Below, one piece after another: positions 1-32,000 of a DNA stretch of 32,000 nucleotides. The translations under genes were made by a program, and so were the position numbers. Source of the DNA: Geotalea daltonii FRC-32 (GTDB taxonomy: Bacteria; Desulfobacterota; Desulfuromonadia; Geobacterales; Geobacteraceae). The notes under the pieces are model-generated. The model had not been told where the DNA came from. It saw nothing but the letters and a program-made list of their open reading frames with translations, and made no database searches. Every line of letters starts with the position of its first letter. Position 1 is the stretch's first letter. Location: assembly GCF_000022265.1 (NCBI RefSeq), contig NC_011979.1, forward strand, positions 1,500,001-1,532,000, in the 5' to 3' direction.

Positions 1-78
1 GATAATTGGGAAAATCAAGCGGAGCTGAAAGGCTTTTCTGAACGATAAACCATTGAGATAAACGCTGTTTTTTACTTG

Positions 79-107
79 TTGCAACTCTCTGTTGCGTGTG
101 GTAGTTT
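79..107 (+). promoter_or_regulatory. Candidate sigma-70 promoter for the first small gene
   Basis: TTGCAA (79-84), 17-nt spacer, TAGTTT (102-107), about 35 nt upstream of ATG 143. By-eye match only. Confidence 0.25.
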
Positions 108-142
108 GACAACTTGTACGTCATTTGGCGGAGAGCGAAAAA

Positions 143-523
143 ATGGTAGGCGGCTTCAACCATAACATCAAATACAAAGGGGAGATTTTCCATGTCCAGA
201 CCGAGGACAGCGGCATAGCCAACCCCCACATCATTACCCTCCTTTACCGGGGCGGCACTATTCTCGCCTCAATCAAGACCAGCTACGCAGATATCATCAA
301 GGTGGACAACCTGGAACAGGTGGTTGAAGACCTGATGAAGGAGCAGCACAAGGACATGATGCGCCGGCTGAAGTCGGCCGAGTTCGACCAGCGCATCTTC
401 AATAAATCTCCGGATAATGCCGCTCCTGCCCCAGTGCCTGAAAAAAAACCGGCTGCCAATGGGGCTGGCACACAAAGTCTTGATGAAATCATCCTTGATT
501 ATCTCATTACCGACGATGACTAG
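143..523 (+). CDS. Conserved hypothetical protein (family not recognised)
   Basis: The ORF-track frame 125..523 opens on TTG. The in-frame ATG at 143 is preceded by GGAGAG (129-134) at good spacing, so it is taken as the start. N-terminal region GGFNHNIKYKGEIFHVQTEDSG, a Pro/Ala-rich linker and an acidic C-terminus. No catalytic motif recognised. Confidence 0.6.
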   Translation: MVGGFNHNIKYKGEIFHVQTEDSGIANPHIITLLYRGGTILASIKTSYADIIKVDNLEQVVEDLMKEQHKDMMRRLKSAEFDQRIFNKSPDNAAPAPVPEKKPAANGAGTQSLDEIILDYLITDDD

Positions 524-550
524 CCAATTACCTGAAAGGAAGAGCTTTAC

Positions 551-1378
551 GTGAACGATCGCAAAACACAACTGGAAGAACAGGCCAGGCAACTCCGCAT
601 TTCCATTGTCAGGGCACTGCACAGATCCCAATCCGGCCACACCGGCGGATCCCTGTCAGCCATCGACATGGTCACAGCCCTTTATTTTTACAAGATGCGC
701 CACAATCCCGCCGAGCCGACCTGGCAGGGGAGGGACCGTTTCGTCCTCAGCAAGGGGCATGCTGCTCCTGCCCTCTATGCGGCGCTTTCCGAAGCGGGGT
801 ATTTCCCGAAAGAGGATATGATGACGCTGCGCCGCCTTGGCAGCCACCTGCAGGGGCACCCGGACAGCAAGGGGACTCCCGGAGTGGACGTGTGCACCGG
901 TTCCCTGGGACAGGGCTTGTCAATGGCTAACGGTATGGCCCTTGGCCTTAAAGCCGATGGCAAGGACAACAGGGTCTATGCCATCCTCGGCGACGGTGAA
1001 TTGCAGGAGGGGCAGGTATGGGAAGCGGCAATGGCTGCGGCCCATTACAAGCTGGACAACCTCTGTGCCATGGTCGACGCCAATAACCTGCAGATCGACG
1101 GCGAGGTGAGCCGGGTGATGAACGTTGCCCCGATCACCGACAAATTTCGGGCTTTCGGCTGGCATGTGCTCGATATCGACGGCCATGACATGGGGGCAAT
1201 CATGGAGGCCCTCGATGCTGCCGAAACGGTCAAGGGACAGCCGACGGTAATTGTTGCCCGCACGGTAAAAGGAAAAGGGGTGTCCTTTTTCGAAAACAAG
1301 GCTTCCTATCATGGCGTTCCTCCCAGTGACGAAGAACTGCCGCGGGCGCTGGAATGTCTTGGCAGCTTCTGCGAATAA
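551..1378 (+). CDS. Transketolase, N-terminal (TPP-binding) subunit of a split transketolase
   Basis: GTG start with GAAAGGAAG upstream. Motifs GHTGGSLS, SKGHAAPALYA, the GDGELQEG thiamine-diphosphate loop, and length (275 aa) are typical of the N-terminal subunit of two-gene transketolases. Confidence 0.9.
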   Translation: MNDRKTQLEEQARQLRISIVRALHRSQSGHTGGSLSAIDMVTALYFYKMRHNPAEPTWQGRDRFVLSKGHAAPALYAALSEAGYFPKEDMMTLRRLGSHLQGHPDSKGTPGVDVCTGSLGQGLSMANGMALGLKADGKDNRVYAILGDGELQEGQVWEAAMAAAHYKLDNLCAMVDANNLQIDGEVSRVMNVAPITDKFRAFGWHVLDIDGHDMGAIMEALDAAETVKGQPTVIVARTVKGKGVSFFENKASYHGVPPSDEELPRALECLGSFCE

Positions 1379-1415
1379 AGCTTGGATCATAAAAATAGAT
1401 GAGGGGATTTTGCAT

Positions 1416-2354
1416 ATGAGTAAGATGATTGCCACCAGGGATGCATACGGTGAGGTTCTTGCGGAACTGGGCGAGGAAAATAAAGATATAGTTGCCCTGG
1501 ATGCTGATCTTTCCGGTTCGACAAAAACCGGGGTGTTTGCCAAGAAGTTTCCGGAGCGATTCTTCAATATGGGCATTGCCGAAGCGAACATGGTCGGAAC
1601 GGCAGCAGGCCTGGCTGCGGTGGGAAAAATTCCATTTCTTTCCACCTTTGCCATCTTTGCTGCCGGTCGTGGCTGGGAGCAGATTCGCCAGTCAGCCGCT
1701 TATCCGAAGGCCAATGTCAAGGTCGTTGCCACCCACGGCGGCGTTACGGTTGGTGAGGACGGCGGATCCCATCAGTCCATCGAGGACATCGCCATCATGC
1801 GTGCCATTCCCAATATGACAGTGGTAGTCCCTGCCGACGGAGTTGAGACCAAAGGGGCAATCCGGGCGGCAGCCGCTGCCAAAGGGCCTTTCTACATCAG
1901 GCTCGGCCGCAACAAGGTTCAGACCATTTTCCCTGAAGACCATGTTTTCCAGATCGGCAAAGGGAGTGAACTTGCCTCGGGCAGCGACATGACCTTCATC
2001 ACGACCGGCCTCATGACCGCCCAGGCGCTGGCCGCTGCTGAACAGCTGAAGAAAGAGGGAGTCTCCGCCCGTGTCGTCCACATTGGCACCGTAAAGCCAC
2101 TTGACCGGGAGATCGTTATCAAGGCTGCCCGGGAAACCGGTGCCATTGTCACCGCCGAAGAGCACTCCATCATCGGCGGACTGGGGGGAGCCGTTGCCGA
2201 ACTGCTGGCGGAGACCTGCCCGACACCGGTGAAGCGGGTAGGCATCAATGACCGTTTCGGCACCTCCGGCAAGGCGGAAGAACTGCTCAAATACTTCGGC
2301 CTTATGCCCGAAGATCTTGTGGAAGCAGCAAAGGAAGTACTCGCGAGGAAATAA
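1416..2354 (+). CDS. Transketolase, C-terminal (pyrimidine-binding plus C-terminal domain) subunit
   Basis: The ORF-track frame starts at 1311 inside the upstream gene. ATG 1416 is preceded by GAGGGG (1401-1406) and gives MSKMIATRDAYGE... Motifs FPERFFNMGIAEANMVGTAAGLA and THGGVTVGEDGGSHQ are typical of this subunit. Confidence 0.9.
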   Translation: MSKMIATRDAYGEVLAELGEENKDIVALDADLSGSTKTGVFAKKFPERFFNMGIAEANMVGTAAGLAAVGKIPFLSTFAIFAAGRGWEQIRQSAAYPKANVKVVATHGGVTVGEDGGSHQSIEDIAIMRAIPNMTVVVPADGVETKGAIRAAAAAKGPFYIRLGRNKVQTIFPEDHVFQIGKGSELASGSDMTFITTGLMTAQALAAAEQLKKEGVSARVVHIGTVKPLDREIVIKAARETGAIVTAEEHSIIGGLGGAVAELLAETCPTPVKRVGINDRFGTSGKAEELLKYFGLMPEDLVEAAKEVLARK

Positions 2355-2899
2355 TGTTCCTGCACCCGCTCAAATCTTCTGCCGGATTCACCTACCTTGC
2401 CGCCCTGATGATCGTCATCATCATGGGCATCATGCTGGGGGTGGCGGGGCAGTCGTGGAAGATGATCATGGACCGGGAGCGGGAAGCGGAGCTTTTGTGG
2501 GTGGGGACGCAATATCGGGAAGCCATGCTGCACTGGCGCAATTTTCGTCACGGCGAGGGGGCAATGCCCTTGGGTGATATCAAGCATCTAGCACAAGATC
2601 CTCGATCTCTACAGAATGTTAAGCATCTGCGCAAACTTTACCCTGATCCTATTACCGGAAAAGAGTGGAAAATAATAAAGGATCCCCAAAAGGGTATTCT
2701 TGGGATCGCCAGTTCCAGTGATAAGGAACCCATTAAGCAGGCTAATTTCCCTGCAGATTACACCCAGTTCGAAGGGAAAAAGAAATACAGTGAATGGGAG
2801 TTCCGGTGGGATGTCATCCCGCCTAAAAAGGCTGCAACAACGACTATCAGCGGCTTACAGACCTCCACATCACCGGTAAAAACATCACCAGGACCTTGA
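2354..2899 (+). CDS. Prepilin-type N-terminal domain protein (pseudopilin-like, GspG-like fold suspected)
   Basis: The N-terminus KSSAG/FTYLAALMIVIIMGIMLGV resembles a class III (prepilin peptidase) signal followed by a hydrophobic helix. Downstream, REAELLWVGTQYREAM and DPITGKEW resemble GspG-like pseudopilin motifs. ATG 2354 overlaps the transketolase stop codon (TAATG). Confidence 0.55.
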   Translation: MFLHPLKSSAGFTYLAALMIVIIMGIMLGVAGQSWKMIMDREREAELLWVGTQYREAMLHWRNFRHGEGAMPLGDIKHLAQDPRSLQNVKHLRKLYPDPITGKEWKIIKDPQKGILGIASSSDKEPIKQANFPADYTQFEGKKKYSEWEFRWDVIPPKKAATTTISGLQTSTSPVKTSPGP

Positions 2900-2933
2900 T
2901 AAACTTTCCTGCCATTGCTTCACAGGAGTCTGA

Positions 2934-4439
2934 TTGATCTTTAAGAGCCTCACCACACGGGTAATAGTCATCTCCATCCTGCTGCTCGTCTTCGGCATCA
3001 GCACCTTTGCCTTCGTCACCCTGCGCCGTGAGCAGATGCAGCTGATCAATGCCGCCCGGGAAAGCAGCGAGCTTCTGCTCAACACCATAGAGCGCAGTAC
3101 CTACAATTCCATGCGCATCGGCAACACGGAAGATGTGCAGACCATCCTAGAGCTTGTAGGGCAGAACCAGAAACTGCTCTCCGTCCGCATATTTCATCCC
3201 CACGGCGTTGTCCTCAAATCCTCCCGGCCCAGCGAGGTCGGCAAGCCTGTTGACGACCGGGACTACCAGCTGTTCATCAACAACAGGAAAGACGGCGTTT
3301 TTTATCTGGAGGGTCACGGGGAAGTCCTGGGCATGTTGAAGCCCATCTATAACGATGAACCGTGCCACGTCTGCCATGGCCACAAGAGCCGGATCATCGG
3401 CCTGCTGAATGTCAATTATTCGCTTGTCGAGACCAGAAAGCGGATCATGGATGCCTCCAAGCTCTTTGTTTTTTCCACCATTGCCATCATATCCTTCCTC
3501 TCCCTTGCAATCTCCATGGTTATGGTGAAATTCGTCAAGAAGCCCCTCCATCTCCTGGCGGAAAACATGGCCAGGGTTGAGCAGGGTGATTTGTCGGTGC
3601 GGATGAAGCCCGATGGCAAGGATGAGATCGGCCGTCTCATAGTCAGTTTCGATTCCATGGTGGACCGACTCGATACTGCCAAGCAGGAGCTGGATCAATA
3701 TCATTTCCAGCAGATGGAGAGGGCAGACCGACTGGCTTCCGTCGGCGAAATGGCTGCAGGCATTGCCCACGAGATAAAAAACCCACTGACCGGCATTGCA
3801 GCAGCCATAACCATAATAAAAGAGGACTTCGCTCCCTCCGACTCACGCACCACCATTGTCGATGAGGTACTGGAGCAGATCAAGAGGCTCGACAAGACGG
3901 TTAACGACCTGTTGTTTTTCGGCAAGCCGGCGCAACCGGAGCCCGCCTTTACCGATATAAATTCAACCATACGGAAAACCCTCAAGTTCGCTTCCCAGCA
4001 TCGGGGAAGCAAAAATATCGAGAAAAAGCTGGAACTTCAGGAAGATCTGCCACCGGTGTATGTGGACCCGAAACAGATCCAGCAGGTTTTGCTCAACCTG
4101 ATTCTCAATGCCATGCAGGCAATGCATGACGGCGGAACACTGACCATAAGAAGTGCATTCGAGAAAAAAGAGCAGGACTGGGTTCTTATCATGGTCAAGG
4201 ATACCGGACAGGGGATTCCTGCCCAGATCCTGGAGAAGATCTTTACGCCGTTTTTTACGACAAAGGCACAGGGGACCGGCCTTGGTCTGGCCATCTGCCA
4301 TAAGCTCGTGTCGCAGCACAATGGAACCTTGACTGTTTCCAGCGAGGATGGCAAAGGAACCGAATTCATCGTAAGTTTACCGGCCCTCAGTCTGCAGTTT
4401 CCTGAAAATCAGGCTTTGGAGACCGCTGCAGCAATATAG
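2934..4439 (+). CDS. Sensor histidine kinase (2 TM, periplasmic loop with CxxCH, HAMP, HisKA, HATPase_c)
   Basis: TTG start 5 nt after AGGAG (2924-2928). TM1 at about aa 10-30 and TM2 at about aa 178-200. HAMP-like segment after TM2, H-box AHEIKNPL, N-box LNLILNAMQA, G1 DTGQGI, F-box FTPFFTTK, G2 GTGLGLAI. CHVCH at aa 144-148 lies in the periplasmic loop. Confidence 0.9.
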   Translation: MIFKSLTTRVIVISILLLVFGISTFAFVTLRREQMQLINAARESSELLLNTIERSTYNSMRIGNTEDVQTILELVGQNQKLLSVRIFHPHGVVLKSSRPSEVGKPVDDRDYQLFINNRKDGVFYLEGHGEVLGMLKPIYNDEPCHVCHGHKSRIIGLLNVNYSLVETRKRIMDASKLFVFSTIAIISFLSLAISMVMVKFVKKPLHLLAENMARVEQGDLSVRMKPDGKDEIGRLIVSFDSMVDRLDTAKQELDQYHFQQMERADRLASVGEMAAGIAHEIKNPLTGIAAAITIIKEDFAPSDSRTTIVDEVLEQIKRLDKTVNDLLFFGKPAQPEPAFTDINSTIRKTLKFASQHRGSKNIEKKLELQEDLPPVYVDPKQIQQVLLNLILNAMQAMHDGGTLTIRSAFEKKEQDWVLIMVKDTGQGIPAQILEKIFTPFFTTKAQGTGLGLAICHKLVSQHNGTLTVSSEDGKGTEFIVSLPALSLQFPENQALETAAAI

Positions 4440-4496
4440 CCATACAATTAGATCCAGTCGCTGCTTTTTTACTACTTCTGGAAAAGGGGAATTGCC

Positions 4497-5867
4497 TTGA
4501 GAAAGACAAGAATACTGGTGGTTGATGATGAGCACTTGATCCGTTGGTCACTGGAACAGAATCTGAAAAAGCAGGGTTATGAAGTCTTTACCGCCGGCAA
4601 TGGTGAAGATGCTCTTCGTCTGGTGCGTGAGGAGCAACCTGAGCTGGTACTGCTTGATATTCAACTGCCCGGCATTGGCGGACTTGAGGTTCTGGAAAAG
4701 GTCAAGGAATTCGATGACGAGATAGTAGTCATCATGCTCACGGCCCATGGCGGTCTGGAAACAGCCGTAAACACCATGCGTATGGGCGCCTACGATTATA
4801 TCAACAAGCCCTTTAACCTGGATGAGCTCTCCATTGTCATAAAGAAGGCGCTGGAAACTTCCGATCTGCGTCGCGAAGTAGTTCAGTTGAGAAGTGAGCA
4901 CAAAAAGCTGGGTCCCCCAAAGATTATCGGTACCAGCAAGCATATGAAAAATGTTTTGGACATGATGGGCAAGGTTGCCAAGAGTGAAGCATCCACCGTC
5001 CTCATTCAGGGTGAATCGGGTACCGGCAAGGAGCTGGTCGCAAAATGGATCCATTATCAGTCCAGCCGTGCAGAAAAACCCTTTGTCGCTATAAATTGTG
5101 CGGCCGTCCCGGCAACCCTTCTGGAGAGTGAGCTTTTCGGCCATGAAAAGGGGGCCTTTACCGATGCCAAAACCGCAAAAAAAGGGCTGTTTGAACTTGC
5201 CGATGGAGGGACCGTATTTCTCGATGAGATCGGCGATATGGAGATGGGGATGCAGGCAAAGCTCCTCAGATTCCTTGAGGACAGAACCTTCAGGCGCATC
5301 GGTGGCGCCAAGGTTATATCTGTCGATGTGCGGATTATTTCAGCGACCAACAAGGAGCTACTCAAGGCCATCGAAGAGAAGTCTTTCCGCAACGACCTCT
5401 ACTACCGGTTGCAAGTGATCCCTATTTTCCTTCCTGCTTTGAGGGAGAGGAGGGACGATATCATCCAACTTGCCAATTTCTTCATGGAATCCTTCGGCAG
5501 GGAATTCAACAAGTCGGTAAAATCCATCTCAAGCATGGCTGAAAAGATGCTCATTGATTATAGCTGGCCAGGCAATATCAGAGAACTTAAAAATGTTATT
5601 GAACGGGCTATCATCCTTGGGACCGAGGACACCCTGCTCATCGAAAATCTGCCGCTTGAGATAATTGCGAAAAGTTCCGCATCCACAGTGCCAGTTTCTA
5701 CGTTCAAACTGCCACCAGAAGGGGTTGATATCGAAGAGGTAGAAAAAGAACTCATAAGGCAATCGCTGGAGATAACCGATTGGAATCAATCAAAGGCCGC
5801 CAAAAAACTTAACCTGGGCATAGATGCTTTCAGGTACCGCATGAAGAAATTTGGTTTTTTAAAATAA
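4497..5867 (+). CDS. Sigma-54-dependent response regulator (REC, AAA+ sigma-54 interaction domain, Fis-type HTH; NtrC family)
   Basis: TTG start after AAGGGGA. REC domain with VVDDE and LLDIQLPG (phospho-Asp). Walker A GESGTGKE, ESELFGHEKGAFTDA (GAFTGA-loop variant), Walker B VFLDEIGD, RIISATN. C-terminal HTH is NQSKAAKKLNLGIDAFRYRMKK. Confidence 0.92.
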   Translation: MRKTRILVVDDEHLIRWSLEQNLKKQGYEVFTAGNGEDALRLVREEQPELVLLDIQLPGIGGLEVLEKVKEFDDEIVVIMLTAHGGLETAVNTMRMGAYDYINKPFNLDELSIVIKKALETSDLRREVVQLRSEHKKLGPPKIIGTSKHMKNVLDMMGKVAKSEASTVLIQGESGTGKELVAKWIHYQSSRAEKPFVAINCAAVPATLLESELFGHEKGAFTDAKTAKKGLFELADGGTVFLDEIGDMEMGMQAKLLRFLEDRTFRRIGGAKVISVDVRIISATNKELLKAIEEKSFRNDLYYRLQVIPIFLPALRERRDDIIQLANFFMESFGREFNKSVKSISSMAEKMLIDYSWPGNIRELKNVIERAIILGTEDTLLIENLPLEIIAKSSASTVPVSTFKLPPEGVDIEEVEKELIRQSLEITDWNQSKAAKKLNLGIDAFRYRMKKFGFLK

Positions 5868-5958
5868 AATTTTCAACTCTGCCTATTTCCGTGAATTGTG
5901 ACAAACATAATAATAATGCCTCTTTACATTGAATTTCAGTTTTTGTTCCCTCCCCAAT

Positions 5959-5986
5959 GGGGCTTTGCTTCACAAAGAAAAGCCCC
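5959..5986 (+). promoter_or_regulatory. Inverted repeat, candidate upstream activator site (or RNA hairpin)
   Basis: GGGGCTTT (5959-5966) and AAAGCCCC (5979-5986) are exact reverse complements separated by 12 nt. The repeat lies about 105-130 bp upstream of the -24/-12 element at 6090-6105, the usual distance for enhancer-binding-protein sites. No T-run follows, so it is a poor terminator. Confidence 0.3.
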
Positions 5987-6089
5987 ACACATAACTATCT
6001 AAATCCTCAAGATATTTTTCTTTAAGTCTCTCAAGGGTCATGTCTGCACCACCGACTATTTAATCGGAAGATAAAATAATCATTGATGC

Positions 6090-6105
6090 GGGCATCGAAG
6101 TTGCA
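6090..6105 (+). promoter_or_regulatory. Sigma-54 (-24/-12) promoter for the NHL/cytochrome unit
   Basis: GGGCATCGAAGTTGCA compared with consensus TGGCACGNNNNTTGCW: GG at 6091-6092 and GC at 6103-6104 with exact consensus spacing, and TTGCA is perfect. Located 84 nt upstream of ATG 6189. Confidence 0.55.
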
Positions 6106-6188
6106 TTAATAGCAGCCTAGTAACCCTGCAATCAGACTAGATTCTTAATTTATATTAGAATATCTCCAATAATTACGGAGGCTTTCAG

Positions 6189-9035
6189 ATGATTCACGCA
6201 AAGCGCAACCTTACAACATTGCTTGTCGTCTCGCTGCTTGTCGCAGTCATTTCACTGCCGGGAACAATTTCTTTGGCGGCAGCGGTGGCCCCTGTGGCCA
6301 AGGCCATGCCTCCTGTCAGGGATGGGATGATGACGCCTGCGAGGATCGTTGTCGAATCTTCCGGCAACAATTACTATGTCACTGACCCTAGGGCCGGGGC
6401 TGTTTTGAAGTACAATCTTTATGGCCATCTGGTGCAGACCATAAAAACAACTGGTATTCCTCTTGGTATTGCCTTCGCGGGTAGTGATCTGCTGGTTACC
6501 TGCGGTAACTATGTTTCCGTTGTCAATCCCGGTACCGGCGCCGAGATCAGGCGTATTGGCGAACCAGGGGTTATCGCTAAAGCGACTGGTGTCGCTGTCG
6601 ATAGCCTTGGCTCCACATACGTTGCTGATGCTGCAAAGCATCAGGTTCACGTCTTTGCTGCTTCCGGTGTGTATGTGCGCTCGTTTGGCGGCCTGGGCAA
6701 GGCGGCCGGCTTTTTTCAGTATCCAGCTGGCCTTGCATACGACAAAGACCTCAACCGACTTGCTGTTGCAGACTCTATGAACGGCAGGGTTCAGCTTTTC
6801 GATGTGAATCCTTCTAGCCCCACTTATCTAACCAATGTGAAAACTATTGGCCTTGGTACCTTGCGTGATCAGCCTTTGGATTTTGTTGCTCCCCAAGGCG
6901 TCAGCTTTGAATATGATAAAGCTGGAAAGTTGAAAAGGATGTATGTGGTTGATACCTGGAAAAGCGGAATTCAGGTCATCGATCCACTGGACGGGGTGAA
7001 TGGTAGATATCTGTCTCTCGTTGGAGCTGGCGCAATCTCTGCTGGCTCCTATATCTACGGTATGCTGAATGGGGTTCAGGATTGGCAATTCCTGCTTCCC
7101 TCGGATGCTGCATTTGATCCAGTCTATAGCAGGCTTCTGGTACCTTCGGCCAACAGCAGTATTCAGATTATCGGTATTGACGGCGGCATGACCCCCTCTG
7201 ACAATAACCCGATCTATCTCAATATTGATGCATCCCCACTGAACACGAATTCTCCGAACTATGCAATTAGTGGAACGGTTAAACCTGGCTCTCAAATCAA
7301 GATAACGACAAATACCGGTGCCATTGCCGGTCTGGTCGAGCCGGTAGGTCAGGTTTGGAATGCTACCATCACCGGTTTGGCGTTGGGTGTCAATAAGATC
7401 ACTGTCCTGGCAACCGATGTAACGGGCAAAGAGTTGTCCAAAGAGATAAGTGTTCTGTACACCCTCAATGCTCCGTCACTTACCGTAACAACGGCCACTG
7501 GTACAGTGGTCAACGGTCTTTCTACGGCTTTGTCCGGCACCGTGGACGCCGATTGCACGGTAAATATAATAAATAATACTACGGGAATTACAAGCACGGC
7601 GGTTGTGACAGGAACATCGTGGAATGGAACGGTAACCCTTTCCAATAACGCCGCCAACAATTTCACGGTAACGGCAAGTAAACCCGGTAGCAACACTGCC
7701 TCTACAAGTGTGACGATTATAAGTGATACGACTGCACCTTCTCTGAATATATCCGCTCTTCCCGATAACAGCTACAGCAGTGGCACAATGACTCAGAATA
7801 TTTCGGGATACGTGCAGGATGCAAATCCCTCTACCGTATCGGTTTCTGTGAATGGTGGTGCTGCGGCCATTTATTCGACACCGTTGCCCGCAGCCTCCTT
7901 CAGCGCTTCGGTCACTCTTCAGCAGGGTGCCAATACCATAACCGTTCAAGCGACTGACCTTGCGGGTAATACGTCTTTCGTCAACACCAGGACGATCAGC
8001 TACCAGCCGACCAGGCCTGTATTGACCCTGGGTGCTGCAACCCCTGCCGATAACTCCTTTACAAATTCAGCTACTGTCTCCGTCAGCGGTACGGTAACAC
8101 CTGTCAATTCTGTCGTTACCATCACCAATAACGGCGTGGCTGTCGCCGGGGTCACTAACGATGCCGCCGGCAATTGGTCGGCGCCAGTCACGGGCCTGCC
8201 TCTGGTGAACGGTCAAAACGTCATAGTGATTAGTGCAAATGCCGGTGCTGGTGATGCCAGTCTGAAGCGTACTGTCACCCTTGATACAACCGTGCCTGGT
8301 CTGGCAATTACATCGCCTGCAGCGGACATTTCCATCAATGATCCCAGTATTGAAATAGCCGGTACGGTTTCGGCTGACGCAGGCGGTTACCCGACATTGA
8401 CCGCCATGGTAAATTCAACTCCGGTCACCCCGACCTTGACCAATGGAACTTTTGTCTTGTACCCGGGTGCTTATCTTGCCGAAGGTCCTAACACCATCAC
8501 GGTGACTGCGACTGATTCAGCTAACAATCCCCCTGTTATCCAGGTGCGCAATATCAATTACGACATAACGCCGCCTGCTCTTACTCTTGGTTCAACATAT
8601 GCCGGTTACCCCAAGACCATAAGCGGTACAGTTGAAAGCCAAGCCAGTATCACCGTTAAAGATGGAGCTACGTCCTTCCCCGTAGTCGTTACTGCTGGCC
8701 AGTGGACTGCCAATCTGTCTTCGGCAAGTTACAGCAGGGATACCCTCCAGATTAAAGCAACTGATGCCGCAGGCAATATAAGTGTGATTACGGGTCTGAG
8801 TTCTTCCTATACCAAACCCTCCGGCGACTTAAATGCTGATAGTCTTGTCAATACGGTAGATGTGCAACTGGCGCTGGATTTTGCTTACGGGCGCAAGGTG
8901 CCTACACAGGAACAGCTATTGCAAGGCGATATCGGACCACTTCTGAATGGGTTTGCTAATCCAAACGGCGTCATAGATTTGTCGGATGCAATCCTTATTC
9001 GCAAAAAAGCAGTTGATAGCACTTTTACCTGGTAA
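6189..9035 (+). CDS. Secreted NHL-repeat beta-propeller protein with an array of Ig-like domains and a C-terminal dockerin-like module
   Basis: RBS ACGGAGG before ATG 6189. Signal peptide ...SLAAAVAPVAKA. NHL-type repeats (YVTDPRAGAVLKYN, GVAVDSLGSTYVADAAKHQVHVF, PAGLAYDKDLNRLAVADSMNGRVQLFD). About 6-7 Ig-like modules of roughly 90 aa share the recurring pattern ISGTV...G.N.ITV.ATD.AGN. The C-terminus has EF-hand-like loops DLNADSLVNTVD and NPNGVIDLSD. Confidence 0.85.
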   Translation: MIHAKRNLTTLLVVSLLVAVISLPGTISLAAAVAPVAKAMPPVRDGMMTPARIVVESSGNNYYVTDPRAGAVLKYNLYGHLVQTIKTTGIPLGIAFAGSDLLVTCGNYVSVVNPGTGAEIRRIGEPGVIAKATGVAVDSLGSTYVADAAKHQVHVFAASGVYVRSFGGLGKAAGFFQYPAGLAYDKDLNRLAVADSMNGRVQLFDVNPSSPTYLTNVKTIGLGTLRDQPLDFVAPQGVSFEYDKAGKLKRMYVVDTWKSGIQVIDPLDGVNGRYLSLVGAGAISAGSYIYGMLNGVQDWQFLLPSDAAFDPVYSRLLVPSANSSIQIIGIDGGMTPSDNNPIYLNIDASPLNTNSPNYAISGTVKPGSQIKITTNTGAIAGLVEPVGQVWNATITGLALGVNKITVLATDVTGKELSKEISVLYTLNAPSLTVTTATGTVVNGLSTALSGTVDADCTVNIINNTTGITSTAVVTGTSWNGTVTLSNNAANNFTVTASKPGSNTASTSVTIISDTTAPSLNISALPDNSYSSGTMTQNISGYVQDANPSTVSVSVNGGAAAIYSTPLPAASFSASVTLQQGANTITVQATDLAGNTSFVNTRTISYQPTRPVLTLGAATPADNSFTNSATVSVSGTVTPVNSVVTITNNGVAVAGVTNDAAGNWSAPVTGLPLVNGQNVIVISANAGAGDASLKRTVTLDTTVPGLAITSPAADISINDPSIEIAGTVSADAGGYPTLTAMVNSTPVTPTLTNGTFVLYPGAYLAEGPNTITVTATDSANNPPVIQVRNINYDITPPALTLGSTYAGYPKTISGTVESQASITVKDGATSFPVVVTAGQWTANLSSASYSRDTLQIKATDAAGNISVITGLSSSYTKPSGDLNADSLVNTVDVQLALDFAYGRKVPTQEQLLQGDIGPLLNGFANPNGVIDLSDAILIRKKAVDSTFTW

Positions 9036-9089
9036 CCTCGGACACGGTAATCAGAAACTACGTATATAAATGCTTTCAGGAGCGTAAAC

Positions 9090-12000
9090 ATGAATGGACC
9101 AATTAAAAATGCTCTGCTGACACTGATCTTGGTCACAATTGTGACAATAACAGCGCAGGCGCAATACTTGCCACCTTCGCATGATTTCGGCCAACAGAGT
9201 TGCGGTGCCTGTCATGCGACTGGTACTGATATTACCAATGCTGCTAATAATAATGTCTGTATGATATGTCACAAGGTCGGTAGTGCTTCTACCACGAACA
9301 AGCAGTTCTTTGTGGGAGATATGGCCAATCCATTTGGGACGACTATCGAAAGCAACGAGAATGGCAGTTATTCACACAGTTCTCACGAGTGGTCTGCAAC
9401 CGACGATAACCCGGCAGCAGGGGCTCTACCACCTGTTAATCCTGTCATGAATACCATTAATTCCTACAACGGTAGCTTGAGTTGTAACCGTTGCCATGGA
9501 ATACACGCGCCATCACCGCTTCCTCACCTGCTCAGGCAGTCCATGAACAACGATGAGCTCTGTCTCGATTGTCATCGTCTTAGGAACACAAACTCTCACA
9601 TATACGGCTCACATCCTGTAAACATGGACTACAACGCCGTTGCTTCAAGCAAACCCACTAAATATGCAGCTTCGCCGGTTAATAGTAACCCTGCCAACCC
9701 AACATCCGATATGAAATTGGCTAACGGCAAAGTCGTATGTACAACTTGTCACAATGCTCACTTCACCGACTCCAGCAGCAAGACCCTTGATAACTTTTCA
9801 ACGGCAATGGTAAACGGGCTTGCCCCCTCCAAAGGTTACTTGCTGCGGACAGATTACCGGTACGTGAACTATACTACGCTGGACAGCCCCAATATCTGTA
9901 CCAACTGCCACACAAGTAAGCATGAACATAATGGCGGCAACCAGAGGGTGCGTTGTACTGACTGTCACAGTGGCCACGTGGATTACGATCCCTTCGCAAC
10001 TGACCCCGCGACAATGGTACCAAACGTTTATATGGTCAAACGTTATATGAACTGGTCATCGGCCACGGGCTGGAAGGATAACAAGAAGCTAACCACGCCC
10101 AAGCAGACGCTGTTCCAGGATGCATCTGCCCAGAGACTCTACAAAAGGGCGGATGGCAAGGGTGTCTGCCAGAGTTGTCATGAGGTGCCACCTTGGAAAG
10201 CAATTGCTCCGAGTGGCAATCCTTACCCAGAGGCACATGATATTGTCAATGCCGTTGCAGCTGATTGTAATCGCTGCCACAGCCACGACAGCCGGTGGAG
10301 TTTCGCCGCCTCCTGTTTAGAATGCCATGGTCAACCGCCCACCGCCACCACTGCCGCAGCCGGTTATCAAGGCAATGAAGCTGTTTCAGCCCATACCAAG
10401 CATTCCAACAATTACAGCTTCAAGTGTCTTGAGTGTCACTATGACGGTGCCTCTCTCGCACTGCATGACAAAGGCAATTACCAGGATGTCTACCACCGTC
10501 CCGACTATGTAGACGCCGATGCTGTGGCCTCAAAGTTTGGATCTCTCCCTTCCTACAGTACAAGCGCCAATAAATGTTCTACCGTTTACTGCCACAGTAA
10601 TGGCGCACCCAAGCTTGCATTCAAAACCTACTCAATAGCATACAAAACGACGCCCAATTGGTTTGGCGAGCAAACAACATGTAATTCCTGTCATGAGGCA
10701 GCACCGACAACAAATGCCCATGGCGCCCACCTTGCTAAAAATTATACCTGCCAAAACTGCCATGCCGCCACTGCCAGCGGTTCAGGTGCAATAATCGACA
10801 AAACTAAACATGCCGACGGCAATAAACAGCTGGAGTTTGCATCAGTGGGGCTGTCCTTTGCCCTTAATGGAAACTCCTGCTCGACGATATACTGCCACAG
10901 TGATGGGTCTGGTAATTATTCCGCCCCCACTTGGACTGATTCGTCAACCGGCCAGTGCGGAACCTGCCACGGCACAACCGACAGAACCAGCGGTGCCCAT
11001 CAGGCGCACCTGTCTCAGACAACACTCTATGGGCCAAAACTCACACAATTCGACACAGTGGTTGCCTGTAACAAATGTCATGGCCCCGACTACACAACCA
11101 AGCATCTTAACGGTACGACAGTAGATGTCAGCTCCTCAACCTGTTCGGCCTCATGCCATGCCAACGGCATCGGCTCTGCCTCCTGGGTAACCGGAAGAAC
11201 CGGCATTACCTGTGAAAGCTGTCATACGGGCACCCTGTCCAATGTGAACGGTGCGACTGCACCCGATAAGTCTTTCGCAGCCAGCCGGGGCCATAACATG
11301 AACTCCAGCAGCACCGGCGTCATCATGAACTACAACTGTACCTCGTGCCATGATGCTAATGCCAAGCACATCGACCCTGCTGCTCACGACACCAGGTTGT
11401 TGCCGGCCTACACGGGTGCACTTAACAATGAGTGTAACGCTTGTCACAACACCGCAACGGTGCCTACGGAGAGCAAAAAGGACATGCTCACGCACGTTAT
11501 TGATCTTGTAGGCACTCCGAGTGCTTGTAACGTCTGCCATGATCCCCATGGTTCTGCTAACCGGAACATGATTAGGGCGAAAATTGTGGCGCGTGATGGT
11601 TTTAACAATATAACCTGCAACATTTCTTACAAGAACAGCACTTCGTTGGTCTCAACAGTTAAGGTTGGTAACCTGTATACGGGCCTTTGCCAGGTCTGCC
11701 ATACTTCGACCAAGTTCTACAAAAACAACACTGAGGAAACCAATCATTACTCGACCGGTTGTTTCGACTGCCACAAACATAAGGCTGCTGATAAGACCTA
11801 TGCATTCGAGCCTGGCGGTGGTGGTTGCAATGGTTGTCATGGCTACCCACCTGTTCAGACAATGCAGGCGAATTACGGTACTCTTGGTAATTACTCAGGT
11901 GCTCGTCTTCAAAACTACTCCGGTGGTGGCGGCGCCCACGATGTGCCTGGTCACATTGCTGCCAACTCTCGTCCTTCACAAGGCTGGACAAACTGTCTCA

Positions 12001-12215
12001 CTTGCCATTACGGGTCAAGCCAGCACATGAAGGGTGACTATACAAAACCATCCACCATTAATGTCACCGTTGATCCGAAATACAAATTCGATTCCAAACT
12101 GCCGATTACTTACTCCGGCAACCAGAATAATGATCGCAGCCTCTACCAATCCGGTACATGCTCCAATGTCAGCTGCCACTTCCAGGCGTCACCGAAGTGG
12201 AGTAGCGAAAAGTAA
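9090..12215 (+). CDS. Multiheme c-type cytochrome, about 27 heme-binding motifs
   Basis: RBS CAGGAG (9078-9083). Signal peptide ending TAQA/QY. My by-eye count is 23 CxxCH, 3 CxxxxCH (CSTVYCH, CSTIYCH, CSNVSCH) and 1 CxxxCH (CSASCH). The C-terminal two thirds resemble the Geobacter CxxxxCH...CxxCH domain family (TIGR01904, from memory). The 54-nt gap to the upstream gene suggests co-transcription. Confidence 0.9.
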   Translation: MNGPIKNALLTLILVTIVTITAQAQYLPPSHDFGQQSCGACHATGTDITNAANNNVCMICHKVGSASTTNKQFFVGDMANPFGTTIESNENGSYSHSSHEWSATDDNPAAGALPPVNPVMNTINSYNGSLSCNRCHGIHAPSPLPHLLRQSMNNDELCLDCHRLRNTNSHIYGSHPVNMDYNAVASSKPTKYAASPVNSNPANPTSDMKLANGKVVCTTCHNAHFTDSSSKTLDNFSTAMVNGLAPSKGYLLRTDYRYVNYTTLDSPNICTNCHTSKHEHNGGNQRVRCTDCHSGHVDYDPFATDPATMVPNVYMVKRYMNWSSATGWKDNKKLTTPKQTLFQDASAQRLYKRADGKGVCQSCHEVPPWKAIAPSGNPYPEAHDIVNAVAADCNRCHSHDSRWSFAASCLECHGQPPTATTAAAGYQGNEAVSAHTKHSNNYSFKCLECHYDGASLALHDKGNYQDVYHRPDYVDADAVASKFGSLPSYSTSANKCSTVYCHSNGAPKLAFKTYSIAYKTTPNWFGEQTTCNSCHEAAPTTNAHGAHLAKNYTCQNCHAATASGSGAIIDKTKHADGNKQLEFASVGLSFALNGNSCSTIYCHSDGSGNYSAPTWTDSSTGQCGTCHGTTDRTSGAHQAHLSQTTLYGPKLTQFDTVVACNKCHGPDYTTKHLNGTTVDVSSSTCSASCHANGIGSASWVTGRTGITCESCHTGTLSNVNGATAPDKSFAASRGHNMNSSSTGVIMNYNCTSCHDANAKHIDPAAHDTRLLPAYTGALNNECNACHNTATVPTESKKDMLTHVIDLVGTPSACNVCHDPHGSANRNMIRAKIVARDGFNNITCNISYKNSTSLVSTVKVGNLYTGLCQVCHTSTKFYKNNTEETNHYSTGCFDCHKHKAADKTYAFEPGGGGCNGCHGYPPVQTMQANYGTLGNYSGARLQNYSGGGGAHDVPGHIAANSRPSQGWTNCLTCHYGSSQHMKGDYTKPSTINVTVDPKYKFDSKLPITYSGNQNNDRSLYQSGTCSNVSCHFQASPKWSSEK

Positions 12216-12262
12216 TTGTGACGTTTTGCCAGAGTTAATTGGATAGATAAATATTATGTCAA

Positions 12263-12284
12263 AGGGAGGGTTCCCACCCTCCCT
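12263..12284 (+). other. GC-rich hairpin between the two cytochrome genes
   Basis: AGGGAGGGT (12263-12271), loop TCCC, ACCCTCCCT (12276-12284): a perfect 9-bp stem. It is followed by ATTGAGG with no T-run, so it is not a canonical terminator. It may be a partial attenuator or an mRNA-stability element. Confidence 0.35.
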
Positions 12285-12341
12285 ATTGAGGATGTCAGTA
12301 TGAGATTACAATCGTTTTCAGTTATATTTAAGGAGTCAAGT

Positions 12342-15300
12342 ATGAAGACATGTCACAGCGCAGGATACTTCAAACAACTGATTCTATTCTTGCTGTTGTC
12401 CTTAATGACTGTATTTGTCTTTACGGGGAATGCGCTGGCACTGACTGGCAACAAAATTGACAGTTGTTCAGACTGTCATGGCGAACGGCTAACCGGTGAC
12501 GTCAGACCTGTAGACTGGGGTTATAGAAACATAAGCACCGGTGGTGTTGTGGGAAACCACAGGACCCATATGGCCAATGGTGCATCGGTGGCAAGTTGTG
12601 ATACCTGCCATGTGAAGAATACTACTTTTGGCCACCGTGACGGCAAGATCAGCTTTCGGGCAGATATAAACGCTTCACCGGCGACTACCACCTATCTTAA
12701 AGCCGGAGTGCTTGGTTTTGTTAACCAGACCTCCAATCCGGTCATGACCAATGCAAACTGCTCCAATGTTAACTGCCACTTTGAAACAACCTCTCCAAGT
12801 TGGGGCCTGACTGCAGCGGCAGCCGGCCTTAATTGTGAGTCATGCCATAACTCTGCAAATACATCCTCCGCTCACACCAAACATAAAGAAAAATACGGCA
12901 GTTTAGGTTCCAACTACCTTGATTCTTGTTCTACATGCCATCCCAATAGAAGCACTTTTTCGCATGCAACGAGCGCAAACAATGCTGGTCGTAACATAGC
13001 CATTACAGTTAGCAGCTATGCTGGATCAAATTTTAAATATCTTCCAAGTGAAGCCGCCAGCCGTGTTCTAGGTTCCTGTAATAACCTTTACTGCCACAGT
13101 TCAGGGCAGTCTGCAACCGGTGGTTCAACTCCAGTTTACGCAACACCCAATTGGGGGGATACTGCCTCTGGTGCCTGCGGAAGCTGCCATGCAACAACAA
13201 CCCTGGCTTCCGGCAGCCACACCAAGCACTTCAGCGGCATTTCCCCGAATACGAACTGCGGCAATTGCCACGCCGGTGCAACCAGCACCAGCTATGCATC
13301 AACGCTGCATGTTGATACCTTCATCAACGTAACCGGTGCCTATACACAGGGCAAGTCCCATGCGCCCGGCAACGGTTATGGTGCATGTAATGCCGCAAGC
13401 TGTCATGACAACGGCAAAGGCGTACCGGCAGCGACCCCGACATGGGGTAACTCAACAGTACCTGCATGTACCGCCTGTCATACGCTGATCCCCGCTGACA
13501 ACAGCCATAACAAGCACGTAACCACCACCACATACAAGAAAGCAGCCTGCGGTGACTGTCACACCGGCTATGTTCAGGGGGCAACCGCAGCAGCAAATCA
13601 CCTGAATACAACAATCGAAGTCAACACCGGCGGCTATCCGTCACCGAAAGCAAAAAACAGTACAGTAGGAAGCTGTGCCACCTCCTACTGCCACAGCTCC
13701 GGCCAGTCATTAACCGGTGACGCAGCACCAGTCTACGGCACAGCACCGACCTGGGGTCAGTCAGTAGCCTGCGGAAGCTGCCATGCAACAACAACCCTGG
13801 CTTCCGGCAGCCACACCAAGCACTTCAGCGGCATTTCCCCGAATACGAACTGCGGCAACTGTCACGCCGGTGCAACCAGCACCAGCTATGCATCAACGCT
13901 GCATGTTGATACCTTCATCAACGTAACCGGTGCCTATACACAGGGCAAGTCCCATGCGCCCGGCAACGGTTATGGTGCATGTAATGCCGCAAGCTGTCAT
14001 GACAACGGCAAAGGCGTACCGGCAGCGACCCCGACATGGGGTAACTCAACAGTACCTGCATGTACCGCCTGTCATACGCTGATCCCCGCTGACAACAGCC
14101 ATAACAAGCACGTAACCACCACCACATACAAGAAAGCAGCCTGCGGTGACTGTCACACCGGCTATGTTCAGGGGGCAACCGCAGCAGCAAATCACCTGAA
14201 TACAACAATCGAAGTCAACACCGGCGGCTATCCGTCACCGAAAGCAAAAAACAGTACAGTAGGAAGCTGTGCCACCTCCTACTGCCACAGCTCCGGCCAG
14301 TCATTAACCGGTGGCGCAGCACCAGTCTACGGCACAGCACCGACCTGGGGTCAGTCAGTAGCCTGCGGAAGCTGCCATGCAACAACAACCCTGGCTTCCG
14401 GCAGCCACACCAAGCACTTCAGCGGCATTTCCCCGAATACGAACTGCGGCAACTGCCACGCCGGTGCAACCAGCACCAGCTATGCATCAACGCTGCATGT
14501 TGATACCTTCATCAACGTAACCGGTGCCTATACACAGGGCAAGTCCCATGCGCCCGGCAACGGTTATGGTGCATGTAATGCCGCAAGCTGTCATGACAAC
14601 GGCAAAGGCGTACCGGCAGCGACCCCGACATGGGGTAACTCAACAGTACCTGCATGTACCGCCTGTCATACGCTGATCCCCGCTGATAACAGCCATAACA
14701 AGCACGTAACCACCACCACATACAAGAAAGCAGCCTGCGGTGACTGTCACACCGGCTATGTTCAGGGGGCAACCGCAGCAGCAAATCACCTGAATACAAC
14801 AATCGAAGTCAACACCGGCGGCTATCCGTCACCGAAAGCAAAAAACAGTACAGTAGGAAGCTGTGCCACCTCCTACTGCCACAGCTCCGGCCAGTCATTA
14901 ACCGGTGGCGCAGCACCAGTCTACGGCACAGCACCGACCTGGGGTCAGTCAGTAGCCTGCGGAAGCTGCCATGCAACAACAACCCTGGCTTCCGGCAGCC
15001 ACACCAAGCACTTCAGCGGCATTTCCCCGAATACGAACTGCGGCAACTGTCACGCCGGTGCAACCAGCACCAGCTATGCATCAACGCTGCATGTTGATAC
15101 CTTCATCAACGTAACCGGTGCCTATACACAGGGCAAGTCCCATGCGCCCGGCAACGGTTATGGTGCATGTAATGCCGCAAGCTGTCATGACAACGGCAAA
15201 GGCGTACCGGCAGCGACCCCGACATGGGGTAACTCAACAGTACCTGCATGTACCGCCTGTCATACGCTGATCCCCGCTGACAACAGCCATAACAAGCACG

Positions 15301-17120
15301 TAACCACCACCACATACAAGAAAGCAGCCTGCGGTGACTGTCACACCGGCTATGTTCAGGGGGCAACCGCAGCAGCAAATCACCTGAATACAACAATCGA
15401 AGTCAACACCGGCGGCTATCCGTCACCGAAAGCAAAAAACAGTACAGTAGGAAGCTGTGCCACCTCCTACTGCCACAGCTCCGGCCAGTCATTAACCGGT
15501 GGCGCAGCACCAGTCTACGGCACAGCACCGACCTGGGGTCAGTCAGTAGCCTGCGGAAGCTGCCATGCAACAACAACCCTGGCTTCCGGCAGCCACACCA
15601 AGCACTTCAGCGGCATTTCCCCGAATACGAACTGCGGCAACTGCCACGCCGGTGCAACCAGCACCAGCTATGCATCAACGCTGCATGTTGATACCTTCAT
15701 CAACGTAACCGGTGCCTATACACAGGGCAAGTCCCATGCGCCCGGCAACGGTTATGGTGCATGTAATGCCGCAAGCTGTCATGACAACGGCAAAGGCGTA
15801 CCGGCAGCGACCCCGACATGGGGTAACTCAACAGTACCTGCATGTACCGCCTGTCATACGCTGATCCCCGCTGATAACAGCCATAACAAGCACGTAACCA
15901 CCACCACATACAAGAAAGCAGCCTGCGGTGACTGTCACACCGGCTATGTTCAGGGGGCAACCGCAGCAGCAAATCACCTGAATACAACAATCGAAGTCAA
16001 CACCGGCGGCTATCTCTCCCCTAAAGCCAAGAACAGCCTGGTTAGCAGTTGTACTACTTCCAGCTGCCACTCAAATGGAAAAGGCAGCTCTCAATCAGTT
16101 ACCTGGGGACAGGCTTCACTTAACTGTAAGTCCTGCCATCCAGCCTTGGGTGGCGCACATTCCCGCCACATGGGTGGTTTCGACGGTGTCAACGCCATGG
16201 ATTGGGCCAACCTGCCCTTCTACCAGTATACCTCCACCAAATCCACTGGTGCTGACAGTGGTACGCCTGCCAACTATGCATTCGGCTGCGCCAACTGTCA
16301 CCCAATTACTTCTTTGAGCCATGTCAATGGCACCATTGATGTCACACTCGATACCACCGGCAACGTTAGTTCGCTGCGTGCGAAAAATGCTTCGGCAGGT
16401 TTCGCCGGCACAACGGTAGGTACTAATACTCTCAAGTGCCAGAACGTATACTGTCACAGTGACGGTAAGGGTGGGCAAACCACCACTTTGGCCTGGAATC
16501 AGACCTCAACTGCCTCCGAACGCTGCGCCAAGTGCCATGGCAATTCACCAGCTGATGCCACACATCAGGCTCATGTAAGTGGCGGAATTCATGCTGACAA
16601 TGTCTTCAACGGCACAAGCGGATTACTTTCTGCCGGCTCCACAGGGTCCGTGAGCCATGGCATCGCCGGCCAGCAAACGACAATCAACTGTAACATCTGT
16701 CACAGTGGAACAGTTACCTCTGCACGCAACGCTGCAAATAGTGCCTGTGTCTCCTGCCACGGCGGAGATGCATCGCCTGTCTACGGCTCCATTGCCGACC
16801 TGAGCAACCACGTCAACGGCAATGTCAATGTTTCCTTTGCCGATACGACCATCTACTCCAAGGCACAGTTGAGGCCTACCAGCTTCGCCGGATATACCAG
16901 CGGTACCGCAGGTTGGGTTCGCAACGGCGACAACTACAAAAATGGTGCAGCAGCCTTTGACTACTCTAAAAACAAGCTGGCTGCCCAGGCAACCTGGACC
17001 GCAGGTCCTGCTGGGCAAAGCTCCTGTTCCAACGTCGTTTGTCATAACATGAAAGCAGGCCAGCCAGCTGTAAAATGGAGTGATACCCTCTCCTGCGATA
17101 GCTGCCACACTAGCCTGTAA
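12342..17120 (+). CDS. Giant multiheme c-type cytochrome (1592 aa, about 44 heme-binding motifs) with internal tandem repeats
   Basis: The ORF-track frame opens at 12300. ATG 12342 sits 6 nt after AAGGAG (12330-12335) and gives a signal peptide MKTCHSAGYFKQLILFLLLSLMTVFVFTGNALA. My by-eye count is 30 CxxCH and 14 CxxxxCH. The protein is built from modules of about 99 aa: CxxxxCH, about 22-25 aa, CxxCH, a short [SA]HxxH segment, CxxCH. Confidence 0.9.
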   Translation: MKTCHSAGYFKQLILFLLLSLMTVFVFTGNALALTGNKIDSCSDCHGERLTGDVRPVDWGYRNISTGGVVGNHRTHMANGASVASCDTCHVKNTTFGHRDGKISFRADINASPATTTYLKAGVLGFVNQTSNPVMTNANCSNVNCHFETTSPSWGLTAAAAGLNCESCHNSANTSSAHTKHKEKYGSLGSNYLDSCSTCHPNRSTFSHATSANNAGRNIAITVSSYAGSNFKYLPSEAASRVLGSCNNLYCHSSGQSATGGSTPVYATPNWGDTASGACGSCHATTTLASGSHTKHFSGISPNTNCGNCHAGATSTSYASTLHVDTFINVTGAYTQGKSHAPGNGYGACNAASCHDNGKGVPAATPTWGNSTVPACTACHTLIPADNSHNKHVTTTTYKKAACGDCHTGYVQGATAAANHLNTTIEVNTGGYPSPKAKNSTVGSCATSYCHSSGQSLTGDAAPVYGTAPTWGQSVACGSCHATTTLASGSHTKHFSGISPNTNCGNCHAGATSTSYASTLHVDTFINVTGAYTQGKSHAPGNGYGACNAASCHDNGKGVPAATPTWGNSTVPACTACHTLIPADNSHNKHVTTTTYKKAACGDCHTGYVQGATAAANHLNTTIEVNTGGYPSPKAKNSTVGSCATSYCHSSGQSLTGGAAPVYGTAPTWGQSVACGSCHATTTLASGSHTKHFSGISPNTNCGNCHAGATSTSYASTLHVDTFINVTGAYTQGKSHAPGNGYGACNAASCHDNGKGVPAATPTWGNSTVPACTACHTLIPADNSHNKHVTTTTYKKAACGDCHTGYVQGATAAANHLNTTIEVNTGGYPSPKAKNSTVGSCATSYCHSSGQSLTGGAAPVYGTAPTWGQSVACGSCHATTTLASGSHTKHFSGISPNTNCGNCHAGATSTSYASTLHVDTFINVTGAYTQGKSHAPGNGYGACNAASCHDNGKGVPAATPTWGNSTVPACTACHTLIPADNSHNKHVTTTTYKKAACGDCHTGYVQGATAAANHLNTTIEVNTGGYPSPKAKNSTVGSCATSYCHSSGQSLTGGAAPVYGTAPTWGQSVACGSCHATTTLASGSHTKHFSGISPNTNCGNCHAGATSTSYASTLHVDTFINVTGAYTQGKSHAPGNGYGACNAASCHDNGKGVPAATPTWGNSTVPACTACHTLIPADNSHNKHVTTTTYKKAACGDCHTGYVQGATAAANHLNTTIEVNTGGYLSPKAKNSLVSSCTTSSCHSNGKGSSQSVTWGQASLNCKSCHPALGGAHSRHMGGFDGVNAMDWANLPFYQYTSTKSTGADSGTPANYAFGCANCHPITSLSHVNGTIDVTLDTTGNVSSLRAKNASAGFAGTTVGTNTLKCQNVYCHSDGKGGQTTTLAWNQTSTASERCAKCHGNSPADATHQAHVSGGIHADNVFNGTSGLLSAGSTGSVSHGIAGQQTTINCNICHSGTVTSARNAANSACVSCHGGDASPVYGSIADLSNHVNGNVNVSFADTTIYSKAQLRPTSFAGYTSGTAGWVRNGDNYKNGAAAFDYSKNKLAAQATWTAGPAGQSSCSNVVCHNMKAGQPAVKWSDTLSCDSCHTSL
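13173..16015 (+). repeat. 594-bp in-frame tandem repeat, about 4.8 copies, near-identical at nucleotide level
   Basis: The string gcctgcggaagctgccatgc recurs at 13173, 13767, 14361, 14955 and 15549 (period 594). Five near-identical antisense ORFs at 594-bp spacing in the ORF track confirm it. The repeat decays at about 16015, where ggctatccgtca becomes ggctatctctcc. Confidence 0.95.
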
Positions 17121-17144
17121 CAAATACCTCAGTTGTTATTCCAG

Positions 17145-17181
17145 CCGGTCCATCTGTAAGAGATGGACCGGTTTTTTTTTT
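17145..17181 (+). terminator. Rho-independent terminator closing the cytochrome unit
   Basis: CCGGTCCATCT (17145-17155), loop GTAAG, AGATGGACCGG (17161-17171): an 11-bp perfect stem followed by 10 T (17172-17181), 25 nt after stop codon 17120. Confidence 0.88.
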
Positions 17182-17549
17182 GCATCATTCACTCTTCCTA
17201 CTTGCTGCCTGGGGTGTCTGCAGTAATCTGTAATAAGTTTCACAAAGCGAACCCAAATTCCCCTTGCAGAGAACTTACCGCAGGGGCAACACAGCCGGGG
17301 GCCAAAAGACCCGAAATTATCCGGCAACTGCCAAACTTTCTTGTACAGGGGGTTGAACTGAGGATTAAAGGGAGGGCAAAGGAATTCTTGAGATGATTAG
17401 CGATGACTAGCCGGAGAACGGCAGGACTTCGGAGCGAGTTTAAGCTACCAGTCGAAAATAAGCAGAAGCAGAGAAAAGGAGTGCTGACCAAGAAACAGTG
17501 ACAGCCAAGCTGGTGGAAGATGTGGGTTTAAGATGATCAAGGCACCTGA

Positions 17550-18788
17550 TTATCGGGCATCTGACTGGATAACATCGAAATCTGTCTGATCAAGCCCTAC
17601 ATCGGGTTTGAACGGCATCCCATTTTTGGGGTCTGTACCGGCCATGCCGATTGCCAAAATAATATAATCGCGCCCCTGGGGCATAATCGGTCGTGGTCCC
17701 CATTGCAGGAAAATAACTCGATTGTCTTTGCTATAAAGGGGCACCCTTTCCTTTTCTTCTGCAAATTGCCCTTCTTTATTGGAAAAGTAGACAAGGTTCG
17801 GTTTATTGTCCCCTATCCACTCAATGAAATTGGCCAGACCCGAAAATTTATTCTGTTCGCCGAGGATAACCGGATTACCAATATCGTACATGCCAGCATA
17901 AGAATATTGCTGAGGATCTAAAGATCCTTCAAAGTTAAAAAGCCTCCCCCTGGCCCAGCCAATATTGCCGCCTGAACTGCCGAATTGCCCTACCCAGGGC
18001 TCGTCGCCATAAACATAATAATAGTAGGCAGGGTCATTTCCAATGTTGCTTATCTTCATCATCAAGATGAAATAATTTTCGCCGGCCCGAAAAACTGCAT
18101 ATCGATCAACGCGCAGGGTTGTTGTGCCGAAAGGAAATTTGTGACTGCTGCGTATGATAAGTTTTTTGCTGTCGCTGAACAGAATCTTGCTGTTCAAGAA
18201 TTGCCACGTCGAGGGATCATGCTTTTCCTCCGCTGAGGAAGCGATGGTTTCATTGGCATTACACCAAAGATGATGCCATTGTTTGCCGTCGAAATGGGCC
18301 ATGCCTGTGGCACTCATGGTGAGTTGCGCATTGTCATGCTTGGAGTAGGGCAGACCGCCACCGAGAAAAAGACCTTTCGGAATTTCCCCCTGGCTGTCTC
18401 GGAATCGGCTGAAACAGGTCAAAAGCTGGGTGCCGTCTTCCCTGTAATTAAATATGTAGCCACTGCCATTCCTTTCATTCCAGCTGTAGGAGAGATGGGA
18501 GTGGTTTGGTTTGTGGCTGTGTTCGTAACGGAACAGGTCCAGAATCGGGTCAAGTTCGAACTTTGCCAACAGCCGATTTTCTTCACCTAGCAGCAGGTCG
18601 CTTTTCAGGTCGAACAATCGCCCTCTGTCGCATCTGAGGAGATAAAGGCCGTGCAGGTCGTCCGAAAAATCAAAATGTCCGGCAGCATATATGAAAATGA
18701 CAGTAATTACTGCAATCACGGTAGCAGCCAACAGCTTTATCTGTTTTACCCAGGTGAGAAGAGGCGAAAGTAAAGAGTAAAGTTTCAT
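17550..18788 (-). CDS. Hypothetical membrane-anchored protein (family not recognised)
   Basis: ATG 18788 is preceded by AGGAGG on the minus strand (plus-strand cctcct 18800-18805). The long ORF has one N-terminal hydrophobic helix (LLAATVIAVITVIFIYAAG). The rest is Trp/Tyr/Gly-rich and predicted to lie outside the cytoplasm. No motif recognised. Confidence 0.7.
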   Translation of the reverse strand: MKLYSLLSPLLTWVKQIKLLAATVIAVITVIFIYAAGHFDFSDDLHGLYLLRCDRGRLFDLKSDLLLGEENRLLAKFELDPILDLFRYEHSHKPNHSHLSYSWNERNGSGYIFNYREDGTQLLTCFSRFRDSQGEIPKGLFLGGGLPYSKHDNAQLTMSATGMAHFDGKQWHHLWCNANETIASSAEEKHDPSTWQFLNSKILFSDSKKLIIRSSHKFPFGTTTLRVDRYAVFRAGENYFILMMKISNIGNDPAYYYYVYGDEPWVGQFGSSGGNIGWARGRLFNFEGSLDPQQYSYAGMYDIGNPVILGEQNKFSGLANFIEWIGDNKPNLVYFSNKEGQFAEEKERVPLYSKDNRVIFLQWGPRPIMPQGRDYIILAIGMAGTDPKNGMPFKPDVGLDQTDFDVIQSDAR

Positions 18789-19184
18789 GATTTAGAGGTC
18801 CTCCTGTTAGACAGGCAATAAGAGGCACTGGCTTTTAAATTGAATGAAGGGTACACATTCACTGGAACCAGTCTCATTAGATTTTAAATGAGCACGCAAT
18901 TCCATTCAACAGGAATATGAACAAGGAGTGTTAATTTCTCTTACGAACATGACACGGCAGGCACATGTAAATATGGGTCGGGGAAACGCAGAAGGGAGTT
19001 TGATGCAGGAATGGTTGAGGCTCTATTTGCCTGATCCAGGCAGCATGCAGGGAACTAAGGCTGTCAGAATCCATATTGGAGCAGTGGGAGGCGCTACTGC
19101 TCGCAGGTGTCGTTTGCCACGATTAACATGCTGCTTGCAGAACCGGCAGTTTCTGAATAGTTATGAAGGATGTCCTTGTATCAC

Positions 19185-20291
19185 TCAGACCTTCACAAGA
19201 ATATAACGTCTAGTGCCGATATTGAGTTTTTGAGCATACTCAAGCTGAATTTCCCAATCAATCTCGGGGTGGACGCCACGAAATTTGTCTTCTCCAGGTT
19301 CAAAACCGGTCTGAAGGGCGGTGTTCCTGTTGCCGGGCGCCCCGTTTACCAGATCGGCACAAGCCTGGTCAAGGGCCACAGGATCGGTGGATGCGCAGAT
19401 GCCTATGTCATTGACAATGGGTGCATCTGCATGACCATAGCAGTCGCATGAAGGTGATACCTGGGTGATGAAATTAAGGTAGATATTCTTGTCTTCTTTG
19501 CCGAGAACTGCGCCCTTTGCATGTTCGCACATCTTTTTCATGATGAGCTCCGAGGCTTCGTTCCACTGGATATTTACCGCTTGCTGCATGCAGGCGGTGA
19601 CACAACGTCCGCAGCCAACACATTCTTCCTGATCGATGGCGGCCTTTCCTTCGATTATGGCAATGGCATCATGGGCACAGGATTTCAGGCAGGCACCACA
19701 GCCTGTACAGAATTCCTCAGCTATTTCAGGGGCAACAGTTGAATGCTGAACAAGTTTTCCGTTACGGCTGGAGCAGCCCATGCCGAGGTTTTTTAAGGCA
19801 CCGCCAAACCCTGTCAAGTCGTGGCATTTAAAATGGGAGACGGTTACCATGACGTCGGCTTCAACAATTTCCCGGCCTATGCTGACACTTTTCAGAATTT
19901 CACCATCGATTGCAATGTCGACCGCGGAATGTCCACGCAGGCCATCGCACATGATAAGTGGGGCATTGACAACTGCAAAGGCAAAACCGTTTTCGACAGC
20001 GCAGGTAAGAGCTGAGACAGCTTCTTTCCGCTCTCCCGGGTACAGCGTGGACGAGTCGGTCAGAAAAGGCTGGCCGCCGCTGGCTTTTATTTCATCGACA
20101 ATCCTTCGGATGAAGACGGGACGGATAAAGGTGTGGTTTCCCCGCTCACCAAAATGGAGCTTTACTGCCACCAGATTGCCGGTTGAGATGCGATCTTTAA
20201 TGCGACACTTGTTGAGCAGAGTGCTGATTTTGTCAAAAAGACTATGTCCGCGGCCCGCCCGCATATCAGTGAAAAAAACAGGGCATTTCAT
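19185..20291 (-). CDS. DUF362-domain protein with a 2x[4Fe-4S] ferredoxin-type insert
   Basis: The ORF-track frame starts on TTG at 20366. ATG 20291 (MKCPVFFTD...) with an upstream GAGG is preferred. Two CxxCxxCxxxC motifs (CTGCGACLKSC, CVGCGRCVTAC). The flanking sequence (VAVKLHFGE, PFLTDSS, SHFKCH) resembles the DUF362 family. Confidence 0.8.
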   Translation of the reverse strand: MKCPVFFTDMRAGRGHSLFDKISTLLNKCRIKDRISTGNLVAVKLHFGERGNHTFIRPVFIRRIVDEIKASGGQPFLTDSSTLYPGERKEAVSALTCAVENGFAFAVVNAPLIMCDGLRGHSAVDIAIDGEILKSVSIGREIVEADVMVTVSHFKCHDLTGFGGALKNLGMGCSSRNGKLVQHSTVAPEIAEEFCTGCGACLKSCAHDAIAIIEGKAAIDQEECVGCGRCVTACMQQAVNIQWNEASELIMKKMCEHAKGAVLGKEDKNIYLNFITQVSPSCDCYGHADAPIVNDIGICASTDPVALDQACADLVNGAPGNRNTALQTGFEPGEDKFRGVHPEIDWEIQLEYAQKLNIGTRRYILVKV

Positions 20292-20404
20292 GGGGTTTGA
20301 CCTCGTTAAAGTATATAAATCAGGTGGCGTGATGGTGTATTTAACATATAAATAAAGGCTTTTCAACGGTTCGGACGGGATCGGGAGAAAGTTTTTCTTG
20401 CGGT

Positions 20405-20420
20405 TGGCGCAAAATGTGCT
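20405..20420 (+). promoter_or_regulatory. Candidate sigma-54 (-24/-12) promoter upstream of the tandem receiver gene
   Basis: TGGCGCAAAATGTGCT: GG (20406-20407) and GC (20418-20419) at consensus spacing, -24 box 5/6, -12 box GTGCT against TTGCW. Located 38 nt upstream of ATG 20458. An overlapping sigma-70 reading (TTGCGG, 16 nt, TATTAC) is also possible. Confidence 0.35.
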
Positions 20421-20457
20421 ATTACATTAGAAAATTATACTGGCTACGAGGAATTTC

Positions 20458-21192
20458 ATGAAAGAATGCTCTGAGCGCGAACTCTGGATTTTAGGCTTGG
20501 GCGAAAATCCGGGAAGAGGAGCGCTGATCTGCAGTTACCTTGCTGAAGCCGGTTACTGGGCGAGAACAGCCACTCTATCCGAGCTTCCAACCTGTAAGCC
20601 GCTTGGCATACTGCTGGACATCTCCCCCTATGCCAAAGACGGCTGGGGGATTCTGCTGGAGATCAAAAACAATCCTGAGACCCGCGATATACCGGTGCTT
20701 CCTCTCTATCTCAGTGAAGAAGGAAAAGTGGGTGAAGTTTTTCCTGTCGCCGGTTTTTTTACCCTGCCCATCGATCCCGAATACGTAATGGAGCGGTTGG
20801 CGGTATTCGGCCTCATCGACGATATAGAGGATTATGATCTGCAGGTCCTTGTCATTTCCCGCAAAGGGGAGGAACAGGTGGCAAAGACACTGCAAAACCT
20901 TGGCTTTGAAGCTGTTAATGCATATACGGGCAAGGAAGGTGTAGCGGTCGCCACCATCAGCCACCCTTATCTGATTTTCAGCACTCTCATGCTGCAGGAC
21001 ATGGGTGCCTTTGAAATTCTTGAGCGCTTTCGTCTCTATCCGCAGACACGCAACATCCCATTTTTCATCCTCCTGAAAGACAACATGAAGGCTGGGGAGC
21101 GAACTGCCATGAGCCGCCAGGTAGACCACCTGGTGAGGAAAAAGGTACTTTCAAAAGAGGAATTTCTCAGCTATCTGCGCAAGAAGATGTAA
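20458..21192 (+). CDS. Stand-alone protein with two degenerate receiver (REC)-like domains
   Basis: The first half, LGILLDISPYAKDGWGILLEIKNNPETRDIPVLPL, resembles the REC phospho-acceptor region. The second half, LIFSTLMLQDMGAFEILERFRLYPQTRNIPFFILL, has the same layout but Ser/Thr where the acceptor Asp is expected. No output domain. Confidence 0.55.
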   Translation: MKECSERELWILGLGENPGRGALICSYLAEAGYWARTATLSELPTCKPLGILLDISPYAKDGWGILLEIKNNPETRDIPVLPLYLSEEGKVGEVFPVAGFFTLPIDPEYVMERLAVFGLIDDIEDYDLQVLVISRKGEEQVAKTLQNLGFEAVNAYTGKEGVAVATISHPYLIFSTLMLQDMGAFEILERFRLYPQTRNIPFFILLKDNMKAGERTAMSRQVDHLVRKKVLSKEEFLSYLRKKM

Positions 21193-21215
21193 ATCACACT
21201 CAGCAGAATTTTTGG

Positions 21216-21250
21216 AGAGTGGAGCAGCCAATTGCTCCACTCTTTTTTTT
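21216..21250 (+). terminator. Rho-independent terminator between convergent genes
   Basis: AGAGTGGAGCA (21216-21226), loop GCCAAT, TGCTCCACTCT (21233-21243), then a T-run to 21250. Confidence 0.8.
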
Positions 21251-21264
21251 CAGCGTCAAACCGG

Positions 21265-22230
21265 TTATTGCTCCTCAACCACTTTCCAGGTTAGATCAGG
21301 GTTATAAGCTTTCATTGCCCTGGCAATCCGTGTTGTCTCCGGGCCGAGGTTTTTCTGGTAAACCCGGCCTCGCTGATTGACGATGAAGGTCATGATGCCG
21401 GATACTCCCCATCGGGCGGGATAAGCAATTAAAGCGTGTCCTGCAACCATGTTGCCGTTGATGATATAGCTGAACCTGCCGCCGGGGGCGCTGGCTCCTT
21501 GTTGCTTCAAAATATGGAAATAATAACCGTTGATCGGTCTTGATCCGTTTTCGCCTTTTGCCCGTTCCTGCATATACCCTTTTTCTTTGGCCTTGGTTAT
21601 GAGCGGCCCCAGCGGGCTCTCCTTGGAACCGGGCAGTGTCGGCCAGTATAACCCGTCATGCCTTCCTTGGGAGCTGATAAGGCGCTGAGCATATTTGGGA
21701 ATCTGCACTCCATCAGGTTCAGGCATGTTGTAGTACTCCCGCTGTGCTTCCACATAAGCCAGGCAAGCATTGATGGCCAGCAGTTCATTTCGCCCGATTC
21801 GACGATTGAGGATCTCATCGCGTCCTGCTTTTGTGTCAAAGAGCCAACCATTCCCCTTGCGGATGACCGGCACGGGGAACGGCCATTTTTCTTTGCCTAT
21901 CTTCAGTATAGCCCTGTAATCCCCTTCCATGACCAATTCGGCGCCTTCTTTGAGATGCCGGGAAAAATGCCCGAACTCTTCAGATCGCTGGACTGGGTCT
22001 CCAGGATCAAGGTCCTGATAGCCTGAGCCGAACATTTTTTTCAGCTCTAGAAAATTTCTCGAATCAACTGCAGCTGTCAGTCTTTCTCTCGCTTCTTCGG
22101 GTGAGGTGAATATCTGCTGGTCGTAATCCTTCTCCAGGGCGCGAATTTGCAGGGGAAAAAGCAGCAATAGCAGCATGATTGGCACAGCAAGCATTGCCGG
22201 GTGCTTGGTTGTAAAAGAAGTTTTGGGCAT
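21265..22230 (-). CDS. DUF2950-family secreted protein
   Basis: Signal peptide. Motifs KYAQRLISSQGRHDGLYWP, INGYYFHILKQQG, GGRFSYIINGNMVAGHALIAYPARWGVSGIMTFIVNQRGRVYQKNLG match my memory of the DUF2950 family. It sits directly downstream of a DUF3300 gene, the usual pairing. Confidence 0.75.
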   Translation of the reverse strand: MPKTSFTTKHPAMLAVPIMLLLLLFPLQIRALEKDYDQQIFTSPEEARERLTAAVDSRNFLELKKMFGSGYQDLDPGDPVQRSEEFGHFSRHLKEGAELVMEGDYRAILKIGKEKWPFPVPVIRKGNGWLFDTKAGRDEILNRRIGRNELLAINACLAYVEAQREYYNMPEPDGVQIPKYAQRLISSQGRHDGLYWPTLPGSKESPLGPLITKAKEKGYMQERAKGENGSRPINGYYFHILKQQGASAPGGRFSYIINGNMVAGHALIAYPARWGVSGIMTFIVNQRGRVYQKNLGPETTRIARAMKAYNPDLTWKVVEEQ

Positions 22231-22281
22231 GGCAGGATCCTTTCCAGAAGGAGCAAGTGCAATGAAAACTGTAATAGGCGG

Positions 22282-23532
22282 TTACCGCTGTCTTGCTGGG
22301 CGCGAACCGCCGGGAACACCACCAGGAATCTGGGGAGCAGATCTTGTGGACGGGGCAGGAGCTGGTGGCGCCTGCCGAATGGTCGGCGCAGGCGCAGAGC
22401 GTGTTGTCCCGATGCCTGGCACTGCCGAAGGCTGCCCCGTTGTCAGCGGCTGCCTGTTCAGCTGATGAACAGAGTCGCGGCTCATCCTGCCTCGCTGGCG
22501 GTAGGTCTTTAATTCACGGTCACTGCCATAGCCACCGAAACCAGAGTAGGGTTTCGACACCTCTCCTTGGGACAGGCGGCCGCGGTCAGGACTCCTTCTT
22601 TCAATAGTTCCGGGAGAAGCCGGCCTTGGTACAGTAGTAGCAGGAGGTGCAACCCTGGTACGCCTTTGCGGCACATTTGCGGGCGCGCCTGGTCGTCTTC
22701 CCTGTTCCCTCCGCAATTCTACATTCCTGCGTAGCTCATTGCGAAACCTGATGGTATCGTGCTGAACAACCCGGCGATTTATATGGATATCACGGTGCCG
22801 GCTGTTTATGTAGGTGCGGTTACGGGTATTTATGAATGGCCGGGCCCGGTTTATCCATCCCCTCCCGCGCCAGCCATGGTAGAAGATGCGGTGCCTATGC
22901 CAGTCGCAATCCCTGTTCAGCCAAGCCCCAATGCCGAAACCGATGCCGAAGGAAATGAACCCGTAGGAAGGGTAGAATCCTTCCACATATACGGCGACAG
23001 GATCATACTGGGGAACATAGATGACTTCCGCTTCAGCAGGGATGATCCTGATGACCTGGCCTTCCACTATTACCTGTTGCTGGGGAGTAGAAATGAGACT
23101 CCCGGCTGCTTTAGCATCGGCACGGAGTTGCTGGATGATGTCCATGACCTCCTGCTCCTGATTGACGAAGGCCTGACCGAGAGAAACCGTCCATTCGTAT
23201 CTGTTGTCCATCATGAACAGTACAGTCGGATAATGGGCAACAGCTTTGACACTCACGTCCCATGGCTGAAGGTCAATCCGTGCCGATTTCCCATACTGCC
23301 GGACGTACCGCGCCGCTTCGTCGATCTGGTCGACGAAGGTTGCAGCAGGCAGGATTTGGGCAATCAGAGGGTCAGGATAAAGGGCAATGGGTGCCAGCAG
23401 GTCATCCAGTTCTTCAGTGGTGAACAGATCGTCACCGGCATTGTATGCTTCGGCTGAATATTCATCAGCCCCGGCTGGGGTGAAAATCAGGGAAAGCAGT
23501 GTGGCAAAAAGGACAATGGTGATTGATTTCAT
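22282..23532 (-). CDS. DUF3300-family secreted protein with a long Arg/Pro-rich C-terminal tail
   Basis: Signal peptide. LDDLLAPIALYPDPLIAQILPAATF is the hallmark N-terminal DUF3300 motif. The C-terminal part, about 170 aa, is low-complexity and rich in R/P/G/S. There is a 51-nt gap to the downstream DUF2950 gene. Confidence 0.75.
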   Translation of the reverse strand: MKSITIVLFATLLSLIFTPAGADEYSAEAYNAGDDLFTTEELDDLLAPIALYPDPLIAQILPAATFVDQIDEAARYVRQYGKSARIDLQPWDVSVKAVAHYPTVLFMMDNRYEWTVSLGQAFVNQEQEVMDIIQQLRADAKAAGSLISTPQQQVIVEGQVIRIIPAEAEVIYVPQYDPVAVYVEGFYPSYGFISFGIGFGIGAWLNRDCDWHRHRIFYHGWRGRGWINRARPFINTRNRTYINSRHRDIHINRRVVQHDTIRFRNELRRNVELRREQGRRPGAPANVPQRRTRVAPPATTVPRPASPGTIERRSPDRGRLSQGEVSKPYSGFGGYGSDRELKTYRQRGRMSRDSVHQLNRQPLTTGQPSAVPGIGTTRSAPAPTIRQAPPAPAPSTRSAPQIPGGVPGGSRPARQR

Positions 23533-23645
23533 GATTATCCCCGCAAGGGTAAGGTAGCGCAGAGCAACTTGCTGTTAGTGTATCAGAATCTGATGGGGCA
23601 TCAAGGGAAGGGCATGGAGCCGGAATCAAACGAAAATAGGAGTAT

Positions 23646-24125
23646 TCAAATTTTCTTTTCAGGAGTCATTTCCTGCCTGATGCCCCATCTGGACAGCTGG
23701 AGCAGGACTTCATCTGCCAGGTGCCCAATCTGGGCAGAGACAGCAGGGGAGAGTTCGGTTCCTAGTCCAGTAAAAGCAGGTTGTATGCCGCATAAGACAA
23801 TTTCTGCAGGTAAGGAGCCAAGGAGTTCGGCGACAGTGAGCAGGTCCTTCAGTTCGATCTGGTGAGGCGAAACTTTGGTAACGTTGGCAAGGGGAATTTC
23901 ATTCCCGGAAAGCAGCACCAGTGTCCCTGGTATTTTGCCGGTATCAACGGCATCCACTAGAATCAGGCGCTCGACTCCTTCCAGTTTCGGCAGCAGATCG
24001 ATCCCCATGGTGCCGCCGTCAAGCAGAATAACCTCTGAAGGGAAAATATAAAGGGACTGAAGAAGCTGAATGACTTTTGCTCCGACACCGTCGTCGGACA
24101 TGATTGGATTTCCTATGCCGAGCAC
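23646..24125 (-). CDS. [NiFe]-hydrogenase maturation endopeptidase (HyaD/HybD/HoxM family)
   Basis: GIGNPIMSDDGVG, DGGTMG, LILVDAVD and VSPHQ match the conserved metal-ligand motifs of this family. The ORF-track start is GTG 24125. The true start is probably further upstream at a non-canonical codon (see findings). Confidence 0.85.
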   Translation of the reverse strand: MLGIGNPIMSDDGVGAKVIQLLQSLYIFPSEVILLDGGTMGIDLLPKLEGVERLILVDAVDTGKIPGTLVLLSGNEIPLANVTKVSPHQIELKDLLTVAELLGSLPAEIVLCGIQPAFTGLGTELSPAVSAQIGHLADEVLLQLSRWGIRQEMTPEKKI

Positions 24126-24200
24126 TAGAATAGGCAGAATACGTTCCTCCTGCGTCAGATTTTTAATCTCGACCTGCTATTGCTCCAGTGGAAGTTTCCC

Positions 24201-27011
24201 TCATATCTTCACCGTCTTGTACAAGAAATTTTTGAACTTGAAGAAGCGGCGCCGCTCTTCTTCATCATTATTGATATCCCCCTCAATTGCTTTCAGATAA
24301 CGGGCAAGCTGCGGCATGCCTTTGCCTGCGGCCGTCTTGGATTTTTCGATAACCTGTTTCACCACATCCCTAGAAATGAGGTTCTGGGAATATGGTTCAT
24401 AGACGGCTGTCCAAAAATCCTCTTCATGGGCGATCTTGGATAGAATCTCGTCGGTCACCTCTACTGTGAGTTTGGTAGTGGCCTGGGTCGTCACTTCGCG
24501 CATACCATCGGTGATGGCCCTGCGAATATCGGCTGCGCCAAGCGATTGCCCGGTCCGGAAGAAGAGGGCACGGAGAAGGATGCTTCTCAGCTCCCTGATG
24601 TTGCCCTTGTAGTTATGCTTGACCAGCACCTGTTTTGCCTCTTCAGTGAGGAAAGGGGCATCGTCCCTCGGCTCATCCTTGCCCCGGTAGGTGCGGTAGA
24701 GCTTGCCCAGGAAGTGGATTGCCAAGTCTGGGATGTCCTCCCGCCGTTCATTCAGGGACGGAACCCGTACCGAAAGCTCTGACAACCGGTGGTAGAGATC
24801 CTCGCGGAAATTTCCCCTGCTGATCTCTTCCTGAAGATTCTTGTTCGTGGCTGCCACCACCAGAACCCTGCTGAACCGTTCCTGGTTGTCTCCCAGGCGG
24901 ACGAATCCGCCATTATCCAGAAAACGCAGGAGCTGGACCTGGGTCTTCAGATCGGCATCCCCGATTTCGTCCAGGAAGACGATGCCCCCTCCGGTCTCTT
25001 CCAGGATGCCCTTGCGGTCGCTGTAGGCCCCGGTGAAGGCGCCTTTTTTATGGCCAAACAGTTCGGAATAGGTCAATTCACCGCTGTAGGCGGCAATGTT
25101 GGTCTTCTTCACCGGCAGCTCGCCAGCCGGGTCGATTTCCTGGCGATAGAGCTCGTTGAGCTTGTTGTACAGGTTGTTGAAGAAGAATTCCTTGCCGGCT
25201 CCGGTCTGGCCGAGGACCAGGATAGAGGGAAGGCCGATTGTTGCTTCCTGCAGGACGTTCTTGCTCCAGAGGGCAATGCGGTTAAAGATCGGCCCTGAGA
25301 CAGTGTTGATGAACTCGACTATCTCCTGGGATTTGCGGCTGTTGCCGATGATGTTGCCCAGCCGGTACGATGAGACCTGCGGGTCCTTGTAGGCCACATC
25401 ACTCTGCAGCCTTGTCACTTCATTCTGCAGCCGTTCGATCCGCTGAATATCCGAAATGTGATGGGAGGTAAGGCGGTCGATAATCTGCAGAATCCGCTTG
25501 TGTTCCTCAGTGAAATAGGCCGGCTTCAACGAATTCAGGCAGATGACGGCTGTCAGTTCTTCGCCGCTGATAATCGGTACGGCAATTTCACTTTTGATCA
25601 GGTCGCTCATGGAGCGGTGAAAGCCGCCGCTACGCTGTTCGTCTTCGATATGGGCGATGATCTTGGGCTGCTTCGACCAGGCCACGTAACCGGTCAGACT
25701 GCGCTCGTCGGGTGGGAGTTCAGGTCCACCGATCTTGAAGGGGGGGATATATTTCTTCAGCCATTCCTTATTCTTTGCTCCTATGATATTGCCTTCTTCA
25801 TCTTCCACAACCAGCCAGCGCTCCCCTTCCCGTTCTTCGACAATGGCGATGCTGCCCGTATCGGCGCCGATCAGTTCCGTAGCCTTGGAGAGGACCTTGG
25901 TCAGGAACGGCTGCAGTTCCTCATTCCGCTCCTGGAGAAGGTCGGTAATCTCCGCCAGGACCCGGATTTCAAGATGCTCGCTGCCGATTTCGTTGATGAC
26001 GCTTTCCACCATTTCCGCGTGGGTCTGGAGCAGACCCATTTCAAACTCGGAAAAACGGTAAAGATCACGGGTGAAATAATTAACCAGGCAGATCAGCCGC
26101 CGCGTCTCCGGATCGAAACGCGGGACCACATAGAGCGAACGAAGCGCCATCTGCTCGGTGAGGGCTCGTTTCTGCAAGCTGTATTGGGTAAGGTCGGCAA
26201 AGAAGATCGGGCGCAGCAGCCTGTCATCGGTAATGACGCCGTGGTCATCCACATATTTGGAAATCAGTGATTTACCTTTCTCCAGATCTATGGCCCCCTG
26301 TTCATCATAGAGGGCCTTGAGGCCGGGTTCTTCGGAATGGCTGGCGAGAATTGCCAATGCCCCGTCCCCATTTTTGCCGGACACGGGAATTAAAACTGAA
26401 GCGAGCGAGAGCCGGTCGATCAGCCGTACCGCCGATCGCACCATGAATGCAGCTGTTTCCCGTTTTTTATACTCTTCGACGCTACGGGCAAGCAGTAGCT
26501 GTTGGTGATATTTTCTGGCGGAATCGAGCTGGTTGCCGATCTCGGCCTGAAAATCGCCAAGAACTGCCTTGCCGCGAGCACTGACTATCTCGCCCGGGTT
26601 CTGCCTGTCGATGCAGATTACGCCGATGGATTTGCCCTGGCTGGTCAGGGGAACAAGGTAGCTGGCCGAGATATCGAACTTTTCGGCGAAGCCCTTGTCG
26701 AGGCTAAGACCCGTGGCCTTGGCATTGCGGAATTCGGCAGGATACTGGGAGACGAAGACACTTGAAACCATGGCATCGCGGGAGATGATGGGGAAAGTGA
26801 CCTCCCGGATCTCGCTACTGAAGGGACCTGAAGCGTAGGCGCAGGCAAGGGCACCCTTGGTCAGGTCTTCCAGGTAGATGCGAACTGTCTCCTGCCCGGA
26901 CATAAGACGAAAGCCTTCTGCTGCAGCATGTAGCATCTCATCCAGATTCTCCTTGCCGAAGCCGGAGATCTTTTCACCAAGCTTGGTCAGCCTTAATACT
27001 AACGATTCCAT
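24201..27011 (-). CDS. Sigma-54-dependent transcriptional activator with multiple N-terminal GAF-like domains
   Basis: ATG 27011 follows GAGG. The ORF-track GTG at 27038 lies about where the predicted promoter would start transcription. The N-terminal region of about 560 aa is GAF-like. The AAA+ core has GQTGAGKE, ELFGHKKGAFTGA, VFLDEIGD, VVAATN and REDLYHRL. The C-terminal region of about 100 aa has an HTH-like GKGMPQLARYLKAI. Confidence 0.88.
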   Translation of the reverse strand: MESLVLRLTKLGEKISGFGKENLDEMLHAAAEGFRLMSGQETVRIYLEDLTKGALACAYASGPFSSEIREVTFPIISRDAMVSSVFVSQYPAEFRNAKATGLSLDKGFAEKFDISASYLVPLTSQGKSIGVICIDRQNPGEIVSARGKAVLGDFQAEIGNQLDSARKYHQQLLLARSVEEYKKRETAAFMVRSAVRLIDRLSLASVLIPVSGKNGDGALAILASHSEEPGLKALYDEQGAIDLEKGKSLISKYVDDHGVITDDRLLRPIFFADLTQYSLQKRALTEQMALRSLYVVPRFDPETRRLICLVNYFTRDLYRFSEFEMGLLQTHAEMVESVINEIGSEHLEIRVLAEITDLLQERNEELQPFLTKVLSKATELIGADTGSIAIVEEREGERWLVVEDEEGNIIGAKNKEWLKKYIPPFKIGGPELPPDERSLTGYVAWSKQPKIIAHIEDEQRSGGFHRSMSDLIKSEIAVPIISGEELTAVICLNSLKPAYFTEEHKRILQIIDRLTSHHISDIQRIERLQNEVTRLQSDVAYKDPQVSSYRLGNIIGNSRKSQEIVEFINTVSGPIFNRIALWSKNVLQEATIGLPSILVLGQTGAGKEFFFNNLYNKLNELYRQEIDPAGELPVKKTNIAAYSGELTYSELFGHKKGAFTGAYSDRKGILEETGGGIVFLDEIGDADLKTQVQLLRFLDNGGFVRLGDNQERFSRVLVVAATNKNLQEEISRGNFREDLYHRLSELSVRVPSLNERREDIPDLAIHFLGKLYRTYRGKDEPRDDAPFLTEEAKQVLVKHNYKGNIRELRSILLRALFFRTGQSLGAADIRRAITDGMREVTTQATTKLTVEVTDEILSKIAHEEDFWTAVYEPYSQNLISRDVVKQVIEKSKTAAGKGMPQLARYLKAIEGDINNDEEERRRFFKFKNFLYKTVKI

Positions 27012-27046
27012 AGATACCTCTGAGTAGGAAAAATACACAGGTGGGT

Positions 27047-27075
27047 ACTCTAAATAAAAAAGGAGGGGGAGTCAA
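27047..27075 (-). promoter_or_regulatory. Candidate sigma-70 promoter for the GAF/sigma-54 activator gene
   Basis: Minus strand: TTGACT (27075-27070), 17-nt spacer, TAGAGT (27052-27047). This would place the transcription start near 27040, leaving about 29 nt of leader before ATG 27011. Confidence 0.35.
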
Positions 27076-27150
27076 GCGCGATAAGGGGGGGGAAATTATG
27101 GAAGGCAGACGGGCTGTAACGGTAACCGGGGATGACTGCCGGCCTGTTTT

Positions 27151-28998
27151 TCAGTTCAGCCCTTTTCTGATCTGGTACAGCTCTTCCATGTTCAGGTCGT
27201 TCAGCTCGTAGTATTCCCGTTCCAGCTCTTCCACATAGAAGCGGTCAAGGCCTGAGTTTTCCAGGAAGTCTTCCCGCAGGGAAATGTCTTTCTGGGAGAT
27301 GATGGTGGGCAGCAGGTTGTGCAGATAGATGGCCTCTTTCTTGATGGCAAGGATGGTCTCATCGAACAGCCTGTCCGGAATTTGACCGTCAAGCAGCTTT
27401 TTATGGTGGAGCTCTTCGCATACTTCCCGCTTCAGGGCATCCTGATCGGCTTTAGTCGCATATTTGGAGTAGAAGTTGCGTATTCTCTCCCGCACATGCT
27501 CCAGCAAAGTAATGAATATTCTCTCTTCTTCGTCGATCTTGAGCAGTTGATCCAGAAGCGCCGCTATGGAAAGGCGGTTCTCTTCAATAAGGTTCAGTCC
27601 CTTGATCAAGGTTGAGACTTTTTTCCGGCCGTAGGCGCCAAGGTACTTGTTTTCGAAAATGCCGGCAAGGAAAAGGCTGGCGAACAGGTCCGGGGCCAAG
27701 CCATCGAACTCGCTCTTGTTGCCCAGAAGGCTTCTTATCATATCTTCGGTTACCCGCACATTTTCCATAAAGGCCAATTGATTGATGATGGATGACGTGG
27801 CATCGTAACGGTCGAAATAAGTTATGATATGGGAAAAGCCTTCCAGAAGCTGAATGTCGGCGCCATCGCGGATTTTCTCGTCGCAGACTTTGCTGGCGTC
27901 AAGGAGGATTTCCTCGAAGGTGTGGTCGCGATTCTCAGCAGCTTGCTTCTTGGCGAAGAGCAGCTTCAAGAGGTCGTCGCGATCAATGGCATTCTCAATC
28001 TGCCGTTCGCTGAGGAACATCCCTTCGAGAATTTGTCGGGTTTCGGAAATGTAATTGTTCTCTTCCAGGTCAATCAATTTCTTGTCCTTTTTCAGCATTT
28101 CATCCAAGGTGTAGAAAAGGGCGCCGGGTATCTTGTTGCGGACGGAAAGAGTTTTCAGCCTGGTCAGACGCGCATTTTCCAGCTTGTTGATTTCACCTTT
28201 GCGATTGCAGGCGATGAGGATATTTTTGTATTCATCGACGATCCTCTTGTTGTCGGGATGTTTGTACATGATGTCAATGCGGATCCGTTCCTGCTGATAG
28301 CGGTCGATTGAGAACTGATCAGCCAGAGCGGACAGCCCGGCAAAATCCTCGTCGGCGATCTTCTTGTTCTTGAAGTAGAGGGATTTGAAGAAGTTGCTGT
28401 ATTTCTCATGTTTCTTGTTGATGAGCTTGAAGAGGAAGAGCTGTGCCTTGGGGTCGTTCAGGAGGTCGAACATCTCCGAAATGATGCCGTTGTCATTTTC
28501 CTCCCAGACGGAAACGGATCTCTTCAGGGCTTTGCCCAGTCGCCTGACGATGATTTCCTGCTGTTTTTCAAGTGAACCCTGGGTTACTTCGGAGTTGATA
28601 CAGAAGAAATAGTTGCAGACGGCATTGCCGTCAAAAAAGATTTTTTCATAGCTTTGGCTGCCGTCGGTGCGGTCACTGAATTTCAGGGTGCCGGCCTTGT
28701 TGTCGTAACGTGTGCCGTACATGACAAGGCGATTGATGACGTCTCCCTTGGCCAGGTCGGCAATGGGCTGATCGACGCCGAACATGTATTCGCAGAACGA
28801 GCCGCCGTTGCCGTAGTGGCTTATGGATTCCGTGCCGATAATGAATTCGTTGCCGGGGCAGAAGAAACGGAGGTTTTTTCCATCTCCCTGGTCGGTATTG
28901 AAAAAGAAACGGTTGTGCGCATCGTTTCCAGCCACAATGGCATAATATTCAATATGTTTATCGATGAAGCCATGGAGGCGAATATCGTTATGCATCAA
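27151..28998 (-). CDS. Hypothetical protein, 615 aa (family not recognised)
   Basis: Long clean ORF with GGAAGGAA before ATG 28998. The N-terminal region of about 150 aa looks beta-rich (FFCPGNEFIIGTESISHYGNGGSFCEYMFG). The remaining 450 aa or so is Lys/Glu/Leu-rich and probably helical. No signal peptide, TM segment or catalytic motif recognised. Confidence 0.75.
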   Translation of the reverse strand: MMHNDIRLHGFIDKHIEYYAIVAGNDAHNRFFFNTDQGDGKNLRFFCPGNEFIIGTESISHYGNGGSFCEYMFGVDQPIADLAKGDVINRLVMYGTRYDNKAGTLKFSDRTDGSQSYEKIFFDGNAVCNYFFCINSEVTQGSLEKQQEIIVRRLGKALKRSVSVWEENDNGIISEMFDLLNDPKAQLFLFKLINKKHEKYSNFFKSLYFKNKKIADEDFAGLSALADQFSIDRYQQERIRIDIMYKHPDNKRIVDEYKNILIACNRKGEINKLENARLTRLKTLSVRNKIPGALFYTLDEMLKKDKKLIDLEENNYISETRQILEGMFLSERQIENAIDRDDLLKLLFAKKQAAENRDHTFEEILLDASKVCDEKIRDGADIQLLEGFSHIITYFDRYDATSSIINQLAFMENVRVTEDMIRSLLGNKSEFDGLAPDLFASLFLAGIFENKYLGAYGRKKVSTLIKGLNLIEENRLSIAALLDQLLKIDEEERIFITLLEHVRERIRNFYSKYATKADQDALKREVCEELHHKKLLDGQIPDRLFDETILAIKKEAIYLHNLLPTIISQKDISLREDFLENSGLDRFYVEELEREYYELNDLNMEELYQIRKGLN

Positions 28999-29025
28999 AT
29001 TCCTTCCGTTCCCAAGGATTGCGTA

Positions 29026-29054
29026 ATATTAGCCTAATGAAGCCTTCATTGCAA
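29026..29054 (-). promoter_or_regulatory. Candidate sigma-70 promoter for the 615-aa gene
   Basis: Minus strand: TTGCAA (29054-29049), exactly 17 nt, TAATAT (29031-29026), about 28 nt upstream of ATG 28998. Confidence 0.4.
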
Positions 29055-29069
29055 GTTGGCTTCTCGGGA

Positions 29070-29825
29070 TTAGAGAGCAAAAGACATGCCATCATATGCA
29101 AATTCCACGCCGCTGGGCAGTTTTGCCCCGTCAGAGTAAGAAACTTCATGGGTAAGATGGGTAAGGATAGCATGCTCAGGTCGGAGGTCTTCCACCACCT
29201 TCAGTGCTCCTTCAATATTGTAATGGTTGGGATGGGGTGTGTAGCGAAGAGCATCGAGTATCAGCAACCTGAGACCGGCAAGTTTTGCCCGTGAGGTGTC
29301 GGCTATGGAGCTGCAGTCGGTCAGGTAGGCCACATCGTCAAAACGATAACCGGTGGTCGGCATGTGGCCATGCATGAGTGGAATGGGTTCCACCCGGCAG
29401 CCGAACAAGTCCATGGGGCCGCTGATGATATTCTGCTCCATGAGCGGTGCATAGCCGGCGGCTTCCATGCCCTTGAAGATATATGAGAAATTTCTGGCGA
29501 TGACCTTCATGGATTCTTCGCTTCCATAGCAGGGTATGATCCTTTTATGGATAAAATGGAAGCCGCGAAGATCATCAATGCCGTGGATGTGATCGGCGTG
29601 GGAGTGGGTGAAGAGTACGGCGTCGATATGGGGAATATGCTCTCTGATTACCTGCTTTCTCAGATCGGTGGAGGTGTCGACAAGAATGTATTTGCCATTG
29701 TTTTCTATGATGATCGAAGCGCGGGTCCGTTTGTCCCGGCGATCACCTGAGGAACAGACGGGGCAATGGCAGCCGACCATGGGCACGCCAGTGGAGGTGC
29801 CGGAGCCGAGAATCGTTAATTTCAT
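29070..29825 (-). CDS. MBL-fold metallo-hydrolase, PhnP-like
   Basis: The ORF-track frame extends to 30026. ATG 29825 (MKLTILGSGTSTGVP) with an upstream AAGGGA is the family-typical start. It has the GCHCPVC cysteine cluster and the THSHADHIHG metal motif. No phn genes are nearby. Confidence 0.8.
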   Translation of the reverse strand: MKLTILGSGTSTGVPMVGCHCPVCSSGDRRDKRTRASIIIENNGKYILVDTSTDLRKQVIREHIPHIDAVLFTHSHADHIHGIDDLRGFHFIHKRIIPCYGSEESMKVIARNFSYIFKGMEAAGYAPLMEQNIISGPMDLFGCRVEPIPLMHGHMPTTGYRFDDVAYLTDCSSIADTSRAKLAGLRLLILDALRYTPHPNHYNIEGALKVVEDLRPEHAILTHLTHEVSYSDGAKLPSGVEFAYDGMSFAL

Positions 29826-30006
29826 AGCAGGTCCCTTGGAATGCCTATTAAATAGCATGTTTTGGCCGATGCAGGCAAGGGGTTTGTCCGGGTTCATGGC
29901 AGCAATGACTTGCAATAAATCAAAAGGAAAAGTACATATTAAGTGCAGCCTGAACCTCCGGAGCGAATCCTGCCGGTGGCACTCGTTTCTTTGAAAGGCC
30001 TGATGC

Positions 30007-31035
30007 ATGAAGCTAGGCATTATCACTCCCCATTACTATCCACTCATGCGCGGCAACGCCGTGACCGTGCGCCGAATTGAGAAAAACCTTGCAAATGCCG
30101 GAGTCGAGGTAGCCGTTTATTCACTGGATGCTATGACTGCCGAAGAGATCGGCAGTGAGGTCGATGCTGCAAGACCAGAATTGATCCATGCCTTCCATGG
30201 CCATAGCGGCGGCAGGGTGGCTTACCGGCTCAAGGAGCAGTACGGCATTCCCTATGTCATCACTCTTACGGGTACCGATATCTATGAAGCGATCATCGAC
30301 CACCGCCGGGAAGAAACCTTCCGCGCCCTCAATGGGGCTGCTGGACTGGTCGTATTCCACGAAAGCGTAAGAGACCGGCTGCTGAACCATCTTTCACAAT
30401 TGGAGGCTAACACCGTCGTTATCCCCCAAGGGGTGGAACTGCCTGAGGAACCCTGCCGTCGAGCCAGAGAATTCCCTTTTTCATCCGACAGCTTCAGCTT
30501 TCTCCTGCCGGCGGGCCTGCGTCCAGTAAAGAACGTGCTTTTCCCCCTCGGGCCGCTGGCGGCACTGCATGACCAATATCCACGCATTCGCCTGATCCTG
30601 GCCGGGCCGGTCCTTGATCCTGCCTATGCCGCACAGGTCATGGACTCCCTTGAAGGGTACCCGTTCGCCCATTACCTTGGCGGAATCGGCCATGATGAAA
30701 TGGGCTGCCTGTACAATAAGGCTGAGGTGGTGCTGAATACTTCGATCTTTGAGGGGGGGATGGCCAACAGCATCCTGGAGGCTCTTGCCTATGGCAAGGC
30801 GGTGCTGGCTGCCGACATCGAGGGGAACCGATCACTGATTGCCGATGGCAAAACCGGTTTTCTTTACCAGAACGAGCGTCAGTTTTTGCAGAAGGCGGAG
30901 CAGCTTGTCTGTCGGCCCGACATGCGTGCAGCATTCGGGGCGGCAGGGCGGACATTGGCAAGGGAACGGTTTGCCCCGGAAAAGGAAATTGCAGGCTATC
31001 TGCAGCTCTATCAGGGGGTATTGAGACAACGGTGA
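30007..31035 (+). CDS. Glycosyltransferase, GT-B fold (family 4/1 type)
   Basis: N-terminus MKLGIITPHYYPLMRGNAV. The C-terminal EGGMANSILEALAYGKAVLAADIEGNRSLI...GKTGFLY is the E-x7-E type nucleotide-sugar binding motif. Confidence 0.85.
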   Translation: MKLGIITPHYYPLMRGNAVTVRRIEKNLANAGVEVAVYSLDAMTAEEIGSEVDAARPELIHAFHGHSGGRVAYRLKEQYGIPYVITLTGTDIYEAIIDHRREETFRALNGAAGLVVFHESVRDRLLNHLSQLEANTVVIPQGVELPEEPCRRAREFPFSSDSFSFLLPAGLRPVKNVLFPLGPLAALHDQYPRIRLILAGPVLDPAYAAQVMDSLEGYPFAHYLGGIGHDEMGCLYNKAEVVLNTSIFEGGMANSILEALAYGKAVLAADIEGNRSLIADGKTGFLYQNERQFLQKAEQLVCRPDMRAAFGAAGRTLARERFAPEKEIAGYLQLYQGVLRQR

Positions 31036-31067
31036 GGAGTGAGGAGTGAGGCGGCGCCTTCACTTGT

Positions 31068-32000
31068 TTAATCGGCTCTGGTGGTGAAGGGGACTGCAGG
31101 TCTTTCTGCTATCGCCTCAGGTAGCTCCAGGTTGCGCGGGATCTTGTCCAGCCCCTCCACCCGGTCGATATCCTTGCCGGTGGAGGCTCCCAGTTCCTTG
31201 AAGCGGCGAGCGGTCACCAGAACTCGTGTCTCCATGGATCCCACGGCCTTGTTGTAGGATTCGACGGCCCGCTCCAGTCCCTTGCGCATATCGGAAAAAT
31301 GGCCGGCCAGGGTGGCTATCCGGTCGTAAAGGGATTTGCCCAACTCGGAGATTGCCTGGGCGTTTTCGGCGATCTGCTCCTGCCTCCAGCCATAGGCCAC
31401 CGCGCGGAGCAGGGCGATAAGGGTGGTGGGGGTGGCGAGGATCACCTTCTGCTCGACGCCGAACTCGATCAAGCTCGGGTCCTGCTCCAGGGCGGCGCTG
31501 AAGAACGTCTCGCCAGGAAGGAAAAGAACGACGAACTCTGGTGTCGGCTGAAACTGGTCCCAGTATGACTTGGCCGAGAGCTTTGTCAGGTGGACCCTGA
31601 TGTGACGGCTATGCTCCTTCAGCTGGCGCTGGCGCTCCTCTTCGCTGGCTGCTTCCAGCGCTTCAAGATAGGCCATCAGCGGCGCCTTCGAATCGACGAC
31701 GATATTCTTGCCGTTGGGCAGCTTGATGACCATGTCCGGCCGTAGCCGTCCCTCTTCCGTGGTGGTCGATTCCTGCTCCTGAAAATCGCAGTAGTTGACC
31801 ATGCCGCACATCTCCACCACCCGCTTCAGTTGAATCTCCCCCCATCGCCCGCGTACGGTGGGAGCACGCAAGGCCTTGACCAGATTGGCCGTCTCCCCTT
31901 GCAGCTGCATCTGCCCGGCTGCCATGGTCTTGATCTGTTCGGTCAAACCGGCATAAGCGGTAATGCGGGTTTTTTCCAGCTCCTGGATCTTGGTATCCAC
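31068..32000 (-). CDS. rmuC: DNA recombination protein RmuC (5' end lies beyond the window)
   Basis: The frame is open to the window edge. [52 protein letters not shown] is the characteristic RmuC C-terminal region. The M shown at 32000 in the ORF track is an edge artefact. Confidence 0.85.

Follow-up and report, generated by a model that had tools for sequence, protein, structure and literature searches.

The closest described relatives of the gene cluster reported here are the NHL-omcP-omcO loci of Geobacter, one of the few groups of cytochrome genes in that genus whose deletion reportedly impairs iron-oxide reduction in G. metallireducens. As cited in PMC10989804, PMC9070056 and a Tenderiales preprint, the cytochrome-gene orthologues of G. 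metallireducens are reported to be needed for Fe(III) oxide reduction, with OmcP essential, and the NHL gene, Gmet_0556, reportedly plays an important part in extracellular iron reduction. Loss of the G. metallireducens orthologues by knockout is reported to affect both insoluble Fe(III) oxide reduction and cell-to-cell electron transfer. OmcO and OmcP are reported to be dispensable for Fe(III) oxide reduction in G. sulfurreducens (PMC9070056), and the function thus varies from species to species. A sigma-54 promoter was predicted for the G. sulfurreducens operon GSU2914-2912 as PromScan promoter no. 7, with the site TTGGCACCATAATTGCT (Leang 2009), and GSU2916 is listed among heme-motif sensor kinases in the published literature. 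NHL proteins also occur among other cytochrome genes: the Uet cluster includes the NHL-repeat proteins UetH and UetI, and the outer-membrane cytochrome clusters of Desulfovibrio ferrophilus contain the NHL proteins DFE_0451 and DFE_0463.

Here we describe a cluster within a window of 32,000 nt, the whole stretch of DNA that was analysed, in which a first-pass annotation had seen a candidate self-contained system different from the described porin-cytochrome conduits. The elements form a real, conserved Geobacter-family gene cluster. Judged by sequence, it is a local copy of the known omcO/omcP-NHL iron-oxide-reduction locus and no new type of system: its orthologues are GSU2914-2912 (NHL, OmcP, OmcO) in G. 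sulfurreducens and Gmet_0556-0558 in G. metallireducens, and the RpoN promoter of that locus had been predicted earlier. Accessions were matched to these locus tags through gene order, heme counts and the supplement of PMC2725144 rather than through an annotated record.

Layout of the gene cluster

All elements named in the first-pass annotation are present where it had placed them and in a single orientation, on the + strand. A gene for a secreted NHL/Ig protein (6189..9035, +, 948 aa) is followed by one for an OmcO-type cytochrome (cytochrome 1; 9090..12215, +, 1041 aa, 27 heme motifs) and then by one for a modular cytochrome (cytochrome 2; 12342..17120, +, 1592 aa, 44 heme motifs). The intervals between them are the 54 and 126 nt given previously when cytochrome 2 is taken to begin at 12342, which is the likely start because an AAGGAG ribosome-binding site lies just before it, and the two motif counts (27 + 44 = 71) reproduce the earlier estimate of about 71. 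The strong terminator said to close the unit (17143..17181, +) has a 13-bp stem at 17143-17173, a 5-nt loop and a T run up to 17181, and it ranked first among the terminator-like sites in a terminator scan; the genes beyond it lie on the opposite strand (convergent) and are unrelated to the unit. Because the gaps are short, the terminator is single and strong, and the genes that follow are convergent and unrelated, we propose that 6189-17120 would be transcribed as one operon closed by this terminator. As the first-pass annotation noted, genes for a porin, a lipoprotein cytochrome or a heme lyase are absent from the unit, inside which no further ORF of at least 100 aa fits; a secretion gene and a lipobox are lacking as well.

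The upstream edge is a different matter. The pilin-like gene (2354..2899, +, 181 aa) encodes a product with no Pfam or NCBIfam match above threshold, and its resemblance to prepilins is limited to the N-terminus, which is of prepilin type (G/FTYLAALMIV) without Glu+5. G/FTY is present, and position +5 is Ala or Val across all orthologues; the conserved core reads LRRLYxDPITGKEW...GIIGVASSS. Weak N-terminal matches to GspG/GspH were obtained for 9 of 9 aligned orthologues (best E = 0.005), and the best matches of the profile against the PDB were geopilin/PilA N-termini (E = 0.15-1). The ATG of this gene overlaps the transketolase stop codon (TAATG), an arrangement indicating translational coupling to the transketolase genes, and the gene is missing from five loci (L012, L018, L019, L022 and L025) that keep the kinase, the regulator and the NHL operon. 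On account of this predicted coupling and of its loss from loci retaining the rest of the module, the pilin-like gene is, in sequence terms, peripheral: the pseudopilin-like ORF counted earlier as a member of the unit exists, but its ties are to transketolase. Transcription may run from the transketolase genes into the pilin-like gene and perhaps on into those for the kinase and regulator, so that on its upstream side the unit does not stand cleanly by itself.

Heme-motif kinase and NtrC-type regulator

The sensor histidine kinase (2934..4439, +) is arranged as TM1, a periplasmic PDC/PAS-like domain of ~145 aa, TM2, HAMP, HisKA and HATPase_c, the last three being Pfam assignments. The CxxCH motif that had been noticed in its periplasmic portion is the only one in the protein (CHVCH, aa 144-148, nt 3363-3377); it lies between the two membrane helices and is kept in every orthologue, invariant as C..CH. 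The match of the kinase to PF21563 (Mcp40H-20_sensor) reaches E = 6.7e-4 and 20.4 bits, below the gathering score of 27, and five partial homologues bear precomputed PF21563 annotation. A profile of the sensor has 3b47 (E = 0.007) and 3b42 (E = 0.018) as its top PDB matches, aligned on the CxxCH and marginal by sequence. The AF2 model of the sensor (pLDDT 77), built from a small alignment of database matches, adopts a PDC/PAS fold and matches extracytoplasmic PAS/PDC sensors, including 3b42 at E = 1e-5. From the motif and the model we infer that the sensor covalently binds a c-type heme. By its locus number, GSU2916 would be the counterpart of this kinase in G. sulfurreducens.

The neighbouring gene (4497..5867, +) encodes the NtrC-type sigma-54 activator that had been recognised before, its REC, Sigma54_activat and HTH_8 domains being confirmed by Pfam (Response_reg 2.5e-31, Sigma54_activat 4.8e-72, HTH_8 2.9e-12). 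The protein consists of a receiver domain, an AAA+ domain with the Walker A sequence GESGTGK and a GAFTDA loop, and a Fis-type HTH; an activator with an AAA+ sigma-54 domain and a loop of the GAFTGA type is thus found adjacent to the operon. The GAFTDA form is conserved in 23 of 24 orthologous regulator ORFs, and for the EBPs of D. vulgaris it is listed as a variant compatible with activity (PMC4641369).

Sigma-54 promoter and conserved linkage

The regulator and NHL genes are separated by 321 nt (5868-6188), and the good -24/-12 promoter described there is GGGCATCGAAGTTGCA (6090..6105, +), a predicted sigma-54 site with the right GG-N10-GC spacing, 99 nt 5' of the NHL ATG. In 23 of 23 orthologous loci the NHL gene is preceded, at a distance of 88-184 nt, by a site with a score of 12.5 or more, the background being 0.19 per kb per strand, while paralogous NHL-cytochrome modules that lack the regulator pair have one at corresponding places in 0 of 15 and 1 of 18 cases. 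The GGCA...TTGC columns of the promoter are invariant within an otherwise diverged alignment, and loci in which omcP precedes the NHL gene have a second sigma-54 site in front of omcP. This pattern suggests that expression of the NHL operon depends on RpoN.

Comparison of synteny among relatives had been put forward as a check on the regulated module, and it bears the module out: 22 related Geobacteraceae loci keep the kinase (always with one CxxCH), the regulator, the NHL gene and the 27-heme cytochrome gene side by side, and five of them (the same five named above) have neither the transketolase nor the pilin-like genes. Together with the distribution of the sigma-54 site, this linkage supports the view that kinase, regulator, promoter, NHL gene and cytochromes act as one conserved regulated module. 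It could be argued that the kinase and regulator adjoin the operon merely by inherited gene order and control other targets. Most orthologous loci do share the unrelated upstream transketolase genes, as plain vertical synteny would have it, and no conserved enhancer site was identified across the orthologous intergenic regions. However, in the five loci from which the transketolase and pilin-like genes have gone, the regulator pair stays, and the sigma-54 promoters track the adjacent pair (23/23 as against 0/15 and 1/18), which makes a neighbourhood devoid of regulation very unlikely in our estimation.

The inverted repeat reported in the same gap is also present (5958..5987, no strand assigned, 9+9). 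It has the form TGGGGCTTT-N12-AAAGCCCCA and folds at -15.8 kcal/mol (z = -3.9), but a scan of 20 orthologous intergenic regions revealed no equivalent; in several orthologous loci just ~100 nt separate the regulator and NHL genes. The repeat is lineage-specific. We rejected it as a conserved enhancer because those 20 regions hold no counterpart, and it is a candidate either for an enhancer site or for a hairpin ending the regulator transcript. Two RNA elements were likewise considered and rejected. A riboswitch or other known RNA, such as the GEMM type known before other Geobacter cytochrome genes, finds no Rfam match at the gathering score in the window, nor any at E <= 1 within 5800-6300. 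An anti-Shine-Dalgarno hairpin before the NHL start can be drawn in about 11-12 of 16 loci, but an RNAalifold consensus structure is absent and the hairpin in the window is no better than shuffles (z = -0.4).

The two giant cytochromes

Cytochrome 1 has a Sec signal peptide without a lipobox, and its 27 motifs comprise 23 CxxCH, one CxxxCH and three CxxxxCH. Alignment with the G. sulfurreducens and G. grbiciae/G. metallireducens cluster proteins, whose motifs likewise number 23+4, gives 39-40% identity across 97-100% of cytochrome 1. Against the cluster containing G. metallireducens ABB30801.1 the identity is 40% over the full length, with the same motif count and the same neighbours, and the 27-heme protein of the G. 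grbiciae locus falls in the same 90% cluster as ABB30801.1. These comparisons place cytochrome 1 in the OmcO-type group (GSU2912 / Gmet_0558). A G+C-rich hairpin between the two cytochrome genes (12259..12289, +) has the core GGGAGGGT-tccc-ACCCTCCC and no T run, with a folding energy of -19.5 kcal/mol (z = -2.8); within the operon it could act in processing, stability or attenuation.

Cytochrome 2 also begins with a Sec signal peptide, and its 30 CxxCH and 14 CxxxxCH motifs (44 in all) fall into about 14 triheme units, each of one CxxxxCH and two CxxCH. TIGR01904 matches it 14 times and TIGR04257 (nanowire_3heme) five times, and Cytochrome_C7 is matched as well; sequence searches returned no homologue of solved structure for either cytochrome. 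From their lengths of 1041 and 1592 aa, the apoproteins of cytochromes 1 and 2 are estimated at about 110 and 165 kDa, to which the hemes add. Within the gene lies a tandem array (13170..16018, +) of 4.8 copies of a 594-nt unit that encodes 198 aa and six hemes, the copies differing at 0-5 positions. The array was detected by a repeat search and a lag scan and was missed by Tandem Repeats Finder, its period exceeding 500. At E <= 1e-3 the module family defined by the 198-aa unit comprises 383 cluster representatives, the longest of the proteins reaching 3917 aa.

The near-identity of the 4.8 units in DNA points to a very recent amplification, and relatives have independent recent duplications of their own (1476 nt at 100% in L009, 276 nt at 98% in L019). 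The array thus offers a view of heme-wire length in such proteins shifting through very recent tandem duplication. All three short-read contigs that carry the locus, from independent assemblies, stop at the array. The count of 44 hemes is therefore uncertain, hanging as it does on the copy number of a near-identical array that short-read assemblies fail to cross, and heme counts taken from draft genomes are unreliable because the array breaks such assemblies.

The NHL/Ig protein

The NHL protein is composed of a signal peptide, a six-bladed NHL beta-propeller (~37-330), about six Ig-like domains (~344-870) and, at its C-terminus, a predicted three-helix dockerin-like Ca-binding module (~880-948). 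Pfam assigns NHL, Glucodextran_B, Big_13 and Big_6, and a full-length alignment with the NHL protein of the G. grbiciae/G. metallireducens type shows 39% identity. In the AF2 model (pLDDT 85) the propeller matches the NHL domains of TRIM2/3 with a target-normalised TM of ~0.8, and three helices are seen at the C-terminus. The Dockerin_1 match is weak and sub-threshold (E = 0.014, 16 bits, cutoff 22.9) and covers the first loop only; across the NHL family, Dockerin_1 matches 6 of 29 members (best 4.8e-5). A protein of this architecture may serve as a scaffold that organises heme arrays.

The propeller might instead be catalytic or metal-binding, of the lactonase, arylesterase or PAL type, in which case the cytochromes would feed or drain electrons for a specific substrate. 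Weak propeller matches to SGL, arylesterase and peptidylglycine monooxygenase-lyase propellers are consistent with such a redox enzyme, as is the recurrence of NHL-propeller and multiheme-cytochrome pairs in distant phyla (loci L055-L067). Yet in structure the propeller comes closest to NHL domains of the TRIM2/3/71 type, which mediate protein interactions, and 71 hemes far exceed the needs of a catalytic partner, and we hold an enzymatic role to be most improbable.

Proposed circuit and site of action

We consider it probable that the locus is the orthologue, in a Geotalea species close to G. toluenoxydans, of the NHL-omcP-omcO locus with its dedicated two-component regulator, and that it runs a circuit from redox sensing to operon expression. 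The periplasmic PAS/PDC-like domain of the kinase, with one covalent c-type heme, would report the periplasmic redox state or a heme ligand; the kinase would then phosphorylate the NtrC-type activator, which would drive the sigma-54 promoter at 6090-6105 and through it a single operon, 6189-17120, for the NHL-propeller/Ig/dockerin-like protein, the 27-heme OmcO-type cytochrome and the 44-heme modular cytochrome. All three products would be Sec-exported, and the cytochromes would be matured by heme-attachment genes located elsewhere in the genome. If the G. metallireducens knockouts are a guide, the products would work at or beyond the outer membrane, where partner cells or insoluble Fe(III) oxide would take up the electrons, with the NHL/Ig protein as a putative adhesion or organising partner of the cytochromes. 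The electron-transfer role assigned in the first-pass annotation gains from the same analogy, those published knockouts tying the module to insoluble or external acceptors. As the heme-motif kinase, the NtrC-type activator and the sigma-54 promoter travel with the operon family-wide, they provide a module of extracellular electron transfer with a concrete regulatory circuit that can be tested.

Alternatively, both giant cytochromes could remain in the periplasm together with the NHL protein, as a redox-regulated capacitor or a periplasm-spanning relay resembling the poly-c7 dodecaheme cytochromes. Cytochrome 2 is indeed built of c7-type triheme modules (TIGR04257 five times, Cytochrome_C7), the unit is without a porin, lipoprotein signal or secretion gene, PSORTb assigned no location to Gmet_0557 or Gmet_0558, and a periplasmic heme sensor is naturally suited to monitoring periplasmic charge. 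An NHL/Ig-chain/dockerin-like architecture, however, is typical of cell-surface or extracellular proteins, and an electron store of this kind is difficult to square with the insoluble Fe(III) oxide and cell-to-cell transfer phenotypes reported for knockouts of the G. metallireducens orthologues. We judge a periplasmic store to be unlikely. It is also conceivable, though we think it quite improbable, that the NHL/Ig/dockerin-like protein and the two giant cytochromes form, with no porin-cytochrome conduit involved, a heme array on the outer surface or outside the cell whose length is tuned in populations as the near-identical 594-nt hexaheme repeats expand and contract, and whose expression is set by a periplasmic heme sensor reading the electron backlog of the cell. 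The reading that we prefer remains the orthologous NHL-omcP-omcO circuit with outward electron transfer.

Comparison with known systems

The Mtr, Pcc/Ext, PCC3 and Uet conduits resemble the cluster in having multiheme cytochrome genes for electron transfer through or beyond the envelope. Unlike them, the unit has no beta-barrel porin, lipoprotein cytochrome or small periplasmic partner; the contrast with porin-cytochrome conduits drawn in the first-pass annotation extends to the relatives, since a beta-barrel porin gene is found neither in the unit nor in the orthologous loci. In the D. ferrophilus clusters, NHL beta-propeller genes likewise stand between genes for multiheme cytochromes to which a part in extracellular electron exchange is ascribed, but their cytochrome families are others and no heme-kinase/sigma-54 pair is linked to them. 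Cytochrome 2 is a chain of triheme modules of the types known from the poly-c7 'nanowire' (TIGR04257) and CxxxxCH/CxxCH-domain (TIGR01904) giant cytochromes, and differs from them in that 4.8 of its units are almost identical in DNA.

For the kinase, the nearest described counterparts are the heme-c sensors GSU0582 and GSU0935 (PDB 3B47, 3B42). In these, too, a PDC/PAS-like domain sits in the periplasm between two membrane helices and carries a single CxxCH near its C-terminal end, the proximal His being residue 148 in the kinase and residues 143 and 144 in the two sensors. Their output is a chemoreceptor whereas the output here is a histidine kinase, and the sequence similarity is marginal, with heme binding and redox behaviour of the kinase being predictions.

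The Geobacter NHL-omcP-omcO locus differs from the cluster in three respects. The tetraheme OmcP gene is missing here, as it is from L005: a tblastn search of the window with four OmcP orthologues for the gene or a remnant gave a best match of E = 0.004, inside cytochrome 1, and no ORF of the window besides the cytochromes has at least two CxxCH motifs. A 44-heme modular cytochrome follows in the same operon, which is also present in other relatives, though not at the locus in G. sulfurreducens or G. grbiciae. The regulator-NHL gap, finally, has grown to 321 nt and holds the lineage-specific inverted repeat. What the two have in common is the order of transketolase, pilin-like, CxxCH kinase, NtrC-type regulator, NHL/Ig and 27-heme cytochrome genes, which is that of the G. 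grbiciae locus (L069) and of 20 further loci; NHL and 27-heme proteins that are 39-40% identical over their full length, the latter with 23+4 motifs; and a predicted sigma-54 promoter upstream of the NHL gene.

Gene organization of the cluster

The ORF map shows one uninterrupted series of forward-strand genes from 551 to 17120. Two transketolase subunit genes open the series at 551, followed by a pilin-like ORF of 181 aa (2354-2899), a histidine kinase (2934-4439), an NtrC-type activator (4497-5867) and, after a gap of 321 nt, a 948-aa NHL/Ig protein (6189-9035), cytochrome 1 of 1041 aa (9090-12215) and the very large cytochrome 2, which ends at 17120. The most likely start of cytochrome 2 is 12342, with an AAGGAG site just 5' of it and 126 nt separating it from cytochrome 1. 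Motif counts give cytochrome 1 27 heme motifs (23 CxxCH, one CxxxCH and three CxxxxCH) and cytochrome 2 44 (30 CxxCH and 14 CxxxxCH), 71 for the two. The top terminator-like site of the region lies at 17143-17181, past which the genes are convergent and unrelated (DUF362/Fe-S, DUF2950, DUF3300, HycI and a GAF-sigma-54 regulator). From the pilin-like gene onward, the first-pass annotation had proposed this layout, both gaps and the terminator included, with about 71 heme motifs; the ORF map, terminator ranking and counts agree, and Pfam and NCBIfam back its domain calls, among them those of the kinase, activator and NHL/Ig protein.

The ATG of the pilin-like gene overlaps the transketolase stop codon (TAATG, 2352-2356), so this gene, perhaps with the kinase and regulator, is probably cotranscribed with the transketolase genes. 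Between the cytochrome genes, a strong G+C-rich hairpin that lacks a T run (12259-12289; -19.5 kcal/mol, z = -2.8) may serve as a stabiliser or attenuator within the operon. On the reverse strand, a 945-aa GAF and sigma-54 AAA+ regulator (24201-27038) adjoins a hydrogenase maturation protease gene (23646-24125), and the DUF2950/DUF3300 pair (21265-23532) also lies near it. ORFs of 412 aa (17550-18788) and 615 aa (27151-28998) have no family match.

A conserved neighbourhood

Using an alignment of 28 full-length NHL protein homologues, we fetched 64 genome loci, mostly from Geobacteraceae and other Desulfuromonadales, which six-frame ORF calling and BLAST with the window proteins sorted into two kinds. 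The orthologous loci, 22 plus the window, contain the kinase, the activator (77-100% identical), the NHL/Ig protein and a 27-heme cytochrome, often with a 38-44-heme cytochrome as well. The first four of these, whose co-occurrence the first-pass annotation had proposed checking, are together in all 22 relatives. Most also carry a tetraheme gene of ~280 aa, either between the NHL and 27-heme genes or before the NHL gene; it is not present in the window, in its close G. toluenoxydans relative (L004) or in locus L005. Upstream transketolase and pilin-like genes are common to many orthologous loci; L015 and L017 are without the transketolase genes. Five (L012, L018, L019, L022 and L025) keep just kinase, regulator and operon, which identifies the regulator pair, not the pilin-like gene, as the operon's constant companion. 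That the pair is a mere neighbour of the operon and exerts no control over it is, we judge, the less likely reading.

The second, paralogous kind (L023 and L026-L054, for example L030 at 8190-22640) is found widely in Geobacteraceae and in other members of the Desulfuromonadales. A 158-aa pentaheme gene, an 8-10-heme gene of ~400 aa and an NHL/Ig gene are followed, after a gap of ~500 nt, by giant cytochromes; there is no kinase or regulator alongside and no sigma-54 promoter. Elsewhere (L055-L067), NHL-propeller genes directly adjoin multiheme cytochrome genes (4-21 hemes) in MAGs labelled Acidobacteriota, Verrucomicrobia, Gammaproteobacteria, Nitrospinota and others, which hints that the propeller-cytochrome partnership is broad.

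Sensor kinase and activator

The kinase has exactly one CxxCH in every orthologous locus, in keeping with the heme motif first noticed in its periplasmic loop. This loop (residues ~31-175) matches PF21563 below threshold. A profile from 16 orthologous sensor domains had as its best two PDB matches 3b47 (E = 0.007) and 3b42 (E = 0.018), aligned on CxxCH; these are heme-c PAS-like sensor domains of the G. sulfurreducens chemoreceptors GSU0582 and GSU0935. An AlphaFold2 model of the sensor (pLDDT 77) has an extracytoplasmic PAS/PDC fold, and its matches include WalK, CitA and DcuS as well as, at E = 1e-5, 3b42. By G. sulfurreducens gene numbering, GSU2916 is presumably the orthologue of the window kinase. 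A review (PMC8396549) counts GSU2916 among the two-component sensors of G. sulfurreducens that bear a single c-heme motif, and describes how such domains couple changes in heme coordination to redox potential. The activator has the Walker A sequence GESGTGK and a GAFTDA loop; the loop is kept in 23 of 24 orthologous ORFs and is listed as an activation-compatible variant in D. vulgaris (PMC4641369).

The predicted sigma-54 promoter and leader

Candidate sigma-54 sites (GG-N10-GC) were scored against TGGCACG-N4-TTGCW with a threshold of 12.5. All 23 orthologous loci have a site at or above threshold 88-184 nt before the NHL gene, against a background of 0.19 per kb per strand over all 2.4 Mb scanned; in the paralogous loci the counts are 0/15 upstream of the NHL gene and 1/18 upstream of the first gene. 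Loci with the tetraheme gene in front of the NHL gene have a further site upstream of the tetraheme gene. Across 16 aligned upstream regions, nothing but the GGCA...TTGC block and the ribosome-binding site is invariant. Comparative support for 6090-6105 as the predicted sigma-54 promoter is therefore strong, and the -24/-12 element proposed for the 321-nt gap has a counterpart in every orthologous locus. The inverted repeat proposed for the same gap (5958-5987) is present, unique in the window and folds (-15.8 kcal/mol, z = -3.9), but has no counterpart in the other orthologous loci, in several of which the promoter is only ~10 nt from the regulator stop codon.

Neither the leader nor the window matched an Rfam family. 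A short CUCC...GGAG hairpin (6160-6185, and in the aligned orthologous leaders) could hide the NHL ribosome-binding site in ~11-12 of 16 loci, with pairing partners displaced in some; RNAalifold gave no consensus and the window hairpin was no better than shuffles, and we rejected it.

The NHL protein and the repeat array of cytochrome 2

In the NHL protein model (pLDDT 85), a six-bladed propeller (target-normalised TM ~0.8 to the NHL domains of TRIM2/3) leads into a run of ~six Ig-like domains, and three helices form the C-terminus. The propeller and Ig-like domains of the original call are upheld by Pfam and the model; its dockerin is weak (Dockerin_1, E = 0.014; 6/29 family members match). 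A catalytic propeller, with the NHL protein as an enzyme, appears less likely than a part in electron transfer.

Cytochrome 2 is a chain of ~14 triheme units (TIGR01904 matches 14 times, nanowire_3heme five times), and at 13170-16018 a 594-nt unit is repeated 4.8 times, with 0-5 bases different between copies. Among 1.84 billion proteins, 383 cluster representatives contain the 198-aa unit, at protein lengths of up to 3917 aa, so modular giant cytochromes are an established family; sequence searches found no solved homologue of cytochrome 1 or 2. Relatives have recent duplications of their own in giant cytochrome genes (L009 9144-14048, 1476 nt, 100%; L019 13606-17811, 276 nt, 98%). The exact NHL protein was found only in three short-read assemblies, and all three short-read contigs with the locus break at the array inside cytochrome 2, so draft assemblies probably give wrong heme counts.

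The nearest named relative, Geotalea toluenoxydans JCM 15764, has 97% protein identity and ~92-98% nucleotide identity over 1-12805, where the alignment ends; within 11501-12000, towards the 3' end of cytochrome 1, identity is down to 66%. Its cytochrome 2 start ORF (cut by the contig end) is 56% identical to that of the window, and the body of cytochrome 2 differs while the flanks are ~95% identical, suggesting that the distal cytochrome was replaced by another allele or has diverged rapidly.

Proposed function and relation to known loci

In the best-supported reading, a heme-based periplasmic sensor kinase would signal to the NtrC-type activator, which would drive the sigma-54 promoter to transcribe an operon of the NHL/Ig protein and two giant cytochromes, whose products may act in electron transfer to external acceptors. 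Comparative evidence underlies the regulatory half; the functional half draws on orthology to genes knocked out in another species. In G. metallireducens the cytochrome genes of the locus are reportedly needed for Fe(III) oxide reduction, and Gmet_0556 is reported important for iron reduction; OmcO and OmcP, the 27-heme and tetraheme cytochromes of the corresponding locus, are reported dispensable in G. sulfurreducens (PMC9070056). As no export route is encoded, a purely periplasmic role is the strongest rival, though less likely than transfer to external acceptors.

Along its full length, cytochrome 1 shows 39-40% identity to two proteins of G. sulfurreducens and one of G. grbiciae; the latter falls into the same 90% cluster as G. 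metallireducens ABB30801.1. In G. grbiciae the genes run in the order transketolase, 191-aa gene, kinase, regulator, NHL (899 aa), tetraheme (280 aa) and 27-heme (1036 aa), which fits the published descriptions of Gmet_0556 (NHL), Gmet_0557 (4 hemes) and Gmet_0558 (27 hemes, with 67% identity to OmcO). In the supplement of Leang et al. 2009 (PMC2725144), predicted RpoN promoter no. 7, TTGGCACCATAATTGCT, is the one given for the operon GSU2914 (NHL repeat protein)-GSU2913-GSU2912. A G. sulfurreducens-type contig (L068) has a second module at 7324-18155 (an 888-aa NHL gene with 27-, 24- and 18-heme genes), a few kb past the omcP-omcO operon and followed by the ResB and CcsA cytochrome-maturation genes. 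Published accounts also place NHL proteins alongside cytochromes in D. ferrophilus, within the Uet cluster and beside omcS.

Set beside these published loci, the 'non-heme scaffold' idea of the first-pass annotation restates existing speculation, accurate as its anatomy of the cluster was. On these sequence comparisons, the cluster is a real, coherent and conserved module, and a known locus, not a new kind of system. What it adds is a clear hypothesis of regulation and a question about repeat length, with little to surprise a Geobacter specialist. Two features set the window apart from the known omcP/omcO-NHL locus: omcP has been lost, and there is a 44-heme cytochrome whose repeats expanded very recently.

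Follow-up and report, generated by a model that had tools for sequence, protein, structure and literature searches.

Organization of the locus

The sensor kinase described here is encoded by Geotalea daltonii FRC-32, within a stretch of 32,000 nucleotides that is called the window; all coordinates are counted from its first nucleotide. The kinase gene lies between a small pseudopilin-like gene and the gene of a response regulator:

2354..2899, plus strand: pseudopilin-like gene of 181 aa, immediately upstream of the kinase; N-terminus SSAG/FTYLAALMIVII
2934..4439, plus strand: sensor histidine kinase of 501 aa, with TM1, a predicted periplasmic heme-c sensor, TM2, HAMP, HisKA and HATPase_c
4497..5867, plus strand: partner response regulator (Pfam), with REC, a sigma-54 AAA+ domain and HTH_8 (NtrC/AtoC type) and a GAFTDA loop

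The kinase reading frame starts at a TTG codon with AGGAG located 7 nt upstream, and its orthologues open with MIFKSLTTRVI at the same position. Pfam matches in the kinase are HAMP (aa 197-247, 9.3e-14), HisKA (aa 271-332, 5.3e-15) and HATPase_c (aa 378-484, 4e-30); those in the regulator are Sigma54_activat (4.8e-72), Response_reg (2.5e-31) and HTH_8 (2.9e-12). Features of the NtrB/NtrC type are present in both proteins, namely HisKA with its conserved His and HATPase_c in the kinase, and REC, sigma-54 AAA+ and HTH_8 in the adjacent regulator. In NCBIfam, the best similarities of the pair are to AtoS/ZraS and AtoC/NtrC, all under the equivalog cut-offs. The sigma-54 contact loop of the regulator reads GAFTDA (or GSFTDA) and not the canonical GAFTGA, a peculiarity that all 33 orthologues examined share.

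A single-copy orthologue of the kinase was found in 57 of 87 genomes of Geobacteraceae, covering 16 of 18 genera. Among the 41 Geobacteraceae loci retrieved, the regulator directly follows the kinase in every locus long enough to reveal the order. The wider gene order, consisting of a split transketolase (tktN-tktC), the 181-aa gene, the kinase and the regulator, is conserved in nearly all of these loci; in 40 of the 41, the 181-aa gene, which has no Pfam match, separates the kinase from the split transketolase genes. The closest named relative of the genome containing the window is Geotalea toluenoxydans (97%).

Membrane topology and the CxxCH motif of the kinase

The features of the kinase that concern its sensor and signalling parts are as follows:

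2958..3023, plus strand: TM1, at about aa 9-30 (hydropathy peak, window centres aa 10-22)
3024..3467, plus strand: periplasmic sensor domain, aa 31-178, with a PAS-like/sCache fold of the PF21563/sCache_heme type
3111..3113, plus strand: codon of Met60, the predicted distal (sixth) heme ligand, aligned with Met60 of GSU0935
3363..3377, plus strand: CHVCH, aa 144-148, with Cys144 and Cys147 for thioether bonds and His148 as predicted proximal heme ligand
3462..3533, plus strand: TM2, at about aa 177-200 (hydropathy), followed by the Lys-rich VKFVKKP and HAMP
3768..3770, plus strand: His279, predicted phospho-acceptor in the H-box AHEIKNPL, within HisKA and invariant in the orthologues

The phospho-acceptor role of His279 is presumed from what is familiar of the family. 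In a Kyte-Doolittle plot (averaged over 19 aa), the kinase shows exactly two hydrophobic segments, one at about aa 9-30 and the other at about aa 177-200. HAMP follows directly after the second of these and the kinase core requires cytoplasmic ATP; therefore the loop of aa 31-178 is predicted, from hydropathy and the order of the Pfam domains, to be periplasmic. The only cysteines of the kinase are at aa 144, 147 and 455, and the loop consequently holds exactly one Cys pair, in the context IYNDEPCHVCHGHKSRIIGLLNV. By our own estimate, chance alone would give a loop of 148 aa about 1e-4 to 3e-4 CxxCH motifs. The original prediction had described a loop between TM1 and TM2 lying in the periplasm, in which CHVCH at aa 144-148 (nt 3363-3377) contains the only cysteines, and both statements agree with the translation, the context as reported included, and with the domain order.

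That prediction had also proposed the conservation of CxxCH in homologous kinases as a check, and the motif stands up to it. No substitution of C144, C147, H148 or M60 occurs in the 16 orthologues compared, which have identities of 68-98%. When 1.84 billion cluster representatives were searched exhaustively, 304 relatives were recovered at E<=0.001, and the best 150 of the 304, each representing a cluster at 50% identity, were examined. Among these best 150, the heme motif is kept in 133 of the 134 relatives covering the site, as CxxCH in 111 and as CX3-4CH, likewise a heme motif, in 22; a single sequence lacks it. Counted by column in the same best 150 of 304, position 144 is Cys in 135 of 135, while C147 and H148 are each kept in 134 of 135, and position 60 is Met in 142 of 146. 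Thus, both the predicted proximal and the predicted distal heme ligand are conserved in the sensor family of the kinase. The orthogroup has in addition its own invariant histidines, in FHPHG and CH(V/I/T)CHGH, and is rich in His around the site (H88, H90, H145, H148, H150).

Family and fold of the sensor domain

PF21563 (Mcp40H-20_sensor), a family centred on the heme sensors of Geobacter chemoreceptors, is the only sensor-type Pfam match of the kinase, and its score lies below the cut-off of 27 bits, with 20.4 bits for the whole protein and 22.7 bits for the domain alone. An alignment of the sensor domain was built with 39 members (orthologous loci and short metagenomic relatives, 22-50% identity). 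PF21563 is matched by 36 of these 39 (best 5.3e-10), PF11845 is touched by 5 of the 39, and many orthologues already carry the PF21563 label in precomputed annotation. Compared with PDB sequences, the sensor domain of the window alone gave only E=1.2 to 3B42. The profile of the 39-member family matched 3B42 (GSU0935) with E=2.9e-12 and 3B47 (GSU0582) with E=5.1e-9; the alignments span about 125 residues and bring CxxCH and Met60 into register. The relationship to 3B42 is significant only with the family profile and not with the single sequence. A weak match to Tll0287 (5B82) was also obtained with the profile (E=0.0048). In the profile alignment, CHVCH falls onto CQSCH of both 3B42 and 3B47, and residue 26 of the 3B42 chain, with an offset of 34, is residue 60, i.e., Met60 of GSU0935; the offset is fixed by chain His110, which is His144 of GSU0935.

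The AlphaFold2 monomer model of the sensor domain, calculated from the same 39-member alignment, reached a pLDDT of 92.5 and a pTM of 0.85. Its elements are two N-terminal helices (2-31 and 35-45), a sheet of five strands and, bearing CxxCH, a short helix at domain residues 112-118. When the model was compared with the PDB by Foldseek, the top structure was 3B42 (E=7e-7); next came WalK, CitA and DcuS with their single-Cache sensor domains. The rmsd between model and 3B42 is 13.8 A despite the best E-value; in our interpretation, such a value would arise because the model is a closed monomer and the crystal chain is domain-swapped. The kinship with the heme sensors of Geobacter chemoreceptors is one of true homology and goes beyond analogy, as supported by PF21563, the profile matches to 3B42 and 3B47, the Foldseek result and the aligned Met60.

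The domain shows the features of the PF21563/sCache_heme group: similarity to the family, the position of CXXCH, the distal Met, an extracytoplasmic site between two TM helices, and a PAS-like/single-Cache fold. We therefore consider it highly probable that this is a c-heme sensor of the known PF21563/sCache_heme family, to which heme would be attached at CHVCH. About seven domains of this heme-sensor kind occur in the genome containing the window (4,304,501 bp), which also has ResB-type (System II) genes for cytochrome c maturation.

CxxC motifs can also serve as redox switches or metal sites, and the orthogroup is rich in His around the site. CHVCH might be imagined as a thiol-disulfide switch, or as part of a Cys/His metal site, in an ordinary Cache ligand-binding domain without heme. 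This must be regarded as very improbable. Both cysteines are conserved in distant relatives together with the His of CxxCH and the distal Met; the variants found, CX3-4CH, are heme motifs as well, and the organism encodes many c-type cytochromes. Furthermore, the whole domain is homologous to those of GSU0582 and GSU0935, which carry heme c covalently at the aligned motif, with His as proximal ligand (PMC8396549).

Predicted sigma-54 promoter and the NHL/cytochrome operon

Downstream of the regulator, the window contains a promoter candidate and three large genes on the same strand:

6090..6105, plus strand: predicted sigma-54 type -24/-12 promoter, GGGCAT-N5-TTGCA; the NHL gene starts 84 nt further downstream (consensus scan and conservation)
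6189..17120, plus strand: putative target operon (Pfam, motif counts, and synteny with the kinase-regulator pair in 24 loci)
6189-9035, plus strand: NHL/Ig-repeat protein (Pfam)
9090-12215, plus strand: multiheme cytochrome with 23 CxxCH and also CX3-4CH motifs
12300-17120, plus strand: larger multiheme cytochrome with 30 CxxCH and also CX3-4CH motifs

In 24 of the 41 loci retrieved, genes for an NHL/Ig-repeat protein and for a large multiheme cytochrome come after the regulator. All 24 of these loci have a -24/-12 element of the form GGCAY-N5-(G)TTGCA, which precedes the start codon of the NHL gene by about 100 nt. When twelve of the intergenic regions were aligned, this element was one of only two conserved islands in sequences that had otherwise diverged. 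A scan of the whole window for TGGCAC-N5-TTGC with at most 1 mismatch gave 4 sites against 3.8 expected, none of them in the gap before the NHL gene; the candidate at 6090-6105 has 2 mismatches. Near-consensus matches in the window are no commoner than chance, so the element is accepted as a promoter candidate for its conservation only. Since it is conserved before the NHL gene in all 24 loci, a sigma-54-driven cytochrome unit is supported.

The original prediction had placed the kinase beside a sigma-54 activator as its partner and beside a sigma-54-driven cytochrome unit. The former is supported by the Pfam domains of the regulator and by its constant adjacency to the kinase, and the latter is strengthened by the element found at every locus with the cluster.

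A search for a conserved activator-binding palindrome in the DNA that separates the regulator gene from the promoter yielded nothing family-wide. One hairpin-like sequence there, GGGGCTTT...AAAGCCCC at about 5950-5986, was rejected as an activator site; it is common to close relatives only, and locus L002 has a different hairpin there. A conserved leader hairpin before the NHL start codon was likewise rejected: its fold is the predicted one, but shuffled sequences fold just as well (z = -0.41).

Loci without the adjacent cytochrome cluster

In eleven loci, from Geomonas, Citrifermentans and relatives, the kinase-regulator pair is present and the NHL-cytochrome cluster is not adjacent to it. 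The genes that directly follow the regulator in these loci are those of DUF362 and of a 244-aa protein, which flank the cluster in the window. Relocation of the operon together with its promoter in Geomonas-type genomes was considered and rejected: of four such genomes searched, three have full-length NHL homologues at other places, in a different context and without the promoter. Two of these three homologues are followed by a cytochrome homologue. The -24/-12 element and the conserved leader were absent at all NHL homologues found elsewhere in the four genomes. Given the eleven loci and the promoter-less homologues, the cytochrome operon cannot be the sole target of the pair, nor a universal one. 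Judged from sequence conservation, then, the predicted promoter ties the kinase-regulator pair to the NHL/multiheme-cytochrome operon in most, but not all, lineages.

Such loci also bear on the reading in which the kinase is a heme-c sensor with its regulon elsewhere, either in the co-transcribed split transketolase and pseudopilin genes or at distant sigma-54 promoters; in that case the NHL-cytochrome cluster would have been inserted together with a promoter of its own, on which another activator acts. The order tktN-tktC-orf181-kinase-regulator holds in almost all 41 loci while the block is missing from 11, where the DUF362 and 244-aa genes close up to the regulator, and a second sigma-54 activator is encoded within the window at 24201-27038. 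Where the block is present, however, it begins directly after the regulator and with the conserved element; sigma-54 activators usually serve nearby promoters, and the consensus scan assigns to the second activator a good promoter of its own at about 29091 on the minus strand. We consider a regulon elsewhere rather unlikely, and a regulator acting on the adjacent cytochrome operon is the reading adopted below.

Proposed signalling mechanism

The chemistry of the two related sensor domains offers a model for the kinase. In GSU0582 and GSU0935, Met60 is bound to the heme in the reduced, low-spin state and released in the oxidized, high-spin state, with midpoint potentials of -156 and -251 mV (PMC8396549). 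All of the sequence features that carry this chemistry are kept in the kinase of the window, which makes a ligand-switch mechanism the most likely one here. The periplasmic single-Cache (PAS-like) domain would bind one c-type heme covalently, with Cys144 and Cys147 forming the thioether bonds and His148 acting as the proximal ligand. The exchangeable ligand on the distal side would be Met60, whose helix is a continuation of TM1. A change of the periplasmic redox poise, or a diatomic gas (NO/CO), could flip the His148/Met60 switch and move the N-terminal helices. The TM1-linked helices, TM2 and HAMP would then relay the signal to the HisKA/HATPase core, and in this way determine the phosphorylation of the adjacent NtrC-type regulator. 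The regulator in turn would activate the predicted sigma-54 promoter at 6090-6105 and thereby expression of the NHL-repeat protein and both giant multiheme cytochromes.

Taken as a whole, the chain from c-heme sensor through kinase and sigma-54 activator to the cytochrome operon is a reasonably probable account, drawn largely by analogy with the characterized domains as regards heme attachment, the signal, its sign and the regulon. The ResB maturation genes and the nearby cytochromes with 23 and 30 CxxCH also speak for it. Against it weigh the window's score under the PF21563 cut-off, the eleven loci that lack the adjacent cluster, the failure of the search for a conserved activator site before the promoter, and the departure of the contact loop from GAFTGA. 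A more tentative reading would make this single-copy kinase a periplasmic redox gauge of Geobacteraceae, in which the c-heme is poised by the periplasmic cytochrome pool and the activator with the unusual GAFTDA loop switches on an extracellular module of NHL scaffold and giant cytochromes. If true, the electron-transfer chain would feed back directly on its own hardware. One conceivable role for the histidine cluster of the orthogroup (FHPHG, CHxCHGH) is to adjust the potential; another is to supply a second input that depends on a metal.

The same chemistry admits a gas as the signal. GSU0582 and GSU0935 bind NO and CO reversibly with displacement of the Met, NO regardless of the redox state and CO in the reduced state (PMC8396549), and Pseudomonas members of the sCache_heme family bind NO and have been proposed as NO sensors (PMC12889525). 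The kinase may bind c-heme and respond to a diatomic gas, chiefly NO, and not to redox, in a pathway of nitrosative stress or NO signalling to which the adjacency of the cytochromes is secondary. However, the His/Met ligands and the pairing with a sigma-54-driven cytochrome operon in 24 loci fit redox tuning at least equally, and no NO detoxification gene was found by Pfam in the neighbourhood. An NO-dominated signal is accordingly given a minor share of the probability, and control of the cytochrome operon through the heme-ligand switch is retained as the main reading.

Comparison with known systems

Heme-c sensor domains fused to histidine kinases have already been described, and the sensor class is known; the value of the locus therefore lies in annotation and in a concrete regulon hypothesis, and no new principle is involved. 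What the current work adds is a proven homology that extends to the distal Met, a survey of where the orthologue occurs in Geobacteraceae, and the conserved promoter before the NHL/multiheme-cytochrome operon.

The nearest characterized relatives are the chemoreceptor sensors GSU0935 and GSU0582 (PDB 3B42 and 3B47; PF21563). The homologous domain is located between two TM helices there as well, with the same CxxCH position, Met60 and fold. The output differs, being an MCP signalling domain that acts on motility in the chemoreceptors, whereas here HAMP and a histidine kinase lead to a sigma-54 activator and gene expression. The identity of the window's domain to the crystallized domains is only about 18-19%, and the histidines of FHPHG and CH(V/I/T)CHGH belong to the window's own orthogroup.

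A wider frame is provided by the sCache_heme family, described in a 2026 preprint, which unites the DUF3365/Tll0287-like domains (PF11845) with GSU0582/GSU0935. [quoted passage not shown] The extracytoplasmic Cache fold and the inserted helix with CXXCH are shared with the kinase of the window, and fusion to HAMP-HisKA-HATPase_c is a listed architecture (PMC12889525). A difference is that the window's protein lies far nearer to the PF21563 branch than to Tll0287. The distal Met is conserved here; the sixth heme ligand of Tll0287 is a Cys. Related heme-motif sensor domains have also been found in Anaeromyxobacter (PMC3831638).

Geobacter kinases with one periplasmic CxxCH are already a recognized class, and the kinase of the window is very probably the orthologue of one of the heme-motif two-component proteins listed for G. 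sulfurreducens. GSU2916/GSU2915 probably adjoin split transketolase genes and the omcO/omcP cytochromes. The listed proteins are GSU0283, GSU0303, GSU0356, GSU0599, GSU1302, GSU2314, GSU2816 and GSU2916 (PMC8396549, citing Londer 2006). A functional study was not found when the literature was searched with the GSU numbers of the heme-motif kinases.

Geobacter-type bacteria choose among their many multiheme cytochromes according to acceptor potential, and few regulators have been tied to a cytochrome operon. One of these is BccR (GSU0598), a precedent in G. sulfurreducens: with falling redox potential, this sigma-54 response regulator induces the cytochrome operon cbcBA (bioRxiv 10.1101/2021.04.15.440034). 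The locus described here is a compact and conserved candidate circuit for such a choice, with a predicted heme-c sensor kinase, a sigma-54 activator, a conserved putative promoter, and the NHL/cytochrome operon. As with BccR of Geobacter, an NtrC-type regulator adjoins a cytochrome operon with a -24/-12 promoter, and GSU0599, the neighbour of BccR, appears on the same list of heme-motif two-component proteins (PMC8396549). The two systems differ in content and layout: BccR serves an inner-membrane bc cytochrome operon transcribed divergently from its regulator, whereas here an NHL protein and giant multiheme cytochromes follow the regulator in tandem.

Sensor domain and upstream gene

Two histidine motifs are located in the predicted periplasmic domain of the kinase:
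3195-3203 (aa 88-90), FHPHG
3366-3383 (aa 145-150), the His-rich CH(x)CHGH

Both motifs are invariant among the kinase orthologues; in the wider family, the equivalent positions are variable and are mostly occupied by D, N, or S.

A further gene is located directly upstream of the kinase:
2354-2899, pseudopilin-like gene of 181 aa, N-terminus SSAG/FTYLAAL...

At its stop, the transketolase C-terminal subunit gene is overlapped by this gene, whose product, for which no Pfam family was found, carries Ala and not Glu at position +5. It directly precedes the kinase in 40 of the 41 retrieved loci, with identities of 35-79%. This protein could serve the sensor as an accessory protein in the periplasm.

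Intergenic elements downstream of the regulator

In addition to the promoter, two elements were identified in the intergenic gap downstream of the regulator gene:
5940-5990, hairpin-like sequence GGGGCTTT...AAAGCCCC, 3' of the regulator gene
6160-6191, leader island ATCTCCAATAA-N-CGGAGGCTTTCA-ATG, conserved across loci

Conservation of the hairpin-like sequence does not extend past close relatives; at the equivalent place, the related locus L002 contains a different hairpin, which is perfect and 13 bp long. The element at 5940-5990 could terminate the operon of kinase and regulator, or it could be a binding site.

In the intergenic comparison across loci, the promoter and the leader island were the only conserved islands in the gap 5' of the NHL gene. 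The leader island is invariant, though the NHL proteins of these loci are just 23-40% identical, and it contains a TCTCC able to pair with the Shine-Dalgarno GGAGG. The corresponding hairpin is present in the minimum-energy fold, with a stability no greater than that of shuffled sequence (z = -0.41); covariation is impossible because both arms are invariant. The leader island may be a translational control element.

Four loci (L031-L033 and L036), those of Geomobilimonas luticola and Geobacter sp. AOG1 among them, have an additional stretch of about 1.5 kb (at about 10876-12350 in these loci) that separates the regulator from the NHL gene. This stretch has its own -24/-12 element directly 3' of the regulator, and a second such element is located 5' of the NHL gene.

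Sigma-54 activators of the window

A second, separate sigma-54 unit is present in the window:
29076-29091, minus strand, near-consensus sigma-54 promoter TGGCATGTCTTTTGCT
27151-28998, 615-aa ORF just downstream of this promoter, no Pfam family found
24201-27038, minus strand, GAF-domain sigma-54 activator downstream of the ORF

This activator contains GAFTGA, the canonical form of the sigma-54 contact loop. The regulator paired with the kinase has GAFTDA at this loop (5151-5168, aa 219-224), and GAFTDA or GSFTDA occurs in all of its orthologues seen (33/33).

What the first reader, a model, noticed from the sequence alone, without database searches (positions are those of the whole stretch)
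13173..16015. About 4.8 copies of a 594-bp in-frame tandem repeat, almost identical at DNA level, inside the 1592-aa cytochrome
Each 198-aa unit carries 4 CxxCH and 2 CxxxxCH motifs. Reading the copies against each other, I found only four variable nucleotide positions (copy-1 coordinates 13265 aat/aac, 13268 tgc/tgt, 13499 gac/gat, 13720 gac/ggc). Three are synonymous and one gives Asp/Gly. Such identity over about 2.8 kb of coding sequence implies very recent expansion or ongoing concerted evolution by unequal recombination. Copy number, and so the number of hemes and the physical length of the protein, is probably variable between strains or within a population. It is also a classic assembly hazard, so the true copy number may differ from what is shown.
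Basis: seen in the sequence. Interest (0 to 1): 0.85.

Follow-up and report, generated by a model that had tools for sequence, protein, structure and literature searches.

The report
Recently amplified heme-module repeat in cytochrome
A secreted 44-heme cytochrome of the metal-reducing bacterium Geotalea daltonii contains 4.8 nearly identical copies of a 594-bp six-heme coding module, and relatives show that recombination keeps expanding, shrinking and homogenising this array, so the length of the protein's heme chain changes quickly over evolution and is easily mis-assembled.

Summary
It is an in-frame 594-bp tandem repeat at 13173-16014 (4.78 copies) inside the 1592-aa cytochrome ACM19734.1 of Geotalea daltonii FRC-32. 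There are only four variable sites, three synonymous and one Asp/Gly. Each unit has 4 CxxCH and 2 CxxxxCH motifs.

New findings:
- Copy 2 equals copy 4 and copy 3 equals copy 5 (an exact 1106-bp repeat at lag 1188). The last event was therefore a two-unit duplication. Short reads cannot tell 2.78, 4.78 and 6.78 copies apart.
- Orthologues carry the same unit at the same position but in different numbers: 3.5 and 2.96 in two G. uraniireducens paralogues and ~2.4 in a metagenome relative. Units are 97-100% identical within a genome and ~65% identical between species.
- The two G. uraniireducens paralogues share a 2.16-kb tract that is 99.7% identical, flanked by DNA that is ~60% identical. This indicates gene conversion.
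- A strain-level metagenome contig carries an A/B chimera with no repeat.
- The G. toluenoxydans draft assembly breaks at the array.

This is a new example of a known evolutionary mode, concerted evolution of domain-sized repeats, in a known protein family. Interest is moderate. The true copy number in FRC-32 remains unverified.

The parts
12342..17120 (+). Gene for the 1592-aa secreted multiheme c-type cytochrome (ACM19734.1), with 30 CxxCH and 14 CxxxxCH motifs.
   Evidence: ORF. Exact database match. PF09698/TIGR01904 match 13 times. AGGAG Shine-Dalgarno at 12331-12335.
12342..12440 (+). Sec-type signal peptide (MKTCHSAGYFKQLILFLLLSLMTVFVFTGNALA, then LTG). No lipobox.
   Evidence: Read from the translation. 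The cleavage site is inferred from the A-L-A motif. It is conserved in Geotalea sp. SG265.
12465..13172 (+). N-terminal older, diverged modules with 6 heme motifs, ~29% aa identity to the repeat unit.
13173..16014 (+). Near-identical in-frame tandem array: 594-bp period, 4.78 copies, 28 of the 44 heme motifs.
13173..13766 (+). Copy 1. Haplotype T-C-C-A at offsets 92/95/326/547. Asp at the variable residue.
13767..14360 (+). Copy 2. Haplotype C-T-C-G (Gly).
14361..14954 (+). Copy 3. Haplotype C-C-T-G (Gly).
14955..15548 (+). Copy 4. Identical to copy 2.
15549..16014 (+). Copy 5, partial (466 nt). Identical to copy 3. It continues in phase into a diverged homologous tail.
13721..14826 (+). First arm of the exact 1106-bp repeat at lag 1188, the trace of the latest two-unit duplication.
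14909..16014 (+). Second arm of the exact 1106-bp repeat.
16015..16508 (+). Diverged continuation of the last unit plus a lineage-specific hyperdiverged segment. It is 58% aa identical to G. toluenoxydans although the flank is ~95% identical in DNA.
12806..16491 (+). Variable central cassette. It cannot be aligned in DNA with the syntenic Geotalea sp. SG265 gene, whose ends and neighbours are 70-83% identical.
16509..17120 (+). Conserved C-terminal part: 98.5% aa identical to G. toluenoxydans and 82% to SG265.
17143..17173 (+). Intrinsic terminator (13-bp stem, then T8) ending the operon.
9090..12215 (+). Upstream co-oriented 1041-aa multiheme cytochrome (MtrC-like domain II/IV, GSu_C4xC__C2xCH).
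   Evidence: Syntenic in G. uraniireducens.
6189..9035 (+). First operon gene: 948-aa NHL beta-propeller and Ig-like repeat protein.
   Evidence: Syntenic.
6090..6105 (+). Sigma-54-type promoter candidate GGGCAT-N5-TTGCA, with 2 mismatches to TGGCAC-N5-TTGC.
   Evidence: Read by eye. The scan at 1 mismatch or fewer found nothing intergenic. Inferred only.
2934..5867 (+). Sensor histidine kinase (2934-4439) and sigma-54-dependent response regulator (4497-5867), conserved next to the operon.
   Evidence: Same order in G. uraniireducens.

Best explanation
The array is real. It is a very young, recombinationally active tandem amplification of a 198-aa double module inside a secreted GSu_C4xC__C2xCH multiheme cytochrome. 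Each double module is two ~99-aa triheme modules and carries six heme motifs.

Shown:
- The units are 99.5-100% identical, synonymous sites included.
- The most recent event duplicated a two-unit, 1188-bp block (copies 2-3 became copies 4-5).
- The orthologous array in relatives has the same unit and the same start point, but different copy numbers and different degrees of homogeneity.
- In G. uraniireducens a 2.16-kb tract covering the array has been copied between two otherwise ~60% identical adjacent paralogues.
- A strain-level relative of G. uraniireducens carries a fusion of the two paralogues with the repeats removed.

Inferred:
- The mechanism is homologous, RecA-type unequal crossing-over and gene conversion between 594-bp units. 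This adds or removes 6-heme or 12-heme cassettes in frame.
- All hemes are bis-His ligated, because each module has 3 heme motifs and 3 further invariant histidines.
- The modules form one continuous electron-conducting heme chain, so each unit lengthens the 'wire'. One unit adds ~19.8 kDa of protein and 6 hemes, roughly 6-8 nm.
- The conserved N- and C-terminal parts keep export and partner contacts constant.
- The operon (NHL/Ig protein, 1041-aa cytochrome, this cytochrome) is probably controlled by the adjacent sigma-54 two-component pair.
For: Array anatomy and variable sites.

Identity of organism and protein.

Family assignment: PF09698 and TIGR01904 match 13 times.

Invariant ligands: six motifs plus six extra invariant His per unit. 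The module signature is H9, H12, CxxCH, H39, Cx4CH, W84, CxxCH.

Synteny and orthology with G. uraniireducens.

Unit identities: 99.5-100% within G. daltonii, 97-100% within G. uraniireducens, 64-66% between them. The flanks diverge to the same degree, 49-54% aa identity. The array start coincides within ~4 residues.

Copy numbers: 4.78, 3.5, 2.96 and ~2.4.

Paralogue conversion tract: 6 differences in 2157 nt, against 61% and 59% identity in the gene ends.

L028 chimera: A residues 1-297 joined to B residues 900-1379, with an offset of 5748 = 3957 + 3x597.

Recurrence in the family: 17 of 119 other homologues have internal 80-aa windows that are at least 95% identical, with periods from 96 to 965 aa. 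P0034 has a 1002-bp period at 97% DNA identity.

Literature: long wire-like monomers are predicted for such Desulfuromonadia cytochromes, 27 motifs spanning about 350 Angstrom (PMC11492766).
Against: - Only one assembly of G. daltonii exists in the collections. The two-unit duplication is an exact copy, which is also what a mis-assembly would produce.
- The metagenome evidence (L022, L028) could be repeat collapse or a mis-join. The search meant to test this was not exhaustive and did not even return the query's own protein.
- There are no population or strain data for G. daltonii itself.
- The wire function is not demonstrated. Both AlphaFold attempts had low confidence (pLDDT 46.8 and 55), Foldseek found nothing, and no solved relative exists by sequence.
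- Direct profile comparison with the c7 cytochrome PpcA was negative, probability 6.7%.
- Geotalea sp. SG265 has a non-repetitive central region. An ancestral array is therefore not proven, and independent amplification in each lineage remains possible.
Confidence: 0.8

Rival explanations
1. Assembly artefact in copy number. The array exists, but the finished sequence has the wrong number of 1188-bp double units. The true array could be c1-c2-c3' (2.78 copies) or longer than shown.
For: - Copies 2/4 and 3/5 are exactly identical (1106-bp exact repeat). Reads shorter than ~1.2 kb therefore cannot count the double units.
- Removing one double unit gives 2.78 copies, close to the relatives at 2.4-3.5.
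- FRC-32 was a 164-contig draft before finishing (PMC2825233).
- The near-conspecific G. toluenoxydans draft breaks at this array.
- Contig breaks in this gene family are enriched.
Against: - The record is a finished single-contig chromosome of 4,304,501 bp.
- An exact duplicate is equally what a very recent real duplication looks like.
- Near-identical arrays of 3-3.6 copies are present in other finished or long contigs.
- Nothing in the sequence itself, such as frame, junctions or N runs, looks abnormal.
Confidence: 0.2
2. Independent recent amplification in each lineage from a single-copy ancestral unit, rather than long-term concerted evolution of an array inherited from the common ancestor.
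For: - Geotalea sp. SG265 has a syntenic gene with conserved ends and no repeat at all.
- L028 has only 0.5 unit.
- The arrays end at different phases: 0.78, 0.5, 0.96 and ~0.4 of a unit.
- Homogeneity differs widely between lineages: 100%, 97-100% and 93%.
- Other family members amplified quite different periods.
Against: - The unit, the period (198/199 aa) and the array start (within ~4 residues) are the same in G. daltonii, G. uraniireducens A and B, and P0003.
- Gene conversion is directly visible between paralogues A and B, so homogenisation does operate.
- Non-integer copy numbers need recombination within units, not simple duplication.
Confidence: 0.3
3. The identity is maintained by selection on the protein or DNA sequence rather than by recency or homogenisation.
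For: The heme motifs and distal histidines are invariant across the family.
Against: - Synonymous third positions are also identical over 2.8 kb. Three of the four differences are synonymous.
- The same unit differs at ~35% of nucleotides and ~47% of residues in the orthologue, so the sequence is not constrained to this degree.
Confidence: 0.02
4. The repeat block is a foreign or mobile cassette inserted into the gene.
For: - GC content of the array (56.5%) is somewhat above the window mean of 51.9%.
- The central region cannot be aligned with SG265.
Against: - There are no inverted repeats or other mobile-element features.
- The units are homologous to the flanking older modules of the same protein and continue them in phase.
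- Orthologues in a syntenic locus carry the same unit.
Confidence: 0.03

Closest known systems
GSu_C4xC__C2xCH (PF09698 / TIGR01904) CxxxxCH/CxxCH-domain cytochromes of Geobacteraceae
   Same: The protein is a bona fide member: 13 domain matches, 356 bits against a cut-off of 27. It is already annotated as such, with 44 heme-binding sites.
   Different: The family description says nothing about near-identical DNA-level arrays, copy-number differences between orthologues or gene conversion between paralogues. Those are the findings of this analysis.
c7-type domain polymers GSU1996/GSU0592 ('nanowire' dodecaheme cytochromes) and PpcA
   Same: Both are chains of triheme modules in one polypeptide, proposed to have arisen by duplication and concatenation of modules (PMC11492766). 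Whole-protein scores to TIGR04257 (89.9 bits, cut-off 40) and PF14522 (120.6 bits) exceed their thresholds.
   Different: - No single stretch passes TIGR04257 on its own.
- The module profile against PpcA (sequence verified as 1OS6) gives probability 6.7%, and the GSU1996 fragment 3ouq scores E = 0.63.
- The modules here are ~99 aa with a Cx4CH middle motif and an invariant Trp.
- From my own knowledge, the four GSU1996 domains are diverged, not near-identical.
Predicted 'molecular wire' multiheme cytochrome clusters of Desulfuromonadia (Soares et al. 2024, PMC11492766)
   Same: These are long, modular, probably extracellular monomers with many CxxCH and CxxxxCH motifs. They are not encoded with a porin-cytochrome complex.
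   Different: That survey does not use the words 'repeat' or 'tandem' at all. It gives no DNA-level analysis and no copy-number comparison.
Near-identical domain-sized tandem repeats in bacterial surface proteins (e.g. streptococcal alpha C/Rib, staphylococcal Aap/SasG, enterococcal Esp); my own knowledge, not tested here
   Same: - In-frame repeats of hundreds of bp, almost identical in DNA.
- Copy number varies between strains through homologous recombination.
- Termini are conserved and the centre is variable.
- They are notorious assembly problems.
   Different: Here each repeat carries six covalently bound redox cofactors. Copy number therefore changes an electron-transfer chain, not an adhesin stalk or an antigen.
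Tandem repeats in Borg-encoded multiheme cytochromes (PMC11208441)
   Same: These are tandem nucleotide repeats inside multiheme cytochrome genes, and unit number varies within populations.
   Different: The Borg repeats are short units that create intrinsically disordered regions. They are not whole heme-binding modules.

Membership tests
GSu_C4xC__C2xCH cytochromes (PF09698 / TIGR01904) | Repeated CxxxxCH...CxxCH domain scoring above the curated cut-off. | tested here: met
   PF09698 scores 142.7 bits (cut-off 21.7) with 13 stretches. TIGR01904 scores 356.4 bits (cut-off 27) with 13 stretches.
Multiheme c-type cytochrome (secreted) | Multiple CxxCH-type heme attachment motifs, an axial ligand for each heme, and a Sec signal peptide. 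| tested here: met
   44 motifs. There is one additional invariant His per motif. The N-terminal signal peptide has an A-L-A site.
Multiheme c-type cytochrome (secreted) | Covalent heme attachment, and actual occupancy of the Cx4CH sites. | not testable with these tools
   Needs heme staining or mass spectrometry of the protein.
c7-type triheme 'nanowire' domain polymers (TIGR04257 / PF14522; GSU1996-like) | Sequence match to the c7 triheme domain model. | tested here: inconclusive
   Whole-protein scores pass (TIGR04257 89.9 against 40; PF14522 120.6 against 24.8), but TIGR04257 has no stretch that passes alone. hhalign of the module profile against PpcA gives probability 6.7%. PDB profile searches give only motif-level hits.
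c7-type triheme 'nanowire' domain polymers (TIGR04257 / PF14522; GSU1996-like) | c7 fold and heme arrangement of each module. | tested here: inconclusive
   AlphaFold2 models reached pLDDT 46.8 (unit) and 55.0 (module). Foldseek against the PDB gave 0 hits.
OmcA/MtrC decaheme family (TIGR03507) | Score above the family cut-off. | tested here: not met
   103.2 bits against a cut-off of 209.3.
Tandem coding repeats under concerted evolution / unequal recombination | Units much more alike within a genome than between orthologous arrays, synonymous sites included. | tested here: met
   99.5-100% within G. daltonii and 97-100% within G. uraniireducens, against 64-66% between the two species. Flanks diverge equally.
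Tandem coding repeats under concerted evolution / unequal recombination | Copy number differs between orthologues or paralogues. | tested here: met
   4.78, 3.5, 2.96 and ~2.4 copies.
Tandem coding repeats under concerted evolution / unequal recombination | Direct trace of gene conversion or unequal exchange. | tested here: met
   A 2157-nt tract at 99.7% identity lies between paralogues whose ends are 59-61% identical. There is also an exact two-unit duplication in the window.
Tandem coding repeats under concerted evolution / unequal recombination | Copy-number polymorphism between strains of one species. | tested here: inconclusive
   L028 and L022 are 96-97% identical to G. uraniireducens Rf4. 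L028 lacks 3957 + 3x597 bp and L022 lacks 2x597 bp. Metagenome assembly collapse cannot be excluded (one search was uninformative). No second G. daltonii assembly exists.
Contingency (high-frequency variable) locus | Measurable copy-number heterogeneity within a clonal population, with a phenotypic consequence. | not testable with these tools
   Needs deep long-read amplicon sequencing and physiology.

The most novel reading that the evidence does not exclude
The central part of this cytochrome could be a length-tunable heme 'wire' cassette that behaves like a contingency locus. RecA-mediated unequal exchange between near-identical 594-bp units would add or remove 6-heme or 12-heme blocks at appreciable frequency. 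Populations of Geotalea, and of many other bacteria carrying GSu_C4xC__C2xCH cytochromes, would then hold a standing mix of wire lengths between conserved N- and C-terminal adaptor ends. Selection could choose among those lengths according to the distance or geometry of the mineral or electrode acceptors.
Probability: 0.2. Interest if true: 0.7.

Novelty: new member of a known kind. Interest (0 to 1): 0.45.

Why it matters
Geobacter-type bacteria respire minerals and electrodes through multiheme cytochromes. These proteins are notoriously poorly conserved between species, and the reason is debated.

This locus shows one concrete way the diversity arises. Whole six-heme modules are duplicated, deleted and copied between paralogues by homologous recombination, fast enough that near-conspecific genomes differ.

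It also provides a natural allelic series with shared ends: 20, 34, 38 and 44 heme motifs. With it, one can test how heme-chain length affects electron transfer.

Practically, it warns that heme counts and lengths of giant cytochromes taken from short-read genomes and MAGs are unreliable. Contigs break or collapse at these arrays, and RefSeq has mis-called the start of this gene.

Tried and rejected
- Tandem Repeats Finder found nothing because its maximum period is 500. I replaced it with the direct-repeat tool and my own lag scans.
- Structure prediction failed twice. AlphaFold2 on the 198-aa unit (30-sequence alignment) gave pLDDT 46.8, and on the ~100-aa module (79 sequences) gave pLDDT 55 and pTM 0.38. 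Foldseek against the PDB gave 0 hits. No structural conclusion was drawn.
- PDB sequence and profile searches gave no real relative.
- My idea that the module follows the PpcA (c7) ligand order was not supported by hhalign (probability 6.7%). It is kept only as an untested resemblance.
- The sigma-54 promoter scan at 1 mismatch or fewer found nothing intergenic. Only a 2-mismatch candidate was seen by eye.
- The antisense 'terminator-like' hairpins that recur once per unit fold no better than shuffled sequence (z = -0.97). I dismissed them as chance.
- Look-ups for an independent assembly of the exact protein, and of the second G. daltonii repeat-bearing cytochrome P0101, found nothing.
- I searched for gene A's unique C-terminus to test whether the L028 chimera is a mis-join. 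The search was not exhaustive, because the query's own protein was not returned, so it is uninformative.
- Literature searches for '44 heme', for concerted evolution of multiheme cytochromes, and for internal repeats or copy number found no prior description.
Full report
**Observation**

The window carries an ORF at 12300..17120. Its most likely start is ATG 12342, which is preceded by an AGGAG Shine-Dalgarno sequence.

The direct-repeat tool finds five copies spaced exactly 594 nt apart from 13173. TRF missed them only because its period limit is 500. Base-by-base comparison gives these results.

- Near-identity runs from 13173 to 16014, which is 4.78 copies.
- There are exactly four variable columns: 13265 AAT/AAC, 13268 TGC/TGT, 13499 GAC/GAT and 13720 GAC/GGC. 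Three are synonymous and one is Asp/Gly.
- Each 198-aa unit holds 4 CxxCH and 2 CxxxxCH motifs. The protein holds 30 and 14, 44 in all.

The four sites define haplotypes: c1 = TCCA, c2 = CTCG, c3 = CCTG, c4 = c2 and c5 = c3. Consequently 13721-14826 is exactly identical to 14909-16014, an exact 1106-bp repeat at lag 1188.

The latest event was therefore a duplication of a two-unit block, not of a single unit. This has a practical consequence. Reads shorter than about 1.2 kb cannot tell 2.78, 4.78 and 6.78 copies apart.

**What it is**

The sequence is the chromosome of Geotalea (formerly Geobacter) daltonii FRC-32. The protein is GenBank ACM19734.1, 'cytochrome c, 44 heme-binding sites'. RefSeq's version, WP_195892562.1, starts at GTG 12549. 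That start removes the signal peptide and the first heme motif and is probably an annotation error.

Pfam and NCBIfam place the protein firmly in the GSu_C4xC__C2xCH family, with 13 domain matches.

An alignment of 30 units from homologues shows six invariant heme motifs and exactly six further invariant histidines. An alignment of 79 single modules gives the signature H9, H12, CxxCH, H39, Cx4CH, W84, CxxCH. That amounts to three hemes and three distal His per ~99-aa module. The two halves of the unit are 39% identical.

The architecture is hierarchical. There are ancient diverged triheme modules, then a 198-aa double module, then the young array.

**Genomic context**

The gene is the last in a co-oriented set. 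The set is an NHL/Ig-repeat protein (6189-9035), a 1041-aa multiheme cytochrome (9090-12215), and this cytochrome. A strong terminator follows at 17143-17173. A histidine kinase and a sigma-54-dependent response regulator lie upstream. A sigma-54-like promoter candidate sits at 6090-6105. It has two mismatches and is inferred only.

**Comparative evidence**

*G. uraniireducens Rf4.* This strain has the same locus order, but three large cytochromes where G. daltonii has one. Gene B (P0002, 1379 aa) is the orthologue. It is colinear with the window protein at 54% (N-terminus), 53% (unit) and 49% (C-terminus) aa identity.

Genes A and B both contain a 597-bp near-identical array that starts within ~4 residues of the G. 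daltonii array start. A has 2.96 copies and B has 3.5.

| Comparison of units | DNA identity |
|---|---|
| Within G. daltonii | 99.5-100% |
| Within and between G. uraniireducens A and B | 97-100% |
| Between the two species | 64-66% |

The units therefore diverge between species as fast as the non-repeat parts do, yet remain almost identical within a genome. Selection cannot explain this, because synonymous sites are homogenised too. The explanation is recency, homogenisation, or both.

*Metagenome orthologue P0003.* It is closer to the window protein (60% identity, unit 78%). It has only ~2.4 units, which are 93% identical in DNA.

*Geotalea sp. SG265.* Its gene is syntenic, with conserved N- and C-terminal parts and 35 heme motifs. 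Its central region has no repeat and cannot be aligned with window 12806-16491.

**Direct traces of recombination**

1. In G. uraniireducens, genes A and B are 61% identical in DNA over the first 420 nt and 59% after the array. Between those parts they share a 2157-nt tract with only 6 differences. This is a gene-conversion or mosaic tract centred on the array.
2. Metagenome contig L028 (354 kb) is 96-97% identical to Rf4. It carries a single 777-aa gene made of A residues 1-297 (98.7% identity) and B residues 900-1379 (96.7% identity). The missing DNA is 5748 bp, which equals 3957 (the A-to-B spacing) plus 3x597. An unequal crossover between the two arrays would produce exactly this. It has 20 heme motifs, where Rf4 has 34 and 38.
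3. Contig L022 lacks exactly 2x597 bp relative to gene B, and its contig starts exactly where the A/B shared tract starts.
4. The non-integer copy numbers and the in-phase hybrid last unit in the window also require exchange within units.

Points 2 and 3 could be assembly collapse. I consider L028 more likely real than not, because a long contig runs straight through. My attempt to test this was uninformative.

**Assembly hazard**

G. toluenoxydans JCM 15764 is 94-96% identical to the window in DNA from 16508 to 27265. Its contig ends at the equivalent of about 16080, some 66 nt beyond the array.

Among 25 related loci on contigs of at least 10 kb, 7 contigs end inside this gene upstream of the C-terminal domain. 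The expectation is 2.4, and P is about 0.004.

No independent assembly of the G. daltonii gene is on record. The copy number of 4.78 therefore cannot be verified here. I put about 0.2 on it being wrong.

**Generality**

Among 119 other homologues, 17 have internal 80-aa windows that are at least 95% identical. Their periods range from 96 to 965 aa. One of them is a second G. daltonii cytochrome, P0101, with a 358-aa period. P0034 has 3.6 copies of a 1002-bp unit at 97% DNA identity.

Recurrent, lineage-specific module amplification is thus a property of the family. Short-read data probably under-count it.

**How it most likely works**

Shown: the array, its youth, its variability between relatives, and the recombination tracts.

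Inferred:
- Homologous, RecA-type unequal crossing-over and gene conversion between 594-bp units adds or removes 6-heme or 12-heme cassettes in frame.
- The hemes are bis-His ligated and form one chain, so each unit lengthens the conductor. One unit adds 19.8 kDa of protein and 6 hemes.
- Related Desulfuromonadia cytochromes with 27 motifs are predicted to span about 350 Angstrom (PMC11492766). That suggests roughly 6-8 nm per unit and some 45-55 nm in total.
- The conserved termini probably keep export and partner interactions constant.

The functional part is weakly supported.
- Both AlphaFold runs were of low confidence and Foldseek gave nothing.
- No solved relative exists by sequence.
- The 'c7' labels (PF14522, TIGR04257) come from summed weak matches. 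A direct profile comparison with PpcA, whose sequence I verified as 1OS6, was negative.

**Comparison with what is known**

Membership in the GSu_C4xC__C2xCH family is established. Membership in the c7-polymer (GSU1996-type) class is inconclusive.

The evolutionary behaviour matches the classical pattern of near-identical domain repeats in bacterial surface proteins. That comparison rests on my own knowledge. The difference is that each repeat here carries redox cofactors.

The literature I could search covers neighbouring topics only.
- Whole-gene cytochrome duplications in Geobacter (PMC2825233).
- Predicted modular wire-like cytochromes, in a survey that never uses the words 'repeat' or 'tandem' (PMC11492766).
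- Short disordered repeats in Borg cytochromes (PMC11208441).

I found no description of DNA-identical heme-module arrays or of their copy-number variation.

**Verdict**

I extend it with the two-unit duplication, orthologue copy numbers, paralogue gene conversion, a probable strain-level deletion and family-wide recurrence.

This is a new example of a known evolutionary mechanism in a known and already annotated protein family. It is not a new kind of system. Interest is moderate at 0.45. It is useful for understanding why Geobacter cytochromes are so variable, for designing experiments on heme-chain length, and as a caution about assemblies. Its main open point, the true copy number in FRC-32 and whether it varies in populations, needs wet-lab or long-read data.

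Noticed in passing
window 12342-12549: RefSeq WP_195892562.1 (1523 aa) starts at GTG 12549. That start cuts off the signal peptide and the first CxxCH motif. GenBank ACM19734.1 starts at ATG 12342, which has a good AGGAG Shine-Dalgarno sequence. The RefSeq start looks wrong.
   Followed up: yes
window 16015-16508: The segment directly 3' of the array is only 58% aa identical to G. toluenoxydans, although the rest of the C-terminus is 98.5% identical and the flank ~95% identical in DNA. It is also 46-54% identical to all other orthologues, whereas the G. toluenoxydans version is 72% identical to SG265. This is a G. daltonii-specific replaced or hyperdiverged piece, with a breakpoint near 16508.
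   Followed up: partly
window 12806-16491 vs L006 (Geotalea sp. SG265): The syntenic SG265 gene keeps the signal peptide, the first ~150 aa and the last ~200 aa, and has 35 heme motifs. Its whole central region is unrelated in DNA and non-repetitive. The gene therefore has conserved ends and a swappable centre.
   Followed up: partly
L001 6479-8635 and 10436-12592 (G. uraniireducens Rf4, CP000698): Adjacent paralogous cytochrome genes share a 2157-nt tract with 6 differences, while their 5' and 3' parts are ~60% identical. This is a clear gene-conversion or mosaic tract.
   Followed up: yes
L028 8975-11308 (JGI metagenome contig Ga0074193_1000012): A strain-level relative of G. uraniireducens carries one chimeric 777-aa gene, made of the A N-terminus and the B C-terminus with 20 heme motifs. 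Rf4 has two genes at that position. The deleted length is 3957 + 3x597 bp. It is either a real unequal crossover or an assembly mis-join.
   Followed up: partly
L005 1-30 (G. toluenoxydans NZ_BBCJ01000048.1) and L008, L011, L018, L022, L026, L036: Contigs of draft genomes and MAGs end inside this gene just upstream of the C-terminal domain more often than expected (7 against 2.4). This suggests that repeat arrays in this family routinely break short-read assemblies.
   Followed up: partly
window 12265-12284: A perfect 7-bp GC-rich stem-loop (GGGAGGG ttccca CCCTCCC) lies in the short spacer between the two cytochrome genes. It could be an RNA processing or stability element, or a weak attenuator.
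   Followed up: no
window 24201-27038 (-) and 27151-28998 (-): A full-length 'GPMC system transcriptional regulator' (NF038230, 1617 bits) sits next to a TIGR04442-family protein (1053 bits). This is a Geobacter/Pelobacter-specific system unrelated to the finding.
   Followed up: no
protein P0101 (second G. daltonii cytochrome, 2004 aa; not in the window): This protein has an exact internal duplication with a 358-aa period at protein level. FRC-32 therefore has at least two cytochrome genes with very young module duplications. The DNA could not be fetched.
   Followed up: partly
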